Shown: positions 1-64,000 of the stretch, one piece after another
Position numbering within the stretch: position 1 is the first letter of the stretch
Layout: every line of letters starts with the position of its first letter
NCBI GenBank assembly: GCA_963734545.1
Contig: CAVTHO010000004.1
Span: forward strand, 160,001 to 224,000
Source: an uncultured Spirochaetota bacterium
GTDB taxonomy: Bacteria; Spirochaetota; Spirochaetia; SZUA-6; Fen-1364
Length of the DNA: 64,000 nt
Direction: 5' to 3'
The notes under the pieces: model-generated
The model's database searches: none
What the model saw: the letters and a program-made list of their open reading frames with translations, nothing else
What the model was told of the DNA's origin: nothing
Position numbers and translations under genes: made by a program

Positions 1-97
1 GCTTTTTCCATTTCGCCATGTTTCGATCTTATTCGCTATCGGTCTTACGGCAAAGCCATCAGGACATAACCACCGCCATAGGCGGTGGGCTGCTAAG
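1..97 (-). mobile_element. Probable left end of an IS200/IS605-family element (subterminal hairpin plus first codons of tnpA running off the window)
   Basis: Perfect hairpin CCACCGCC-ATA-GGCGGTGG at 70-88. Minus-strand ATG at 19 reads M-A-K-W-K-K, resembling N-termini of IS200 Y1 transposases as I recall them. Only 6 codons are visible. Confidence 0.5.
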
Positions 98-269
98 ATT
101 TCATAAAATGTGCTTAATGAGAATCCCATGGACTACTCTCCACAGCCTCCCTATCTACCGCACTTACTGCAATTGCCCTCTATTCCTTTGAAGCATCGGG
201 CAGTATCATGCTTGTATATGTCATTGGAGCCGTGCATGCTTCGCAGAATGCCACACGGGGAAATCGTCG

Positions 270-1865
270 ATGTCTGATCCGATGGCAATAGCCGACGTCT
301 CTCGGCGGTCCCTGAAACACAAGGCCGATCAGGCGCAGCGCAGCTCTTTAGGCCAGTTCTTCACCCCGCCCCTCATTGCTCGACTCATGGCCTCCATGAG
401 CTCGCTCTCACGCGAATCCATTCGCTTTCTGGATCCGGGCGCGGGATCAGGCGCGCTCACCGCGGCGTGGGTCGCAGAGGTCTGCTCGCGCGCTGAACGG
501 CCCCATGAGCTTACCCTCGTAGCTGTGGAGATCGATGAGAGCCTCAACCCTCAACTTGAACAGACACTCAAGGCATGCGAGCGTTCCTGTGCGGCGGTCG
601 GGATTCGCTGCCACTGGGAGATTCGCCTTGAGGATTTCATCACCATGGCGGTGCATTCACTCGATGTGGACCTCTTCCGCGCTGAGCTGAGCAAGTTCGA
701 CGTGACAATTCTCAATCCGCCCTATAAGAAGCTTCGAAGCGAGTCAACGAGTCGGGGCCTTTTGCATCGGCTGGGAATCGAGACGAGCAATCTGTATACC
801 GCCTTCGTCTCCCTCGCGCTGCTTCTCTTGAACGATGGCGGCGAGCTCGTCGCCATCACCCCACGAAGCTTCTGTAACGGCCCCTACTTTCGCCCCTTCC
901 GCAAGCTTCTGCTGCACCACGCCAATCTCACCCACGTTCGTCTCTTTGAGACCCGCAATCAGGCGTTCCGCGATGATAAGGTGCTCCAGGAGAACGTGAT
1001 CCTTCGAGCAGCGAAAGGCGTTCAGCAACAATCGCACCTGCTCATCTCCCAGGCTCGATCCCCCGAGGACCCTCACCTCATCCAGAACTCCGTTCCCTTC
1101 AACCAAGTACTGAAAAGGGACGATCCTCAGGCCTTCTTCCACCTGGTCATCGATGATGAAGGCCACGCAGTGGCACGTTCAGTTGAATCACTGCCTTGCA
1201 CGCTCTCCGATCTACAGATGACGGTGAGCACGGGGCGCGTCGTTGATTTCCGCGCCAGGCAGTGGCTACGCATGCAACCTTCCGCGCAAACCGTGCCGCT
1301 TATCTACCCTGCGCACTTTCACGAGGGCAGCGTCGTGTGGCCCAAGCCTGAGAACCGCAAGCCCAACGCAATCCTTTTCGACCAGGAAAGCTCTTCTCTC
1401 ATGGTACCCACGGGTCCCTACGCCCTGGTCAGGCGCTTCTCCTCCAAGGAAGAACGCCGACGCGTGGTCGCCGCCCTCTTTGATCTCTCCCCTTCGTCAT
1501 TCTCCGTGGTGGGCTTCGAGAACCACGTCAACTACTTCCACCATGACGGCAAGCCCTTGGAACGGCTGCTCGCCAAGGGACTCGTGGCATTCCTCAACTC
1601 TACCCTTGTGGATGTCTACTTCCGCCAGTTCAACGGGCACACCCAGGTGAATGCACAAGATCTCAAAGCCTTGCGCTACCCCGATCGGAATGCTTTAATC
1701 GCACTTGGTCGTCGTCTGGGAGACATACTTCCCGAACAGGACGCTCTTGATTTGCTGGTAGAGGAAGTCATCAGGCCAAATGAGAGTAAGCATTCAGAAA
1801 CGCCGCATCGAAGAGGCCAAACAGATCCTGCTGGCTATGGGGTTGCCCAAAGAACAGCAAAATGA
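270..1865 (+). CDS. N6-adenine DNA methyltransferase, BsuBI/PstI (Eco57I-like) type II R-M system
   Basis: GQFFTP, motif I FLDPGAGSG, catalytic NPPY, then ITPRSFCNGPYF, STGRVVDFR, RRFSSKEERRR and RQFNGHTQVNA. Overlaps the endonuclease start. Confidence 0.92.
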   Translation: MSDPMAIADVSRRSLKHKADQAQRSSLGQFFTPPLIARLMASMSSLSRESIRFLDPGAGSGALTAAWVAEVCSRAERPHELTLVAVEIDESLNPQLEQTLKACERSCAAVGIRCHWEIRLEDFITMAVHSLDVDLFRAELSKFDVTILNPPYKKLRSESTSRGLLHRLGIETSNLYTAFVSLALLLLNDGGELVAITPRSFCNGPYFRPFRKLLLHHANLTHVRLFETRNQAFRDDKVLQENVILRAAKGVQQQSHLLISQARSPEDPHLIQNSVPFNQVLKRDDPQAFFHLVIDDEGHAVARSVESLPCTLSDLQMTVSTGRVVDFRARQWLRMQPSAQTVPLIYPAHFHEGSVVWPKPENRKPNAILFDQESSSLMVPTGPYALVRRFSSKEERRRVVAALFDLSPSSFSVVGFENHVNYFHHDGKPLERLLAKGLVAFLNSTLVDVYFRQFNGHTQVNAQDLKALRYPDRNALIALGRRLGDILPEQDALDLLVEEVIRPNESKHSETPHRRGQTDPAGYGVAQRTAK

Positions 1866-2730
1866 GAGGGCCGCCCTCAGGCTACTCGCGCTTGCCAATC
1901 TGCCACCGCAAAAGCCCTGGCACCAAGCAGAGGCACCCCTTCAGGGCGTAACTCCCATCATGGAGTTTGTCGCCAAGCACTACAAAAAGCTCTGGAAGCC
2001 AAACACTCGCGAGACCGTCCGCAGGTTCACCTTGCACCAATTCGAGCAGGCAGGGCTTGTCATCGCGAATCCCGATGAGCCGACGCGCCCCAGGAACAGC
2101 CCGCTGTTCTGCTATCAGATCGAAGCTAATGTTCTCAAGCTCCTCCATACTTACGGAACCCTCGAATGGGAGCCGACCCTTCGCCAATACCTCGCTGACT
2201 CTCAGACACTTGCTCAACGCTACGCCCAGGCGCGCGAGATGCGTCGTATTCCCCTCGCACTTGGTCGTGGAGAGACAATCAGACTCTCTCCTGGTGGCCA
2301 GAACACTCTGGTCAAGAAAATCGTTGAGGAGTTCTGCTCACGCTTCACACCAGGGGCCAAGCCGGTCTATGTCGGGGACACGGGAGAGAAGTGGGCCTAT
2401 TTCGATGAAGAGTATCTGAAAGGACTTGGCGTCTCCCTCGAGGAGCACGGGAAAATGCCTGACCTGGTGATCCACTTCACTCAGGAGAACTGGCTTGTCC
2501 TGATCGAAGCGGTCACCAGCCATGGCCCCATCAGCCCCAAGCGGCTTGCAGAGTTGAAGGTCTTGTTCGCGGCCAGCAAACCAGGCCTGGTGTTTGTCAC
2601 CGCATTCCTGGACAGACACACTCTGCTGAAATACATCCATGACATCGCTTGGGAGACCGAGGTCTGGGTGGCAGACTCACCCGACCACATGATTCATTTC
2701 AACGGTCAGCGTTTCCTCGGACCGTATTAA
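1780..2730 (+). CDS. BsuBI/PstI family type II restriction endonuclease
   Basis: PNTRETVRRFTLHQF, LSPGGQN, YVGDTG, HGKMPD...LIEAVTSHGP (PD-ExK-like), IAWETEVW and HMIHFNGQRFLGPY; adjacent to the cognate MTase. Confidence 0.93.
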   Translation: MRVSIQKRRIEEAKQILLAMGLPKEQQNERAALRLLALANLPPQKPWHQAEAPLQGVTPIMEFVAKHYKKLWKPNTRETVRRFTLHQFEQAGLVIANPDEPTRPRNSPLFCYQIEANVLKLLHTYGTLEWEPTLRQYLADSQTLAQRYAQAREMRRIPLALGRGETIRLSPGGQNTLVKKIVEEFCSRFTPGAKPVYVGDTGEKWAYFDEEYLKGLGVSLEEHGKMPDLVIHFTQENWLVLIEAVTSHGPISPKRLAELKVLFAASKPGLVFVTAFLDRHTLLKYIHDIAWETEVWVADSPDHMIHFNGQRFLGPY

Positions 2731-2908
2731 GAGCGGCGAAGCGACAAGGGTCGCTCCACCACCGTTGGACGCGCCGGGCTTCGGTTTCTGTACGCGCCTC
2801 CACTCGGCGCCGTCCTTGACGCCTCGCTCCAGCGCTACAGAAAGCCCTCCGCTATGTCCCGCACTGTCAGGGACGGTCGCATCCCAGCGCCGACAGCCCG
2901 GGCAGGAA

Positions 2909-2934
2909 GTAGACAGAAACACCTTTCTGTCTAC
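2909..2934. repeat. Perfect 11-bp stem hairpin in the convergent intergenic region
   Basis: GTAGACAGAAA-CACC-TTTCTGTCTAC. Confidence 0.75.
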
Positions 2935-3065
2935 CCGAGGGGCGGCCGAGCGACACACGTGCCCGCCGGTCAGATTATCAATCGGCCGACCCTGGACGCC
3001 TGCGGCGAGGGCAAGGATGCCCGAGGCGTCTCACCGAACGAAGGCCGCCCCGAAGGGCGCGCGGA

Positions 3066-3171
3066 GGGCTTGAGTTCAGCGCATACTTCTCATAATGGCG
3101 GCCATTATGGGAAGTAGCGCGGTGCTCCCTGGAGACGCGCCAGCGGCTCCACCCAGGCAGAACTCAAGCCC
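3066..3171. repeat. Nested inverted repeats enclosing a dif/lox-like palindrome
   Basis: Outer IR GGGCTTGAGTTCAGC (3066-3080) / GCAGAACTCAAGCCC (3157-3171), 14/15 match. Inner palindrome TACTTCTCATAATGG-CGG-CCATTATGGGAAGTA (3084-3116). Confidence 0.75.
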
Positions 3172-3245
3172 GTAGCCGCTTCCTGCACGGGGCGGAACGC
3201 GCTGGCGGCTGCCAACAGGAAGCGCTGCGCGGTCACCCGCACGCA

Positions 3246-4372
3246 TCACTCCCAGCGCTCTTCGAATGCGGGATCCTTCGCCTTCGCTTCCGCAATCTTC
3301 TGTTTCCACAAGCCTTTCAGTCCCTTGTTGTTCCACAGAAGATCAACGGTTTCGTACTCCTTGAGCGGAGAGGCTTTCTTCAGATCGATGTCCAGCAGAT
3401 AGATCTCGATCTTTCCTTGTTTCAGCACTTCGAAATACAGCCCCTCCTGTCCCAGGTAATAGGAGAAGGACAACGCGGGCATGTGATCCGATTCGTCCAT
3501 GCCGTGCCACACGGAGTAGAGCGCGTCTTCCTTCAGGTCGTAGATGAGAACATTCCATCGCGACGGATTCCTTGGGACAGTGATTATTGGGTCATTCATT
3601 ATCGACTGGTAGAGAACGAGGAACACGAAGTTCTGGTCTACAACCGACTGGAGAGTTTTCACCTCAGCGACTATTGGGAGGTACGCCCCAGTGAAGGGCA
3701 GGATGAAATCTGTCAAGACCGACTTGTCGGACCTCGAGTAAACCCGGAGCTCCGTGTCACGCATAGCCCCCATGTAGGGCAACTTTGACTCTGTCGGTTG
3801 AAAACGCGATAACAAGATCAGATTTGCACCAGCATCAAGATCCTTGGGGTTCAGAGATGTAATAGACGTCCGGGTCTCTGCCTTCAGCTGAATACACCCA
3901 GCTTCGCTCCGTATCAATTCGCATGATCCCGTCATTGTGACTACGCAGATTCCTGTAGAAGCCAAATACCTTTTCTCGACGATATGTCCTGAAGTCCGTG
4001 ACCCTATCTGTCTTAACCGCCTTTGTCTTCTTGTCGTAGCGAAAAACCTCATACGAAGGTTCCTTGTTTCCACCACTCCCATAGTAGGGGTAGAAGTACA
4101 ACGACGACTCATCATCATTGGTGAGGCGTGGAAAGGAGTATCCTTGAATGTCCTCAAACCGGAAAGGACCCCTGTCGCTCAGCGGAATCGTCGTGATAGG
4201 CTTCGCCACAACCGCCTGCGCGAACAGCGTCTTTGGCATGTGAACGTCCGTGCGACCCTTTGAACACCTCTTCATACAGCGAACTCAGGTTGCCTCCCTG
4301 CGCGTTCGCCAACAGAATCGGGAGCATCAACAAGAACAGCACGATGATGGGCTGAGTTCTCCTGTTTGCCAT
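3246..4372 (-). CDS. Exported hypothetical protein (~375 aa, 2 frameshifts), putative immunity protein of the upstream giant protein
   Basis: GGGGAG RBS, and ATG 9 bp after the giant gene stop. Signal peptide MANRRTQPIIVLFLLMLPILLANA. Joins ORFs 4154-4372, 3835-4275 and 3246-4157 via shifts at ~4250 and ~3855. Aromatic- and beta-strand-rich, visibly lower GC. Immunity role is inferred from position. Confidence 0.6.
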
Positions 4373-4381
4373 TTGACTCCC

Positions 4382-7300
4382 CTATCGGCCACCAAGCAGT
4401 GATGTGTCCCACCAAGGCTTGATCCGACCGAAGTTGGTGCCGCCACCGTTGAACTGATTCCGCCACCCGCTGAAATACCTGTTGTCCAAAAGCCAGTTGG
4501 AGTAACTGTCATTCAGCACGGAGGCGCTTTGCCAATTCCCGAGACTATTCGCTCTTGGCCCCGCTTCGTAGAGTGTTCCGTCAACTTCTTTCTGCGGTGC
4601 ACTGTGGATCAGGAGGTTCTGACCTTGGTCGTCGACCCCATAGAATCCGATGTGCATGTTTCCAGGAGGGCCGAGGAATACCAGGTCCCCAACCTGCGGA
4701 GCCGCCACCGGGTCAATCCGCGTGTCGTAGGACGTCAGGTACACCCCGCTGGCCTGCTTTGCTCTCACTCGCTCTGCCCACGACTCAGGCAATCCATAGT
4801 CGAAGTCGGCAAGCAAGGCGTTCTGCATGGAGCCCGTTTCTCCTTTGAGCCTTGCTGCAAGCGCGTTGCTGTAATCCTTCGATGAGCTGTCGAGCGCCCG
4901 CTTGTTGATCATTCCGCGGTATGACTGCCCTTCCTCCAGGGCACCGGCGGCATATGCCACAAGGTCAACGTACCCCACGCAGTCCAGCGAGGGAACACTC
5001 CCGTTGGTATCCTTCCAGCGATATAGTTCTGCATTAGGTGCTTGTCCTTCTTGAGGGAACCATCCGGTCACCGCCTTGCCGTACCCACGTTCGACAGTGT
5101 TCGAGTTCGCCCAATATGAGGCACCCGGTGTCTTGCCCTCCTCCGATCCACTTCTATCGTAGTTGATATTCAGGTACTCGCCCGTGTAAGTCAGCGCCAC
5201 ATCATTAATCAGGTTCCCGAACGGATTGTCGTAGCGAGCACTTCCCTCACCGGAAGCGAGGTTCGCCAAGAACAGCGCGCCAGAAAGACCGTCGAATCCG
5301 TCGCTCCCCCGGAAAGCGTTTGTCGTGTACTGGAGCATATCGTGACTGTACATGCTGCCGGCGACCGAGTCCTTCGAGTCCTTCAATGCCTCCCTAAGCC
5401 CGTTCACCAAAGCGAAGGCGTCGCCGTAGTCCTTATTCGACAGAACACCCGAGGTAAACGTGCTTAACTTCTCGTTGCCTGCAAGAAGCGCGAACGACCC
5501 CTCACCATTCACCAGATAGCTCCACAACTTGTTGGATTCCTTGTTGATGCTCCCGATCGCTTGGTCGTTCTGCACTGCTGCCAGCTTCAATAGATCCATC
5601 TCCGCCGCGTGCTCGTATTGCCGTTGACCGACTGTCTTCCCTTCACTGGCGATCTGCGCTGACGCAATATAGCCGAACCCACCGGCCCCGAACTTCTGCA
5701 GCATCCCTGCGCTCCAGGCCATCCCGGTTTCCTCGTATCCCTTCCCTGTCACGCCGAATGCCTGCATCAGGTCCGCGTAGGCGCTGATGCCGCCCATCTT
5801 CGCCTCAAACTCCCCTTTCCCGCCAAGATGTACTCCCTCATGAGCGAACAATGACGCGACCTGCGCCGCCCCTTCGATGCCGCCTCCAAGAAGCTTCGCA
5901 TTTATGCCGATGCTGTTGCTGCCTTCGGCATATGCCAAAGCCTTCAAGTCCTGCTCGGTTATGCCTGCAGTAGAGGCATCATAGTAGCTGACATTCTTCT
6001 GCCCTGCCCAAATCGCCTTTGCAATCTCGTAGTTTCCGCTGTTTTGTGTGTACCCCATCATGTTGATCGCGTTCAGCGTCGAAATGCCCCGCTGGTCGCC
6101 GAACGCTGCACTCGCTTTCGCCCCTGTAATCTTCAGAGTATCCTTGAGCCCGCTCATGCTCGCCGCGCACTGGTTCCCAGGCTCACATTCGTCCCGTTGC
6201 TTCCGAAGTTCATCCCAAATCCGCGGCTACCTCCAAGGTGCATTTCCATCAGCCCGTAGCTCTTGCTGCCGCCGAAGTCGGCGAAGTTCATCACATTCAA
6301 CGTCGCCTCGTTAGTGATCCCATACTGGATCCCCGTCGAAGTCAGGCCACCGGCGAGGCTATTGAAGCTCTCGATGCTCTTTCTGTTGAATACTTTCCCG
6401 CTGAGGTCGACATCGTTTCCGTCGTAGAGGTTCCAGTTTCCAAGCCCAGTGTTTACCGCTGCACCGCCTGCAGCTCCCGCCACGCTCGCCCATGCTCCCG
6501 TTCCAAACGACCCCTGCATGAAGCTATTCGTGTCCCACCCCAGCTTGCCGTCAGTCCAGTTGAACGCGTTGATCGCGCTCGTTGCCGTGTTCGTCGTGAA
6601 CGTCTGCGCCCCCGCAAGCAGCGCTTTGCCCACTCGCCCCCTTGCCGAAGCTTCCCAGCGCTCCTGTCAGCCCTGTCTTTGCGAACCCCTCCCCGACGTT
6701 AAACCCGTTGAACACTCCCCCTATTGTACTGGTCACCGTAGCTGGTCAGGAAGCTCTTCCCGATATCTAGCCCCGCCTCTTCCCAGCTCTTGTACCCGTA
6801 GGCCACATCCAGCGCGTCAAAGAGCACCGTGCTCGATGTGCTGATCGCCGCAGCAGCAGCTATCCCCGCTATCCCCCCGATCCCTCCTGTAGCCACGGTG
6901 GCCACTATCCCCGCAGCTATCGTGCCCACACTCCTCAGGCTGGGCGCCTTGAACCAGCTTCCCGTGTCGTCCCACAGCGGCTTATCCCACCGAGGGGCCG
7001 CCATCTCCGTCCACCCGCGGCTCTCCCTCATCTCGTTCCAGATGAAGTCCCCCATCAGCCGCCCCAACTCCCCCTTGCCGCTGACGATGATGTTTCGCCT
7101 CTGCGACTTGTCGAAGTCAGGCTCATCCGTGAACTCGGGCGCGTACCCTATCCAGGCCCCAAACTCCCCTTCCCCCATCTCCTTGCTGATGTCCCGCTTC
7201 TCTGCCCTGAAGCTCACCACCAGCCCCTTGGCCTTCTTCTCCGCCTGGCTCAGCTCCTTGCCCTCTCCGAAGATCCTCTTCTGCGCTGAGCCCACCTCCT

Positions 7301-10300
7301 CCTGCGCCGCTCCCACCAGGTCCATCACTGCGCCCGCGTCCAGCCCGCTCAGTCGACTCTGGCTCAGGTCCACCTTCAACTGCAGCGCGGGCATCGCGTA
7401 CCACACGTACCCCCCGACGCGCAGATTCTCGCTCACGATGTCGAAGAACAAGCTCCGCATGATCGTCTCTCGCTCGTACACCCCTCCGCTCTTCGCGTAG
7501 CCCGCATCGCCAAAGGTGGTGTCCATGCTCGTCTCAAAGCCCTCGTTGGCCTGCTTCACGCTCTCCGCTAGCGCTTCCTTCGCATCCTCCACGCTCGCTC
7601 GGGCATCATCGGCCAGCCCTCGCGCTGCCAACGCCGACAGCTCGCTCCTGCTCTGCGCTACAAACCTCCTCGCCTCTGCCGCGATCCTCGCCCCCGAGGT
7701 GTCTACTGACAACCCCGCACGCGCCACCACCACTTCTCCTGACCCGATCCCTGCATTCATCCGCCTCAGCGCGCTCAGAGCCTCGGCGCTTCCCACCTCT
7801 CCCAGAAGCCCCTCCACAGCAACCGTGGCCTCTTTCGCGTCATAGCTCATCCCGCTCACCAGCAGCGTGCCCGCGTTCCGCGTGCTGTCCTCTGCGCTTG
7901 CTCCCACCTCAGACAGTATCGCCTCGTTGCCTGCCTGCGCCGCCTTCTCCCTCGTGGCCGCCACCCAGGCAAGCTTGCTCTCTCCCATGTTCAGGTAGGC
8001 CTGCCTCCACGCTTCACTCTTGTCCCCATACTCCTGCTGGAAGCCCTGCCTCCACTGCACAAGCGCCCGGCCCAGCTTCTCCTGGCTGCTCGCCCATGCG
8101 CTTGCTGCCTTGGCCCTCACCAGCCCCACCTGTGCGTACCACCCCTGCCGCCTGTCTCCAAGGTCCTGCACTGACTGGGCCCAGGACTGCTCGGACTCTG
8201 CGCCGCGCGCATCCAGGGCGCCCGCGTACGTGGAAAGCACTGACTGCGCGTACTTCTGCAGAGCCGCCATCCGGGCCTGGGTCTCCGCCGCGTTCAGGAG
8301 TACCCCGCCGGAGAATGAGGCCGCATCCAGCACATTGCTTGAAAGTTCGTGTTCCGCCCTGGCAACCCACTGGGCGTTCTTATAAGCCTGCGAGGCGGCT
8401 GACACAAACGCATCTTTGCCTTGCCGTGCCGGCAATGTACGCGTCGTAGGCGGCCCGATACTCCTGTTGGGCCGTTGCCACCCGGGTCCTCGCGCTGACC
8501 AGGGCGCTGCTGACCTTCTGCTCGGCAGCGGACGTGTCGAGGCCGGCAAACAGCGTCATCCTTGACAGGGCTTTGCTGAAGGAAGACTTGTCCTCAGGCT
8601 TCAGTTGTGCCCAACTTGCATCGAATTGGGCCAGGAGCTCCACGGGTATGTCGACCTTGTCCGCGGCAATTCCCTGACGCTCGCCGGCGACCTTCTTGTA
8701 CTGATCGATGAATGAGGTGAGAGAATCGAGAGATTCACCGTTGCTCCCCTGCAGCTCGGTGAGACGCGCCCAGGCAGCATTGTAGACCTTTGTCGGACTT
8801 ATCGTGTTCTGAACCTTGGCGCCATCATTCAGGCTTCTGAGGCTTGAGACCACGTTGCCTATCTCGTCCCTGATCCTTTCTGCGGCGTTTCTGTCGCTTC
8901 TACTGCCCATGATACCGGGCAAAGATGCCGTGATCTCTGGCAAGTCTCCTGTAGTGCTGATACCGCCTTTCAGCCAGGTCCCACATGCGGCTGAAAATTC
9001 TTTCAGATGTCCTTGACTCGAACTGGCTGGAGGTGTTGGTGCTCTTTCCTCCCGCCATCCGCATCGCAAAGTACAGCTCGAATGCTTCCTTTTCCTCAGC
9101 ATTCGCCATGACTGACTCGTAGCGCGCCTGATCGAGGGAAACAGCTTCGGCAATGTAGGCCTGCACGTCGCTGCTATGGTTTTCACCTGCTATCTCCAGA
9201 CGGAGCCACTTACCGGACGATCTGACGAAACTGTTGTTGCTGGCGTAGCCCGAGAGAAGGCCCCGTATGTCGGCGTCCACATTCGAATCGTATAGCCGTC
9301 TCTTCAGCCAATCCGCCGCGAAGCCCCACCTGTTGATGAGACTATCCATTCCGCCAGACTGCGCGGCAAGCTTTTCCACTGAAGCGACCCACGAGCTGAG
9401 CTTGAAGCTCGAAAGAGCTCCTCTCCGCTCCGTCCTGAAGCGCCTGCTCCTTCTGGAAAAAATCCCTGACTTCCTGGACAGATTCCTCGCTTCCCTGGGA
9501 CGTCAGAACAAACGAGTCATCGATGTCCAGCACGAGCTTTCCATTTCGCACCTTGAGGTAGCTCGACCATGAGCTGGCCCGGTCCGAGGCATCGAAATCT
9601 TTCAAGCCGCCAAGGGCTGCATCGCGGTCTAGAACTTCGCCGCGCGTTTTCTGGAGAGCTTCGTAGAGATCTTGAGCCTTCTTGGCCTGCGCCTCTGTGG
9701 CCAGCGCAAGATCACCGGTCACGCGCTCGAGCCGCATAAACGCGGTGTACTTCTGCTTCCATGCGTCGTACGCTGCCAGAGTGGCGGCGTCTTCAATCGG
9801 CCGTTCCGCTACAGCCTCTGCCCCGAAGAGCCCGGTCAGCGCGTCCTTTGCCGCAGTTGCGCGGACGAGCTGGTCAGCAGCTTCTTTCTGGCGCTCGGCA
9901 GGGCTCTGGTAGTCCGCGGCCACCTCACCGCTTGCTGCCAGATAGCCGCTTGCCGCCCAGTCCTGGATTTCCTCCCGTGCGCGCAGATCGAACCGGGCCT
10001 GTTCCAGGCTGTCGCTGGCGTCCTGCAGATCCGCCAGGAGCGCATTGATGATTGTCCAATGTCTTCGAACTCCGCCAGGGCAGTGTCCACGGCAGACTGC
10101 CCGGCCTGCACGTGCCCGCGGAGACCTTCCATGGCAGCCTGGAGAGATTCGAGCTGCGCCTGGCGTTCCTCGGCCCCGAGGTCCAGGAATGCAAGAGCCT
10201 GGCCCGAACGGCTGATGTCTTCCTTGAGACTGTCAATCCTTGCAAGGGCGGATCGAAAGCTCGCCTCGTCTGCGTCCAATGAAGAGACGGCGGCCGCAGG

Positions 10301-13300
10301 GAGGTCGCTCTCCTGAGCGGTGCCTGCAACGAGAGCAGAGAGGTAATCATGGAACCGGGCGACGGCCCCGGCATCACCGCTGTCAACTGAAAGCTGCGCG
10401 GTAAAGGCCTCTTCGGCGCGTGCAAGGCTGTTGAACGCCTCCAGAACCAGGTTGTCCTTTGAACCGGCAGCGCTTCGCGCGTAGATTGCCTCATCCCGAG
10501 TCTCAGCGCTGGCCGCGGTCGTGATTGTCACCCCCGGGCCCACATTCGAGTCACTCAAGTAGTCGCGCCAGGATGCGGGGGCATCCGTCTGGCCGGCGAC
10601 GTACGTCCAATAGGCTGCCTCTGCCCGATCCACCGCGACTTCATGAGAAAGAGACATCGCCTTTTCGGCTATCTCGCGCATGGACACGGACGCTGCCCCG
10701 TCCAGTGGAGCGGCTGCGACGGCCTTGTACCAATCGAGGTAGGTGTCCGTTGAAATGGCCGCAAAGAACGCGTCGTCCCACTGATCGATCGAGATGGCCC
10801 CGATGAGGCTGCACTTTGCTGCAGCATCGTCAGGATCGCCTCCTGCAACTCTTTCCGCATAGGCCTCGGGACTGCCGTCGAACGCCCCCAGATAGCCGCG
10901 AGCCTTCATCATGACGTCCTTGAACCCGCCTACCCTTGTCAGGCTCGCAGGGCTGGTTGAGAGAAAGCTCATGAGCTCGTCAGGGACCGGTAGCCCCTGG
11001 GAGAGCAGCATCTTGGCGCGATACTCTGCCGCAGAGGCGCCTGCTCCTGCGAACGCTTCTGCCTCCAGGTCGAAGCTCTTTCCCGCGTACGAGGACACAT
11101 CCCCTGCATGGCCCAGGCCTGCGCGATCGCGCAGGAATACGGCAAGTGCGCTCCGCTCGGAATCGTCCGCGCCTTGCGCCTGAGCGGCAAGGGTCAGGGC
11201 TATGGCGCGCTCGTACACAGCGCCTGGTTCACCCAGGCTTCTGACGGCGGCAAGGCGCGCATCGAAGGTGTCTCCCATGAGGACCCGTCTGAAGAGACTC
11301 TCCTTGTCCTCATATCCAGATGCGAGTCCCTCGCAAAGCGCAATGATTTCCTGCGGTGCCGGATGGTCTGCGTCGAAGCTCTCGAGGTACGTGCTCAGGG
11401 CTGCTTCCAGATCCTCCTGAGTGGACCAATTGTGAGCAGCCACCTCCTCCCAAAGTCTCATTGCTTCCGGCGCAATCGAGCTCGCGGAGATGCCCGAAAC
11501 GGTCTGCGCCACGCTCACCGTGTTCCACGTTCTATAAGCGGAGATGCGCTGGCCTTCCACTGAAGCTCCGTAATTGGTGGCAAGAAGCTCCGCGGCCCTG
11601 GCAGCTATGCTGTCTGCCAGGCTGGCAGGCATGCCCGCGGCAAGCCCGGCTGCTATCGTGCGCAGCGGCCTGCCGGGATCGGCAATGAATTGTTTTGCCG
11701 CTTCCGCGGCACCCGCGTTGACGATCAGATCCTTTGCGGCGTTCGTGAATGGCGATGACGCACCGGGCCGGGCATACAGCTCCACCAGTGAAGCGAACCT
11801 GTCCATGCCCTGCAGGCCCTGGGTAATGCGATCAAAGTCGGCCAGGGTAGCGGCAGCTTGTGAAGCGGACGCCTCCGCCGCCGCGGCCCTGTCTGCTGCC
11901 CCGGCCAGGGAGCCCCTGCGGACAGCATCAGCGGCAGCGTACCGGGAGAGAGCTTCGCAGTATTCGCTCACACGGTCCTCGAGCCAGCGGGGCCCGTCCG
12001 CTGTCGCGGCCCGCAGCGCGCCTCCCAGTTCGGCAACGAATCGACCAGCGGCCTGGCTATCCAGGATGGAAGCAGCCGCCGCCACGTCTTCTGCAGAAGA
12101 CAACGAAGCGTTCTCCGGCACGCGCAGTCCCCTGTCCGTGAATACTTTCTTCACCGCATCCAGGGATTCGGACTCTCTCTCCGCGATCAACGCCGTGCTG
12201 GTGCCTGCGGCATGGCTCCATGCCGCCTGAAGACGTCGGGCGCGCTCCGCCTCCCTGTACTGGGGCAAGCAGAACGCGAGGGTGAGGTCTCCTGCCTGGG
12301 TATCCACGAATGTGCCCGTGCCGCCTGCAAATGCCTGGATCCACGCGTCTGTGCTCGTCAGCGCGCGGAGTCGGGCCAAGCCCGTTGCGGTGTCCGCTGC
12401 GCTGTCCAGCGCACTGAGCAGCGCATCCAACGCACCTGCGCGATGGAGTGCTTCAGCCTGATCCAGACCCGGTTGCGCTGATTTTGCCAGCATGACAGCG
12501 TCCTGGTCGGAAGGGCTGCCATTCCCTGCCATCTCGAGCCAGGCCTGCAGTCCTCGTTTCTCAGCCCTTGCGCGCGCAGCTACCAGGGCCAGCGCAGCCG
12601 TGGGCATTGTCGGCAGACAATCGGTCCGCCAAGGATCCTTCGCTCCGCGTGCCTCCTGATTCGTTGTACCAGCTTTCCGCATCCGTGGCGCCGCTGGCCC
12701 GCACTTCAGCGAGCCGTTCCTGGTATGCGGCATCTGCCCGCACGTTGAGCAGGCCAAGGTAATTGAGAAGCTTCGCTCCCGCGGTTGCCTTTGCGTCCCC
12801 CACGGTTGCGTCGCGCCAGGCGGCAAAAAGGGCTGATACGGCCGCGTAGTCGGGCGCATCGATCGGCACGCCAAGCTCGTCAATGGATGAGGGAATCCGA
12901 TCCACGAAACCCGGCACCCGGATTCGCTCAGCCGCGCTCTTCAGGTCTGCAAGCGGGGCAACCCCGGACTCTGGATCGCCCTTGACCAGGACCGCGGCGC
13001 TCTGCCAGGCACCGTCGACTGCAAGATCAAAGCCGTGCAGCCTCGCTGCGGTGAAGTAGGCTGTGCTCGCTTCGGTGAGCCAGGTGTCGGATCCGGACAT
13101 CCCGCTCGCGTCCAGCAGGTCCTTGTACTTCTGCTCGATCTGCCCCTTATAGAAATCCACTGTCCCGCTCTGCGTAGAGACGAGCGCGTCCACATATTCC
13201 TGGCGAGCCTGCTCATAGTCGGCAGAGGCCTCGTCAGCGGCAGCCTGGGCCGCCTGAAGGGCCTGGCGCGCAGCGGCCAGTCCCGCGCCTCCATCCTGCA

Positions 13301-15436
13301 GGCCCTTCACTGCTGCTTGATATTCATCCAGCCGCGTCTCATAGACGGTCTTGGCCGCGTTGTACTTCTTCGTCCCCTGTGTCGGCAGTCTCACGGCCGC
13401 TCGAGATGTCCTGGGCATATGCGACGACCGAGTCGGCAATGGCTTTCCTCTGTTTCCAGTAGTCCTCTATGGCCTTGGCACGGAGAAGCTCGAGCTGATA
13501 CTCGTCAAGGTATGCGACACCCGGAGTCGGCGTCCGTCTTCAAGACATCCCTGAGGTCAGCTATCTGCGATCCAAAAGCGCTCCCCAGGGCGTCCTCGAG
13601 TCCCTCCTTGGCCGTGGCAGCCTGCGCGGTGTACGTGTCGATCATGTTGAGCCAATCGCCCATCCGGCTCATGCGCTCCCAGGCAGTCTGGACCGCGTCT
13701 GCCTGGGAAGAGTTGCCGTCCGTCTGCTTCAGGAAGCTCTCATATGTGGCAAGCGCCAGGTTCAGGGCAGAGTTCTCTCCCTGAACCGGCCCGCTGGCAT
13801 TGACCACACGCATCTTGTTGTGGACAGGCACTCGCTGCGCAATCAGATTGCTCAGGCTTTGAATCTGCAGATTCTAGGAGGCGATCTTTGCGGCCGGCTC
13901 CTTGATGAGCTGTGCGACCAAATATGGCGAGTTTGGATATGCCTTTTTGATACGCACGATATCGAATTCGAGGTCCGCAATTTCCGCTTGATAGTAAGAC
14001 CACGCCTGGGTATATGCGCTTATCTGGGAAGACAGCGTGTTGACGTATCCTGCCCACGTCTGCGTGCGCCAGGCGGTCAGGGCCGGCACAGCGTCCTTGG
14101 AGAAAACCAGGTATTCGCCGTTTCCGTCCCTTATGTTGAGCTTCTGTATCACCTCCTGGCCCGAGGCCACGGCAGTGGAGATGACCTGGAGGGATTGCGC
14201 GTACATGTCGACAAGCGCGCCCACCCTCTCCTGCATGCCGGCCAGCCGCTCGTTTCGTTCGTTCTGGAACTCATTCCGGGCAGTATTGATTGCAGCGGCA
14301 AGCTGGTTCTGTTCGCCCTCCCACTTTGCCTTGCCGGATTGAAGGAGTGTATCGACCTTCTGCTCCCATGCCCGGCGTTCTGTGGAGAGCCGCGCGAATG
14401 CCGCGGACCACGCTGCCTCTCCCTCTTTGTAGGACTTCCCCGCGTCCCGCTCCCACTCCATGCGGCTGGTGAGGAACTTCTCCTCTGCCGCGTCCCACTT
14501 GGAGAGCCCTTTCTCGAACGCCGCCTTGAAGCTCTCAAGCCACTGCTGCACGTCTATCGAAGGAACGCTGGAATCCACCGAGTCGGGACTCAGCGCCAAT
14601 CCGGATCTGATCTGCTCGATTCCCTCCTCGGTCTGGGCCCGGGTCTCCTTCACAATCTGGTCGGCAACGGCATCCGCGGTCGTTGACTCGCTCTTCTTGC
14701 GCAGCGAGTATTGATCATAGAGCCGCCGCGCCGTCAGGGACAGCTCGCCCTGGAGCGCCACCCTCTCCATCTCACGCCGCAGGCCTGCCTCGCGGCTGCT
14801 CTTGTACTCCCCATACCTGGCAAGCGCTTCGGGACCCAGAAGGCCGCCCAGCTCGGGCGCAAAAGCAGCGTCCACCCTTGATTCCCACGCGGCAAGGACC
14901 TCGTCCGTGGCAGAGGCCACCCGGGCCTTCCAGCCTTCCCTGTCCGCCTCCACCCCGGTTGCCCCGTGCAGGACCGGGTCACCGCTCTCATCGAGGACGA
15001 TGTTTCCCGCTTCATCAGTCGTGTACAGGTACTGCAGGTCTGCCTCGGTGATGGCCCGCAGCACTGCTTCGCTTCCCAGGGAGCCCTGTCGATCGAAGAA
15101 GCGTCTGGTCAGCCACGCCTCGTAGCGCTGCTCTGTCTGCGCGCCCACCCAATCGGAAAGTTGCGCCCTGGCCCGGGCAATCTGGTCGGGATCGGTGTAG
15201 AGATCCGAGGCCTCGCGCTCCCAGAGAGAGACCGCGGCCTCGGCTCCGAAAAGTGCTACTCTTTCCCAGGCAGAGCTTTCACGCTCCAGGTCTGCCCGGT
15301 TGTAGTAGACTTCCAGCGTTTCTTTCTTGAAGCCCTTGATGCTGCCGGGCAGCTCCTGCCCCGCCAACGCAGCGGTGGTCAACAGGGCGAATATGCAGGC
15401 GATGAGGTATTTCCATGAAAGGTGGAATGCCTTCAT
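4382..15436 (-). CDS. Giant (~3,700 aa) secreted alanine-rich helical protein with a hydrophobic Gly/Ala segment, HExxH motif and C-terminal NlpC/P60 domain; putative polymorphic toxin, interrupted by ~10 frameshifts and one in-frame TAG
   Basis: GGAGGAGAGG RBS then MKAFHLSWKYLIACIFALLTTAALAG (signal peptide) at 15436. Consecutive minus-strand ORFs 13874-15436, 13505-13831, 12561-13439, 9836-12883, 9342-9923, 8900-9379, 8380-9186, 6699-8549, 6551-6736, 6154-6633 and 4382-6157 join into one sensible reading. Motifs HEGVH (~5835) and LDCVGYV...GDLVFL...HIGFY...IHS (~4600-4990). Confidence 0.72.
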
Positions 15437-15506
15437 GTTGTCCTCTCCTCCACGATTTTTAATAAAGACATTGGAGAGTATACATCTTTTTGAAGAGTTG
15501 AAAAGG

Positions 15507-18503
15507 TCAAGTTGCTGCCTCCGCAGGCTTTCTCCCACGCCGCCGGGCTCCACTTGCCGCCAGGCCGATCAGCGCGGGGACAAGAAGAACGGTTGCCGCA
15601 TAGGAGCCGGCAATACCCCAGATGATCACGAATGCAAGGGACCGCATGAACGCTGCCCCTGCTCCGGCTGCAAACAGCAGGGGCAGATGGCCCAGAACCG
15701 TGGCCCCCGAGGTTGCCGTCAGTGCAGACAGTCGGGAGAGCACTGCGTCTGCCACGGCACGGGGCCCGCGGCCCCGGCGGGAGCGATAGGCGTCCACGAT
15801 AAGGATGGAGTTGTTGACCGCCATTCCGCTCAGCACAATCAGGCCGATGAGCACCGGCACGACAAGGCGCTGCCCCGTGACGCGCATGATTATCAAGGGC
15901 AGGGTAACGGAGGCGGGCAGGACCGCCAGGATGACCAGGGGCCAGAGAAACGATTCGGTGAGAACGCCGAGCACGAGGTAGATGAGCAGAATGCAGAGCG
16001 CGAAGGTCAGCCAGAGGCTTCGAAACCGTTCCGCCTGCTCGACCAGGTCCCTGCCGACGTCAAACGCATAGCCCGAAGCAAGGGTGAAGGAACCGAGCGC
16101 GGCCTCCACGCTTCGCACGATTCCCCTGATGTCACCCGCTTCCACGTGGGCGGTGAGGTACACCGCCCTCTGCCGGTTGAGCCGGTAGAGCTTTCCCCCT
16201 TCGCGCACAACGTCGAATTGCCCCGTGAACTCGACCGGCACGGACCGTGAGTTGCCGACCGATACCGGAATGCCCCCGAGGTCTTTCGGCGACTGCTGCG
16301 CCCGCCTTGTTCCCATGACACGCAGATCGATCTCCCGATCTCCGCCCATCCACTTCAACGCAACCGGGCCGTACAGGTGCCAGCGGAGAGTGCCGGCCAC
16401 AGCCTCTGCAGTGGTCCCTGCCATCGCGGCGCGCTGCGGGTCCACCTTGAATACCCAGGAGTCTGCCGGCTCCTTGAAATTGAGAACCACCTCCCGGATC
16501 TTTTCTCCGCCGCCCAGGATCTGTGCAGCCTGCGCCGCATAGGTCTTGAGCGCCGCATCGTCATCCCCGGTGATCGCGATTTCAAGCGCCCGCTCTGTAG
16601 CGCCAGCTCCCTCCGGCAGATAGGCAAAGCCGCCGGGAATGTTGCGTCCCTCCTCCCTGATGATGCCGGACAGTTTTTCCCTGGGCAGAAGGGAGGAATT
16701 GAACCCCACCTCGACCTCCGCGCTTCCCCGTCGGGCCGTGCTCTGCACAACGGTGACTCCGGGGACCTTCCGCAGTCTTGCGATGAAGGAAGCGGTGCGT
16801 GAGTCCACGGCTTCGATGGAGGCGCCGCTTTCGCATTCGACATGAACCGGCACGCTGTCTGTCTGCGGCGGAGGCTCCAGGTCGATTCCTATGCTGGCAA
16901 CGGCCCAGATGCCGATGACGGCAAGCGCGGCACCTCCTGCAAGAGGCCAGGTAATCCGTGAGCTGCAGGCCGTCACGATCCGCTCCGCAAACGCCTGCGC
17001 CAGACCGCCCGCCTTGGCCATGGCCCTGTTCACCGGCCCGGGCGGCCGTGGTTTCGCGCGCCGGGCCGATCTCAGGGCCACAACATAAGGCGGAATGAAG
17101 AGACAGGACAGCAGGAACGAGATGGCCACGAGCATTGCCAGCGCAAAGGAGACCTTGCGGATTCCGCCGCCTCCGAAATCCAGCGTCATCAGGGGTATGA
17201 GCACAATGAGGGCTGTCACAGTGGAAGAGAGGAGGGCCGGGATGATGCGTTCGGCTTCCGCAAAGTACTTTTCCCTGCCCGCACCGGGCGTTGCCCGGCC
17301 CGCGATGATGATCCCCGTGTCGATCATGGTGCCGATGCCGATGGCGAGCCCGGACAAAACATACGTGTCCATGCTGAAGCCTGCGGCAGAGACCGCTGCA
17401 GCGCTCGCAAGGCCGATGACCGGAATCGACACGGAGATGGCGATGACCCGCCGGGCTCCGGAAATGAACAGCGGGAGGGTGACCGCGGACACCAGGACCG
17501 CAAATGCAATGGCCTCCAGGATGCTCCTGAGGGACTTCTCCAGATCTGCACCTGCGTCCAGAATGACGCCGAACTCCAGTCCCCTTCCCTCCCAGACGCC
17601 GAGCTCGGTCCTGATGGCCCGGGACAGCTCGATGAGGTTCGCGCCACCGGAGCTCTTCACGGCCAGAACGGCGTTTTCTGTACCGTTGACCCGGCTTATC
17701 TCGTCATGCTCTCGCGGTGCATAGTCCACGGCTGCAATGGAACCCAGGGCCAGGCTCGTGCCTGCCACGGGCAGCCGCAGACCCCGGAGCCCTTCGAGAT
17801 CTCCGAGGCGTCCGGAGAGCACGACAGCCAATTCGCTCCCCTCGGACCGGACAAGACCGAGCGGCGCCAGGAGCTCGTTGGATTGAATGGCCCGGGCAAC
17901 CATTGCCGCATCCAGTCCCGCGCGGGAAGCGCGCTGCTCGTCCAGAATGACATGAATCTCCCGGGGCGCCCCTCCTCCCACCTCCACTTCACCTGCCCCG
18001 TCGATCTTTTCCAGTGAAGGCTTCAGCTCCTTCTCCAGCATGGTGGCAAGGTCGGTCACGGACATGGAGGGGGACCGGGCGGATGCGATGAAGATCGGAC
18101 GGCCCTCTTCCCCGGAGGACAGAATTCGCGGGCGCTGCACGGAGCCCGGGAGCTGGCTGTACACCCGGTCCACGGAGTCCCTGAGCTGCAGGTAGGTTTC
18201 TCTTTCAGGGGTGCCGGGCTGCATGAAGACGGTGACACGCGCCGATCCGTAGTCGGAGAGGGAGCGCAGGGTCTTCAGACCGGGCAGGGAGCCCAGCGCG
18301 TCCTCCAGCGGCCGGGTGATGGTGCGCTCGATTTCCCGCGCATCCACGCCGAAGTGCTCCACGATGACCGAGTACGCTGCGCCGCCTTCTCCTCCTGAAG
18401 GACCCAGGCGGGCACCCGCCACAACGGCTCCTGACACGATCAGCACAATGAGCAGGCAGGTTGCCGAAGCCACGGGCTTGCGGTACAGGCTAGCGATCCC
18501 CAC
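15507..18503 (-). CDS. RND efflux permease (AcrB/AcrD/AcrF family), divergent second subunit
   Basis: EIERTITRPLEDAL, GAGEVEVGGG, SRVNG, GMAVNNSILIVD and two TM bundles. Likely GTG start at 18503 overlapping the end of the upstream RND gene. Confidence 0.88.
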   Translation of the reverse strand: MGIASLYRKPVASATCLLIVLIVSGAVVAGARLGPSGGEGGAAYSVIVEHFGVDAREIERTITRPLEDALGSLPGLKTLRSLSDYGSARVTVFMQPGTPERETYLQLRDSVDRVYSQLPGSVQRPRILSSGEEGRPIFIASARSPSMSVTDLATMLEKELKPSLEKIDGAGEVEVGGGAPREIHVILDEQRASRAGLDAAMVARAIQSNELLAPLGLVRSEGSELAVVLSGRLGDLEGLRGLRLPVAGTSLALGSIAAVDYAPREHDEISRVNGTENAVLAVKSSGGANLIELSRAIRTELGVWEGRGLEFGVILDAGADLEKSLRSILEAIAFAVLVSAVTLPLFISGARRVIAISVSIPVIGLASAAAVSAAGFSMDTYVLSGLAIGIGTMIDTGIIIAGRATPGAGREKYFAEAERIIPALLSSTVTALIVLIPLMTLDFGGGGIRKVSFALAMLVAISFLLSCLFIPPYVVALRSARRAKPRPPGPVNRAMAKAGGLAQAFAERIVTACSSRITWPLAGGAALAVIGIWAVASIGIDLEPPPQTDSVPVHVECESGASIEAVDSRTASFIARLRKVPGVTVVQSTARRGSAEVEVGFNSSLLPREKLSGIIREEGRNIPGGFAYLPEGAGATERALEIAITGDDDAALKTYAAQAAQILGGGEKIREVVLNFKEPADSWVFKVDPQRAAMAGTTAEAVAGTLRWHLYGPVALKWMGGDREIDLRVMGTRRAQQSPKDLGGIPVSVGNSRSVPVEFTGQFDVVREGGKLYRLNRQRAVYLTAHVEAGDIRGIVRSVEAALGSFTLASGYAFDVGRDLVEQAERFRSLWLTFALCILLIYLVLGVLTESFLWPLVILAVLPASVTLPLIIMRVTGQRLVVPVLIGLIVLSGMAVNNSILIVDAYRSRRGRGPRAVADAVLSRLSALTATSGATVLGHLPLLFAAGAGAAFMRSLAFVIIWGIAGSYAATVLLVPALIGLAASGARRRGRKPAEAAT

Positions 18504-21500
18504 GGCGCCCCCTCCCGCGGAGATAGATGATGAACAGACGAGGCAGGACGAAAAGAGTGAGAATGGTGGATACGAACAGGCCGCCGATGATGGCCACGGC
18601 CATGCCGCTCTCTGCCGAGGTGTGCGACAGGTCGATTGCAATAGGCAGCAGGGAAAGCACGGTGATGAGCATGGTGATGAGGATGGGGCGCATCCTGTCT
18701 GAGGTGCCCTGGTAGACGGCAGCCACCATCGGGACTCCCGACTTTCTCCGGGCCGAGTAGGTTTCATAGAGGATGATGGAGTTGTTCACCGCGATGCCGA
18801 AAAGCACGATGATCCCCAGCGCGGAGTCGAAGCTGATCGGCTTGCCCGAAACGGCCAGCGCAAGGCTGATTCCTGAAAAGGACAGGGGAAGCGCGGTCAG
18901 GAGAAGGGCCGGAAGGAGGAATGACTCGAATTGCGCGCCCAGGACGAGGTACAGCAGGACGATGACCAGGGCAAAAGCGGCTAGCAGGGCGCTGATGTTC
19001 TCCGCAAGCACGGAACCCTCGACTGATCTCACCCACTCGAAACGCCTCTCGAGCCTGCCTATTTCTGCCGTCACGCCGTGGTCCAGCCCGGCCGCGGGCT
19101 CGACGGCCACAATGACCGCATCTGCCCTGTCCCGCCTGTAGAGTGCGGGCACGGAAGGCTCTGAGCGCATGCGGACCAGCTCGGACAGGCGCGCCTCGGA
19201 ACCGCCGGGCGTGCTCACGACGATTGCCGGGAGGTCCTCAGGTCGGGATGCCTGGCGGCGGTCCACGCGGACGCGCACGTCCAGGTCTCTTCCCTCGATG
19301 CTCATCCGTGACGGATAGCTTCCCGTGATCGCGTTTCGGACCGTCTCCGCAAGGTCCGCCAGGGAGAGACCCGCAACTGTCACGGCATCCCGATTCGGTA
19401 TGAGCCGCACTTCGGACCGCTCCCCCTCGGGCTGCAGATTGACCCGGGCAGACAGGTCCCCCGATGGACCGCCCGGCTTGAACCTGGCCGATATGGTGCG
19501 CGCCCTGGCCTGCGCCTCGGCTTGCGTGGACCCTTTCACGACCATGGCCCTGCCGCCCCTTCCCAATCCGAGAAGGGGTGTGATGATGGAACCGGGAAGG
19601 CTGACCTCCACGACCGCGGACTCGATGTGAAGAGAAGAGCGTATGGCGGACGCCACGGCTGCGGTGGACTGCATGCGTCCCCTGGCCAGGAGGACGCGCA
19701 CGTGGATGATCTCCCTGCGTTCTTCGGGGTCCGCGTAGTACTGGGCGTCCTCCGGCTCACCTCCTGCCCGTGCGTACACTCCCTGCACGCCGGGGACCGC
19801 GGCACACGCGCGCGCCGCATCCGTGGACACGGAGGCGGTGCGTTCCAGCTCCGCTCCATAGGGCATGGTGATGGTCACATCGATCTCGCCTGTGTCCTGG
19901 GCCGGCATGAAGTCGAATCCGAGCAGGGGCACGCAGAGCACGCCGAGAGCGGTCAGCAGGGCAACGGCGGTCACGATGGTCCAGGGTTTTCGCAGTGTCG
20001 ACATGAGGGACCGGCGGAACAGGTGATCCGACCATGCGCGAGCCCGCGGGGCCTTTCTTCGGGCAGCGCGCCGCTCCAGTAAAAGGAAGAGCACGGGCAT
20101 CAGGGTGATGGAGGTGAGGAAGGAGGCGATCTGCGCAAAGATCACGGACAGGGAAAGGTCGGTAAACAGCGGACCCAGCAAGCCCGGAAGAAAGATGATG
20201 GGCAGGAATACAACGGTCAAAGTCAGCGTGGAGCCCAGGCGTGAAGTGGCGAGCTCCAGCGTGTGACGCAGGACGCTGTCCGCGGTTGCCTTGCCGATGA
20301 CGTGCCGCTTCTGGAGATTTTCCAGGATGACAACGTTGTTGTCCACGATCATTCCGATAGCAAGGGCAAGACCGCCCAGGGACATGATGTTGACTGTCCT
20401 GCCGAACACCTGGAGGGCAAGAAGCGTCACGGTTATTGCGATGGGCAGGGACAGCATGAGCAGTGCCGAGGTCCGGAAGTCTCGAATGAACACGATCAGG
20501 ACAATGAACGCGATCAGGGAACCTGCGAGCGTGGACAGGGCCAGGTTGCGAAGAGAGGCGGCAATGAAGAGCGAGCCGTCCGAGACGATCAGGATGTCGA
20601 GGTCCTTCCCGTAGGAGGCGGCAAGCCGGGCAACCTCCTCCTTCAACCCGGCAGAAACCCTGATCGGGCTGGCGCCTTTTCTTTTCATGACGCTCAGCCC
20701 GACTGCCTCCGCGCCGTTGACCTGGAAGAACGAGAGCCTTTCCCGCTTGTCCAGGGAGATGGAGGCGATGTCGGAGAGCCGAAGTGCCGAACGTCCACCC
20801 ACGAACCGGAACTCACCAAGGGCGGCTGGGTCTGCGACCGTTCCTGAGGCTTTGACCAGGTATTCCAGGCCTCCTGCCGTGACCGTGCCCGTGGGGTAGT
20901 CATAGTTGTTCTTTGCCACCAGGGATGCCACGTCGTTCAGCGTCAGCCCTTTGGAGGCCATCTGGGACTGGTCCACGGAGACGACCACCTCCTCCACCGC
21001 CCCTCCTGCCAGCACCACGGAACCGACACCTTCCACCTGCTGCAGGCGTGTCTTGATCTCGCGCTCACCCAACCTGCGGGCAAATGCCAGGTCTCCTGAG
21101 CGCGGCCGGACCGCCACGATCGCAATGGGGCGCTCCCCTGCCTCGGCAGGGAGCACCTGGGGTTTGCCCGCATCCGACGGCAGGGAGGTATAGGCCACGT
21201 CGATGCCCTCACGCGTCCTCACCGAGGCGGATACCATGTCTTCTCCCCAGGAGAACTCCAACGTGATGATGGACAGGCTGTCACGCGACACGGAAGACAC
21301 GCGCTTCACGCCCTTGACTGATGCGAGCTGGTCCTCCAGTGGAATCGTGATGAGCGAGCGCACCTCTGAGGCAGGCAGACCGGGATAGCTTGTGGACACG
21401 GTGAGCTTGGGAATGGTGAGCTCGGGCAGGAGCTCCAGCCGCAGGTTCAGAGAGGCTGCCACGCCGAGAATCATGACGCCGGCAAATATCATGAGGGTTG

Positions 21501-21540
21501 CCGTGGGGCGCTTGAGGGCGGCTGCAATCAGTCCACGCAC
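18490..21540 (-). CDS. RND efflux permease (AcrB/AcrD/AcrF family)
   Basis: KRPTAT, ELLPEL...YPG...EV...ITIPLE, NIMSLGGLALAIGMIVDNNVVILEN, GAQFESF, NNSII, RMRPILIT; 1016 aa. Confidence 0.95.
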   Translation of the reverse strand: MRGLIAAALKRPTATLMIFAGVMILGVAASLNLRLELLPELTIPKLTVSTSYPGLPASEVRSLITIPLEDQLASVKGVKRVSSVSRDSLSIITLEFSWGEDMVSASVRTREGIDVAYTSLPSDAGKPQVLPAEAGERPIAIVAVRPRSGDLAFARRLGEREIKTRLQQVEGVGSVVLAGGAVEEVVVSVDQSQMASKGLTLNDVASLVAKNNYDYPTGTVTAGGLEYLVKASGTVADPAALGEFRFVGGRSALRLSDIASISLDKRERLSFFQVNGAEAVGLSVMKRKGASPIRVSAGLKEEVARLAASYGKDLDILIVSDGSLFIAASLRNLALSTLAGSLIAFIVLIVFIRDFRTSALLMLSLPIAITVTLLALQVFGRTVNIMSLGGLALAIGMIVDNNVVILENLQKRHVIGKATADSVLRHTLELATSRLGSTLTLTVVFLPIIFLPGLLGPLFTDLSLSVIFAQIASFLTSITLMPVLFLLLERRAARRKAPRARAWSDHLFRRSLMSTLRKPWTIVTAVALLTALGVLCVPLLGFDFMPAQDTGEIDVTITMPYGAELERTASVSTDAARACAAVPGVQGVYARAGGEPEDAQYYADPEERREIIHVRVLLARGRMQSTAAVASAIRSSLHIESAVVEVSLPGSIITPLLGLGRGGRAMVVKGSTQAEAQARARTISARFKPGGPSGDLSARVNLQPEGERSEVRLIPNRDAVTVAGLSLADLAETVRNAITGSYPSRMSIEGRDLDVRVRVDRRQASRPEDLPAIVVSTPGGSEARLSELVRMRSEPSVPALYRRDRADAVIVAVEPAAGLDHGVTAEIGRLERRFEWVRSVEGSVLAENISALLAAFALVIVLLYLVLGAQFESFLLPALLLTALPLSFSGISLALAVSGKPISFDSALGIIVLFGIAVNNSIILYETYSARRKSGVPMVAAVYQGTSDRMRPILITMLITVLSLLPIAIDLSHTSAESGMAVAIIGGLFVSTILTLFVLPRLFIIYLRGRGRRGDR

Positions 21541-21546
21541 GCGAGC

Positions 21547-23079
21547 CTACTTCAACAGGGGCAGGCTGAATGCTGCCGCTGCTTTGTTGCCGGCAGTGTC
21601 GGTGAGACTGTCCGACACGGCGATGGTGACAATACCGGAGTTGGTGGTGTTGGTGATGTTGACCGAGACCCTGACCGGGGTGAGTCCCGCGATGGCCACC
21701 GGCTGAGGATCAGCAAAAGAGGTCGTGGCCACTGCCACGGGTGTGATAAGCGCCGCGCCATTGGTCGCCGTCACGCTGAAGGAATGCATGATGGAAAAAG
21801 GATCAATGGCTGCCCCATTTGCCAGGCTCAGGTAGACGTCCAAGTAGGACATGTCGTCCCCAGTCGGCCCGAAGGCGGAGAGATTCAGGTTTCCGAATGC
21901 GTCCACGGCAGTGTACTGGCTATAGTCGCCAGGCGCGGGGCGGTCGGTGCGGAACCGAACCACCTCCACGCGGGGAGGTTTCGTAGTCGGCCCATCAGTC
22001 TGGATATTGTAAACAACATCTGAGGCGCTCGCGTTCCCGCTCGTGTCGAGGACCCCGCGCTTGATTGTCAGATTGTACATCGTTCCCCAGACGAAGCGCT
22101 CTTCAGGCACAAGGAAGAAATGGTCGCGCGGCGTGCCATCCGGATCTACCTGGAAGCTCCAGGCGGGCTGGAGCGTGATGAATGACTCCATGTTCTCGCG
22201 AGAGACCGGCTCCGAAAACTGGAGCTCGATCCCCCACGTGGCCTCGAACCCTGTGTTCTCCTGCAGGCCCGCAACGCCGGGGTCGTCAAAGGTCAGCCCT
22301 GTCCCCTGGGGCACGCCGTCCACTGTTGGACGAACCGCCATTAGCGTGGGCCGTACGTCTTCAGCACCGGCGGTGAAACGCCATCGAACAGTTTCGGGAA
22401 GCCTGTTGCCCGAAAGGTCCTTCACCGTGTCCGTGAGGACAACGCTGTACTCAGCGCCGGGTGTCCACGGGGAAAGCGGCGTGAAGCTGGCCGTGGCCCC
22501 GGTCACGTCAAAGGTGACTGTTCCCCCCGGGTCAGGGGACACGGAAAAGGCCGCAATGAATGAAGTCCGGTCAACGGGCTCTGAGAAGCGCACCACGATC
22601 GGCAGCAGGGGATCCGCCACCCTGCTTCCGTCAGCGGGCTGAGTGGGTTGGAGAACCGTCGGCCTGCCCGCCTCGGTCTTTGTTGTGAACGCAAACCGGA
22701 AATCCTTGGCAAGAGAGTTGCCGTCTCTGGTCTCCACGGTGGAAACAACCGCAATCTCGTAGTCATTCCCAGGGGAAACGGGACGAACGGGCATGAAGAC
22801 GAGTCGGCTGCCTTGCCATGCATAGCTGCCGGTCATGGGTGCTCCGTTTTCCGAAAGTGAGAACGCCTGCTCGGCTTTCACAGGGTCGGCAGCGGAGGAA
22901 AACTCCACCCATACGCTGCTCACCGCTGAAGCGGCAATCCGTGCATCGTGGGGATGCCAGTCCGTGATCTCCAGCGGCTGCATGCCCAGGATCAGCGAAC
23001 AGGAGCAGACGCACAGAGCAGCGGCCAGCACAGCGGAAGTCAGCCGGCCGGTCATGGGCTTGCGTAGAAGTACAGCCAT
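21547..23079 (-). CDS. Lipoprotein with tandem bacterial Ig-like (Big_5/SbsA-type) domains
   Basis: Hydrophobic N-terminus ending CSC. Repeats of the type VxFSEPVD...FTP..PW..G.EY.V.L...VKDLSGN.L.....F. Confidence 0.8.
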   Translation of the reverse strand: MAVLLRKPMTGRLTSAVLAAALCVCSCSLILGMQPLEITDWHPHDARIAASAVSSVWVEFSSAADPVKAEQAFSLSENGAPMTGSYAWQGSRLVFMPVRPVSPGNDYEIAVVSTVETRDGNSLAKDFRFAFTTKTEAGRPTVLQPTQPADGSRVADPLLPIVVRFSEPVDRTSFIAAFSVSPDPGGTVTFDVTGATASFTPLSPWTPGAEYSVVLTDTVKDLSGNRLPETVRWRFTAGAEDVRPTLMAVRPTVDGVPQGTGLTFDDPGVAGLQENTGFEATWGIELQFSEPVSRENMESFITLQPAWSFQVDPDGTPRDHFFLVPEERFVWGTMYNLTIKRGVLDTSGNASASDVVYNIQTDGPTTKPPRVEVVRFRTDRPAPGDYSQYTAVDAFGNLNLSAFGPTGDDMSYLDVYLSLANGAAIDPFSIMHSFSVTATNGAALITPVAVATTSFADPQPVAIAGLTPVRVSVNITNTTNSGIVTIAVSDSLTDTAGNKAAAAFSLPLLK

Positions 23080-24477
23080 ACATCTTCCTTCAGGAACGAG
23101 CCTGATCCATTGTCCGAGGCGGCCGCGCCGCCCGGGAGTGTAAGCTTGTAGTACCTCCCGATGTCCGGTGTGCTCTTCGCGAGCCCACCGTAGATGAGGG
23201 ACACCATCTGCCCTTCAGGGGTCCACAGGACTGAAACCAGGGAAGGGTCGGACAATGATGAAGGAAAGAACCCGTCCAGCAGGATTGCCGCGACAAGGTT
23301 TGCGCGGCTCTCCGCGGGGAAGAGCTCGGCGAACTCGATCACGAGCTTCAGCGTTCCCGTCACGTCGATCGAAACAGGTTTTGCATCAGGCGTGTTGAAA
23401 ACAGTCCACGTATCTTCCGTTGCCGCATACACGGCCTTGATGGACTGGACCGTCTGCAGGGGGATGTCGGGCGTAAAGCTCCGCTCGTACGCAAGGCCCA
23501 TCTTGTTGCCGGATAGGTCCGCTGCCGTCTCCGCAATTCGAAGGGTGTAACGCTGATCCATAATGAAGCGCGCCTCGGGAATCAGTGCATAGACCCCTGG
23601 GCTGACCCGCAGCAGGGTACCCTTTATCGTGGGTGTCGATGTGAGCGCGGAAGACAGCGAATCCATTCGAATGTCCTCAGAGAAGGTGAAGAGAAGAAGG
23701 TCATCGGCGCCTGTATGATCAAGGTCGTTCCCCGTCGGGCCGAGAGTGGTGCGGATGCCGGGCGCAATCGAGATCATCGTCGGCGCGGTGGAGTCTTCCT
23801 GGACCCTGTACCTTCCTCCGTACTCGATCCCCATCGGAGTGCCATCCGGCGCGGCCATGTCCTTGCCGACTTTCCAGGTATACGCGGCAAGGTTTGTCCA
23901 CGCGTCGCTGGGCACAATCGTGACCACCCGGCCGGTGACGTCCCACGTGACGATGGTCTCCGTGGAGGGCTGAAGGTCGAACTCCCGGGCAAAGCTGTTC
24001 GCGTCAATAGGCGCTGAAAAGGTCAGGACCAGCGGCCGGTCGATGGCCGCGGTTCCGCCGTCTGATGGATCCGAAGAGAGCAGCGAAGGCCCCGGGCCTG
24101 GATGCCCCACGTAGAACGGGACCTCTTCGTCCGCGTCGAACGCCCTTCCGTTGGCAAGCGTGACCCGGCCGCGGTAGGCAAGCACGTAGCGCACGCCCGG
24201 CCGAAGGCCGGGAACCGGGCTCAAAGTACAGGCGGTTGCCGTCCCATCGGAAATCGCCTGAAACCTGCCCGTCCGGAGAGGACAGTGTGAGGAGGCGCTG
24301 GACGGACGGTCGGTCGGGTGAATCGGGAAACTCCACCCATGGCGACGCGGCAGCGGTGAGAATGGCATCCCGCTCGCTCGGCCAGACGGTCACGGCGAGC
24401 TTCTCAAAGGAGATGATTGCGCAGCCGCACAGCAGGAGCGCCAGGCCCGCCGCGATGCTAGTTCGATATCTCCACAT
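23052..24477 (-). CDS. Second Ig-like (Big_5-type) repeat lipoprotein (frameshift ~24230)
   Basis: Lipobox-like LLLCGC in ORF 24004-24477 continues into ORF 23052-24368 (SSDPSDG...LTFSAPID; FTFSEDI...ADLSGN). Confidence 0.75.
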
Positions 24478-25805
24478 TCATTCCCTCCCGAAGGGTTGGA
24501 GGAGGCGATTCGATGAGGAGGTCCCCCTTTGCGAGCCCCTTCTCAACGGAGAACGATCCGCCCACGTCCCTTCCGAGCGTCACCTGCTTGATAAATGCCT
24601 TGCCATTGACCACGCTGAAGACCTGGGCCGTGGCGCCCTTTTTCTGGAAGATGCACTTCTCAGGAACCACGAGCGACAATTTCGGCTTCTCATAGGCGAT
24701 CGTGGCCCGGACAAACATGCCGGGACGCAGCTTCCCTGCAGGGTTGGAGAGGGATGCCTTGACCAGGAATGCCCCGGTCTGAGGGTCCGCGGTCGGTGAG
24801 ATGGAGTCCACCCTGCCCGCGAGCGGTTGAGAGGAAAGGGACTCCACGGACAGGGCGGCCGGCATTCCCTCCCTCAGCAGAGGCATCTCCGACTCCTGGA
24901 TAGAGAGCGCGGCATAGACATTCTTGGTGTCCATGAGCGTGAGCAGCTTGCCGTTCTGCGCAACGTACTCGCCCTGCTCCACGTACTTGGCCCCGACAAT
25001 CCCCGGCGCCGGTGCGTCGATTGCAAGCGCCTTGAGAAGCTCCTCCGAGGCCTCCAGCTCGCGGCGCGCGGACTCGTAGCGTGCCCGGGCCGCCTCCACC
25101 TCGGCATGAAGGGTCTTTGTATTGAGCCGCACGAGCTGACGGGTCCGGGCCGCGGCATCCGCGGCAGGAACAAGTCCGTCCCGCTGGAGATCCTCATCCC
25201 GCAATCCTATGCGGCGCGAGATCAGGTCTTTCTCTATCATCGCGTATTCATTTCGGGCCGCCAGGAGCCTCAGGCGGACGGCCGCCAGCGCCTCTGCCGT
25301 GACGCCGCCGACCTTGGAGAGCTCCTCCTTGTTGGCAACGGTCTGGGCCGCGTCCTCGACCTCAAGGCGCTTCTGCTCCCGCTCGAGCTCCGTCCTCTGC
25401 ACCGCCACCAGGCGCGCCTCCACGGCGAGCTCGCCTTCCCATAGCTTGGCCTGCGCCAGATCAAGGGAGGAGCGCGCCGAATCGATGCCGCTCAGCGCCT
25501 GCTGGCGGCGGAGCTCGAGCTGGACGTTTTTCAGGGTCAGGAGATTCTGACCCTCCCGTACGGACTGGCCTTCCTTGACGAAAAGCCGCGCAACCGTGCC
25601 GTCCACCGTGGCGGAGAGATCGATCTTCCTCAGGAAGGTGATGGTCCCGAAGCAGGAGATCTCCCGGGGAACGGACTCCTCTTTGACGACCACGGTAGTA
25701 ACTGGCACACGCTCTTCCAGCGGCTCCGCAGGTTTCTGTCTGGCGCAGGAGGCCAGCTCCCACACCACGACCAGCACGAGGGCTGCCCGGGCAACACTGC
25801 TTCAT
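24458..25805 (-). CDS. RND periplasmic adaptor / membrane fusion protein with a long coiled coil
   Basis: GTVARLFVKEGQSVREGQ.L, IDAPAPGIV....VEQGEYV, LRPGMFVRA, LVVP. LASC lipobox. Start codon disrupted near 25800. Confidence 0.9.
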
Positions 25806-25826
25806 TTCAAGGCGCCCCTTTCTTGT

Positions 25827-27206
25827 TCAATAATCAGACGCAGGCCTCCCGGACGGCACGCCGAGGAGCGTCTCCCAGTCCCGCTCGTTGTCCCGCAGGC
25901 GCAGGAGGGACTCGTTCAGCGCGATCTCGGCATTCGCCGTCTCGATGGCGCCCTGGAGATAGTCGATCCGCTTGACCTCGCCGAGATCCATCTGCCTCTG
26001 GAGAATGGTCTCCTTGCGGCGCTGCACGTCCAGTTTCCTGCGCGCAAGCTCTATTGCCCGTCCGGCCTGAGAGTAGGCTGCCATCATACGCTTGACCTGG
26101 AACCGCAGGTCCTGGACGATCTGCTCTTTCTTCCGGGCCTCCGCGTCCAGGGCAAGGCCGGCCGTCTTTCTGTCCACCCACGCGGTGATGCTCTCCAGGG
26201 GAGACGTCTTCACGGACATGCTGCCGCCCCTGTCTTTGCCGGGAGTGGTCGAAGCCCCTGCCGAATAAGTGGTGGGTGACTCAGGCACTGGAAAGGAGAA
26301 TGTAAGCTTCCCTGAGTACTGGGGATTGCTGAGGGGAAAGGCCTCACCGGTGAACGCGGCGGTCAACTCAAGGTCCACGTCCGGAATGAATGGGAACGAG
26401 GCAATACGCACTTGCAGGGAAGCTTTCTGCACGGCCACGTTCTGACGCTTGAGGTCGGGGCTGTAGCTTGCCGCCATCGAATACAGGAGCCCTTCCAGAC
26501 CGGAGAGATCGGCCGCCGTGTATTCCTGATCCACGCCTCCCGACAGCTCGAGGCCATCGCCAGGATCGAGGGAGAGGAGCTTCTTCATCTGGTAGCGGGA
26601 ATCCTCCAGGGACGTTTCTGTCTCCGAAAGCGTGATCTCCAGGGAGAGCAGCTCGAGCTCCGCCTGGGCATGGTCCAGCTCGAGAGCGCCGCCCAGCCGG
26701 ACCTGGGTCTGGAGAATCTCGATGTTCTGGTGGGCAAGGGCGATGGTCCGACGGAGTATCTCTCTCTTCTGTTCCGCCACGAGTATCCCGGCAAACAGCC
26801 GCCTGAGGTCGTATTCCAGGGCGCGGTACTTCTGCTCCAGGTCCTCCCTGTCCATGTTAAGATTCAAGCGGGCAACGCTCCGCTCGAATGGCTTGGTGCC
26901 CCCGCGGAGCAGCGGTTGCGTGGCGCTCACTGAAATGGTCTTGCCGCGCGTATCCGGCGCTCCCGTGGTGATTGTCGTGTTCTCGTCATAGCCGATCGAA
27001 AGACGGGGGAAGTACTCGCGGATTCCCAGGGTGAAGGTGAGCTCCTGGGCGGAAAGCAGCGCGCTCTGGTACGCCAGATCCCGCGACGACGCGATTGCCC
27101 TTTCCACCGCCTGGTCCTCCGTGTAGGGCTCTGCGCAGAGAGGTTGACCGAGGGTCGTCAAAATCCAGGCGGCGGTGATAAGCGCGAGCGAGGGGCGGGA
27201 GCCCAC
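25827..27206 (-). CDS. TolC-family outer membrane channel
   Basis: Signal peptide, AVERAIASS, YFPRLSIGY, ATQPLLRGG, two helical repeats ending QVRLG...LD and QMDLGEVKRIDYLQ. GTG start at 27206 is inferred. Confidence 0.82.
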   Translation of the reverse strand: MGSRPSLALITAAWILTTLGQPLCAEPYTEDQAVERAIASSRDLAYQSALLSAQELTFTLGIREYFPRLSIGYDENTTITTGAPDTRGKTISVSATQPLLRGGTKPFERSVARLNLNMDREDLEQKYRALEYDLRRLFAGILVAEQKREILRRTIALAHQNIEILQTQVRLGGALELDHAQAELELLSLEITLSETETSLEDSRYQMKKLLSLDPGDGLELSGGVDQEYTAADLSGLEGLLYSMAASYSPDLKRQNVAVQKASLQVRIASFPFIPDVDLELTAAFTGEAFPLSNPQYSGKLTFSFPVPESPTTYSAGASTTPGKDRGGSMSVKTSPLESITAWVDRKTAGLALDAEARKKEQIVQDLRFQVKRMMAAYSQAGRAIELARRKLDVQRRKETILQRQMDLGEVKRIDYLQGAIETANAEIALNESLLRLRDNERDWETLLGVPSGRPASDY

Positions 27207-27216
27207 TGAGGTGCGG

Positions 27217-27721
27217 TTATTTGCCGCGCCCGGCGGCGAAGGCCTTGGCTGCCTCTTTGAGACAGTCACCGAGTATCCGCTTGAGGATCCATGGCGATGA
27301 GATGCTGTCCGAGGACTCGCTTGTGTGGACAACGGTCAGGGCCGGCTGCGCCGCGTCCAGCGAAGGGTACATTTCTATGGAAACCATGATCGCGTATTGA
27401 GGCGTGAAGTCCCGGATTGTCTCCCGCTCCACTATATGGACACGCAGCGGCCAGCCATCTCCGGCGGCAGCCGTGGTGACCGCGAACCCGCTCCCGGGAG
27501 CGAGCACGGGAAGAAGGGCCTCAACGTCTCGGGCCACTTCATGTGAAAGGACTCTCCGGTCCACGTCCACCTTGTCCACGAACACGCCGGCGGGCGCAGG
27601 GCCCGGGTCCGCCCTTGGCCGGGTACGCCACCGTGTCCCTTCGGGGGAACAGTGCGCATGAGGCAATCAGGGTGGTTGCGCACACCACGCACAATGCCGC
27701 GAAGAAAAGCCTGCACTTCAT
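27217..27721 (-). CDS. Hypothetical lipoprotein (frameshift ~27605)
   Basis: MKCRLFFAALCVVCATTLIASC (lipobox) joins ORF 27217-27666. ATGA overlap with the upstream TPR gene. Confidence 0.6.
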
Positions 27722-28404
27722 TTCTCAGCCTCCCGAACACGCTGCTCGAGATCCGCAACCGGTTTGCGCATGCCGCTGTCCGGCGGCAGGAGCGCTTTTG
27801 CGGTGGCGAGGTCCGCGAGCGCCGTATCCGTCATTCCGAATCGGTAAAGGATTCTCGCGGATTCGATGTATGACTGGGAGAACTCGACCGCGAACTCCTG
27901 GGACCGGCGGAAAAACGCCAGGGCTCCGCGGATGTCGTCTCCCGCGAGCTTGAGCATGCCCGCCTGGTGGAGAAACCTGGGATCTCCGGGGTTCAGCTCC
28001 AGGACTGCATTGAGGAGACTCTCCGCCTCCTTTGTCTTGCCCTGTGCCTGCAGTGCGCGGATGAGCCAAAGCTGCGCTTCCGTGTATCCGGGCAGGCGTT
28101 TGGCAAGCTCGCGAAACACGTGCTCCGACTCTTTCATGTCTCCCTTGAAGAAAAGGATCTTCCCTTCCAGAAGCCGCGCCTGATGGAACCCGCGCGTGCG
28201 GCTGTCTATGTGGGAGACCAGCGACGCTGCCTGGTCCACGGAACCACGCAGATACAGGTCGCGCGCCTTTACATAGGCGTCCAGGTCGGCGCTGCTGGGC
28301 TTTGCAGGGACGCAGCTGGCCAGCGCTATGGATGAGAGTGCTGCGGCCACGAGCACATGGTGACGAAATGCATGCATCGACGGTTTACTCCTCCCGCGCC
28401 TCAA
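27718..28404 (-). CDS. Tetratricopeptide-repeat lipoprotein
   Basis: IALASC lipobox; TPR patterns such as EAESLLNAVLELNPGD. Confidence 0.82.
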   Translation of the reverse strand: MRRGRSKPSMHAFRHHVLVAAALSSIALASCVPAKPSSADLDAYVKARDLYLRGSVDQAASLVSHIDSRTRGFHQARLLEGKILFFKGDMKESEHVFRELAKRLPGYTEAQLWLIRALQAQGKTKEAESLLNAVLELNPGDPRFLHQAGMLKLAGDDIRGALAFFRRSQEFAVEFSQSYIESARILYRFGMTDTALADLATAKALLPPDSGMRKPVADLEQRVREAEK

Positions 28405-29825
28405 TTCGACAGGATGTATTCCAGCCTTTCCCTGGTCCGGCCCGCGGAGGTATTTTTCTTGTCAATGAAGTAAGGCCGATGTCTTGCGTCCTTTGCAAAT
28501 GCACGGAGAATTCCAACGGCAATCAGGGTGGTCCTGTTGTCCTTGAGCTCCAGGGTGGCAAGAAGCGGATCCAGGAGGGTCGACTCGCCTGTCGCCGCGG
28601 CTTTCTCCGCTGCAGCGGAGAGCTCAGCCCGGGTCATGAGTCGTGCGCCGTCGGCTGGAGACAAGCCCAGGACCCCAGCAAGCTCCTTCCGGTAAGTCCC
28701 TGCCGCCTCGACATGCGGGGCAAGGTTGATTGCCGTTTCCAGGACATCCGCCAGCTTGTCTGAGCTCTGGTTGGGGAGGCCGCTGAGCCCAAGGTAAAGG
28801 CGATGGAAGTACGGCGGCAGGCTGCGCAGGTGGGGCAGCAGGGCGGCGTAGGCATCAATGTCCGCGGGGGCAGCGCGTTTCGATTCGATGCGCGCCGAGA
28901 GCAGCAGATACTTCTCGAAAGTCCCCGTGCCGTTGCGTTGTTCCAGGAGCCGGGCTGCGGTGCTCCAGTCCTGCCGCGCGAAAGCGGTGACGGCCTCCAG
29001 CGCAGACTTGCCTTTGCCCGCGGGGTTGAACGCCTTGTCATCCAGCTTTCGACCAAGAGCAAGAAGGTTGTTCTGTATGTCTTTTACCTTTGCGGCCCCG
29101 TACGCGCCGCCGTATTCAGCTTCCTTATAGGCGGTGAGCACGGCGGAATCGAAATCCCCCAGGCGCTCGTATGCCGCTGACTGCATGAGCCCGAGCCCCG
29201 GCTCGTAGGGGTACGCTGACTCGTATGAGTCGAGCACGGCGACCAGGTCGGAGTATCTGCCTGCCGACTCCAGCACCCTCGCGTAGGCGCGGTAATCTTC
29301 CATTGACATGGACGCCTTTGCCTTGCCCCATGCCGCATCCAAATACTCAAGCGCCTCCTTCTGCTTGTCTTCCGCAAGTAGAGCCCGGCCCGTAATGAAG
29401 CCGAATGGGGCAGCAGCATCGGTTTTCACGGACAGCGCCTTTCTCCCGTACTCCACTGCCTTCGGGTATTCCCCCCGGGAATAGGAAACGATAGCAAGGC
29501 CGCCGTACAGTGTTGCCCTGTCCGACGTTTTCATGCGGTTTCCTGCCAGGGCATATGCCCGCTGCAGATATGGCGCGGCAGAGCCCGGGTCTCCCTTCTG
29601 TAGACAGAGCATTCCGATCTCGTGCTTGAGCTGAAAGCGATCAGGGAACTCCTGATCGATTCGGACAAGGTCGGCGATGAGCTTGTCTATTCCGTTGGAG
29701 CGGTTGATTGCCGCATACGCTTTTTTGAATGCGGCATCGCCGGCGCAGGAGGACATCAAGGCAGCTATGGCGCAAACGAGGAAAAGGGTGATAGTTGGCC
29801 CTGCGGTATGCTTTAAGACCGACAT
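28401..29825 (-). CDS. Tetratricopeptide-repeat lipoprotein, first gene of the operon
   Basis: LMSSC lipobox; TPR patterns (LAIVSYSRGEYPKAVEYGRKAL; AAYERLGDFDSA). Confidence 0.8.
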   Translation of the reverse strand: MSVLKHTAGPTITLFLVCAIAALMSSCAGDAAFKKAYAAINRSNGIDKLIADLVRIDQEFPDRFQLKHEIGMLCLQKGDPGSAAPYLQRAYALAGNRMKTSDRATLYGGLAIVSYSRGEYPKAVEYGRKALSVKTDAAAPFGFITGRALLAEDKQKEALEYLDAAWGKAKASMSMEDYRAYARVLESAGRYSDLVAVLDSYESAYPYEPGLGLMQSAAYERLGDFDSAVLTAYKEAEYGGAYGAAKVKDIQNNLLALGRKLDDKAFNPAGKGKSALEAVTAFARQDWSTAARLLEQRNGTGTFEKYLLLSARIESKRAAPADIDAYAALLPHLRSLPPYFHRLYLGLSGLPNQSSDKLADVLETAINLAPHVEAAGTYRKELAGVLGLSPADGARLMTRAELSAAAEKAAATGESTLLDPLLATLELKDNRTTLIAVGILRAFAKDARHRPYFIDKKNTSAGRTRERLEYILSN

Positions 29826-29853
29826 ATTGACTCTCGCTTCTTGATTGCGCCCG

Positions 29854-29882
29854 ACTCTACATCAACCTGCACCTAAAGTCAA
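29854..29882 (-). promoter_or_regulatory. Sigma70-type promoter of the TPR-TolC-RND-giant protein operon
   Basis: Minus strand TTGACT-17 bp-TAGAGT, ending 28 bp before the ATG at 29825. Confidence 0.55.
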
Positions 29883-30028
29883 CCAAAAACTGTTAGAATC
29901 TCCAATCGAACGGCCTATAGACGTAGCGAACAGGAGAATCATGCAGTTCTGATCGCACAATGACAGACTTTTCTCTGGAGACGGCGGGATTGCCGGCACG
30001 TAGGGCAGGTTCCTGCAACGCCAGGCGG

Positions 30029-30973
30029 TTATTCCCTCAGCAGGCCAGCGGTCTCTACTGAGCCCTCTGCCTCCTCCGCACATTCGCGCTTCCCGGCATA
30101 GAGCCCGCTCTTTCTTATTTCAAGCAGGCAGGAATAGGGCAGCGATATGAGGGCTTCGCAGAATGCTTCTTTGCAGAGAGCGTGTCGGGCGGCAGTTGAA
30201 GAGAAGGAAAGAGGAAGAGCGGGAAGGATCCTGACTTTGAGAGATGTCGCAACATGTCCTTGTTCCCTGTCAACGCCCCTTCGGTCAATGAAGACCGCTG
30301 ATATGGTGTGGAGTGAGTTGCCTGCTTTTTCCTGCTCCTCGACAACCCGTTCCAGCTTCTCGATCGTGTCCGGTTCACCCTGCGTATTGGCTCTGCTGTA
30401 ATGATCAGCGCCCGCGATGTAGAAGGCTTCCATGCGCTGGCGTGAGTTGAGGCAGAGAAGCCGGCCGAAGTTGGTCTCTCCGTCATAGCCGGTGTGCAGC
30501 GCCAGGGAGGAATAGGCGAACACGGGATCGAAAGTCTCGATGACCGAACGTCCGAGCCGATGCCGTATCTCTGCCGGAAGCATCGATGGCTTGCGGCAGT
30601 CCGTGCCCGCGATGACAAAAACCACCTTGTCCAGCCGAAGGGAAGCCATGGTGGAAAGGCCAAGGAGAACATGCCCCCAATGGAGGGGATTTGCGGCAAG
30701 AGGATACACACCGATTCGCAGGGGCCGGTTCGAGACAGGAACCGGGCTGTCACCTTCTGACAGCATGATCCGGCTGAGCGGCCGTATCTGTCCGGACCCG
30801 GCCAGCTCCTCGATGGCCGCGAAATGCTCATTTGCGTTGGCCGCAATGGAATGAAGGCAGTCGTGACAAGAAGAATCGGTTGCCCATTGCGCCATGCCAA
30901 GAAGCTGCAAGCCTGCTGATCGGCGAACGTTGCGGATGGCCTTCACGGCCTCTTGATTGAGCTCAAGGTCCAC
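30029..30973 (-). CDS. Divergent NadD-like (HIGH-motif) nucleotidyltransferase
   Basis: IGVYPLAANPLHWGH, LDKVVFV, FYIAGADHY, SSTAAR. Extra N-terminal region; start uncertain. Confidence 0.72.
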   Translation of the reverse strand: MDLELNQEAVKAIRNVRRSAGLQLLGMAQWATDSSCHDCLHSIAANANEHFAAIEELAGSGQIRPLSRIMLSEGDSPVPVSNRPLRIGVYPLAANPLHWGHVLLGLSTMASLRLDKVVFVIAGTDCRKPSMLPAEIRHRLGRSVIETFDPVFAYSSLALHTGYDGETNFGRLLCLNSRQRMEAFYIAGADHYSRANTQGEPDTIEKLERVVEEQEKAGNSLHTISAVFIDRRGVDREQGHVATSLKVRILPALPLSFSSTAARHALCKEAFCEALISLPYSCLLEIRKSGLYAGKRECAEEAEGSVETAGLLRE

Positions 30974-31048
30974 TGAGGCAGCCTTCCGCGGCCGACGCCG
31001 CCGGTGCTCAGCTCATTGCTCGCGCGCCACTCCTCCACGACCGAAGGC

Positions 31049-31057
31049 ATTATATCA
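31049..31057 (-). promoter_or_regulatory. Extended -10 element upstream of the NadD-like gene
   Basis: Minus strand TGATATAAT (TGnTATAAT) followed by GGAGGAG. Confidence 0.5.
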
Positions 31058-31165
31058 TAGGCGGTCAAGTATATAGGCGAGCTCTAATAGAGCCGGACGG
31101 TTCCAATGACCCTCTTGCCAACTACTTAACTTTTGTATAGTATATCGGGTCAGGAGAGGGCAATC

Positions 31166-31393
31166 GTGATAACCGTGTTTGTGAAGAACAGGCCCTGGAG
31201 CGGCGAGCCTCACTGTGACTTTGTTCGGGTGGTCTCCCAATCACCCCAGGTCATCAAGGGCTACGTGAATGACGGGCTCAGGCTCAAGCAGGTGCCGATC
31301 CCGGAGGACTACCTGAAGATCTATTCCGGCTGGTTCCACCCTGCCACCGCATGGGAGCTCACTGAGTTCAAGCGGATGGCGAGCGGTAGATGA
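31166..31393 (+). CDS. Small hypothetical protein (75 aa)
   Basis: AGGAGAGG RBS before GTG; protein-like composition (MITVFVKNRPWSGEPHCDFVRV...). Confidence 0.5.
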   Translation: MITVFVKNRPWSGEPHCDFVRVVSQSPQVIKGYVNDGLRLKQVPIPEDYLKIYSGWFHPATAWELTEFKRMASGR

Positions 31394-31462
31394 GGCAGAC
31401 GCGTGTGATTCCAGTGGATTTCGCTACGCCGCTCAGTTATCATCGTGCTGAGAGCACACGCC

Positions 31463-31934
31463 ATGCGGAAAGCTTCACACGGGCCTGCGCAAAGCACCCA
31501 CCAGGAATGGAACGGAGACACCCTCAGCCACTGGGTGAAGCAGGCCTTCATGACCATGCGGCGGGAAATGGAAGCCTCCCTCCGCAGATCAGGCATGACC
31601 ATAACCCAGTGGCGCGCACTGGGTGTGCTTCTCCACACGCCGGGGGCCACGCACTCGGACCTTGTCCAGCGCCTGGAAATAGAGGCGCCGAGCGTCACCA
31701 GCCTCGTGAACGGGATGGAGCGCCGGGGCTGGGTGAAAAGGACGCGCTCCACCGCGGACGCCCGGGTGAAACGGCTCGCCCTGACAGCGCTCGGCCGTCG
31801 TCTCATCGGAGAAGCGGCCGAGGCCATGGGGCCCATCGAGACAGCGCATGGCAGCGTCTCTCAGCGCGGGAGAGCGGGCAACGCTGAAGAGACTCCTCCG
31901 CACCATGGTGGAGGGGATGCAGAAGTCCTCCTGA
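31463..31934 (+). CDS. MarR-family transcriptional regulator (frameshift ~31841)
   Basis: GMTITQWRAL, SDLVQRLEIEAPSVTSLVNGMERRGWVKR...DARVKRLALTALG. Shifted frame gives LSAGERATLKRLLRTM. Confidence 0.88.
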
Positions 31935-31986
31935 ACCAGGCCCGTTCATCCACTGGACCGCACCGCAAAACTTCTAAAATTTCCTG

Positions 31987-32016
31987 TTGACGATTACTTC
32001 GAAGTCTAAGTAAATT
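31987..32016 (+). promoter_or_regulatory. MFS gene promoter with an overlapping palindromic (probable MarR) operator
   Basis: TTGACG-18-TAAATT; inverted repeat TTACTT-CGAAGTCT-AAGTAA at 31994-32013. Confidence 0.55.
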
Positions 32017-32040
32017 GCTCACCACAGAGAAGGAGATCGT

Positions 32041-33468
32041 ATGCCGCAAGGCGTTTTCAATACTGTTCTGGATTCCCGTTCGTATCGCTGGCGCTGGTGG
32101 GCGCTCATAGGCGCGTCCCTGGCGGTCTTCATGGCAGCCCTGGACAGCAACGTGGTGAATGTCGCGCTTCCGGTCATGGCCCGCATCTTCCACGTGGATC
32201 GCGAGATCCGATGGGTGGTCCTGAGCTACATACTTCCGACCACTGCCCTGCTGGGCGCCTTCGGCGCGCTCTCGGACGTCATTGGCCGCAGGCGGATCAC
32301 GTTGATCGGGGTCACGCTTTTCATACTGGGAAGCATCCTTTGCGGAACAGCCCAGTCGCTTCCCCAGATGGTCGCCTACCGCTTGATCCAGGGCATCGGC
32401 GGCTCGGCCATCGGCTCGGCAATACTTGCAATCGCAACGGTGAACTTTGCTCCGGAGGAGCGCGGCAGGGCCATGGCGGTAATCGGGCTGATTGCGCCGC
32501 TCGGGGCGGTGGTGGGACCCAGCCTGGGCGGTCTTCTCATTGGAGCGTTCGGCTGGCCGGCGATCTTCTATATCAACGTGCCGTTCGGGATCGTCGCATT
32601 CACGCTGATCTTCCGGCTCCTGCCGCATGACGAAGCCCGGCAGATCAAGACCTTCGACGTATGGGGAGCGCTTCTCTTCAGCGCCGCGCTGGTCCTGCTG
32701 ATCATGGGGCTCTCCCCTTCCGGCGGCCGGCTCACGAGCCTGGATTTCCTGCTGCTTGCCGGCTGCGCCGCCGCGGTAGCCTTGCTCGTGGTCGTGGAGC
32801 GCCGGGCGGCCAATCCGCTTGCCCCTCCGTCCCTGGTCGGCAAACGCCATTTCACGATCCCTCTGGCCGGTATCATGACCATGGGCATAGTCGGCGCTGG
32901 GCTTGGCTTCATCATGCCGTTCTTCCTCGAGGGGACGCTCGGCATGGGCCCCGAGCGCGCGGGACTGACCCTCCTGTTCTTTCCGCTCGCAATGGCGGCG
33001 GCTTCCCAGGTAGGGGGGCGGTTGTCTGACAGGTTCCATCCGCGGCTTCCGGCCGCCGTGGGCGCAGTCATCTCCCTCATCGGCGTCATTCTCCTCCTGC
33101 CGCTGAACAGCCACTGGAGCATGGCTGACCTTGCGGTCCGATTCGCCATGGTTGGCCTGGGCTTCGGATTCTTCGTATCCCCCAGCAGTGTCGCGGTCAT
33201 GACGGCAACCCCGCGAGATCACGTGGGAGTCGGGGGCGCGCTGGCCAACACGGCAAGGTTCATGGGTTTCGCCCTCGGGCCCACACTTGCCACGGTGTTC
33301 TGGAACCCCGGCCTCACCGCGGCCGTCGGCATGAGCGCCATGCGCGTTGTCGTGTTCATCCTCGTGGGGGTTCAGGCGTTGACGCTTGCCACCGTGCTCG
33401 GCTACCGGGCCCAGCGTGATGCGGGGGAGGCAAAAACGAGCGTGGAGTCTTCCAGCAGCGCTGCCTAG
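32041..33468 (+). CDS. MFS drug efflux transporter, DHA2 (14-TM) family
   Basis: FMAALDSNVVNVALP, GALSDVIGRRR, RLIQGIG, ERGRAM, GPSLGG, WPAIFYINVPFG. Confidence 0.93.
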   Translation: MPQGVFNTVLDSRSYRWRWWALIGASLAVFMAALDSNVVNVALPVMARIFHVDREIRWVVLSYILPTTALLGAFGALSDVIGRRRITLIGVTLFILGSILCGTAQSLPQMVAYRLIQGIGGSAIGSAILAIATVNFAPEERGRAMAVIGLIAPLGAVVGPSLGGLLIGAFGWPAIFYINVPFGIVAFTLIFRLLPHDEARQIKTFDVWGALLFSAALVLLIMGLSPSGGRLTSLDFLLLAGCAAAVALLVVVERRAANPLAPPSLVGKRHFTIPLAGIMTMGIVGAGLGFIMPFFLEGTLGMGPERAGLTLLFFPLAMAAASQVGGRLSDRFHPRLPAAVGAVISLIGVILLLPLNSHWSMADLAVRFAMVGLGFGFFVSPSSVAVMTATPRDHVGVGGALANTARFMGFALGPTLATVFWNPGLTAAVGMSAMRVVVFILVGVQALTLATVLGYRAQRDAGEAKTSVESSSSAA

Positions 33469-33472
33469 TCTG

Positions 33473-34360
33473 CTACGCGGCGGCCCGCGGCCGCCGCGTC
33501 TCTGACTCCTTGTGAAGGGCCACGGCGCCTATCACGAGCAGGACCCCCGCGACTTCCAGGAGCGTCGGCACCTGGCGAAGCACGATGATGCCGATCAGGA
33601 CGGCAGTGGCGGGCAGGATCGAAAGCATGAGAGCAAAGGTTGCCCGGGGAAGCCGTGCCATGGCCAACTGGTCGGTGACGTAGGGGATGACCGAAGAGCA
33701 GATCCCCACGCCGATCCCGGCAAGGATGAGAAGCGGCTTTCCCATGGCAGGCAGGGCGCCGGCAAACCCGATCGGCGTGATCGTGATCAGCGCAACCATC
33801 ATGGCAGCGCCGAGCCGGTCGATTCCCGCGGCCCCACCGTCCTGCGCAATCCTGTGACCCAGGATGATGTAGAGCATGAACAGCGCGCAATTGGCGAACG
33901 CAAATACAAAGCCCAGGGGCTGGCCGCTGATCCGGACGTCAGTCAGGAGCCAGACGCCGGCTGCTGCCAGCAGGAGCGCACCGATGTTGCGCAAGGTCCG
34001 CGAGCCGAGCGCTGCCAGTATGATGGGCCCGAGGAACTCGATTGCCCCCACGGTGCCCAGCGGAACCCGCGCAATCGCAAGATAGAACAGGGCATTCATG
34101 AGGCCGAGCACGACCCCAAGGGCAATCAGGGTCCATCGTCGGGCCCATGATATGCCCATGAACGCGCGCCATGGCCGGCGCCATACCATGAAGACCACCG
34201 CGGCAGCGGCTATCCTGAGCCAAGCCACGCCGAGCACGCTCACCGAGCTGAAGAGCAGGACCGCGAATGCCGGTCCAAGATAGTGGAAGACCGCGCTCAC
34301 GACAAAGTAGGCGTGCGGGGGAATCCTCGATCGCAGGGCTGTTCCGTTCATCTGACCCAT
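33473..34360 (-). CDS. EamA/DMT family transporter (RhtA-like)
   Basis: GVAWLR, MNALFYLAIARVPLGTVGAIEFLGP, SSVIPY; ~10 TM segments. Confidence 0.9.
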   Translation of the reverse strand: MGQMNGTALRSRIPPHAYFVVSAVFHYLGPAFAVLLFSSVSVLGVAWLRIAAAAVVFMVWRRPWRAFMGISWARRWTLIALGVVLGLMNALFYLAIARVPLGTVGAIEFLGPIILAALGSRTLRNIGALLLAAAGVWLLTDVRISGQPLGFVFAFANCALFMLYIILGHRIAQDGGAAGIDRLGAAMMVALITITPIGFAGALPAMGKPLLILAGIGVGICSSVIPYVTDQLAMARLPRATFALMLSILPATAVLIGIIVLRQVPTLLEVAGVLLVIGAVALHKESETRRPRAAA

Positions 34361-34521
34361 TTCGGGTTTTAAGATACAAATGGAAAGACCTGAAAACCAT
34401 GGCTCCTGTCAGGCGCTGTCGTCGCAGATCAGCCGACCCTGGGCGGCCGCGAATCGAAGTTCCTATCCTTTTACCCCCCACACGGTTACATTGTACCTAA
34501 GTCAAAAAGGAGGGTACAAAG

Positions 34522-34866
34522 ATGCCCGAATCTCGAATGAGGGTTGCGCCTGATAATGTGGCATATGCTGACTCGGAGAACCGCAAGCTGATAGTGGAGT
34601 TCGCCATCCCGGGAGCGCCAGCGGAAACCATCGATCTCAAGATGCTGGAAGACAGTGTCCATCTGTCAGCGCTCGCCAGGGACATCGAGTATGTTGCATC
34701 ATTGGCTTTGGGTTGGGCGGTGAAGCCTGACAAAGCCGAAGCGACCTACGAGCACGGCCTGCTTCGAATCGAGGTGCCCTTCAAAGACCCGATGGAAGAT
34801 GCTGTGAAGGTCGTCATCAAGACAGGTGGCGCAGAAACCAAGAAGAAAATAATCGCAGGCAAATGA
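34522..34866 (+). CDS. Hsp20/alpha-crystallin small heat-shock protein
   Basis: EFAIPG and AEATYEHGLLRIEVP; AGGAGG RBS. Confidence 0.88.
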   Translation: MPESRMRVAPDNVAYADSENRKLIVEFAIPGAPAETIDLKMLEDSVHLSALARDIEYVASLALGWAVKPDKAEATYEHGLLRIEVPFKDPMEDAVKVVIKTGGAETKKKIIAGK

Positions 34867-34931
34867 CATACCGCTATTGTCTTGCAATATCCTCGTAGGT
34901 AGTCCCAGAATACCAAACGAAGGGGCAGGCG

Positions 34932-35742
34932 ATGGCTGCAAGAAGACTCATGCTGGCAGGGTTGGTGTTTCTCGCTCTGGCTGCGACTGTTCAGCCGATT
35001 GCCGCGCAGGAAGTCACGATTCCTTTCTCAGAAACTGCAGATACCGGGAACTCTGCACAAGCCGGCCGGTGACGGTCCCTTCCCTGCTCTCGTCTTTCTG
35101 GTCGGATGTGAAGGCAATACACACCCCGCTCCCCCGCTTGTGGAGCAGCATGCCCAGTGGGTCGACAGGCTGGTGGGATGGGGATATGTGACCCTGGAGC
35201 TGGACAGCTTTACTCCCCGCGGCCGTGACGGCTGTGACAAGGCCTTCACGGTCACCGAGGATATGAGGTGCCTTGACGCGTATGCCGCGAAATCGTACCT
35301 GGCAACGCTCCCGTTTGTGGATCCGGACAACGTCGGAGTCATCGGCTGGTCGCACGGGGGATCGACCATATTGTCGATGATAGATGCGTCCTCCGGCGTG
35401 AGGCTCTTGAACAAGCTGGTGAGTCCATTCAAGGCTGCCGTTGCCTTTTATCCAACCTGCCACTCCCTGTATCGTCCTGACACGCCGGTCCTTGTGCTTA
35501 TCGGGAGGAAGGATGACATAACCCCGGCGCGCCTGGCTGAATCCCTGGAGAGAGACTACAAAAGCTCAAGCTGGAATATGGAATTCTCCTTGACGGTGTA
35601 CCCGAATGCGACTCACGGCTTCGATGTGGAGGGATTCAAGGGTGGGTTCGATGTTGATCGCCACCACCTGGATTACGATCCCCAGGCCACCGCTGACGCA
35701 ATCGCCCAGACAAAGGACTTTCTCGCAAAGTACATGCGATAG
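34932..35742 (+). CDS. Secreted dienelactone hydrolase family alpha/beta hydrolase (frameshift ~35025)
   Basis: Signal peptide MAARRLMLAGLVFLALAATVQPIAA; GPFPALV, GWSHGG, LIGRKDD, YPNATHGFD. Confidence 0.85.
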
Positions 35743-35751
35743 ACACCTCTG

Positions 35752-36437
35752 TCACGCGCGCTGCCGCGGCTTGGGGCGCGCACGCGCTTGCGGGGGAAGC
35801 AGCACCGCCTCCAGGATGTCCGCCAGCCATTTCTCGTAGCGGTCTCCCGACCATCCCCTGTCCACAGTCAGCAGCCAGTGCACCTCCGCGCTGCTCAGCG
35901 CCCAGGCAGCCTCTGCCGCCGCATCGACGTCGAGGCCTGGCGCAGCGGACCATTCGCGGAGACCATTCGCACAAAGGCGCGCATCCCCTCCAGTCTCTGC
36001 TCCAGAAGCTTCCCCAGGAGGGTTGCGATCTCCGGCTCTGTTGCCGCGGCGGCGTGCATGACCTGAAACAGCGGGCCGACGCGCGCCATGATCTGCCGCA
36101 TATCGGCTGCGAAGAGCCGCACCTGCTCGCCCTGGCTTTTCGAGCGGCGTACCGCCTGGGGACCTTCCTGCTCCAGCAGGGGACCGCGTCCCGCGTCTCC
36201 CAGCACCGACAGCCCGACGAGGTCGGAAAGAAGGGCACGCTTGCTCCCAAATGTGACATAGACAGTCTCTGGTGAAACCCCTGCCTCACGGGCGATCCTG
36301 CTCACCGTTGCGCCTGAGTAGCCGCGCTCGATGAAGACCCGCCGCGCCGCCTCCAGCACCTGCAGGCGCGTTTCGGCGGCCTGCGCCTTTCGCCGGTCCG
36401 AGGAGTAGGAGCGTTTTGACGTTGTGCGCCTGGACAT
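35752..36437 (-). CDS. TetR/AcrR family regulator (frameshift ~35930)
   Basis: VLEAARRVFIERGYSGATVSRIAREAGVSPETVYVTFGSKRALL. Shifted C-terminus LTVDRGWSGDRYEKWLAD. Confidence 0.9.
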
Positions 36438-36442
36438 ACCTG

Positions 36443-36480
36443 TTGACTCCCTGATCGTATTTTAGTACAGTATAACTGTA
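36443..36480 (+). promoter_or_regulatory. Divergent promoter with a palindromic TetR operator
   Basis: TTGACT-17-TACAGT; palindrome TACAG-TATAA-CTGTA at 36466-36480 in an AT-rich spacer. Confidence 0.6.
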
Positions 36481-36598
36481 ATGAATATCTCAGTACATTA
36501 TCCATTAAATGACCGCTCAGATGATGGACATATACCGTATTCCCCGGGGCGTGTCGATCCCTCTCGGGCGGTCCATTCCACGCTCACAGGAGGTTTTC

Positions 36599-37021
36599 AT
36601 GTCTCAGCAGCATAACGCGGAGGTCTTTCGCACCGTGATGGAAGAGGCGTTCGGCAAGGGCAACGTTGCAGCCCTCGACGGATTGTTCGCCGCAGACGCC
36701 AGGGAGCACCAGTTCGGCATGCCCCCGAACGTCGAGGGCCTGAAAGGCTCGATCATGAACCTGCGTGCCGCTTTCCCCGATCTTACCCTGACCGTGGAGG
36801 AGGTCGTCACGGATGGCGACATGGTCTGGGGCCGGGCCACGGCACGCGGAACCCACCTGGGGCCGTTCATGGGCATGACGCCGAGCAGCAGGAAGTTTGC
36901 CATCCAGGTCTTCGATATGTGCAGATTCGAAGACGGGCGGATCGTCGAGCACTGGGGAGTTCCTGACAGGTTCGCGCTCATGGCGCAGTTGGGCGCTCTT
37001 CCCCGACAGGGAAGTCACTGA
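36599..37021 (+). CDS. SnoaL-like ester cyclase family protein
   Basis: AGGAGG RBS; AAFPDL, GTHLGPFMGMTP, RFEDGRIVEHW. Confidence 0.9.
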   Translation: MSQQHNAEVFRTVMEEAFGKGNVAALDGLFAADAREHQFGMPPNVEGLKGSIMNLRAAFPDLTLTVEEVVTDGDMVWGRATARGTHLGPFMGMTPSSRKFAIQVFDMCRFEDGRIVEHWGVPDRFALMAQLGALPRQGSH

Positions 37022-37100
37022 CCGAAAGTAACAGGAGGAGCTCTGTCCGGAGTTGGGCGCCAGGTCGGGGTTTCGCCGTGCGTACCGCTGATGTTATAGT

Positions 37101-38558
37101 GTGCGCATGCATAAAAAGGCTCGGTCTGGCTCCCTGACTTTCAAGGTCAACTTTATCCTGATCGCGGCGCTTGCCGTGGGAATCGGCGCCATCATGGCTG
37201 CATTCGCCGTCTCCCTTGTTGCCTTTCGCAACCAGCTCACGATCCAGAGTCTCATGAGGCAGGGCGATGATCATTTTGTGGCCGTTGAAACCTTGATGAT
37301 CTCCGGCAATGCGCCGGAGGCTGTGGGTTACTTCACAAAGGTCAATCTCACAAACGCTGCCACGACAATCACCCTCTACAGGAGGGACGGGACAAGGGCT
37401 TTCTCTGACAATAGAACCATCGAGAGGGTGAACCAGAACCTGAAGACGCAGCGGTTCCAGGTCAGGGACCGTCTTCCGCCTCCGGGCCAGACCATGCCGA
37501 CTCCTCGATTTGCCGAGGCTGTCACCCTTCCGCCCCAGGAGGTCTTTTTCAGGGACGACGTCGGCTTTGCCCTTACCGGCGGGAAGGCGTACTTCCGGGC
37601 GTACCGGCCGCTCATCAACCTGCCCAAGTGTACCGTGTGCCACGGCTCTGACCACACGGTGCGAGGCGTCATTGACATCCGAAGTGACGTCACGAGCGTT
37701 GTCCTGGCGCAGGCGTTCAGCATCGGCGGAGCCGGGGCCGGCTTTTTCGTCATGGTGGCGATCCTGGCTCTTGTGATCGGATCATTCCTGCGGCAGGTCG
37801 TGCTGCGGCCCGTGCAGGCCATCGGCAGGGTGTGCGCCCAGGTGACCTCGGGAAACTTCGACGGAAAGGTCGAAGTCCGGAGCAACGACGAAATCGGGGT
37901 CCTTGCCCGCACGGTCAACACCATGGTGGGCGGGCTTCACGAGAGATTCGAGCTCACGAAGTACGTCTCTGCCAGCACAATCGGCTCACTCAAGGCGAGC
38001 CAGGAGCCGAAGCGCGTCCTTCGTACCCTCCTTTTCACGGATGTGCGCGGATTCACCTCGTACACGGAGCGCAGCGGACCTGAGCAGGTCGTGAATGTCC
38101 TGAACCGCATCCTGGAAAAGCAGTCAGAGATCATCCAGAGCTGCGGCGGTGACATCGACAAGTTCGTGGGGGACGCCATCCTGGCGGTTTTCTCCGGAGA
38201 CGAGGCTTCGAGCCGGGCCTGCGCGGCCGCGCTCCGTATTGTCCGCCTCTGCGCGGAGAGCGCGGAGGAGTTCGAGCACCTCGCGGTAGGCGCCGGAATT
38301 GCCGCGGGATCGGTCATCCATGGCATGGTCGGGTCGGCGCGACGGGCTGACTTCACGGTCATAGGAGACTCGGTGAACGTGGCAAGCCGGCTCTGCGGCA
38401 TCGCCAAGGGAATGCAGATCGTCGTGAGCGACGCAATACGAGAGGCGGCAGGGAGCGAGTACCGGTTCAAAGGGCCGTATTCCGCAAAGCTCAAGGGCAA
38501 GAACGAAAGTCAGAATGTCTGGCTTCTCAGCGGCCAGGGAGAGGGGGGCTCACCATGA
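37101..38558 (+). CDS. Membrane class III adenylate cyclase with a periplasmic heme-c (CxxCH) sensor and HAMP domain
   Basis: TM, then PKCTVCHG, TM, HAMP (SNDEIGVLARTVNTM), then FTDVRGFT, DKFVGDAILAVF and DFTVIGDSVNVASRL. Confidence 0.92.
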   Translation: MRMHKKARSGSLTFKVNFILIAALAVGIGAIMAAFAVSLVAFRNQLTIQSLMRQGDDHFVAVETLMISGNAPEAVGYFTKVNLTNAATTITLYRRDGTRAFSDNRTIERVNQNLKTQRFQVRDRLPPPGQTMPTPRFAEAVTLPPQEVFFRDDVGFALTGGKAYFRAYRPLINLPKCTVCHGSDHTVRGVIDIRSDVTSVVLAQAFSIGGAGAGFFVMVAILALVIGSFLRQVVLRPVQAIGRVCAQVTSGNFDGKVEVRSNDEIGVLARTVNTMVGGLHERFELTKYVSASTIGSLKASQEPKRVLRTLLFTDVRGFTSYTERSGPEQVVNVLNRILEKQSEIIQSCGGDIDKFVGDAILAVFSGDEASSRACAAALRIVRLCAESAEEFEHLAVGAGIAAGSVIHGMVGSARRADFTVIGDSVNVASRLCGIAKGMQIVVSDAIREAAGSEYRFKGPYSAKLKGKNESQNVWLLSGQGEGGSP

Positions 38559-39121
38559 CAGGGCAGCGAATCCTTCGGGCGCTGTGGCGCTGTGTCCTGC
38601 CGCTGGCTCTATGGATGCTTGCAGGCTGCGCCGCGGAGAAGACAACCGTGTACGCCACGCCGGACTATCATTCCTGGAAGCGCACCACGGACGTGATCCT
38701 GGACTATCCGATACCGGGCCACCAGGATCGATTCCGCATCCCGAGAATGAACAGTCTCGGTTTCACCGCGCAGCCCTCCATCCAGAACGGCAAGAGACAC
38801 TGGGACTTCCCCGTTGGCACCATCATAGTGAAGGAAGTCTACCAGACGACGAAGCCGGCGCCGGAGGAGCAGCCCATACAGCTCACCATCATGGTGAAGG
38901 CTCCCCGCGACCCCCACTCCCAGGGCGGGTGGCTCTGGATCACCCGTGATCTGCCCGGCGGCAAAGAGGCGGTCTTCATGGGGAACTTCTGCATCACCTG
39001 CCATGCCAACGCCAACGAAAAGCATCCGTACGGCGACGGCAACCCGAACGAAGAGTTCCGCGACTATGTGTTCTTCGTTCCCGCCGAAGGAAGTCCGAGG
39101 CCGGCCGCCGGCTCCTACTAG
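38555..39121 (+). CDS. Cytochrome P460 family lipoprotein
   Basis: LAGC lipobox; DYHSW, FPVGTIIVKE, MVK, GGWLW, C-terminal CITCH, DYVF. ATGA overlap with the cyclase. Confidence 0.82.
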   Translation: MTGQRILRALWRCVLPLALWMLAGCAAEKTTVYATPDYHSWKRTTDVILDYPIPGHQDRFRIPRMNSLGFTAQPSIQNGKRHWDFPVGTIIVKEVYQTTKPAPEEQPIQLTIMVKAPRDPHSQGGWLWITRDLPGGKEAVFMGNFCITCHANANEKHPYGDGNPNEEFRDYVFFVPAEGSPRPAAGSY

Positions 39122-40223
39122 CGGCACGCGGGGATGATGTAGCTCTTCAGCAGATCCCGCTTCAGGGTCACCGGATTCGATATGCGCGGTGAATACGACC
39201 ACGAGGTCCAGCCGGGGCACGACAAAGATACCCTGGCCGTAGCGCCCGCGCGCGGCAAAGAAGGGTACGTCGGTGTCGACCCACCACTGGTAGCTGTATG
39301 ACCACCCGCCGGTTGCCGTGATTTGAGGCAGCCTGGACTCCCGCACCCACGCGGCGGGAACCACCTGCTTTCCTTCCCACAACCCCTTGTGAAGATAGAG
39401 GTATCCCAGCTTCGCCATGTCTCGTGGAGAGAGCCGAAGCCCCCACCCACCAATAGGCAGGCCCTCAGGGTCCCGCTCCCAGCGAGGATTGGAAATGCCC
39501 AGGGGCTCGAAAAGGGAAGCGCGGGCAAAGTCATAGAGATCCTTGCCGCTCGACTTCTGGATTATTGCCGCCAGGATGTGCGAGTTTCCCGAGCTGTAAT
39601 TGAATCGGCTTCCCGGCCTGGCAACCATGGGAAAATCCAGAACAAAACCGATCCAGTCACCGCCGGGCAGCGTGTACATGCGGCTGTACGTTTCATCCGC
39701 TTCCCGCCAGCTCAACCCCGAGCTCATGGTGAGGAGATTCTCCACCGTGAGCGCACGCTTCCGCGAATCAGTGGCGGCAAAGGTACGCCCGGGAAAGAAG
39801 CCGAGCACCGGCCGCGCCGTGTCCGCGATATAGCCCTTGTCGATGGCGATTCCCATGAGGGCGGAAACAAAGCTCTTTGTGCAGGAAAAAAGATCATGGC
39901 TCACGTTCTCATTGTATTGCGAGAAGTACTTCTCCTTGACGATGTAGCCGTGTCGGATCACTACCAGCCCGTGAAGGTCGAGCTCGCGCTGCCTGGCTGC
40001 TTCCAGCACCGCATCCAGCTTTGCCCCGTCCATGCCCTGCGCTTCGGGCGTGGAGGTTCGCCAGCCGTGTGTGGGCCAGAAATCTTCCGCGGTGATCGCA
40101 GGCGCCTCCACGCTGACCTGCGGCATGGGGGATTGAGAGGCGGATGCGGCCTTCCCGAGCAAGACAGCGAGCACGACGACGAAAACAAGATGCGGGAATC
40201 CACCATCTTTTCATTGCGCGCAT
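39118..40223 (-). CDS. Serine hydrolase, beta-lactamase class C family (frameshifts near both ends)
   Basis: SCTKS (SxxK), LLTMSSG, PGSRFNYSS, LFEPLGI, RDMAKLGYLYL, GRYGQ. Confidence 0.88.
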
Positions 40224-40317
40224 GATAGCGAAAAGTCCCGCGCCTGTCCTCGGTGGAAGGCCTTACCTTGACCCCCGGTGCGTGATATTCTTGGCCCGCT
40301 TATGAAAGGAGACACTC

Positions 40318-41352
40318 ATGAAAAAGCTTGTTTACCTGCCGGCGCTGGCGCTCATTGCCGTCGCGCTGCTCGTTGGCTGCGCGCCCAAGTCTTCGGCGCC
40401 GAAGTCGCAGAAGGTGGTTTATCTCATCAACGGGGCCCTCGGGGACAACGCCTTCTATGATTCGGGCAAGGCCGGAATAGACGCCATTGCAAAGCAATAC
40501 GGGGTGGAGACGCGCACCATCGAGTGCAGCTTCGACGCGGCGAAATACCAGCCCGCCCTGCAGGCCGCGGTGGACTACGCGGACGTGATCTTCGTGATCT
40601 CTTACGGGTTCGAGGACCAGCTCAAGGAGATCGCCGACAAGAATCCCTCCAAGGTGTTCGTGAACATCGACACGGTGGTGGAGAACCCGAAGAAGACCAT
40701 CACCTCGGTGGACTACATCGAAGAGGAGAGCGCGTACCTGGCGGGCGTGGTGGCCGGCATGGCCACGACCGACACATCGATCAAGAAGATCAACAAGGAC
40801 AAGATCGTCGGCGTGGTGGGCGGTGACACGGATCCCGTTGTGAGCGCGTTCGTTTTTGCCTACATGAACGGCGTGAAGTCCGTGGATCCCCAGATCAAGG
40901 TGCTCACCAAGGCGCTCGGCGGGGCGTGGGATGATTCCGCAAAGGGCAAGCAGGCCGCTCTCCAGCTCTTCGACCAGAAGGCGGACATCGTGTTCCAGGT
41001 CGCGGCCGCGGCCGGGATCGGGGTCCTGCAGGCAGCCAAGGAGCGGGGGCTGTACGCAATCGGCGTGGACACCAACCAGAACGACATGGAGCCCGGCTCC
41101 GTCATCGCCAGTGACGTGAAGAACGTGGGCGCCTCCATCGAGAAGGTCTTCAAGACCATCAAGGACGGGACCTACAAGCCGGGACAGGTCCTGGCGTCCG
41201 GCATCGCGCAGGGCGGAGTGGACATCGCGCTGGACGCCAAGGTGCAGGTCCTTCCCAAGGCCATCGTGGACAAGGTCATGGATCTGCGCCAGCAGATCGT
41301 GGACGGAAAGCTCGCCGTGGAGCACTACAGCGGCCAGGAAGTCTGGAAGTAA
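40318..41352 (+). CDS. BMP/TmpC family ABC substrate-binding lipoprotein (nucleoside-type)
   Basis: LVGC lipobox; LGDNAFYD, YLAGVVAG, ADIVFQVA, YAIGVDTNQ. Confidence 0.92.
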   Translation: MKKLVYLPALALIAVALLVGCAPKSSAPKSQKVVYLINGALGDNAFYDSGKAGIDAIAKQYGVETRTIECSFDAAKYQPALQAAVDYADVIFVISYGFEDQLKEIADKNPSKVFVNIDTVVENPKKTITSVDYIEEESAYLAGVVAGMATTDTSIKKINKDKIVGVVGGDTDPVVSAFVFAYMNGVKSVDPQIKVLTKALGGAWDDSAKGKQAALQLFDQKADIVFQVAAAAGIGVLQAAKERGLYAIGVDTNQNDMEPGSVIASDVKNVGASIEKVFKTIKDGTYKPGQVLASGIAQGGVDIALDAKVQVLPKAIVDKVMDLRQQIVDGKLAVEHYSGQEVWK

Positions 41353-41429
41353 GTGAATCGGGAGCAGGGCAAGGCGGCGGGGGCACCTGGCCTCCGCCGT
41401 GCGCTCTTCCCGGCTGCTGATCAAGAACC

Positions 41430-43007
41430 ATGACGGACGCCCTCATCCGACTGGAGCACATCGTCAAGGTGTACCCGCCGAACGTCGTGGCGGTGGACGA
41501 CGTGTCCGTCGGCTTTCGACGCGGGGAGATCCACGCCGTTGTGGGGGAGAACGGCGCGGGCAAGAGCACCCTGATGAAGATCCTCTACGGCCTGGTCCCC
41601 CGGGACGCGGGGAGGATCTTCCTGGATTCCCGCCCGGTGAGCTTTCGCCAGCCCGCGGAAGCCATTGCGAGCGGCATCGGCATGGTTCACCAGGAGATCC
41701 TCCTGGTGCCCGAGTACACGGTCTGGCAGAACATCGTCCTGGGCCAGGAGCCCGTGCGGTGGCTCGGCCGCACCGACGTGGCGCGGGCCCGAAAGCTCGT
41801 GCGGAAAAAGATCGAAGAGTTCAGCTTCAGCCTGGACGCCGACGCCCGGGTGGAGGATATCTCCGTGGCAGCGCGCCAGAAGGTGGAGATCCTGAAGCTC
41901 CTGTACCGCAATGTCTCCGTGCTGATCCTGGACGAGCCCACCGCCGTGCTCACGCCGCAGGAGATCCCCCAGCTCTTCGGCGAGCTGGGCCGGCTGCGGG
42001 ACAACGGGCACACCATCCTCTTCATCTCCCACAGGCTGGACGAGGTATTGCGGCTCAGCAACAGGATCACCGTCATGCGCCGGGGAAAGATCGTGGGTAC
42101 CGTTGAAACGGCAGGCACCGGCAAGGAGGAGCTGGCGCGCATGATGGTGGGCAGGGACGTGGTGCTCACCTCGCGCCGCGCCGCCGTACCCGGCGGATTG
42201 GGCGCCGCCGTACCCGGCGGATTTGGCACGGCCCGAGAGGCCGGCCCCCCGGTGTGCGAAATCAAGAGCCTCTCCTACACTGACCCGGAAGGCCGCAGGA
42301 GACTGGCGGACATCAACCTGAGCGTGCGCGCCGGGGAGATCGTCGGAGTGGCGGGAGTCGAAGGAAACGGCCAGCTCGAGCTGGTGAACACCATAATCGG
42401 CCTGCTGGAGCCCACGGAGGGCCACGTCTACGTGAAGGGACAGGAGGTCACCGGCCTGCCCATCATCAAGAGGCGCTCACTCATCTCTTTTGTTCCACAA
42501 GACAGGGGCAGGATGGGCGCGAGCCTCGGCGCCTCTATCATGGAAAACGTGATCATGACGCATCACCGGCTGGATGGCCGGTTTTCCCAGTGGAAGGGCC
42601 TGCTCCTCAACTACGCGGTTTGCCCGGCGCTTCACCGACGAGCTGGAGCGGAAGTTCTCCGTGTCCATGGCGTCCAGCCTGGCGCCGTTCAGCTCCCTCT
42701 CCGGCGGCAATCAGCAGAAGGTGATCCTGGGCCGCGAGCTCCTCCTGGAAAGCCCGTTCGTTCTGCTGGATCAACCCACGCGAGGCCTCGACGTGGGCTC
42801 GATCGAATACGTGCACGGACAGATTCTCAGGATACGGGGGGAGGACAGGGCCATTCTCCTCGTGTCGGCCGACCTGGAGGAGCTCTTCCTCATTGCGGAC
42901 AGGATCGTCGTGCTGCACCGGGGCGAGCTGGTGGCGGATCTCCCCGTGGAAGGGACGAGTGTCGAGGAGGTGGGCTACCTCATGCTCGAGGGACGGGCCA
43001 GGGCGTC

Positions 43008-43011
<4 letters not shown>
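41430..43011 (+). CDS. CUT2 nucleoside/sugar ABC ATP-binding protein (frameshift ~42620)
   Basis: [30 protein letters not shown], then LSGGNQQK and QPTRGLDVG in ORF 42574-43011. Confidence 0.92.
42178..42223 (+). repeat. In-frame 24-bp tandem duplication in the ATPase linker
   Basis: GCGCCGCCGTACCCGGCGGATT at 42178 and 42202, encoding [16 protein letters not shown]. Confidence 0.85.
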
Positions 43012-44092
<1,081 letters not shown>

Positions 44093-44096
<4 letters not shown>

Positions 44097-44983
44097 ACGT
44101 ATTCATCGGGTTGATAAACGGCACTCTCTCCGGAGCCACACCCATTCTCCTCGCCGCGCTCGGCGGCGCATTCACCTACTATGCGGGAGTGTTCAACATC
44201 GCGATGGAAGGAATGATGCTGACCGGCGCATTCGGCGCGGTCGTCGGCTCGTACTTCTTCCACTCCTGGCCCGTCGGCCTGGCTTTTGCCATCGCGTTTT
44301 CCGTGCTGATGGCGGTCATCTTCATCGTGTTCGCCGTTGTCCTGCGTGCGGACGAGTTCGTGACCGGCATTGCCCTCAACCTGTTCGCGGTCGGGGCAAC
44401 CACCTACCTCCTCCGCCAGACCTTTTCGGTCAAGGGCGTTTTCTCCAATCCCGGTATCATTCCCATTCCGAAGGTGGACATTCCACTCGTGGAGCAGGTC
44501 CCCTTTGTCGGGCAGATCCTCTCCGGCCAGAACCTCGTCGTGTATCTCACGGTCCTGGCGGTGTTCCTGACCGCCTACCTCGTGTTCGGCACCCGGTTCG
44601 GCCTGCGGCTGCGCGCCGCGGGCTTCAACAGTGCCTCCCTGGACTCCAGCGGCGTGTCCACGGCGCGCATCCGGGTCTCCTCTCTGCTTCTCTGCGGCGT
44701 GTTCTGCGGCGTGGCAGGCGCCTTCCTCTCCCTGGGCTACGTGCGGCTCTTCGCGGAAAACATGTCTGCCGGGCGCGGCTGGATTTCGCTTGCGGCCATC
44801 ATCCTCGTGAGCGGAAATCCATGGGGCATCGCCCTGATCTCCATTGTGTTCGGGTTCTTTGACGGCATGGGTCTTCTCATGCAGGGCTACTCTGTTCCGT
44901 CCCAGTTCACCTCCATGGTGCCCTACATCGCGACACTGGTGGCCCTGTACGTCTACTCGATTCGAAAAAAGGGAAAGGCATGA
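44093..44983 (+). CDS. Nucleoside ABC permease 2
   Basis: [42 protein letters not shown]. Confidence 0.92.
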
Positions 44984-46369
44984 GCGATAGGCCGCGCAGG
45001 GCGTGGGAGATCGACCGGGAGCTGCGCCTCTCCGCGGTGCCCCTGGACCGTCGTGTGAGCGCAAGTCAGTGGTATACGAGCAGCACGGTCTTTCCCACCG
45101 GTGACGACCTGACGGCGTCTGTTCTGGAATGCGCGCGTGCCGGGGTCCGGCGCGCCCGAGATCCCCTACGTGGAGATGGTGGAGTCGATGGCCAATCGCG
45201 GCTATGACATGGCGGAGGCGGAAGAGCTCCTCCCTGTGGGCATCGAGCTTGCCGGCCGCAAGGACACGGCCGGGCTCCGTGCCCTGACCGCGGAGCTCCT
45301 GGCCCGCATCTGGAGCGCACCGCGGAACCCTTCCTCCCCGTACTGGGGATATGAGCACCCCGAAGCCTGGCCGGAGGTAGAGGCTGCCATGCCGGGACGG
45401 CAGAACGACCGGTACGAGCGCGCCCTGCACGGCCTCGAGGAGAAGATCCTTGCGGGCTGGCGTGGGCAGCTTGCCGGCGGGTCTTTCGGCACGGCAATCG
45501 AAGGCTATCACACGGACCGGATCACCGAGGTCTACGGGACCATAGATCGGTACATCACAAAGCCGGAAACCGTCAACGATGACGTGGTCTACGAGCTGGT
45601 GTTCCTCGACGTGTTCGAAAGAAGGGGCCGCGCGCTCACCTCGCGCGAGCTGGCCCTGGAGTGGGTCAGGCAGATCCCGTTCGGCTGGTCGGCGGAGTGG
45701 ATTGCGCTGCACAACCTGAATGACGGGATTCTTCCGCCCCTGTCGGGCTCGTGGCGAAACCCCTACTCTGACTGGATCGGCGCGCAGATGCGCGGAATGG
45801 TCTGCGGCATGCTGGCGCCTGGGTGGCCGCGGGAGGCGGCCCGGCTTGCGCACCTGGACGGCGTAATCTCGCACGCGGCAAACGGCGTGTATGGAGAGAT
45901 CTTCGCCGCAGTGTTGACCTCGCTTTCTTTCCTGCGGACAGACCCCAGGACCCTCCTGGAGGAAGCTGCGCACTATCTGCCTGCCCGGAGCGAGTACGCC
46001 GATGTGGTGAAGCGGTGCCTCCTGGTGGTGGAAAGGGATCCCGATCCTGCCGCAGCATGGCGGACGCTCGACCGCATGTTCGAGCAGTACAACTGGATCC
46101 ACGCCTACCCCAACATCGCCGCGGACATTCTTGCGCTGTGGTTCGGGCAGGGCGACATGACCCGTTCCTTCTCCCTGCTAGCGCACGCGGGGCTGGACGT
46201 GGACTGCAACGCGGGCCTGGTGGGCAATGTCCTCGGCATCATGGGCGGAGTGCCCGACTCCTGGGCCGGTCCCCTGGGAGACACGCTCGAGACCTACTTG
46301 AAGGGAAAGGAAAAGCTTTCGATCATGAGCCTGGCGGCGCGCACGGCGCGGCTGGCGCGCCGGGAATAG
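44980..46369 (+). CDS. ADP-ribosylglycohydrolase family protein (frameshift ~45125)
   Basis: GWRGQLAG...[39 protein letters not shown]. Confidence 0.85.
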
Positions 46370-46393
46370 GCCCGGCGGGAACAGGAGGCAAGA

Positions 46394-46882
46394 ATGAAGG
46401 CGCTCGTTCTTTTCAGAAGCTACTACGGCAACACGAAGCAGGTGGCGGAAGCAATGTCCCGACAGATCCAGGAGCTCGGTCACGAGTCATCAGTCCAGGA
46501 TGTGCGGCGGAAGCTGCCGGACCTGCAGGGCATCGACCTCATTCTGATCGGAGCCCCGACCCGGATGGCCCGGGTCAGTCTCAGGGCCCGGGGTGTTCTG
46601 AAAACTCTCCGAAGGAGAGGATACGGGCGGAAACTGGTGGCGATATTCGACACGTACGGGCCTGTGCCGACAAAACCGGAGGAAATGGAGGAATCCAGGA
46701 AATGGCTGTTCCCCGGCGCGGCCGGCATCATGGAGAAAACGGCAAAGGACCGGGGTTTGAACGTCTACGGGAAAACCTTTCGGTGCGAGGTCCTGGGAAT
46801 GAAAGGCCCTGTCAAGGAGCACGAGCAGGAGAAGGCTGCCGCATTCGCAAAAGAGCTGATTTCCTCCATCAGCCGCATGTGA
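46394..46882 (+). CDS. Flavodoxin-domain protein
   Basis: [27 protein letters not shown]. Confidence 0.85.
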
Positions 46883-48374
46883 GGTCGAGCGCGACGACGG
46901 ACCGGGCCGGCAGCGTCACGACAAGCGTGCCGCGGGAAACGGTGACCCCATCGAAAGGGACCGGCGTGACCGCGTCTGGCCGCTCGAAGGTGTTGCGGCT
47001 GTCCGTGTCGGGTCCCGTCAGGATCCTCCCCACTGCCTTCCGGGCTTCGGAACCCCGCAGCTCCACGCGCAGCTCCGCCGCCTCCTTGTGGTGGAGGTTG
47101 CAGAGGGTGAGGAGAATCTTCTCCGAGCCGTTGCGCGACGCCGAGGCGCTGATCCGCGGCATCGTCTTCCCTTCCCACTCGATGGGCGCGTCCTCGAGCC
47201 AGACGGGCAGCGCGACCGCCTCCTGATGGGGCGCGTACATCTCGAACACGTGGTAGGTCGGCGTGAGAATCATCTTCGGCCCGTCGGTGAGGATCATGGC
47301 CTGGAGCACGTTGACGGTCTGGGCGATGTTGGCCACGCGGAGGCGGTCCGATCTGCGGTTGAAGATGTTCAGCGTCAGGCCCGCGACGAGCGCGTCCCTG
47401 ATCGTATTCTGCTGGTAGAGAAAGCCGGGGTTCGTGCCCGGCTCCGCGGTGTGCCATGTGCCCCACTCGTCCATCACCATGGCCACCCTTTTCTGCGGAT
47501 CGTAGCGGTCCATGATCGTCGCCGTCCTGTCGATGAAACCTTCAATGCCGAGCGCGTTTCTCAAGATCGCGTACCAATCGGAGACGGGGAATCCGGTCGA
47601 GGGTCCCTTGTCTGCCCAGACCGCGCCCTTCACCGTGTAGTAGTGGACGGAAAGCCCGTCCATCAGCGCGCCGGCCTCGCGCATGAGGGTCTCGTTCCAG
47701 CCGTCGTCGAATCCGCAGGCCACCTTGAAGAGCTTCCTGCCTCCGAAGTGCCGGCAATACCCCTGGAACTTCCTGAACTCCCACGCATACTGCAGGGCGG
47801 TCATGGTGCCGCCGCATCCCCAGTTCTCATTGCCGACCCCCCAGAAGGTGGCGTCCCACGGCTCTTCCCGCCCGTTGGCGCGCCTCATGTCGGCCATCGG
47901 GCTCTTGCCGGGCATGGTGATGTATTCGAGCCATTCAGCCATCTCGCGGACCGTTCCGGACCCGACGTTGCCGCAGATGTAAGGTTCCGTCCCGACCAGG
48001 GAACAGAAATCCAGGAACTCGTGGGTGCCGAAGTGATTGTTCTCCGTTGTGCCGCCCCAGTGGATGTTCACGATGCTCGGGCGGCCGGACCGGAGACCGA
48101 TACCGTCCTTCCAGTGGTAGGTATCGGCGAAGCATCCTCCCGGCCAGCGGAGGTTCGGCATCCGAAGCTTCGAGAGCGCGGCGATGACGTCGTTTCTCGC
48201 CCCCCTCGTGTTCGGAATTGGAGATCCCTCGCCCACCCATATCCCCTCGTAAATGCACCTTCCCAGGTGCTCCGCGAAATGTCCATACACGTGTCGGGAG
48301 ATCTTGTGCCCGCCCCTGTCAACGTCCACGAACAATCGTTCCATGTTCCCGCTCCTTGTTTCATACTCAGCCAT
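46869..48374 (-). CDS. Alpha-L-arabinofuranosidase, GH51 (cytoplasmic)
   Basis: [52 protein letters not shown]. Confidence 0.95.
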
Positions 48375-48410
48375 TATATCAGTCCTGGCAATACGCTCCC
48401 GGTATTTTTC

Positions 48411-48511
48411 TTGACAAGACAGCTAAAACCGGCGTACAAGACAAGGTACGTATCAGATGGTTTGATACATTTGGTTCAGGCTATTTGGAACAAGGGATGA
48501 AGGCTTCATCC
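48411..48511 (+). promoter_or_regulatory. Promoter and two palindromic operator candidates upstream of the oligosaccharide ABC operon
   Basis: TTGACA at 48411; GTATCA-N7-TGATAC at 48450-48468; GGATGAAG-G-CTTCATCC at 48495-48511. Confidence 0.5.
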
Positions 48512-48532
48512 TCTAGAAAGCAAGGAGGGAAT

Positions 48533-50489
48533 ATGCGGAAGAGACTATGGTTGGTGATCTGTACTTTGGTCGCATTCGGCGTGACCAGTTTGTACGCCGA
48601 TATCGACCCGAACAAGGAGGTCGTACCAGGCGTCAAGCGCGGCGATACGATCATCATCGAGGACCCGACCCCCGGCGCGGCTTTTTCCAACCCCGACAGC
48701 TTCAACCGGTGGTCCTGCTGGGCAGGAGGCGGGGGTGGCTGGTCCTACGGAATTCAGCAGCTCGGGCTGGACACCCTCTGGTTCATCGATCCGGACGCGG
48801 GTATTCCCCGTCCCGGCGTGAAGGACTCCGTCTGGCACAACAGCCTCGCGGCCGCCAAGCCGATCTACAACAAGGACTACACGCAGATGACCGCGAAGCT
48901 GAGGAAAGGCATCCTGTGGAGCGACGGCGTGGAGTTCACATCGGCCGACGTCAAGTACACGGTGGAGACTCCTGGCCCAGAACCCCACGATGATCTTCGG
49001 CTCGTCCTTCAAGGTATCCGTCAAGAGCGTCGAAACGCCGGACAAGTACACGGTTGTCTTCAACCTCAATGCGCCCAACAGCCGCTTCCACCGCAACTTC
49101 ACGGTGCGCTGGCAGGGCTGCTTCATCATGCCGAAGCACGTCTGGGAGAAGGCGGTCACGAAGCCCGGCGATGCGATCACCTACAATTTCAACCCGCCGG
49201 TGACCCTCGGAGCGTACGTCCTCAAGGACTATGACAAGCAGGGCAAGTGGTACCTCTGGGAGCGGCGCGCGGACTGGAACAAGACGAGCATCGCGGATTT
49301 CGGCATGCCGGTGCCCAAGTATGCGATGTACCTTACGGACCTCCCCAACGACAAGAAGGTCATCATGCAGCTCAGTCATGACCTCGACATGGTCCACGAG
49401 GTGACCCCAGAGGGCATGGTCCAGCTCGCCAAGAGCAAGAGCAACACCAACTGGTTCCAGGGATTTCCCTTCGGACATCCGGACCCGACCCTCATCTCCA
49501 TCCTGATGAACAACGCGAGAGACCCCTTCGACAAGGCCGATGTTCGCTGGGCCCTCGCGCTTGCCACCGACGTTGTGAAGGCAGCAATGGGAAGCTACAA
49601 TGGGGCTGTCCAGATCTCGCCCATTCTGTACCCGCCCACGGGCACCTCGCGGAAATACTACTTCGATCCCCTGCAGCCCTTCCTCAAGGATTTCACGATC
49701 GACGCGGGAAAGGCCGGCAAGATAAAGCCCTATGACACCACCATTGCGCAGAAGATCGCCGACGCGGCGCGGCCGCAGTTCGGAGACCAGGTTCCCAAGG
49801 CACCCAACCGCATCGCGGGCATGATCGGCCAGGGTTGGTGGAAGTACGATCCCAAGGCCGCCGCTGCGCTTCTGGAGAAGAACGGCTTTACCCAGAAGGG
49901 CGGCAAGTGGTACAAGCCCAACGGGGAACAGTTCAAGATCGTCCTGCAGAACCAGGGCCCGGACCGGCCGATCCTCCAGCGCCTCACCACGACAATCGCG
50001 GAGCTGTGGACGAACTTCGGCATTGAAACGACCGCCATCTACTCCCAGGACGACGGCACCAACCGCAACCTCGGCAATTTCGACGGTTACGTGTTCTGGA
50101 ACATCGAGACCTGGGGCGGTCACCCCGACATGAGCTACTTCATCGAAGCGTTGAGCTCCAAGTTCTACACGCCCGTCGGGGAGGTGCACAACGGCCCCAA
50201 CCCGATCCGGTACAAGAACGCGGAGCAGGACAGGATCATCGAGGAGATCCTCAAGTCCGACTTCGATTCGCAGAAGAACATCGATCTCGGGATCCAGTGG
50301 CTGAAGCTCATGGTCAAGGACATGCCGGAGATCCCCTTGTTTGCGTACAACGTGTTCGTCTCCCAGGACAACACCTACTGGACCGGCTACCCGAATTACG
50401 ATAAGCCGTACGCGAACCCCGTGACAAACTGGACGAACGGCCGTTATATCTTCACGCAGCTCAAGCAGATGCTGCCGCCCAAGAAATAG
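48533..50489 (+). CDS. Family 5 (Opp/Dpp) ABC substrate-binding protein, probably oligosaccharide-binding (frameshift ~48970)
   Basis: Signal peptide; LRKGILWSDGVEFTSADVKYT, VETPDKYTVVF, DVRWALALA, WTGYP. Flanked by GH51 genes. Confidence 0.9.
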
Positions 50490-50515
50490 CGGTATCTGGG
50501 AAGTAGTCCATCACT

Positions 50516-50543
50516 GAGCGCCCCCGCCCCCGCGGGGGCGCTC
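50516..50543 (+). terminator. GC-rich stem-loop between the SBP and permease genes (mRNA stabiliser or attenuator)
   Basis: GAGCGCCCCCGC-CCCC-GCGGGGGCGCTC, no U-tract. Confidence 0.6.
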
Positions 50544-50580
50544 GTCATCAATCCGACCCTGTCGGAGTCCAGGGGGTTCC

Positions 50581-51609
50581 ATGCCGAACCGAGGCGTCTT
50601 CTCCAAATCGTTCTTCAAATACCTGGCGCAGCGCGTTGGACAGTGCATCCTGGTCGTCTTCATTGGCATCACCCTGACGTTCCTGCTTCCGCGCCTGGCG
50701 CCGACGAACCCGATCGAGATGAAAATTGACCAGATGATGTCGGGTCCTATGAGGGTGTACCCGGAGGCCGTCGCGGCCTTCCGGCAGGCCATGTACGACC
50801 TGTACGGCCTCAAGGGAAATCTCGGCGAGCAGTATATCGCAACCTGGGCGCGGTTCTTCCGCGGCGACCTCGGTCCCTCCCTCACCACATATCCACGGCC
50901 GGTGAGCCATCTCATTCGACGAGCCATGCCCTGGACAATCGGCCTGCTTTTGACAACCGCAATCCTCTCCTGGCTGGCCGGCAATCTGCTCGGCGGGCTC
51001 GCCGGCTACCATTCCGACAAGCGCTGGACGAAATGGGTCGAGCTGACCGCGAACTGCATCCGCCCGATCCCTTACTATATCTTCGCCTTCGTCCTGCTGA
51101 TCGTCTTCTGCTTTCTGGTGCCGATCTTCCCAAGCTCGGATGCATACGACCGAGGCGTGAAGGAAGGACTCAATCTGAGGTTCATTGTGAGCGTCCTCTA
51201 TCACACCTTCCTTCCGGCACTGTCCCTCGTTCTTACCGGCGTGGGCGGTTGGCTCCTGGGCATGCGCGCCCTGGTGTCGAACATCGTTTCCGAGGACTAC
51301 GTTCAGTATGCCGAGTTCGCCGGGGTCCGCAAGAGCACGATCCTCGGGAAATACGTCATGCGCAACGCGCTCCTCCCGCAGCTCACGGGGCTGGGACTGG
51401 GCCTGGGGACCATCTTTTCGGGCGCCCTGATCACCGAGTATGTCTTCGGAATACCCGGCATTGGCTTGATCTCCTACAGGGCGATCGTGAATTTCGACTA
51501 CAGCCTGATCATGGGCATCTCCATGTTTTCGATCGTGGGAGTCTCGGTAGCGGTGCTCATCGTGGATCTGCTCTACCCCTTCTTCGACCCACGCGTGCGC
51601 CTTCAATAG
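50581..51609 (+). CDS. Opp/Dpp ABC permease (DppB-like)
   Basis: GDLGPSL, EDYVQYAEFAG, RNALLPQ, VDLLYPFFDPRVR. Confidence 0.92.
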   Translation: MPNRGVFSKSFFKYLAQRVGQCILVVFIGITLTFLLPRLAPTNPIEMKIDQMMSGPMRVYPEAVAAFRQAMYDLYGLKGNLGEQYIATWARFFRGDLGPSLTTYPRPVSHLIRRAMPWTIGLLLTTAILSWLAGNLLGGLAGYHSDKRWTKWVELTANCIRPIPYYIFAFVLLIVFCFLVPIFPSSDAYDRGVKEGLNLRFIVSVLYHTFLPALSLVLTGVGGWLLGMRALVSNIVSEDYVQYAEFAGVRKSTILGKYVMRNALLPQLTGLGLGLGTIFSGALITEYVFGIPGIGLISYRAIVNFDYSLIMGISMFSIVGVSVAVLIVDLLYPFFDPRVRLQ

Positions 51610-51620
51610 GGGAAACCGCA

Positions 51621-52484
51621 ATGCGCAAAGCCTTCTCCGGCCTCTGGAAGACCTCCGGCTATTTCCGCTTCGGCATCGTCTCCATCTCCTTTGCCGTTCT
51701 CATGTTCGTCCTGTCGTTTTTCTCGCCGTACAAGCCGATGGAGTCCTTCGTGGTCCCGAACAACCTGCCGCCGTCCCTCGCTCACTTGTTCGGCACCACG
51801 TCGCGCGGGCAGGATCTGTTCTGGCAGATGACGGTTGCCCTGCGCAATTCGCTGCTGTTCGGCGCGGTGACCGCCGCGCTCTCGCGGGTCATCGCGATAT
51901 GGGTCGGGATGTACGCCGGCTACCGGGGCGGTCTCATCGACAAGGCGATAATGGCGGTCAACGACAGCTTCATCATCCTGCCGGTGCTGCCGATCCTGCT
52001 CCTGGTGCAGTTCCTGGTCCGGGAGAAGATGAACTGGTTCTACATGGCGTCCATGCTTGCCCTGCTGGGCTGGCCCTACGATGCCCGGCTCATCCGCGCC
52101 CAGGTCCTGAGCCTCAAGGAACGCATCTTCTCGGAAACGGCGGTGTTCTGCGGCATGCCAACCAGGCGCATCATCATCAAGGAGCATTTGCCCTACGTGA
52201 TGCCCATCATCTTCGCCACCACCATCAACAACTTCCTCTGGTCGATCGGTCTGGAGGTCACGCTCTCCATTCTTGGCCTTACAAACATCAACAACGCCTC
52301 GATCGGAGTGGTGATCTTCTGGGCCAACCAGCACCAGGCAATGATCTCGGGCACCTGGTGGTGGCTGGCCGCCCCGGTGGGCATTACCGTCTTCGTCTTT
52401 GCGGGCCTGTACCTGCTCGCAGTGGCCCTGAACGAGTACATCGATCCTCGCACGAGGCTCAGCATGAAGGCGGTCGCGGCATGA
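51621..52484 (+). CDS. Opp/Dpp ABC permease (DppC-like)
   Basis: PPSLAHLFGTTSRGQD, ARLIRAQVLSLKER, WWWLAAP, NEYIDPR. Confidence 0.92.
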   Translation: MRKAFSGLWKTSGYFRFGIVSISFAVLMFVLSFFSPYKPMESFVVPNNLPPSLAHLFGTTSRGQDLFWQMTVALRNSLLFGAVTAALSRVIAIWVGMYAGYRGGLIDKAIMAVNDSFIILPVLPILLLVQFLVREKMNWFYMASMLALLGWPYDARLIRAQVLSLKERIFSETAVFCGMPTRRIIIKEHLPYVMPIIFATTINNFLWSIGLEVTLSILGLTNINNASIGVVIFWANQHQAMISGTWWWLAAPVGITVFVFAGLYLLAVALNEYIDPRTRLSMKAVAA

Positions 52485-53468
52485 CGACGGAAGTGCTTCG
52501 TACGCAACGCGCTTCATGCCTCCTACGTGACGCACCTGTTCGGCACGGATCGCGAGGTCAGGGTCGTCGAGGACGTGAGTCTTTCGATACGGCGCAACGA
52601 GGTCTTCGGGATCGCCGGAGAGTCCGGCTGCGGCAAGACGACGCTCCTGAAGCTCGTGGCGGGCTTCTGCCGGCCTCCGTTGTTCGTCCAGTCGGGTTCG
52701 GTCGAGTTCGTCGGCGAACGGGGAAACGTTCTGTCCCTGCTGGAGGCAAGCCCTGACGAGCTCTACGGGATCCGTTGGCGCCAGATTTCCTACATCATGC
52801 AGGGCTCGATGAACGTGCTCAATCCGGTCCGCAAGGTCTACAAGAGCTTCCTCGATTTTGCCTACCCCCACATGGGCCGAATGACCGAACACGAGTTCCG
52901 CATGGTGGTGATCGATCACCTGGGCAAGCTCCGACTCGGCAGAGAGGTCCTCAACTCCTTTCCGCACGAGTTGTCCGGAGGCATGCGGCAGCGCGTCACG
53001 ATCGGTCTCGCCACCATCTGCAAGCCTTCGATCATCATCGCGGACGAGCCCACCACCGCGCTGGACGTGGTCATCCAGCGCGAAACCCTCGGCCTCATGA
53101 AACGGATCCAGCGGGAGCTCGCCCTCACGATCGTCCTCGTGACCCATGACCTTGCCGTGCATGCCAACATGGCGGATCGGATTGCGATCATGTACGCGGG
53201 AACCATCGTCGAGGAGGGCTCGACGGCGGATATTTTCGAGAAACCTGCCCATCCGTATACGAAGCACCTGATCGGGTCCCTGCCGCGAATCGGGGACAAG
53301 GAGCGCCGGGGCTTCCTCAAGGGCGCTCCGCCCAACCTGGCGGCGCCCCCGAGCGGGTGCCGCTTCCATCCCCGCTGCCCCATCGCCGTCGCGCGATGTG
53401 CGGTGGAGGCACCGACGCTCAAGCCGTGCGCGGGCGGGACGAGGGCCGCATGCTTCCTGGCGGAATAG
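52481..53468 (+). CDS. Opp/Dpp ABC ATP-binding protein (DppD-like; frameshift ~52500)
   Basis: GESGCGKT, FPHELSGGMRQR, ADEPTTALD, GCRFHPRCP. Confidence 0.92.
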
Positions 53469-53484
53469 GACGTTGGGGGACCCT

Positions 53485-54474
53485 GTGAGCGACACTGCTG
53501 AGCTTCTCTCCGTTCGAGGCGCGAAGAAGGTCTTCCGGCTGGGAGGTATCCTGGGCAAGGAGATCGTGGCCGTCAACGAGGTGAGCTTTTCCCTCCTCAA
53601 GGACAAGCCTGATATCTTCTCGATCATCGGTGAATCGGGGTCCGGCAAGACAACCCTCTCGCGCATGATCCTGCGCCTCCTCCTGCCCGATTCGGGCACC
53701 ATCGAGCTGAACGGGAAGGACGTCCATGCGATAAGGGGGCGGCGCGCGATCGTCGAGTACATGCGCAACGTCCAACCGATCTTTCAGAATCCATTCGAGA
53801 CTTTCAATCCCCTCGACCGTGTCGAGGGGTTCCTCCAGGAGACCGCGAAGAATTACCATACCGGCGAATCGAGACCGCAGTCGCGGGACAGGGTGGAGAT
53901 GGCGTTGAACGTCGTAGGGCTGTCTCTCTCCGAAGTGGGCGGCCGCTACCCCCACGAGCTCTCCGGCGGCCAGCTTCAGCGCGCCTCCATTGCCCGGGCG
54001 ATCATCCCGGGCCCCAGCATCCTTGTGGCGGACGAGCCGGTCTCCATGGTGGATGCATCCCTGCGGATGAGCATCGTCAACCTGTTCCAGGACCTCAAGA
54101 ACCGGCTCGGCACTTCGATCATCTACATCACACACGACCTGGCCACCGCGTACTACATCTCGAACAGGATCGCCATCATCCACAAGGGCTTCTTCGTCGA
54201 GCAGGGAGACACGGCGCAGATCCTCACGGCTCCGCGACACCCCTACACAAAGCTCCTTGTCCGGTCCGCTCTGGATCCCCGGCCGGGCGCGACCTCTCTG
54301 GCCGATTCAGAGGCGGTGGCGGGAGGCGAGGAGGAGTACCTGGCACCGGGCTGCAAGTTCGCCGCGCGGTGTCCTCACGTTATGGACGTATGCCGACAAA
54401 GGGTTCCTCCGCCTGTCACGGTGGAGGGCCGGCAGGTCCGCTGCTTCCTCTATGGCGGGACTGATACGCGCTAG
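53485..54474 (+). CDS. Opp/Dpp ABC ATP-binding protein (DppF-like)
   Basis: GESGSGKT, YPHELSGGQLQR, ADEPVSMVD, GCKFAARCP. Confidence 0.93.
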   Translation: MSDTAELLSVRGAKKVFRLGGILGKEIVAVNEVSFSLLKDKPDIFSIIGESGSGKTTLSRMILRLLLPDSGTIELNGKDVHAIRGRRAIVEYMRNVQPIFQNPFETFNPLDRVEGFLQETAKNYHTGESRPQSRDRVEMALNVVGLSLSEVGGRYPHELSGGQLQRASIARAIIPGPSILVADEPVSMVDASLRMSIVNLFQDLKNRLGTSIIYITHDLATAYYISNRIAIIHKGFFVEQGDTAQILTAPRHPYTKLLVRSALDPRPGATSLADSEAVAGGEEEYLAPGCKFAARCPHVMDVCRQRVPPPVTVEGRQVRCFLYGGTDTR

Positions 54475-54520
54475 AGTGATCCTGGACAAAGAGTATCGAA
54501 TTGGTGACGCGGACAAACCG
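54452..54520 (+). pseudogene. 5' remnant of an AbfA-type GH51 arabinofuranosidase
   Basis: Reads MAGLIRARVILDKEYRIGDADK, resembling the recalled B. subtilis AbfA start (MKKARMIVDKEYKIGEVDKR). Similarity stops before the expected YGSFxEH motif. Confidence 0.5.
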
Positions 54521-54529
54521 CGGGGAGTG

Positions 54530-56455
54530 CTACTTGAGCTCCATTCGGTATATGGAGATCGACCAGGCCGGTAGATTGAAGCGGGAGCCGGTCTGCGCAA
54601 ATGCCTCTTCCCTCAGCACCACGTTCGGAGCTTTGCCAGGCTCATTGGAGGCCATGGGATTCGGCCCCGAAATGACGCTCCTGGTTGCCTTGCCGGAAAG
54701 CTTCAGCGAACCGGGATCCACGGAGAGACTTTGCGGGCTTGCACCGGTGTTCACAATGGCCAACGTCAGCGTCTTTCTGTCCTCGGTGAGGGCCGCGGAG
54801 ACATCCAGCGTGCCGGACTGCCCCGAGAGGGCGACCGGGATCGAGCCGAAGCGGTTCCGATAGAGCTTCAGCGCCAGGCCCGTCGTGTCAAGAACGGCCG
54901 CTGTCCGGGAGGTCTTGATCGCGCCGATGACGTTGACCGTCTGCGCATAGTTGGCCATGAAGTACAGGTCGCTGTTCCGGAAGAACGCGTGAAGCGCCCG
55001 GGCAATCCCGAGCGCGTCCTTGAGGTGATATTGAACGCCGAGCTCGCCATAGACATACGGACCGTACCAGTAGTTCCACTCGTCCATGGCTATCCGGATG
55101 TCCCGCCCGGATAGCTCGGGAATCGATTGCCGGTACTGGTGATGCGCCTGGGCGATCCGGTCGATGTCGTCTGCGAGCTGCCGCGAATGGGCATCGACGT
55201 CCCTGATCTCCTTGCGGTAGATGTGCTCGCTGATCAGGTCCATCCGGGCCGCGCTCTCCTTCAATATCGTCTCGTCCCACTTCCCCACCGAGCCCACCCC
55301 GACCACGTGCGCGTTCGGGTCCACTTTGCGGATCGCATCCACAATGCTGTTGTGCTTCTTGACGTAGTCCTCTATCGGCATGTGGCCGAGCTGCCATTCC
55401 CCGTACATCTCGTTGCCCACTGCCCACCAGCCCACGCCGAAGGGCTCGGGGTGACCGTTAGCCGCGCGAAGCTTCCCCATGGGCGTGTCCGCCGCCCCGT
55501 TGAAATACTCGACCTCGTCCACGACCTCTTTCACTGTTCCCAGGCCCGTGTTGAGCGCCACGTAGGGCTCAGCGCCGATCATGGCCATCAGTCTCATGTA
55601 CTCGTGGATGCCCACGTCGTTCGGCTCGACCCCTTTCCACGCAGGGTTCTGCCGGGGCGGGCGACGGTCCCGATCTCCGATGCCGTCCCGCCAGTCATAG
55701 CCGCTCACGAAATTCCCGCCCGGCCACCGATAGATGGGAGAGTCCAGCTCTCTGAGCAGGGCGATGACGTCAGGTCTCCATCCTTCGAGGTTGTCCGCCG
55801 GCATGAGGGAGACCGCACCGACCTCGAAGGTCCCCTTCCCCTTTCCCAGGATCTCGATCCGCGCATTGTCGCTCGCTGACGGCGCCACAAAGCTCAACGG
55901 GAAAGTCTTGAAGCCCGAGCCCGTCTGGCCGATTGCGTTCTCAACCGCCTCACCTGAATCCGTGACGAGCCGCACCACAACGGATATCCCCGGGGCCTCC
56001 GACAGGACGATCCTCCCGGAATAGGTCTTGCCCTTCACCAGGGCGAGTCCCTCCTGGGAGATGCCGGCCGCGTTCGCGTCACCCGGCAGGCTTATGACCG
56101 GCGAGTGGATGCCGGTAAACGGGCTGCCCGTGTCCATGGTGACGGTGCCCGCGGGTCCGACGACCTTCCATGGCGAGGCCTGGAGGTAGTCATAGGGTCC
56201 CGATCCCCAGTAGGAATCTACAGCCGTCCCCCACGGGTGATAGCGATCGGTAACGAGAAAGAAAAACTTGCGGTCCTCCAGCATCTCCGCCCAGAGTCCC
56301 CCGTAGATGCAGCGGCCCAGGTGCTCGATAAACTGCCCGTAGAGGTACTTCGAGATCGGGGCGCCGGTTTTCTCCGCGTTGATTTTGACCTGGAGTGGAT
56401 CGCCTGAAGACTCGAAAAGAGTGACGAGCAGAAACAAGGCAATGAACATCCGCAT
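54530..56455 (-). CDS. Secreted GH51 alpha-L-arabinofuranosidase with an inserted CBM-like domain
   Basis: Signal peptide; [58 protein letters not shown]. Confidence 0.93.
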   Translation of the reverse strand: MRMFIALFLLVTLFESSGDPLQVKINAEKTGAPISKYLYGQFIEHLGRCIYGGLWAEMLEDRKFFFLVTDRYHPWGTAVDSYWGSGPYDYLQASPWKVVGPAGTVTMDTGSPFTGIHSPVISLPGDANAAGISQEGLALVKGKTYSGRIVLSEAPGISVVVRLVTDSGEAVENAIGQTGSGFKTFPLSFVAPSASDNARIEILGKGKGTFEVGAVSLMPADNLEGWRPDVIALLRELDSPIYRWPGGNFVSGYDWRDGIGDRDRRPPRQNPAWKGVEPNDVGIHEYMRLMAMIGAEPYVALNTGLGTVKEVVDEVEYFNGAADTPMGKLRAANGHPEPFGVGWWAVGNEMYGEWQLGHMPIEDYVKKHNSIVDAIRKVDPNAHVVGVGSVGKWDETILKESAARMDLISEHIYRKEIRDVDAHSRQLADDIDRIAQAHHQYRQSIPELSGRDIRIAMDEWNYWYGPYVYGELGVQYHLKDALGIARALHAFFRNSDLYFMANYAQTVNVIGAIKTSRTAAVLDTTGLALKLYRNRFGSIPVALSGQSGTLDVSAALTEDRKTLTLAIVNTGASPQSLSVDPGSLKLSGKATRSVISGPNPMASNEPGKAPNVVLREEAFAQTGSRFNLPAWSISIYRMELK

Positions 56456-56573
56456 GGCCGCCCCCTGCCGGGATGATAGACGAACAGCCCGCGGGTCTCA
56501 AGGGAGCGCACGCTCTCGGCTACGGACTGCTCGCGATTGCGTTCTGGCGTGGCTGTGAATGGAGAAAGGGCCT

Positions 56574-58229
<1,656 letters not shown>

Positions 58230-58267
58230 GGTGCTTTCCTTCGGGCGGGCCGCAGGTGCGGGGCGTG

Positions 58268-58322
58268 AAAAAAAGGGCGGCGCAGGACGCCGCAAATGAA
58301 AGGGCGGGCTCGAAGCCCGCCC
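58268..58322 (-). terminator. Tandem hairpins / intrinsic terminator after the rhamnose-type SBP gene
   Basis: Minus strand GGGCGGGC-TTCGA-GCCCGCCC-TTT, then GCGGCG-TCCTG-CGCCGC-CC-TTTTTTT. Confidence 0.72.
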
Positions 58323-58331
58323 CGCCATACC

Positions 58332-59360
58332 CTAGTAAACCGTCTTCCAATCCGCGATGTTGGCCTTGTCGAACTTGAACGGGGGGCCGAGCAGGACTTC
58401 GGTTCCGCCGTCCGGTGCCTTCGTGATCGTGTAGTCTCCAAGGCGTCCCGCCTTGAACTTGTCTCCGACCGCGCCGGTGATCTTCCCGGAAACGAGCGCC
58501 GTTGCCGTGTATGCGCCGAGGTACCCGACATCGATCGGGTTCCAGAGGAACATGTACGGGCAGACGCCGTTTTCAATGTAGGTGGCCATCTCGGACGGGA
58601 GCCCGAGGCCGGTGAGGAACACCTTGCCGCCGAGTCCCTTGTCCGTGAGCACCTTGCCCGCCGCGGCGATGCCGACGGTGGTGGGGGCAATGATGACCTT
58701 CAGGTTGGGGAACGACTGGAGGAGGCCCTCCGCTTCGGAGACCGACTTGTCACGGATGTCGTCCCCGTAGGCGACCTTCACGAGCTTCACGTTGGCGTAC
58801 TTCGGATCCGTGAGCTCCTTCTTCATGTAGTCGATCCAGAGGTTCTGGTTGGTCGCCTGGCTCGTGGCGGAGAGAATGGCGATCTCGCCCTTTCCGCCGC
58901 ACATGTCGTACGCGGCCTGGATCAGGGTGCGGCCGATCTTCTCCGAGTCCGCCTGGTTGACGTGCGTCAGGCGGCTGGCCGGGTTGACGCCGGAGTCGAG
59001 GGAGAACACCTTGATCCCCGCGTTCTTGGCCTTTGTGAGAACAGGCTGCAGAGCGTCCTTGTCATTTCCGACGATGCAGATTGCCGCAACTTTCTGTGAG
59101 ATAAGCTGCTCGAGTATCTGGATCTGCGCCTCAGCGGTCGGCTGATCGGGGGCGCGCAGGATTGCCTGGAAACCCTGCTCCTCGATGCCGGCCTTGAAGC
59201 CGCCCATCTGCTTGTCGCCGTACGGGTTGCCCGTATTCTTGAACACGATGGCATACTTGTCCCCGGTCTTTGCCGGTTCGGCGCCGCCGGTGGCAAATGC
59301 CGGCAGGGCGATGGCCATGATCCCGAGGACCATGACCGCTGTGAAGATGACCTTTCGCAT
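58332..59360 (-). CDS. rhaS: Rhamnose-type sugar ABC substrate-binding protein
   Basis: KNTGNPY, AILSATSQATNQNLWI, VAYGDD, APTTVGIAAA, TGLGLPSEM, LWNPIDVGY. Confidence 0.85.
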   Translation of the reverse strand: MRKVIFTAVMVLGIMAIALPAFATGGAEPAKTGDKYAIVFKNTGNPYGDKQMGGFKAGIEEQGFQAILRAPDQPTAEAQIQILEQLISQKVAAICIVGNDKDALQPVLTKAKNAGIKVFSLDSGVNPASRLTHVNQADSEKIGRTLIQAAYDMCGGKGEIAILSATSQATNQNLWIDYMKKELTDPKYANVKLVKVAYGDDIRDKSVSEAEGLLQSFPNLKVIIAPTTVGIAAAGKVLTDKGLGGKVFLTGLGLPSEMATYIENGVCPYMFLWNPIDVGYLGAYTATALVSGKITGAVGDKFKAGRLGDYTITKAPDGGTEVLLGPPFKFDKANIADWKTVY

Positions 59361-59372
59361 AGACTCCTCCTC

Positions 59373-60413
59373 CTACGAATTGCTTGCGCCCGGTTGCTCC
59401 GGTGGGGTGATGGATTTCACCGCAGAGGGCACCGCGCGTTGAGTACCGCGAAACCTGATATTGAGAACGAGAACCGAGAGAATCAGCAAGAGCCCTACGA
59501 TTATCAATAGCACTTGCGCCTGTATGTTGACGAGCCCGAGCCCGTAGTTGAGAAAACCGATGATGAATATGGCGAGCAGCGGCCCCGCCATTCTCCCCTT
59601 GCCGCCGGATGTGCTCACTCCGCCCAGCACGACCATTGCAATGACCTCGAGCTCATAGCCCTGGGCCACATTGGGCCGGGTGCTTCCCATGCGCGACGTG
59701 AGGAAAAGGGCGGTCACCCCGGCCATGAGGCCCGTCAGCACCATCACGATCATGATCACCGAATCGGTCTTTATGCCCGAGTACCGGGAAGCGGTGAGGT
59801 TGTTTCCCATGCCGTAGATCTTGCGTCCGAAGCTCGTCTTGTGAAGGAGAAGCCCGAACACAATGGCGCAGACCGCGAAGACGATCAGGATGATGGGCAC
59901 TTTTCCAATGGAACCCCAGCCGAGGGAGGAATACCAGGTGGGGAACTGCCCCGAAGCCTGGTCCGTCAGTATCACGTATGCGATGCCGCGGAATATGATC
60001 ATCGTTGCGAGGGTGACGATGACCGAGGAGAGCTCCTTGAACTTCGTCATGAGAATGCCGTTCACGAGGCCGCACGCGGTGCCCACCGCCAGGCACAGGA
60101 GGACCGCGAGCGGCATCGGCAGGCCCGCGTTGTAGGTGACGGCCATGATCACGGCGGAGAGCGCGACGCTGGACCCCACGGATATGTCGATGCTCCCCAG
60201 GATGATGACCATGGTCATGGGCAGCACGAGAAACGCCTTGTCCAGGAACGACATCGGCGTGCCGAGGAACGTGTCCACGTTGAAATAATAGGGAGAGAGG
60301 GTGCTGTTGACTATGTTGACGGCGATGAAGATGAGGACGAGCAGCCACTCCCACTGGAAAAAGAATGTGCGCCAGCTCCACAACTTGACCGCCCGTATCG
60401 ATCGATCGATCAT
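59373..60413 (-). CDS. Sugar ABC permease (RhaQ-like)
   Basis: WEWLL, IDISVGS, IVTLATM, GYELEVIAMVVLGGVSTSGGKG. Confidence 0.88.
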   Translation of the reverse strand: MIDRSIRAVKLWSWRTFFFQWEWLLVLIFIAVNIVNSTLSPYYFNVDTFLGTPMSFLDKAFLVLPMTMVIILGSIDISVGSSVALSAVIMAVTYNAGLPMPLAVLLCLAVGTACGLVNGILMTKFKELSSVIVTLATMIIFRGIAYVILTDQASGQFPTWYSSLGWGSIGKVPIILIVFAVCAIVFGLLLHKTSFGRKIYGMGNNLTASRYSGIKTDSVIMIVMVLTGLMAGVTALFLTSRMGSTRPNVAQGYELEVIAMVVLGGVSTSGGKGRMAGPLLAIFIIGFLNYGLGLVNIQAQVLLIIVGLLLILSVLVLNIRFRGTQRAVPSAVKSITPPEQPGASNS

Positions 60414-60424
60414 GACTTTCTTCC

Positions 60425-61412
60425 TTAAATAGCGCGCCTGCGGAGCGCAAAGCGCTGGTTGTTTCTCTTGACCAGCACGTTGGTGAGAACAGCGGCAAGG
60501 ATGACGACTCCCTGTATTGCCTGCTGCCAGAAGGGGGATACGTTGATCAGGGGCAGGGCGTTGTTCAGGATCCCCAGGAGAATGGTTCCGAGAATCAGCC
60601 CCGACACTTTCCCGCTTCCCCCGGAGATGCTCACGCCGCCCAGAACCGCCGCCGCAATGACGCTGAGCTCGTATCCCGTGGCCGTGTCCCCCTGCGCGGA
60701 GGCGAACTTGGCCACCCAGAGCACGCCGGCAAAGCCGGAGAGCGCACCCATCACGGCGTACACGAGGAAGATGATCCGTGTGCGCGGGATGCCCGAAATC
60801 GAGGCCGCGTCCGGATTGGATCCCACGGCATAGATCTGGCGCCCGGTCTTCATGTGGTTGATGAAGTAGAAGAAGACGAGATTGATCACCACGGCAAAGA
60901 TGATCAGGTTGCTGATTCCGAGCACCTTGCCCGTGGCAATCTGCTTGAAGCCCTCCGACATCTGGTACGAGCTGACCCAGGCGCCCTTGCTCACAAGGTA
61001 GGTGACGCCCGCGGATGATGTTCATGAAGCCGAGCGTGGCAATGATGGGCAGTACGTTGAACCGCGCGATCACGAGCCCTATGACGGCGCCCACCACCAG
61101 CCCGACCGCCGTGCCCTGCAGGAGCGATACAACGGGAGAAATCTCCCGAAACGAGTTCACCGTCAGCGCGCTGATCATGCCGGCCAGCGCAAGGGTTGCG
61201 CCGATTGAAAGATCGATGCCCCGGGTAAGGATGACCATCATCATGCCGACGGAGAGAATGCTCAGGATGGCCGTGTTGGCAAGGAGGTCCCGTATATTGG
61301 ACAGGGTCAGGAAGTTGTGGTTGCGGATCTGGAATATGACGCAGACGATCACGATGAAAAAAAGGAGGCCCAGCTCCCTGAAGCTCTCGGAAAGCGTGGC
61401 GGCCCTTCTCAT
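60425..61412 (-). CDS. Sugar ABC permease (RhaP-like; frameshift ~61010)
   Basis: RELGL, GIDLSIG, IIATLG, then GRQIYAVGSN and GYELSVIAAAVLGGVSISGGSG. Confidence 0.88.
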
Positions 61413-62915
61413 TTTGCCCCCACCGTTTCCGGAATTGCCGCGCGCAGGATCTGCTCCTGGGAGGAGGAGGCGGTATCCATGATCGCCGCGACCCTCCCTT
61501 CCCGCATGACGACGATACGGTCGCTCATGCCGAGCACCTCCGGCATCTCCGAGGAGACCATGATGATGCCGTACCCCATCTCGGCCAGGTCATTCATGAT
61601 GTTGAAAATGGCCGTCTTTGCGCCCACGTCCACGCCCTTTGTCGGCTCATCCAGGATCACGACCTTCATCTGCGCCGTGAGGATCTTGGCCACGATTATT
61701 TTCTGCTGGTTGCCTCCCGAAAGAGTAGCGGCAAGATCGAATACGCTGCCCGGCCCTCACCTCGAGCTTTTCCGCGAGCTCCTTGGTGACCATGTTCTCC
61801 TTTTTCGTATGGAGCCAGCCCATGGTGCCGAACTTCTTGAGGGTGGGAAGCGTGACGTTCTTGGAGAGCTCCCAGTCCAGCACGAGCCCCTGCCGCAGCC
61901 GATCTTCCGGAAGGTAGCCGATGCCCTTGTCGATGGCCTGCGCCGGATTGGCAATGTGCAGTTCCTCGCCGTCCAGCACCACGCGCCCGCTGTCCGGGCT
62001 GGTGACGCCGTAGATGGCCTCGCACACCTCGGTGCGGCCGGCGCCGATCAGCCCCGTGATGGCGAGGATCTCTCCCTTGCGCAGGGAGAATGAGACATCC
62101 TTGAAGTAGCCTGTCCGGGAGAGGCCCTCCACCTTGAAGATCTCCTCTCCGATCGTGACCGCGCGTTTCGGGAAGAACTGCGTGATCTCCCGGCCCACCA
62201 TGGCCATGATGACGTCCTCACGGCTGATCTCGTTCAAGTGCCAGGTGCCCACGTACCGCGCGTCCCGGAACACGGTCACACGGGTGGCCAGCCGGTACAT
62301 GTCCTCCATGCGGTGGGAGATGAAGATGATGGAGACGCCCTTGTCCCGCAGGCCCTCGGTGGTCCGGTAGAGGTCTTCACTCTCCCTGTTCGTGAGGGGC
62401 GCGGTCGGCTCGTCCATGATGATGATGCGCGCGTTGCTGGACAGCGCCTTCGCGATCTCCACGATCTGCTGCTGGGCCACCGAAAGGTTTCCCATGAGAG
62501 CGCGGGGGTCGAAATCCGCGTCCAGGCGGGCAAGCAGCTCCTCCGCCCTGCCGTGCAGGTCCTTCCAGTCGATCTTGCGCGTGAGGGGCTGAATCTTCTC
62601 GTGCCCGATGAAGATGTTCTCCGTGACCGACAGGTCGGGGTAGCAGGTGACGTGCTGGTAGATCGCGGCGATCCCGAGTCTCTGGGAATCCGCGGGGGTG
62701 TGTATCTCCACGGGCGCGCCGTCGAAGATGATCTGCCCGGCATCGGGCTGGTACACACCGGTGATGACCTTGATGAGCGTGGACTTCCCCGCCCCGTTCT
62801 CCCCGATCAGCGCGTGGATCTCCCCCTGCTTCAGATCGAAGTGAACGTCATCCAGCGCCCTGACACCGGGAAAGGTCTTCGTGATGTGGTGCAATTCCAG
62901 AATGCGGTCAGCCAC
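61409..62915 (-). CDS. CUT2 sugar ABC ATP-binding protein (RhaT-like; frameshift ~61750)
   Basis: [44 protein letters not shown]. Confidence 0.92.
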
Positions 62916-62930
62916 TTTTGCGATCTCCTG

Positions 62931-64000
62931 TCAACACACCTTGAGACATTCGATCCCCACGAGTCGGGAGAGCTTGTCGATCCGGTCCGCGATATGCCCC
63001 GTGCCGATTGCGCAATGGTGCGCGGGCCCGGCCTTCGACCACCTGTCGGTGAACTCCCGGGCCGACAGGGGAAAGCGGTACCTGCTGTTCGTGTTCCCGA
63101 TCTGGAGCGTCGGGCCGGGCACCGATTCGCCCTCCGCGGTGAGGAGGAAGGTCTTTCCGCCCCTGCCCTGCACCACGGAAAGCAGCGTGACCGGGCCGTT
63201 CCTGACGCTCATCTGGATGGAGAGGCCCTTGCCGGGCTTGCCGTGATAGACCGGAAGCGGCACCAGGCCCACGTCCCCCTCCGCGATGGCCGGGTGCGCC
63301 GGACCGTCGTGGCCCCACAGGACCACGTCATCGTCGTAGTCGATCGACGTAGAGCTCGGAGAAGGATCCGCCTGCGCCGAAGCAGTCCATGATCTTCATC
63401 GCCACGACGTTCTTCACTTCGCACTCTCCGGCCACCGGAACGTGATGCGCCGTGAGGAGCGTGTTGCCCGCGATGACCGAGGTGACGATGTTCTCGTGCT
63501 CGTTTCCGTCCACACCTTCGTAGTAGTATGCCATGGCCCCCAGCCGCTTGTCAGCAGTCAAACGGTCCAGTGCGCACGACGTGGCGGCCGCCCGTGCGAG
63601 CTCGCCGGGTGAGCACTCGGCGGACACCTTGAACTCCTTTTCGAACTGCCGCAGCTTCCGAGCCGTTTCATCCGCGCTCACCTGGTCACGAAGCTGTTTC
63701 AGCAGGTCCATTTCCAGGAGCTCGAAATGGCAGCCGAAGACCTCCGCAAGCTGGGTGACGTCGGTGTACACGTCGAGCATGCCGCCGTAGTAGTGGCCCA
63801 GGATGCCCACCCGGGTATCGCGGACCTCCTTCCGCACGATGACGGCATCCACCCAGGCGGCGATCTCTTCCCACGCGCGCCCTTCCTTCAGCCACCCGGT
63901 GACCAGGTGATAGTCGATTCCTGCCCTGTTGAATACGTTGGCAATCTCCGGCACGGAGCAGGCCTGGCAGTGGGCCAGCCATTCGCCGGTCATGACGCCC
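62931..64000 (-). CDS. L-fucose/L-arabinose isomerase family protein, 5'-truncated by the window edge (frameshift ~63340)
   Basis: [49 protein letters not shown]. Confidence 0.8.

Follow-up and report, generated by a model that had tools for sequence, protein, structure and literature searches.

SecDF, a proton-driven motor that pulls polypeptides, is an example of an RND-type protein whose substrate is a polypeptide. For tripartite pumps, further precedents are found in parts of a published account (PMC8277102): the heterotrimeric MdtBC exemplifies paired RND permeases, and MacAB-TolC exports the Sec-routed enterotoxin STII from the periplasm, so that Sec translocation is followed by passage through a tripartite pump. 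The periplasmic pump cargo known from these parts does not exceed about 10 kDa and is moved by an ABC pump, compared with about 400 kDa for the giant protein considered here (PMC8277102). In polymorphic toxins, a peptidase-like domain can precede the variable end and Sec-dependent members exist (PMC3482391, Table 1); the first 300,000 characters of this survey contain no occurrence of “TolC.”

The locus described here lies in a 64,000-nucleotide stretch of DNA from an uncultured Spirochaetota bacterium (the window) and combines an RND pump module with a giant protein gene and a variable downstream partner gene. A first-pass annotation had proposed that it encodes an export or surface-display machine for a polymorphic toxin. 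Its observations were confirmed in part and its interpretation is partly supported: the module, its coupling to the giant gene and the hallmarks of a polymorphic toxin stand, whereas the giant as a single open reading frame (ORF) and the small downstream gene as an intact one do not.

Organization of the pump module

As annotated, the genes form a co-oriented run, all on the minus strand, which extends from a sigma70-like site (29882-29854) down to about position 3246. The module part of this run is ordered as follows:

29854..29882 (-), sigma70-like promoter match upstream of TPR1 (TTGACT-17-TAGAGT, 9/12 matches)
28401..29825 (-), TPR1, TPR-repeat lipoprotein of 474 aa (several Pfam TPR families, e.g., TPR_14, E 5.5e-9)
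27718..28404 (-), TPR2, TPR-repeat lipoprotein of ~228 aa (Pfam TPR_19, E 9.3e-12; lipobox-like ALASC)
27217..27666 (-), orf3, putative small ORF with uncertain start and no family
25827..27332 (-), OMF, TolC-like outer membrane factor (Pfam OEP, E 2.4e-33, three stretches)
24458..25777 (-), MFP, periplasmic adaptor lipoprotein (Pfam HlyD_D23, E 1.1e-30; lipobox-like ELASC)
23052..24477 (-), Ig1, Big_5 Ig-like lipoprotein (Pfam Big_5, E 8.4e-16; N-terminal lipobox LLCGC)
21547..23079 (-), Ig2, Big_5 Ig-like lipoprotein of 510 aa (Pfam Big_5, E 5.6e-37, three stretches; lipobox-like signal)
18490..21540 (-), RND1, permease of 1016 aa (Pfam ACR_tran, E 1.6e-180, profile positions 2-1019 of 1021)
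15507..18767 (-), RND2, permease and divergent paralog of RND1 (Pfam ACR_tran, E 1.2e-116)

Pfam and NCBIfam matches support the TPR-TPR-TolC-MFP-Ig-Ig-RND-RND arrangement. The sigma70-like site is a consensus match only, with one such site observed and 0.4 expected in shuffled sequence. Family searches among the locus ORFs scanned found neither an ATPase, in agreement with the first-pass annotation, nor T6SS genes. Of the five accessory lipoproteins that had been named, four carry lipobox-like signals (TPR1, TPR2, Ig1, and Ig2), whereas orf3 matches no Pfam, NCBIfam or PHROGs family and has a single weak tblastn relative, in genome G149 (22% identity, E 2.8e-5). TPR1 (lipobox-like LMSSC) is encoded in a single frame and is 75% identical to its ortholog in G002, a genome of the same genus. 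The OMF is 85% identical to the G002 ortholog, and because this identity begins at 27281, its true start probably lies near that position. The MFP exceeds the cut-off of the NCBIfam family RND_mfp (TIGR01730; 195.6 bits, cut-off 94.9), and Ig2 additionally shows a weak Pfam match to CopC, a periplasmic copper-binding Ig fold (E 8.6e-5).

The two permeases share about 26% identity. Both are of ordinary size, and among solved structures they come closest to ordinary pumps (MdtB, ZneA, CmeB, MdtF, and MtrD-like chains), the first three being the nearest chains for RND1. The best NCBIfam match of RND1, RND_permease_2, reaches 482 bits, below the cut-off of 1250. For RND2, the Pfam and NCBIfam matches begin at residue 96-134, and its true start is probably situated near 18500. 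A single Asp in TM4 is kept in 18/18 RND1 and 23/23 RND2 orthologs. Both proteins also match SecD_SecF_C (E 5.4e-7 for RND1 and 6.6e-4 for RND2).

The giant protein, its cassette and its partner

The giant gene starts with an ATG at 15436, 70 nt downstream of the RND2 stop codon, and is followed by the partner gene:

4382..15436 (-), giant protein gene of ~3,680 codons, interrupted here (stop-to-stop frames; colinear tblastn with intact orthologs)
13877..15436 (-), giant signal peptide and conserved N-terminal domain G_a (hydrophobic N-terminus MKAFHLSWKYLIACIFALLTTAALAG)
6163..8402 (-), conserved giant core, consisting of G_g (Gly/Ala-rich hydrophobic segment) and G_h (77% identity to G002; frame change near 6642-6741)
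5749..6157 (-), zincin-like domain (HEGVH here), start of the variable cassette (structure model and fold comparison)
4385..5245 (-), C-terminal NlpC/P60-like cell-wall endopeptidase domain (fold match and sub-cut-off Pfam score)
3246..4275 (-), downstream partner gene, immunity-like (matches a 384-aa ORF in G008; frameshift near 3843-3854)

Intact orthologs with conserved synteny that are colinear with the window copy are a 3,636-aa ORF in G002 and the 3,744-aa protein P0002, the latter sharing the type of C-terminus. Members of the family range from 2,000 to 4,200 aa and are mostly alpha-helical, and the giant body matches no Pfam, NCBIfam or PHROGs family. The Sec signal that had been noted on the apparent cargo is present at its N-terminus, and nearly all intact giants carry such a Sec-type signal peptide. 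The G_a domain shows 23-41% identity among giants across the class, and the hydrophobic segment of the core is seen in most intact giants. Core alignments (A1 and A3) were built; a structure model of the core reached a mean pLDDT of 66, and no informative fold match was found for it.

The zincin-like stretch is the most widely shared part of the giant in a search of 1.84 billion proteins. Residues 20-136 of its model exceed pLDDT 90, and VIA-align places it close to deuterolysin (1eb6, Z 6.8, rmsd 3.2, 107 aligned residues) and the zincin-like 3e11 (Z 6.7), Z values in a range that is commonly reached. Since the family consensus reads HEAxRDG, the HExxH motif is not conserved in this domain. 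For the C-terminal domain, the best match is 2evr (Z 8.1, rmsd 3.8, 131 aligned residues), and MepS, LytE, CwlO, SagA, and RipB follow with Z 6.2-7.9. Further NlpC/P60 fold matches include the NlpI-MepS complex (8xud) and a diffocin baseplate subunit (Z 6.5), and Tae2 (6win), an effector of this fold, is among the weak Foldseek rows. In Pfam, NLPC_P60 scores 18.2 bits for the window giant, below the cut-off of 23, and 24.6 bits for its relative P0054. The motifs DCVGYV, GDLVF..HIGFYG, and IHSAP, which we take to contain the catalytic Cys and His residues, are present.

The C-terminus differs even between same-locus orthologs of one genus: the alignment of the window giant with that of G002 ends abruptly past the core, where the former continues into the NlpC/P60-like domain and the latter into an M23 domain (E 2.2e-13). 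Other relatives end in M15 or M23, and the C-termini are mostly unalignable with one another. An enzyme fold is recognizable in only about four of about ten C-terminus types, all of them cell-wall hydrolases (NlpC/P60, M23, and M15); folds of nucleases or of other toxins that act in the cytoplasm were not observed. The partner gene matches no Pfam, NCBIfam or PHROGs family. Its two ORFs in the window (146 and 303 aa), split near 3843-3854 and previously annotated as one small exported protein, correspond to a single signal-peptide-bearing ORF of 384 aa on contigs C95 and C78 of G008, situated directly 3' of a C-terminus of the same type as in the window. A downstream gene is shared only where C-termini closely resemble each other (G000 with G008, L016 with L017); in G002, its place is taken by a gene for an LRR lipoprotein instead. 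As judged by eye and by hydrophobicity, 10/14 tightly linked downstream ORFs encode a signal peptide or lipobox. The conserved body, the variable C-terminus with wall hydrolases and the variable, mostly exported downstream gene support the annotated polymorphic-toxin-like character of the giant.

Instead of the single ORF of about 3,700 aa that had been annotated, colinear tblastn comparison with G002 and P0002 revealed nine frame changes and an in-frame TAG (13874-13876) within 4382-15436. Ig1 is frameshifted near 24217-24224, with residues 1-87 of the G002 protein matching 24477-24217 and residues 85-468 matching 24224-23070 in another frame. The breaks that the assembly shows in the giant, its partner and Ig1 had escaped the first-pass annotation. 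Nearly an even chance, though somewhat below it, is given to the possibility that the 11 interruptions in 3246-15553 reflect true mutations in the source organism, in which giant and partner would be decaying pseudogenes. In favor of this, their density in these 12.3 kb is about nine times the assembly background (4 in the ~40.7 kb of genes that were checked; Poisson P 7e-8), one of them is a stop codon rather than an indel, and the locus neighborhood carries traces of rearrangement (see below). However, essential genes of the assembly are also frameshifted (secA is split, and the C-terminus of rpoC lies in another open frame), as are Ig1 and another RND gene, which indicates that indel errors occur in this assembly. 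Moreover, an outside contig covers one of the ten giant junctions and lacks one G of the GGG run at 8917-8919, which brings two frames into register there, and all fragments align colinearly with G002 at 50-77% identity and are free of large deletions. Consensus building from mixed-strain long reads tends to fail at genes that differ between strains. The interruptions of giant, partner and Ig1 are probably at least in part long-read consensus errors; the window copy may nonetheless be non-functional.

The locus is flanked by a restriction-modification pair, by a 215-aa stretch left over from a second copy of the giant and by an ORF whose translation, inspected by eye, resembles an IS200-like transposase, which shows that rearrangement has occurred in the past. 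The nearby giant fragment was considered as a displaced toxin/immunity cassette and rejected, as it is a piece of the core.

Distribution and coupling in Spirochaetia

The giant core was detected in 105/401 Spirochaetia genomes (53/155 genera) and Ig2 in 71/401 (E<=1e-28). Sixty genomes contain both, 45 only the giant core, 11 only Ig2, and 285 neither, corresponding to an odds ratio of 34.5 (Fisher P 3e-31) among genomes that, as relatives, are not independent. RND2 orthologs (E<=1e-110) occur in 28/401 genomes, 24 of which encode the core; in a 25th, G035, the N-terminus of a giant is located at a contig end. When module-positive genomes are defined by an Ig2 or RND2 match, 62/74 contain the core. 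The figure of 45/105 giant genomes without Ig2 match (E<=1e-28) is an upper bound, since the module of G228 was missed by the search.

Giant and Ig2 on the same contig are within 25 kb of each other in 26/31 pairs. Among the inspected loci, giant and module are adjacent in 21 and not adjacent in 14, with five indeterminate (21/35 informative). Adjacency extends over many families and takes two forms. In 14 divergent loci (G017, G031, G121, G128, G149, G242, G247, G045, G216, G063, G109, G196, G341, and G068), TPR2 is the module gene closest to the giant, whose start lies 150-1,300 bp from the TPR2 start; in seven tandem loci (G000, G002, G008, G035, G331, G294, and G385), the giant is located 3' of RND2. 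The non-adjacent cases include the complete genomes G255, G101, and G291, in which giant and module are Mb apart, and Treponema sp. MAGs with the giant beside recG and yggT. These data bear out the proposed coupling and show that module and giant form a recurring unit and are not chance neighbors. From the giant genomes without Ig2 match and the non-adjacent loci it follows that an adjoining module is not a strict requirement for the giant, and as roughly three in four of the searched genomes lack the family, it is not essential.

A possible two-part system and its closest relatives

Tentatively, and with rather less than even confidence, it is proposed that the locus represents a copy of a two-part spirochaete system, conserved and apparently undescribed, in which the giant is an antibacterial toxin, the partner its immunity protein, and the pump module handles the giant. 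The first part would be an envelope-spanning tripartite machine of two paralogous, proton-driven RNDs, the lipoprotein MFP and the TolC-like OMF, with two TPR and two Big_5 Ig-like lipoproteins as accessories. The second would be the Sec-exported giant, whose N-terminal domain and core, including the hydrophobic Gly/Ala segment, are conserved and precede a swappable cassette of a zincin-like domain and an effector (a putative NlpC/P60 endopeptidase here; M23, M15 or unknown folds elsewhere), along with which the tightly linked, usually exported partner gene varies. Most likely, the giant would act as a polymorphic antibacterial toxin on peptidoglycan in the periplasm, against which the partner would protect. 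After Sec translocation, the module might help the giant to cross the outer membrane or to become installed in it, making up a two-step route driven by the proton motive force. The data show the gene content, its conservation, the genetic coupling and the variability of C-terminus and partner; toxicity, immunity and any part of the RND/OMF machine in handling or exporting the giant are inferred from there on, and the pairing may represent an undescribed way of deploying a bacterial weapon.

It is possible, though rather less likely than not, that the module is a small-molecule, lipid or metal efflux pump that is merely co-regulated with the giant or works beside it, e.g., by exporting an envelope component or cofactor or by clearing a by-product, while Sec and general machinery place the giant. 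Each permease is a full-length ACR_tran protein of standard length with a single TM4 Asp, and the closest solved structures belong to small-molecule and metal pumps (MdtB, ZneA, CmeB, and MdtF), which also counts against handling of the giant by the pump; the MFP score, the CopC match of Ig2 and the 14 loci in which the giant has no adjoining module likewise fit efflux. Mere co-regulation, however, would not be expected to hold adjacency in two layouts across many families, and the odds ratio, the 26 close same-contig pairs and the core in most module-positive genomes argue against it, as do the four accessory lipoproteins, which are not known to take part in any small-molecule pump.

Rather improbable is a giant that serves as an envelope scaffold, whose hydrolase remodels the cell's own wall, either opening it for trans-envelope assembly or acting in shape or division, with the downstream protein as regulator or inhibitor and the module in the same envelope structure. 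The exclusive recognition of wall-hydrolase folds fits self-acting wall remodeling as well as a weapon; the giant has a long helical body that is conserved, its spread over genomes and genera looks more vertical than that of typical mobile toxin loci, and TPR lipoproteins act as adaptors of NlpC/P60 hydrolases, with NlpI-MepS among the fold matches. Against this stands the joint swap of unrelated hydrolase types and downstream gene in same-locus orthologs within a genus, a pattern that marks diversifying toxin/immunity pairs and not a housekeeping enzyme. The patchy presence of the family, three contigs with a giant C-terminal part in G008 and several core matches in G350 point the same way. 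Tape-measure proteins of phages are long and helical, with hydrophobic segments and a C-terminal muralytic domain (M23 or NlpC/P60). The giant resembles them in architecture, and its effector matches the diffocin NlpC/P60 subunit, yet a tape-measure-like protein of a phage or tailocin in a prophage remnant is very improbable: the intact 3,744-aa relative matches 0 PHROGs families, nearly all members carry a Sec signal peptide, phage genes were not found among the neighbors scanned, and the conserved neighbor is a pump module.

Compared with described systems, the proposed toxin-handling machine is closest in its pump genes to MdtABC-TolC and MuxABC-OpmB, which likewise combine two adjacent RND paralogs with one MFP and an OMF, MdtB being the best solved match of RND1. 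The locus RNDs, however, score 255 bits against NCBIfam cut-offs of 1584 (MdtB) and 1774 (MdtC), and the locus adds four conserved accessory lipoproteins, an operon-encoded OMF and the coupling to the giant gene. With MacAB-TolC and STII, as described in part of PMC8277102, it shares a cargo with Sec signal and a proposed route from periplasm to outside via an MFP/OMF pump, driven there by the ABC motor MacB and here by RNDs. As in type I secretion (HlyBD-TolC and LapBCE-LapA), a giant cargo gene adjoins MFP and OMF genes, but an ABC ATPase is lacking, the cargo bears an N-terminal Sec signal, and family searches gave no RTX or T1SS match for the giant. SecDF belongs to the same RND superfamily; RND1 and RND2, in contrast, are 12-TM AcrB-type proteins accompanied by MFP and OMF, score far below the SecDF cut-offs and are not orthologs. 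An NlpC/P60-fold, wall-cleaving effector paired with an exported, here putatively protective, partner is also found in the Tae amidases of T6SS with their periplasmic immunity proteins, which use another delivery apparatus, whereas here the effector sits at the end of a giant protein exported by Sec. Finally, the long conserved N-terminal body, the variable C-terminus with a peptidase-like domain ahead of it and the variable gene immediately 3' are shared with polymorphic toxins (CdiA/CdiB, Rhs, MafB, and LXG). Family searches of the giant detected no TPS, Rhs, MafB-N, LXG or other known trafficking domain; its alpha-helical body, belonging to no known family, is coupled to an RND/OMF module instead.

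The RND module in the window

The genes on the RND2 side of the giant gene form a run on the minus strand that begins at a promoter-like site. Eight of them (TPR1, TPR2, OMF, MFP, Ig1, Ig2, RND1 and RND2) are referred to here as the module.

29882-29854, minus strand: sigma70-like consensus match, start of the gene run
28401-29825, minus strand: TPR1 (family search; lipobox-like signal)
27718-28404, minus strand: TPR2 (family search; lipobox-like signal)
27217-27666, minus strand: small ORF without a family in the family search
25827-27332, minus strand: OMF, TolC-like (Pfam OEP, E 2.4e-33)
24458-25777, minus strand: MFP (NCBIfam TIGR01730 RND_mfp, 195.6 bits, cut-off 94.9; lipobox-like signal)
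23052-24477, minus strand: Ig1, Big_5 Ig-like (family search; lipobox-like signal)
21547-23079, minus strand: Ig2, Big_5 Ig-like (family search; lipobox-like signal)
18490-21540, minus strand: RND1 permease (Pfam ACR_tran, E 1.6e-180, profile positions 2-1019 of 1021)
15507-18767, minus strand: RND2 permease (Pfam ACR_tran, E 1.2e-116, in two stretches)

The order TPR, TPR, TolC, MFP, Ig, Ig, RND, RND and the lipoprotein signals, which a first-pass annotation had read from the sequence, were recovered by the Pfam and NCBIfam searches and by the lipobox-like signals. Two long minus-strand ORFs located just upstream of the promoter-like site (30029-30973 and 31861-33222) matched no Pfam family. 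The latter is probably a shadow ORF, as it is overlapped by a plus-strand ORF at 32041-33468 that codes for an MFS transporter (E 5e-53).

The module contains the components of an RND tripartite pump, namely a full-length ACR_tran permease of the 12-TM type and, encoded alongside the permeases, a cognate MFP (TIGR01730) and OMF (Pfam OEP). The acidic residue of the proton relay in TM4 is present as one Asp in all 18 RND1 and all 23 RND2 orthologs, in a column that we take to be TM4 from its motif. RND1 is a complete AcrB-type permease whose closest solved structures are MdtB, ZneA and CmeB, and RND2 is a divergent paralog of it (~26% identity). The two paralogous permeases share one MFP and adjoin each other in the window and in most inspected loci. 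Their order is reversed in four genomes (G017, G019, G005 and G121), where they are separated by an opposite-strand TPR1 or by about 1 kb. Neither permease reached the NCBIfam cut-off for a named pump, and orthology to MdtB or MdtC was not found: the MdtB and MdtC cut-offs are 1584 and 1774 bits, whereas RND1 scored 255 bits and RND2 141-144 bits. Relatives carry generic database names, such as the “efflux RND transporter permease subunit” of Treponema pectinovorum and Treponema sp.

The giant gene and its downstream partner

The giant gene (4382-15436, minus strand) lies 3' of RND2. The window copy and almost every intact relative start with a hydrophobic signal, behind which comes an N-domain that is conserved and bears a motif. 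Most intact giants also carry a Gly/Ala-rich hydrophobic segment 700-900 aa before their end. No Pfam, NCBIfam or PHROGs family was matched by the giant body, and ten fragments of giant and partner gave no NCBIfam family. The conserved core can be aligned across the class (alignments A1 and A3). A model of 913 aa of this core (mean pLDDT 66, pTM 0.39) gave nothing at E<=0.001 in Foldseek and generic long-helix matches only in VIA-align (Z<=8.4), and a core profile search against PDB sequences returned nothing below E 0.2. Similarly, neither the N-domain nor the C-terminal fragment had a usable match in the protein atlas.

Beyond the core, the protein is variable. Between the source genome (G000) and its same-genus ortholog at the same locus (G002), the alignment halts sharply past the core and a cassette follows. 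The first cassette domain, which was modelled with high confidence, is the giant part shared most widely among the 1.84 billion proteins searched and aligns in VIA-align to zincin-type proteases at Z 6.7-6.8, a Z range that is common there. The HExxH present in the window copy was dropped as a conserved catalytic motif of this domain, the family consensus being HEAxRDG. An NlpC/P60-like endopeptidase effector end was found in the window copy, in genome G008 and in the intact relative P0002. The C-terminal domain of the window copy was modelled as a papain-like fold of the NlpC/P60 type (mean pLDDT 79, pTM 0.84), and its top VIA-align match was 2evr (Z 8.1, rmsd 3.8, 131 aligned), followed by MepS, LytE, CwlO and SagA at Z 6.6-7.9, with RipB also below 2evr. 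Foldseek alone gave nothing at E<=0.001 for this model, and the C-terminal fragment had no match among PDB sequences. Its Pfam score for NlpC/P60 stayed below the gathering cut-off (18.2 bits vs 23), a cut-off that its relatives straddle (P0054, 24.6 bits; P0050, 22.8 bits). The C-terminal translation contains DCVGYV, HIGFYG and IHSAP, which may correspond to the catalytic Cys/His motifs of NlpC/P60. The C-terminus of G002 is a Peptidase_M23 domain (E 2.2e-13), other relatives end in M15 or M23 domains, six further C-termini matched no family, and most C-termini cannot be aligned with one another. Close relatives consequently combine a conserved body with a variable C-terminal domain, as is characteristic of polymorphic toxins.

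In the metagenome-assembled genome G008, three contigs, C20, C78 and C95 (loci L012, L080, L081 and L082), each encode the C-terminal portion of a giant, all of them ending in the same NlpC/P60-type domain. The partner gene is present on C78 and C95, and C20 stops before it. The three copies represent either paralogs or co-binned strains. Frameshifts also occur in the RND genes of G008.

In 14 loci the giant is followed by a tightly linked ORF that overlaps it or starts within 90 nt; in the window, this is the partner gene (3246-4275, minus strand). A signal peptide or lipobox was recognized by eye and by hydrophobicity in 10 of these 14 ORFs. Partner sharing was restricted to two pairs with closely similar C-termini: G000 and G008 (59% identity), and loci L016 and L017. 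The M23 C-terminus of G002 is instead followed by an LRR lipoprotein. Complex prediction with the intact pair from G008 C95, consisting of the NlpC/P60-type C-terminal 420 aa and the mature partner, gave a score of 0.00 (mark 0.34), the fold of the partner being uncertain, and counts neither for nor against a complex.

Interruptions and rearrangement of the window copy

The giant had been annotated at first pass as a single protein of ~3,700 aa, a reading that stop-to-stop frames do not sustain, as 4382-15553 is not one ORF. Comparison with two intact proteins, the ortholog on G002:C59 (a single, syntenic ORF of 3,636 aa) and P0002 (3,744 aa), revealed a colinear sequence with nine frame jumps and an in-frame TAG at 13874-13876. 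The partner gene is split as well, its window ORFs of 146 aa and 303 aa corresponding to one 384-aa ORF in G008, and Ig1 carries one frameshift near 24217-24224. The window spans G000:C4:160001-224000 of a source genome that consists of 10 contigs (5.1 Mb, 89% complete) and whose closest named relatives are uncultured Spirochaetaceae and Spirochaetota MAGs. Elsewhere in this assembly, secA (G000:C7:220275-222669) is split over two open frames, the C-terminal part of rpoC (G000:C9:92395-96472) sits in another open frame and a second RND gene (G000:C5:442259-445314) is split; rpoB and three uvrA-like genes are intact. As a result of these splits, gene calls from G000 will be fragmented, and such frameshift-like splits may partly explain its completeness value.

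Breaks are denser in the giant region, with 11 in 12.3 kb versus about 4 in ~40.7 kb of background (Poisson P 7e-8). Two public sequencing runs, with shares of 0.06 and 0.05 of the stretch, cover 10 of 30 and 5 of 30 bins at 90% likeness. A contig from an outside run bridges only one of the ten giant interruptions: one G fewer in the GGG at 8917-8919 brings the frames into register. On balance, we lean slightly toward assembly error rather than decay as the origin of the interruptions, and a strain-varying gene could lead to a faulty long-read consensus. That the window copy is dead is a somewhat less probable, though substantial, alternative.

The surroundings of the partner gene contain the following features:

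270-2730, plus strand: type II restriction-modification pair, downstream of the partner gene and convergent with the locus
G000:C4:158001-160028, minus strand: region just before the window start with the three features that follow
G000:C4:159537-160028, minus strand: IS200/IS605-like transposase ORF, recognized by eye from its translation
G000:C4:158707-159354, minus strand: remnant of a second giant copy (215 aa; 84-89% identity to core residues 63-255; one TAA)
within G000:C4:158001-160028, minus strand: 196-aa exported protein resembling the one encoded after the G008 partner gene

In the restriction-modification pair, the methylase is of the Eco57I/N6_Mtase type (E 4e-12) and the endonuclease of the BsuBI/PstI type (E 7e-62). 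Given the transposase ORF, the giant remnant and the exported protein, this end of the locus is rearranged.

Linkage of module and giant in Spirochaetia

Among 401 sampled Spirochaetia genomes, 105 from 53 of 155 genera had a match to the conserved core of the giant, mostly in open frames of 2,000-4,200 aa. A strict search for RND2 (E<=1e-110) identified 28 genomes, 24 of which carry the giant core. However, when 12 giants were sampled among genomes that were RND2-negative at this threshold, seven had a complete module beside them. The strict search thus undercounted the module, which was therefore recounted via Ig2, matched in 71 of the 401 genomes (E<=1e-28). Both giant and Ig2 are present in 60 genomes, the giant only in 45, Ig2 only in 11 and neither in 285 (odds ratio 34.5; Fisher P 3e-31, a value that overstates the case because relatives are not independent). 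One genome counted as “Ig2 only”, G035, has the N-terminus of a giant beside the module, running off the contig end. The first-pass annotation had named giants that usually occur without the module as speaking against its proposal; this is not what the sample shows.

Among the 60 genomes with both, 31 carry them on one contig, in 26 cases at a distance of 7-21 kb; the remaining five pairs are 31 kb, 37 kb or 1.9-2.9 Mb apart. They lie on different contigs in 28 genomes, mostly fragmented assemblies, and one genome is without listed coordinates. Inspection of individual loci revealed a variable organization. Divergent arrangements were found in 14 loci, with 150-1,300 bp between the start of the giant and that of an opposite-strand TPR2-OMF-MFP-Ig1-Ig2-RND-RND run. 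A tandem arrangement with the giant after RND2 was found in seven loci (the window, G002, G008, G035, G331, G294 and G385), two of which (G331 and G294) have the Ig genes ahead of OMF and MFP. Giant and module are not adjacent in 14 inspected loci, namely G019, G024, G255, G228, G041, G402, G270, G101, G291, one copy in G350, G021, G273 (where a TPR2-like gene is the sole neighbour) and two Treponema sp. MAGs, in which the giant follows recG and yggT. Five further loci are cut by contig ends. The link between module and giant is consequently not obligatory, and the two are very probably genetically coupled. Overall, between about one-sixth and one-quarter of the sampled Spirochaetia genomes carry the cluster, Treponema genomes included.

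Several unusual loci were also noted. At G374:C1:94772-103623, a second Ig2-like gene apparently lies directly upstream of the giant gene with no RND genes between; the same genome has a complete module on another contig. Arrays of shorter ORFs that contain the core, each open over ~1,000-1,360 aa, occur in two complete genomes (G409:C1:2736446-2749900, with three in a row, and G075:C1:1416313-1426025). These match mainly the last 150 core residues (39-49% identity) and may be a short form of the giant family. Locus L050 (VRUG01000028.1), from a MAG labelled Planctomycetota, contains a relative of the giant core (27% identity, E 1e-41), which reflects either mis-binning or transfer outside the spirochaetes.

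Possible functions and relation to known systems

Judging from sequence, the giant and its partner are probably a toxin and its immunity protein; the giant would be a polymorphic toxin that attacks the cell wall. Exported ORFs downstream of the giant are what one would expect if the toxin acts in the periplasm and its immunity protein is exported, the protection by the latter being putative. Alternatively, the giant might be a self-acting wall-remodelling scaffold with the downstream protein as its regulator, which we regard as improbable. That the cluster is a prophage tape-measure relic is highly improbable: P0002 had no PHROGs matches, and the scanned neighbours are pump, restriction-modification and housekeeping genes.

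If the giant is a toxin, the linked RND/MFP/OMF machine together with the TPR and Ig lipoproteins would be needed to deploy it in or across the outer membrane. The whole chain of toxin, immunity and deployment via this machine is our favoured but tentative proposal, with chances somewhat below even. It is doubtful that the giant protein is handled by the pump. The eight-gene module, with its RND pair, MFP, TolC-like duct and TPR/Ig helpers, is an uncertain and rather unlikely candidate for a new protein secretion or display system, in which the proton-driven module would pick up the Sec-exported giant in the periplasm and pass it through, or install it in, the outer membrane. We would likewise hesitate to call the cluster a categorically new secretion route, which is a minority reading. 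The pump might instead transport a metal, a lipid or a small molecule, working only alongside the giant, an explanation that is also on the unlikely side. The sizes and domains of RND1 and RND2 give no hint of an enlarged conduit.

The importance of the cluster lies in its tie between a toxin-like giant and a specific, unusual tripartite machine. Should the proposed chain hold, spirochaetes would possess a contact weapon on a par with CDI or T6SS, made of efflux-pump parts, and handling of the giant by the pump would widen the range of known RND machine abilities. Even if the pump does not handle the giant, the system defines an unannotated family of large proteins (2,000-4,200 aa, outside Pfam) as well as a conserved pump equipped with four accessory lipoproteins. 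We know of no interbacterial weapon system worked out in spirochaetes, and the literature search likewise found none. To our knowledge, the way in which Sec-dependent polymorphic toxins cross the outer membrane of their producer is unsettled in the field. A full-text search, at the level of titles and abstracts, found no published description of the cluster or of an RND-linked giant toxin in spirochaetes.

Some features of the cluster have precedents. MdtBC is described as a case of paired RNDs, and MacAB-TolC with the enterotoxin STII as a case of export by Sec and then by a pump, with cargo up to ~10 kDa (PMC8277102). A survey of polymorphic toxins presents a “T2SS/Sec-dependent” route as the default, with no signature neighbour genes; its first 300,000 characters contain no TolC- or RND-linked route and no instance of “TolC” (PMC3482391). 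Trafficking domains of polymorphic toxins (TPS, Rhs, PAAR/VgrG, LXG and MafB-N) were not found by Pfam or NCBIfam in the fragments and two intact relatives. Type I secretion relies on an ABC transporter with an ATPase at the inner membrane, whereas no ABC or ATPase family was found with Pfam and NCBIfam among the 19 ORFs and fragments scanned here, in line with the first-pass reading that the locus has no ATPase. Moreover, type I cargo lacks a Sec signal and carries a C-terminal secretion signal, whereas the giant has an N-terminal signal and an enzyme domain at its C-terminus, so that the architecture differs from type I secretion on both counts, as had been proposed. The parts of the cluster are of known kinds, and their combination appears to be new.

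What the first reader, a model, noticed from the sequence alone, without database searches (positions are those of the whole stretch)
4382..15436. Eleven small ORFs are really one ~11 kb gene with polymorphic-toxin architecture
Seen: re-joined frames give signal peptide, then ~2,800 aa of Ala/Glu/Arg-rich helical stalk (e.g. YLDEYQLELLRAKAIEDYW at ~13460-13515, hidden between called ORFs, and ARFDLRAREEIQDWAASGYL at ~9940-10000), then WDKPLWDDTGSWFKAPSLR, a hydrophobic Gly/Ala segment, a Gly/Asn/Thr-rich region, an HExxH motif and an enzymatic tip. From memory it resembles uncharacterised giant proteins of Treponema and the Leptospira TIGR04388 family; this is unverified. Automated annotation would report only scattered hypotheticals.
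Basis: partly seen in the sequence, partly recalled or inferred. Interest (0 to 1): 0.85.

Follow-up and report, generated by a model that had tools for sequence, protein, structure and literature searches.

The report
Giant spirochaete gene split by errors
The eleven small reading frames are pieces of one very long gene for a giant exported spirochaete protein with a swappable cell-wall-cutting tip, and the breaks are most likely sequencing errors of this assembly rather than biology.

Summary
Observation confirmed. Window 15436..4382 (minus strand) is one gene of about 3,680 codons. It is cut by 10 frameshifts and one in-frame TAG. It is colinear with intact single ORFs in relatives (3,631 aa in a congener, 3,744 aa in P0003).

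The breaks are most likely assembly errors. Against a congener's orthologs, 24 of 101 well-conserved genes of this genome carry frameshifts (0.23/kb). 28 of those 33 frameshifts are +1-nt insertions, the bias also seen in the giant gene. dN/dS is about 0.2. A 98%-identical public contig lacks the extra base at one junction. The TAG is unresolved.

The protein belongs to a large unnamed Spirochaetota family (616 cluster representatives). Its order is: signal peptide, N-domain, Ala-rich helical stalk, 530-aa core, hydrophobic Gly-rich segments, pre-tip region, variable tip.
- Tips fall into 36 unrelated groups. Every recognised one is a peptidoglycan peptidase (M23, NlpC/P60, M15); here it is NlpC/P60-like.
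- Tip type co-varies with a tightly linked downstream exported protein.
- Tip and stalk phylogenies disagree.

So the polymorphic-toxin architecture is supported, but toxicity is untested. TIGR04388 membership is not supported, and HExxH is mostly HExxR in the family. A conserved OEP-MFP-Big5-Big5-RND-RND operon lies beside the gene in 8 genomes.

The parts
4382..15436 (-). Giant gene as a whole, about 3,680 codons including the stop at 4382-4384. It is read in 12 pieces.
   Evidence: Colinear tblastn to the intact 3,631-aa G002 ORF and to the intact 3,744-aa P0003. Frames listed.
15362..15436 (-). N-terminal signal-like peptide, MKAFHLSWKYLIACIFALLTTAALA. The cleavage site was judged by eye.
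   Evidence: Translation. Hydropathy peak at residues 6-24. Conserved in G002 and P0003. No signal-peptide predictor was available.
13874..13876 (-). In-frame TAG, aligned to Glu of G002, in a poorly conserved linker.
   Evidence: In-frame stops inside conserved sequence are rare elsewhere in this genome: 4 doubtful cases in 132.5 kb.
13517..13521 (-). Frameshift 1. The window has +1 nt, in the context GGGTGTC.
13366..13381 (-). Frameshift 2 (+1 nt), near a G4 run.
12562..12606 (-). Frameshift 3 (+1 nt), placed only to within this interval.
10046..10055 (-). Frameshift 4 (-1 nt or +2).
9394..9396 (-). Frameshift 5 (+1 nt).
8906..8922 (-). Frameshift 6 (+1 nt), an extra C in a CCC run. A 181-nt public contig (3 mismatches, 1 gap) lacks one base at 8917, which restores the frame.
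8402..8428 (-). Frameshift 7 (+1 nt).
6642..6741 (-). Frameshifts 8 and 9, at two G5 runs. A short third frame lies between them.
6163..6172 (-). Frameshift 10. An 87%-identical public contig lacks two bases, at 6168 and 6170.
6741..8402 (-). Conserved core of the family (profile of 533 positions). It ends in the WDKPLWDD...APSLR motif.
   Evidence: Alignment A3. The profile finds 616 cluster representatives at E<=1e-3 and 338 at E<=1e-30. AF2 model: mean pLDDT 63.5, confident (80-90) for about residues 260-500.
6831..6923 (-). Hydrophobic Gly/Ala-rich, membrane-like segment: TIAAGIVATVATGGIGGIAGIAAAAAISTSS.
   Evidence: Intact relatives show a second uncharged hydrophobic stretch of this kind about 130-140 aa further on.
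6163..6642 (-). Gly/Asn/Thr-rich region, part of the 300 aa after the core that are conserved across the family.
   Evidence: Composition. Homologous in 130 of 131 tails.
5828..5842 (-). HEGVH motif in the pre-tip region.
   Evidence: Invariant in the three aligned tails of this tip type. At the same place the family has HExxH in 21, HExxR in 98 and neither in 12 of 131 tails.
4580..4990 (-). NlpC/P60-like tip with conserved Cys (SLDCVGYV), His (HIGFY) and His (IHSAP).
   Evidence: Pfam PF00877 E=0.0025, 18.2 bits, below the 23-bit cut-off. C396, H505 and H521 are invariant in A1. Atlas feature search: best cluster is NlpC/P60, score 0.93.
3246..4372 (-). Downstream partner gene. It starts 10 nt after the giant gene's stop and has a signal-like N-terminus. 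It is broken here by 2 frameshifts (near 4250 and near 4170).
   Evidence: It is 56-59% identical to intact 377- and 384-aa genes that follow the same tip type at two loci of G008.
15507..27332 (-). Upstream co-directional operon: OEP 25827-27332, MFP/HlyD 24458-25777, Big_5 protein 23052-24477 (frameshift near 24220), Big_5 protein 21547-23079, RND 18490-21540, RND 15507-18767.
   Evidence: Pfam. Comparison with G002. The same set lies next to the giant gene in 7 other genomes.

Best explanation
SHOWN
- Window 15436..4382 (minus strand) is a single-copy gene for a protein of about 3,680 aa. It belongs to a large, unnamed family of giant Spirochaetota proteins.
- The domain order is: Sec-type signal peptide; conserved N-domain (about residues 35-440); a long Ala-rich, predicted-helical region; a conserved core of about 530 aa; hydrophobic Gly-rich segments and a Gly/Asn/Thr-rich region; a conserved pre-tip region carrying HExx[H/R]; and an interchangeable tip of about 300 aa.
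- In this window the tip is NlpC/P60-like.
- The gene is followed after 10 nt by a gene for an exported protein that is specific to this tip type.
- It is preceded by a conserved OEP-MFP-Big5-Big5-RND-RND operon.

INFERRED, about the breaks
The 10 frameshifts are consensus errors of this assembly, mostly spurious single-base insertions. The organism probably has an intact gene. The TAG may be real or may be an error.

INFERRED, about function
- The protein is exported by Sec.
- Its tip cuts peptidoglycan.
- Tip and downstream exported protein form a cognate enzyme-inhibitor (effector-immunity-like) pair that is exchanged as a cassette by recombination. This is polymorphic-toxin logic.
- The stalk, the hydrophobic segments and possibly the neighbouring RND/MFP/OEP machine serve to position or deliver the tip.
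- Whether the target wall is a competitor's or the cell's own is not settled. I favour a competitor's.
For: ONE GENE
- Colinear alignment to intact ORFs.
- Single copy in the genome, apart from a 541-bp duplicate.

ARTEFACT
- Against G002 orthologs at >=80% identity, 24 of 101 genes carry at least one frameshift: 33 frameshifts in 144.8 kb, 0.23/kb. In the wider set, 75 of 161 genes have some lesion.
- 28 of those 33 frameshifts are +1 nt in this genome. In the giant gene, 7 of 10 junctions are +1.
- Other stretches are as dense as the giant gene. On C8, eleven of the genes listed lie between about 169 and 182 kb, and nine of them carry 14 frameshifts in all.
- Neighbouring genes are hit too: the partner gene has 2 frameshifts, a Big_5 gene 1 and a 178-aa gene 1.
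- Of 5 RND genes, 1 has one frameshift and 1 is shattered.
- dN/dS against G002 is about 0.20 over 3,024 codons, and 0.11-0.31 in every piece.
- A public contig with 3 mismatches in 181 nt lacks the extra base at 8917. The same run holds 4 contigs at 99% or more.

FAMILY
- 616 cluster representatives at E<=1e-3, 490 at E<=1e-10 and 338 at E<=1e-30.
- 20 of 301 genomes sampled from the phylum and 11 of 126 genera have a match. These include single-contig, 99%-complete genomes with open frames of 2,905-3,568 aa.

VARIABLE TIP
- 36 groups among 132 tails.
- Pfam on 35 group representatives gave hits above cut-off for M23, M15_4 and NlpC/P60 (one each). Three weaker hits went to M23 (2) and NlpC/P60 (1). 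Every recognised domain is a peptidoglycan peptidase.
- The congener G002 has an unrelated M23 tip.
- The window's tip is 70% identical to that of P0003, although the stalks are only 38-61% identical, against 50-77% to G002.

PARTNER
- In 17 of 22 loci an ORF with a signal- or lipoprotein-like N-terminus (judged by eye) starts close to the giant gene's stop, within -28 to +69 nt in the 14 loci for which one search gives an offset.
- Tip group {G225, G235, G328}, spanning three genera and two families, has the same F5/8-type-C partner.
- The tip group of the window and two G008 loci shares its partner.
- The M23 loci G002 and G024 both have LRR partners.
- G280 and G235 are in the same genus but differ in both tip and partner.
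- LRR immunity proteins and Sec-dependent polymorphic toxins are described in PMC3482391 (passages read).
Against: AGAINST THE ARTEFACT READING
- Lesion density in the giant gene (about 0.9/kb) is about four times the genome mean.
- The TAG is a substitution, and conserved-context stops are rare elsewhere.
- Frameshift sites are not clearly enriched in homopolymers.
- No reads of the source sample could be laid. The frame-restoring contig could come from another strain.
- A duplicated gene fragment and an IS200-type transposase lie 5 kb away, as might be expected around a decaying locus.

AGAINST THE EFFECTOR READING
- No toxicity, immunity or export was tested.
- Only 7 of 36 tip groups resemble a known enzyme, and all are wall peptidases. 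None is a nuclease, deaminase or pore-former as in classical polymorphic toxins.
- With two membrane-like segments, the tip would sit in the producer's own periplasm.
- No route across the outer membrane is known.
- Some partners carry SH3b domains, which bind cell wall rather than inhibit enzymes.
- M23-tip loci do not all share a partner.
- 5 of 22 loci have no exported partner.
Confidence: 0.6

Rival explanations
1. True pseudogene. Some or all of the eleven lesions are real mutations, and this strain has lost the giant protein.
For: - Lesion density is about four times the genome-wide frameshift rate (0.9/kb against 0.23/kb).
- The TAG is a substitution, a kind of lesion that is rare in conserved genes of this genome.
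- A 541-bp duplicate of the core at 95.4% identity and an IS200/IS605-type transposase lie just downstream.
- The partner gene is broken too.
Against: - The giant gene shows the same +1-nt bias as the 33 frameshifts in conserved genes genome-wide.
- Other regions made of unrelated conserved genes are equally dense in frameshifts.
- dN/dS is about 0.2 in every piece, and there are no large deletions.
- A near-identical contig restores the frame at the one junction it covers.
Confidence: 0.15
2. Housekeeping envelope protein. The giant protein is a periplasmic scaffold that places a peptidoglycan hydrolase on the cell's own wall (growth, division, flagellar or pump insertion). The downstream protein regulates it, and it works together with the RND-type machine. 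It is not a weapon.
For: - All recognised tips are wall peptidases.
- There is usually one copy per genome.
- The neighbourhood with OEP-MFP-Big5-Big5-RND-RND is conserved in 8 genomes of at least 5 families.
- The predicted topology leaves both stalk and tip in the periplasm.
- Some partners have SH3b wall-binding domains.
Against: - Non-homologous tips replace each other between congeners, together with the partner gene.
- Tip and stalk phylogenies disagree.
- There are 36 tip groups among 132 tails.
- The family is patchy: found in 20 of 301 genomes sampled.
These patterns are typical of conflict systems, not of housekeeping enzymes.
Confidence: 0.22
3. Prophage tape-measure protein or virion-associated lysin. 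This would be a long helical ruler with membrane-inserting segments and a muralytic end.
For: - The architecture resembles tape-measure proteins that carry hydrophobic segments and M23 or NlpC/P60 ends (recalled knowledge).
- The best BFVD hit of the core model is a tape-measure protein, but at E=0.3 it is not significant.
- The N-domain matches phrog_22272, a phage family of unknown function with a 4,080-position profile, at E=6.6e-8.
Against: - It has an N-terminal signal peptide.
- No phage genes are nearby; the flanks are RND efflux genes and a restriction-modification pair.
- PHROGs gives no tape-measure family for 5 pieces or for the intact G002 protein.
- The chromosomal operon is conserved across families.
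Confidence: 0.02
4. Programmed recoding. The frame changes are read through by ribosomal frameshifting or by another genetic code.
For: None beyond the existence of the frame changes.
Against: - The breaks lie at unrelated sequences with no shared slippery motif.
- Relatives encode the same residues in one frame.
- Frameshifts of the same kind hit a quarter of conserved genes in this genome.
Confidence: 0.01

Closest known systems
Polymorphic toxin systems, Sec-dependent class (Zhang et al. 2012, PMC3482391; passages read)
   Same: - Signal peptide.
- Long conserved body.
- C-terminal domains exchanged between close relatives.
- A small gene directly downstream that changes with the tip.
- NlpC/P60 and LD-peptidase toxins and LRR immunity proteins are listed in that paper.
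   Different: - No RHS, filamentous-haemagglutinin or other known repeat, and no known pre-toxin or releasing peptidase domain (Pfam found none).
- The recognised tips are all wall peptidases.
- No orphan tip cassettes were seen.
- The system is linked to an RND-type operon, which is not among that paper's secretion routes.
Periplasm-acting peptidoglycan amidase and peptidase effectors with periplasmic immunity proteins (T6SS Tae/Tai-type pairs; recalled knowledge, not tested here)
   Same: A papain-fold or metallopeptidase wall hydrolase is paired with an exported neutralising protein encoded next to it.
   Different: Those effectors are small cargo of a contractile injection machine. No T6SS genes were seen in the flanks examined. 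Here the enzyme is the end of a protein of about 3,700 aa.
Phage tape-measure proteins with membrane-inserting segments and a muralytic C-terminus (for example T5 Pb2; recalled knowledge)
   Same: Long helical body, hydrophobic segments near the C-terminus, then a wall hydrolase.
   Different: This protein has a signal peptide, lies in a chromosomal non-phage context, is three times longer, and has no PHROGs tape-measure match.
TIGR04388 'Lepto_longest' (NCBIfam)
   Same: Very long spirochaete proteins of unknown function.
   Different: There is no HMM match. The 10 window pieces give nothing at E<=0.01. Two intact relatives give nothing at E<=0.1, and three more nothing at E<=0.01. The only hit in this genome is 13.3 bits, elsewhere, against a cut-off of 45.
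Giant adhesins retained in a TolC-like outer-membrane channel by a tripartite exporter (LapA-type type I secretion; recalled knowledge)
   Same: A giant protein is encoded next to a membrane-fusion protein and an outer-membrane factor.
   Different: The inner-membrane partners here are two RND pumps, not an ABC transporter. The giant protein has an N-terminal Sec signal rather than a C-terminal secretion signal. No RTX repeats were found.

Membership tests
TIGR04388 (Lepto_longest) | Match to the NCBIfam HMM above its 45-bit cut-off. | tested here: not met
   0 of 10 window pieces match. 0 of 5 intact relatives match. A whole-genome scan finds only 13.3 bits at another locus.
Polymorphic toxin system | N-terminal trafficking signal. 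| tested here: met
   A signal-like peptide is conserved in the window, G002, P0003 and the Treponema loci. It was judged by hydropathy and by eye, not with a dedicated predictor.
Polymorphic toxin system | Conserved body with unrelated C-terminal domains among close homologs. | tested here: met
   36 tip groups among 132 tails, with the preceding 300 aa homologous in 130 of 131. G000 and G002 are congeners with unrelated tips. Tip and stalk identities to P0003 are discordant.
Polymorphic toxin system | Cognate immunity gene directly downstream that co-varies with the toxin domain. | tested here: inconclusive
   Position and co-variation are met in part. 17 of 22 loci have a tightly linked exported ORF. 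Two tip groups share their partner, and both LRR partners follow M23 tips. Against this, M23 loci have several partner types, and protection was not tested.
Polymorphic toxin system | The C-terminal domain is toxic to cells lacking immunity. | not testable with these tools
   Only resemblance to wall peptidases is available.
Polymorphic toxin system | Orphan toxin/immunity cassettes downstream for recombination. | tested here: not met
   The only extra copy in the genome is a 541-bp duplicate of the core, not of a tip.
NlpC/P60 (PF00877) | HMM match above the 23-bit gathering score. | tested here: not met
   18.2 bits, E=0.0025. The related tail of P0012 scores 21.6 bits. The tail of another family member reaches 38.8 bits (protein 30).
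NlpC/P60 (PF00877) | Catalytic Cys and His, plus a third polar residue, in the usual order. | tested here: met
   C396, H505 and H521 are invariant in alignment A1 of 3 tails. C396 is also invariant in the 7-tail alignment A2; H505 and H521 are not listed as invariant there. Assigning these residues to the triad rests on recalled motif knowledge.
Zincin metallopeptidase (HExxH) | HExxH conserved across homologs, plus a matching family model. | tested here: not met
   The motif is conserved within this tip type. At the homologous place the family has HExxR in 98 of 131 tails and HExxH in 21 of 131. Only sub-threshold M48 and SprT hits were found.
Phage tape-measure protein | Match to tape-measure families and a tail-gene neighbourhood. 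| tested here: not met
   No PHROGs tape-measure hit in 6 proteins. The neighbours are efflux and restriction-modification genes.

The most novel reading that the evidence does not exclude
The giant protein, the two RND pumps, the membrane-fusion protein, the TolC-like outer-membrane factor and the two Big_5 proteins form one previously undescribed envelope-spanning apparatus of spirochaetes. This apparatus would present or deliver interchangeable peptidoglycan-cutting tips to neighbouring cells, each tip held in check at home by its own exported immunity protein. That would be a new secretion or contact-dependent antagonism route built on an RND-type tripartite machine.
Probability: 0.2. Interest if true: 0.85.

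Novelty: new variant of a known kind. Interest (0 to 1): 0.55.

Why it matters
For this window the practical lesson is ordinary. An error-prone assembly turned an 11-kb gene, and about a quarter of all conserved genes, into fragments. Annotation of this genome cannot be trusted without frameshift-aware methods.

The gene family behind it is more interesting.
- It comprises hundreds of clusters of 2,400-4,200-aa spirochaete proteins, including Treponema.
- It has no curated model. My five text searches found no paper on it.
- It carries swappable wall-cutting tips with tip-specific exported partners.
- It has a conserved link to an RND-type tripartite transporter.

If the tips are antibacterial, this would be the first described interbacterial weapon family specific to spirochaetes. 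It would also be a source of new peptidoglycan hydrolases and inhibitors, since 29 of 36 tip groups match no known domain.

Tried and rejected
- AF2 of the window's tail with a 7-row alignment failed (mean pLDDT 31.6), so no fold search was made on it.
- A profile of the tail against PDB sequences gave 0 hits at E<=1.
- AF2 of the core gave mean pLDDT 63.5. Foldseek against PDB gave nothing at E<=0.001. VIA-align wide gave only generic long coiled coils, Z<=8.1, on residues 31-226. BFVD gave nothing at E<=0.001.
- The Atlas feature search on the core was weak (best 0.83).
- Complex prediction on the G002 M23 tip with its LRR lipoprotein returned no verdict (score 0.00, mark 0.34, controls not run). 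This is neither support nor evidence against binding.
- No RNA holder was listed among the sequencing runs. Only two DNA runs held the stretch, with 0.05-0.06 of its words.
- The contigs laid bridged two junctions (8917, and 6168/6170). Whether any covered the TAG cannot be told from the rows shown.
- The search for related loci with the 9-row alignment A3 found no searchable stretch. The 5-row alignment A4 worked.
- The promoter and terminator scan of 2600-4500 found nothing.
- Considered and dropped: a conserved split into separate genes (breaks differ between relatives), and another genetic code (lesions are frameshifts, not a single stop type).
- Supplementary files of PMC3482391 were not seen. 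They may list spirochaete toxins that I could not check.

Full report
1. THE OBSERVATION

The region 4382-15436 holds a chain of minus-strand open frames that overlap or abut in different frames. Their translations read like one protein. A search of 41 related genomes with the 618-aa frame 8555-6702 found matches in 10 of them. One is a congener, G002, in which the match lies in an open frame of 3,636 aa. That locus has a single ORF of 3,631 aa.

Aligned back to the window by tblastn, the G002 protein gives 9 colinear pieces covering its residues 1-3079 at 50-77% identity. The pieces step through the three minus frames, and one stop lies inside the first piece. Reading the junctions and using a second intact relative, P0003 of 3,744 aa, I count ten frameshifts and one in-frame TAG (13876-13874). 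Two of the frameshifts lie between 6741 and 6642, at G5 runs.

2. WHY THE GENE IS IN PIECES

The same comparison showed breaks in neighbouring genes: a Big_5 gene (near 24220) and a 178-aa gene (near 27600). The gene just downstream of the giant gene has two more. Of five RND genes in the genome, one has a frameshift and one is shattered into six or more frames.

I then fetched 20 stretches of 20 kb from G002 and aligned their long ORFs to the whole genome.
- Of 161 orthologous genes, 75 had some lesion.
- Restricting to 101 genes at >=80% identity (144.8 kb), there were 33 frameshifts in 24 genes, or 0.23/kb. Genes at 94-96% identity carried two or three.
- 28 of the 33 are one extra base in this genome. 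In the giant gene, 7 of 10 junctions are +1.
- Some regions are as dense as the giant gene. On C8 between about 169 and 182 kb, nine of the eleven genes listed carry 14 frameshifts in all.
- dN/dS between the window and G002 is about 0.20 overall, and 0.11-0.31 in each piece. All pieces therefore evolved under selection.
- Of two public runs that hold small parts of the stretch, one has four contigs at 99% or more and a 181-nt contig (3 mismatches) that lacks one base at 8917. This is exactly the sixth frameshift, and it restores the frame.

Together this points to spurious insertions in the assembly's consensus. That is an inference; I could not see the source reads. Against it:
- The giant gene's density is about four times the mean.
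- Homopolymer enrichment at frameshift sites is weak.
- The TAG is a substitution of a kind that is rare in conserved genes here (4 doubtful cases in 132.5 kb).

I therefore keep a real pseudogene as a rival at about 0.15 and leave the TAG open.

3. THE FAMILY

Pfam and NCBIfam find almost nothing in the pieces. The one hit is a sub-threshold NlpC/P60 match in the last frame. In G002 the only domain is M23, at residues 3461-3566.

A word-based search with the G002 core region found 13 proteins of 2,434-4,139 aa. Where named, they are called hypothetical protein or MepM/NlpD-like, from Spirochaetaceae and Spirochaetales MAGs. A scan of species-representative genomes gave 8 loci whose record titles name uncultured Spirochaetaceae and Spirochaetota and two Treponema sp. 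MAGs. The Treponema loci hold single open frames of 2,962 and 2,972 aa.

A profile of the core (A3, 533 positions) run over 1.84 billion cluster representatives found 616 proteins at E<=1e-3, 490 at E<=1e-10 and 338 at E<=1e-30. In a sample of 301 genomes of the phylum it hit 20 genomes in 11 of 126 genera. These include single-contig, 99%-complete genomes with open frames of 2,905-3,568 aa.

4. ARCHITECTURE

Relatives share four conserved parts:
- the signal peptide;
- an N-domain, about residues 35-440;
- the core, about residues 2340-2900 of G002;
- the next 300 aa or so, with hydrophobic Gly-rich segments and a Gly/Asn/Thr-rich stretch.

The region between the N-domain and the core is Ala-rich and much less conserved. 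Tails after the core are mostly 600-830 aa long.

The first 300 aa after the core are homologous in 130 of 131 tails. The last 300 aa fall into 36 groups among 132 tails (sizes 24, 24, 17, 13, 9, and so on, with 22 singletons).

I scanned 35 group representatives with Pfam. Three passed the cut-offs: M23, Peptidase_M15_4 and NlpC/P60. Three more gave weaker hits to M23 (2) and NlpC/P60 (1). Two other sub-threshold hits (Phi6_P8, Beach) look spurious. The window's own group is NlpC/P60-like:
- sub-threshold Pfam match;
- conserved Cys and two His;
- best Atlas cluster is NlpC/P60, at 0.93.

So every tip that can be named is a peptidoglycan peptidase, and 29 of 36 groups are unknown.

At the homologous place the family mostly has HExxR (98 of 131 tails, against 21 with HExxH). 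It is therefore not a general zincin site.

5. SIGNS OF CASSETTE EXCHANGE

G000 and G002 are congeners with the same gene order. Their giant proteins align over residues 1-3079, but the last 550 aa or so are unrelated. Conversely, P0003 has a more distant stalk (38-61% identity) but a tip that is 70% identical over 595 aa.

The gene directly downstream changes with the tip.
- The window's tip group is followed at two G008 loci by a 377-384-aa signal-peptide protein. In the window its frameshifted ortholog starts 10 nt after the stop.
- G002 has an LRR lipoprotein instead.

Over 22 loci, 17 have such a tightly linked ORF with a signal- or lipoprotein-like N-terminus, judged by eye.
- Tip group {G225, G235, G328}, from three genera, shares a partner with an F5/8-type-C domain.
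- The M23 loci G002 and G024 both have LRR partners. Two other M23-group loci do not: G157 has an SH3b lipoprotein and G305 has none.
- G280 and G235, in one genus, differ in both tip and partner.
- Other partners are an RCC1 propeller and SH3b proteins.

This is the pattern described for polymorphic toxins and their immunity genes, LRR immunity proteins included (PMC3482391; passages read). It is not proof of toxicity.

Upstream and co-directional with the giant gene lie an outer-membrane factor, a membrane-fusion protein, two Big_5 proteins and two RND pumps. The same set is adjacent to the giant gene in 7 other genomes:
- G002, G008 (contig C20), G280 and G235, where it is co-directional;
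- G031 and G070, where it is divergent;
- G328, in part (MFP-Big5-Big5-giant).

That makes 8 of the 15 loci for which at least 2.9 kb upstream is held, spread over at least five families. In G157, G021, G024, G019, G026 and the two Treponema MAG loci it was not found in the sequence held. One Treponema locus has a different RND-like gene upstream.

Such conservation across families and orientations suggests a functional link. What the link is remains open.

7. MECHANISM, WITH ODDS

Shown:
- gene structure, family, variable tips, partner co-variation and operon linkage.

Inferred:
- Sec export.
- Two membrane-like segments would leave both stalk and tip on the periplasmic side.
- The tip cuts peptidoglycan.
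- The partner inhibits it.
- Tip and partner move as a cassette.

I put about 0.6 on the combined reading: an artefactually fragmented, intact-in-life effector-like protein with a cognate partner. Within that reading I favour an antibacterial role over a self-directed one. The housekeeping scaffold rival gets about 0.22, a real pseudogene about 0.15, and phage tape measure or recoding together under 0.05.

The boldest reading not excluded is that the RND tripartite machine and the giant protein form a new delivery apparatus (about 0.2).

8. WHAT LED NOWHERE

Structure prediction of the tail failed. The core model found no significant structural neighbour. PHROGs gave no tape-measure match; it gave only M23-type hits in G002 and one match of the N-domain to a 4,080-position phage family of unknown function. 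The complex prediction gave no verdict. Five text searches of the paper library found nothing on this family.

9. VERDICT

The fragmentation is an assembly artefact that affects the whole genome. TIGR04388 membership and a general HExxH enzyme are not supported. The family itself, its tip-partner cassettes and its RND-operon link appear undescribed and are worth following in relatives with clean genomes.

Noticed in passing
whole genome G000 (for example C8:169000-182000; C8:620905-624139; C5:442286-445296): The assembly carries about 0.23 frameshifts per kb in conserved genes, and 28 of 33 are one extra base. 24 of 101 genes at >=80% identity to a congener are broken, and one RND gene is shattered into six or more frames. 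Any gene call in this genome needs frameshift-aware checking.
   Followed up: yes
window 15507-27332: An operon of OEP, MFP, two Big_5 proteins and two RND pumps is conserved next to the giant gene in 8 genomes of at least five families. It appears in both co-directional and divergent arrangements.
   Followed up: partly
G000:C4:158803-159343 (L013 18803-19343), about 5 kb beyond the gene's end and outside the window: A 541-bp duplicate of the giant gene's core (window 7645-8184). It is 95.4% identical, has one gap and lies on the same strand. It ends abruptly and is not a tip cassette.
   Followed up: partly
window 1 to about 40, continuing into L013 19537-20000 (minus strand): An intact IS200/IS605-type transposase-like ORF (163-aa open frame) straddles the start of the window. 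It lies between the duplicate fragment and the restriction-modification genes. I identified it from its sequence by eye, not with a family search.
   Followed up: no
window 270-1865 (+) and 1780-2730 (+): A restriction-modification pair: an Eco57I/N6_Mtase-type methylase, and a BsuBI/PstI-family endonuclease with its HTH domain.
   Followed up: no
window 13877-15436 (-), residues 253-407: The N-domain matches phrog_22272 at E=6.6e-8. This is a phage-derived family of unknown function whose profile is 4,080 positions long. It may be a relative of this giant family that was called as phage.
   Followed up: no
L052 343-13884 (G154), and G130, G147 and G101: Open frames of up to 4,514-4,582 aa in genomes of about 4 Mb from another family of the phylum match only the first 150 or so positions of the core profile (E about 1e-11). 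The 4,514-aa frame of G154 (L052) was the only one tested against TIGR04388, and it does not match. These may be a distant sister family.
   Followed up: partly
L014 (G008:C20) 13502-15128; L017, L018, L020: Several relatives from few-contig assemblies also have their giant gene in 2-3 frames, with breaks at different places. This is probably the same kind of assembly error.
   Followed up: partly
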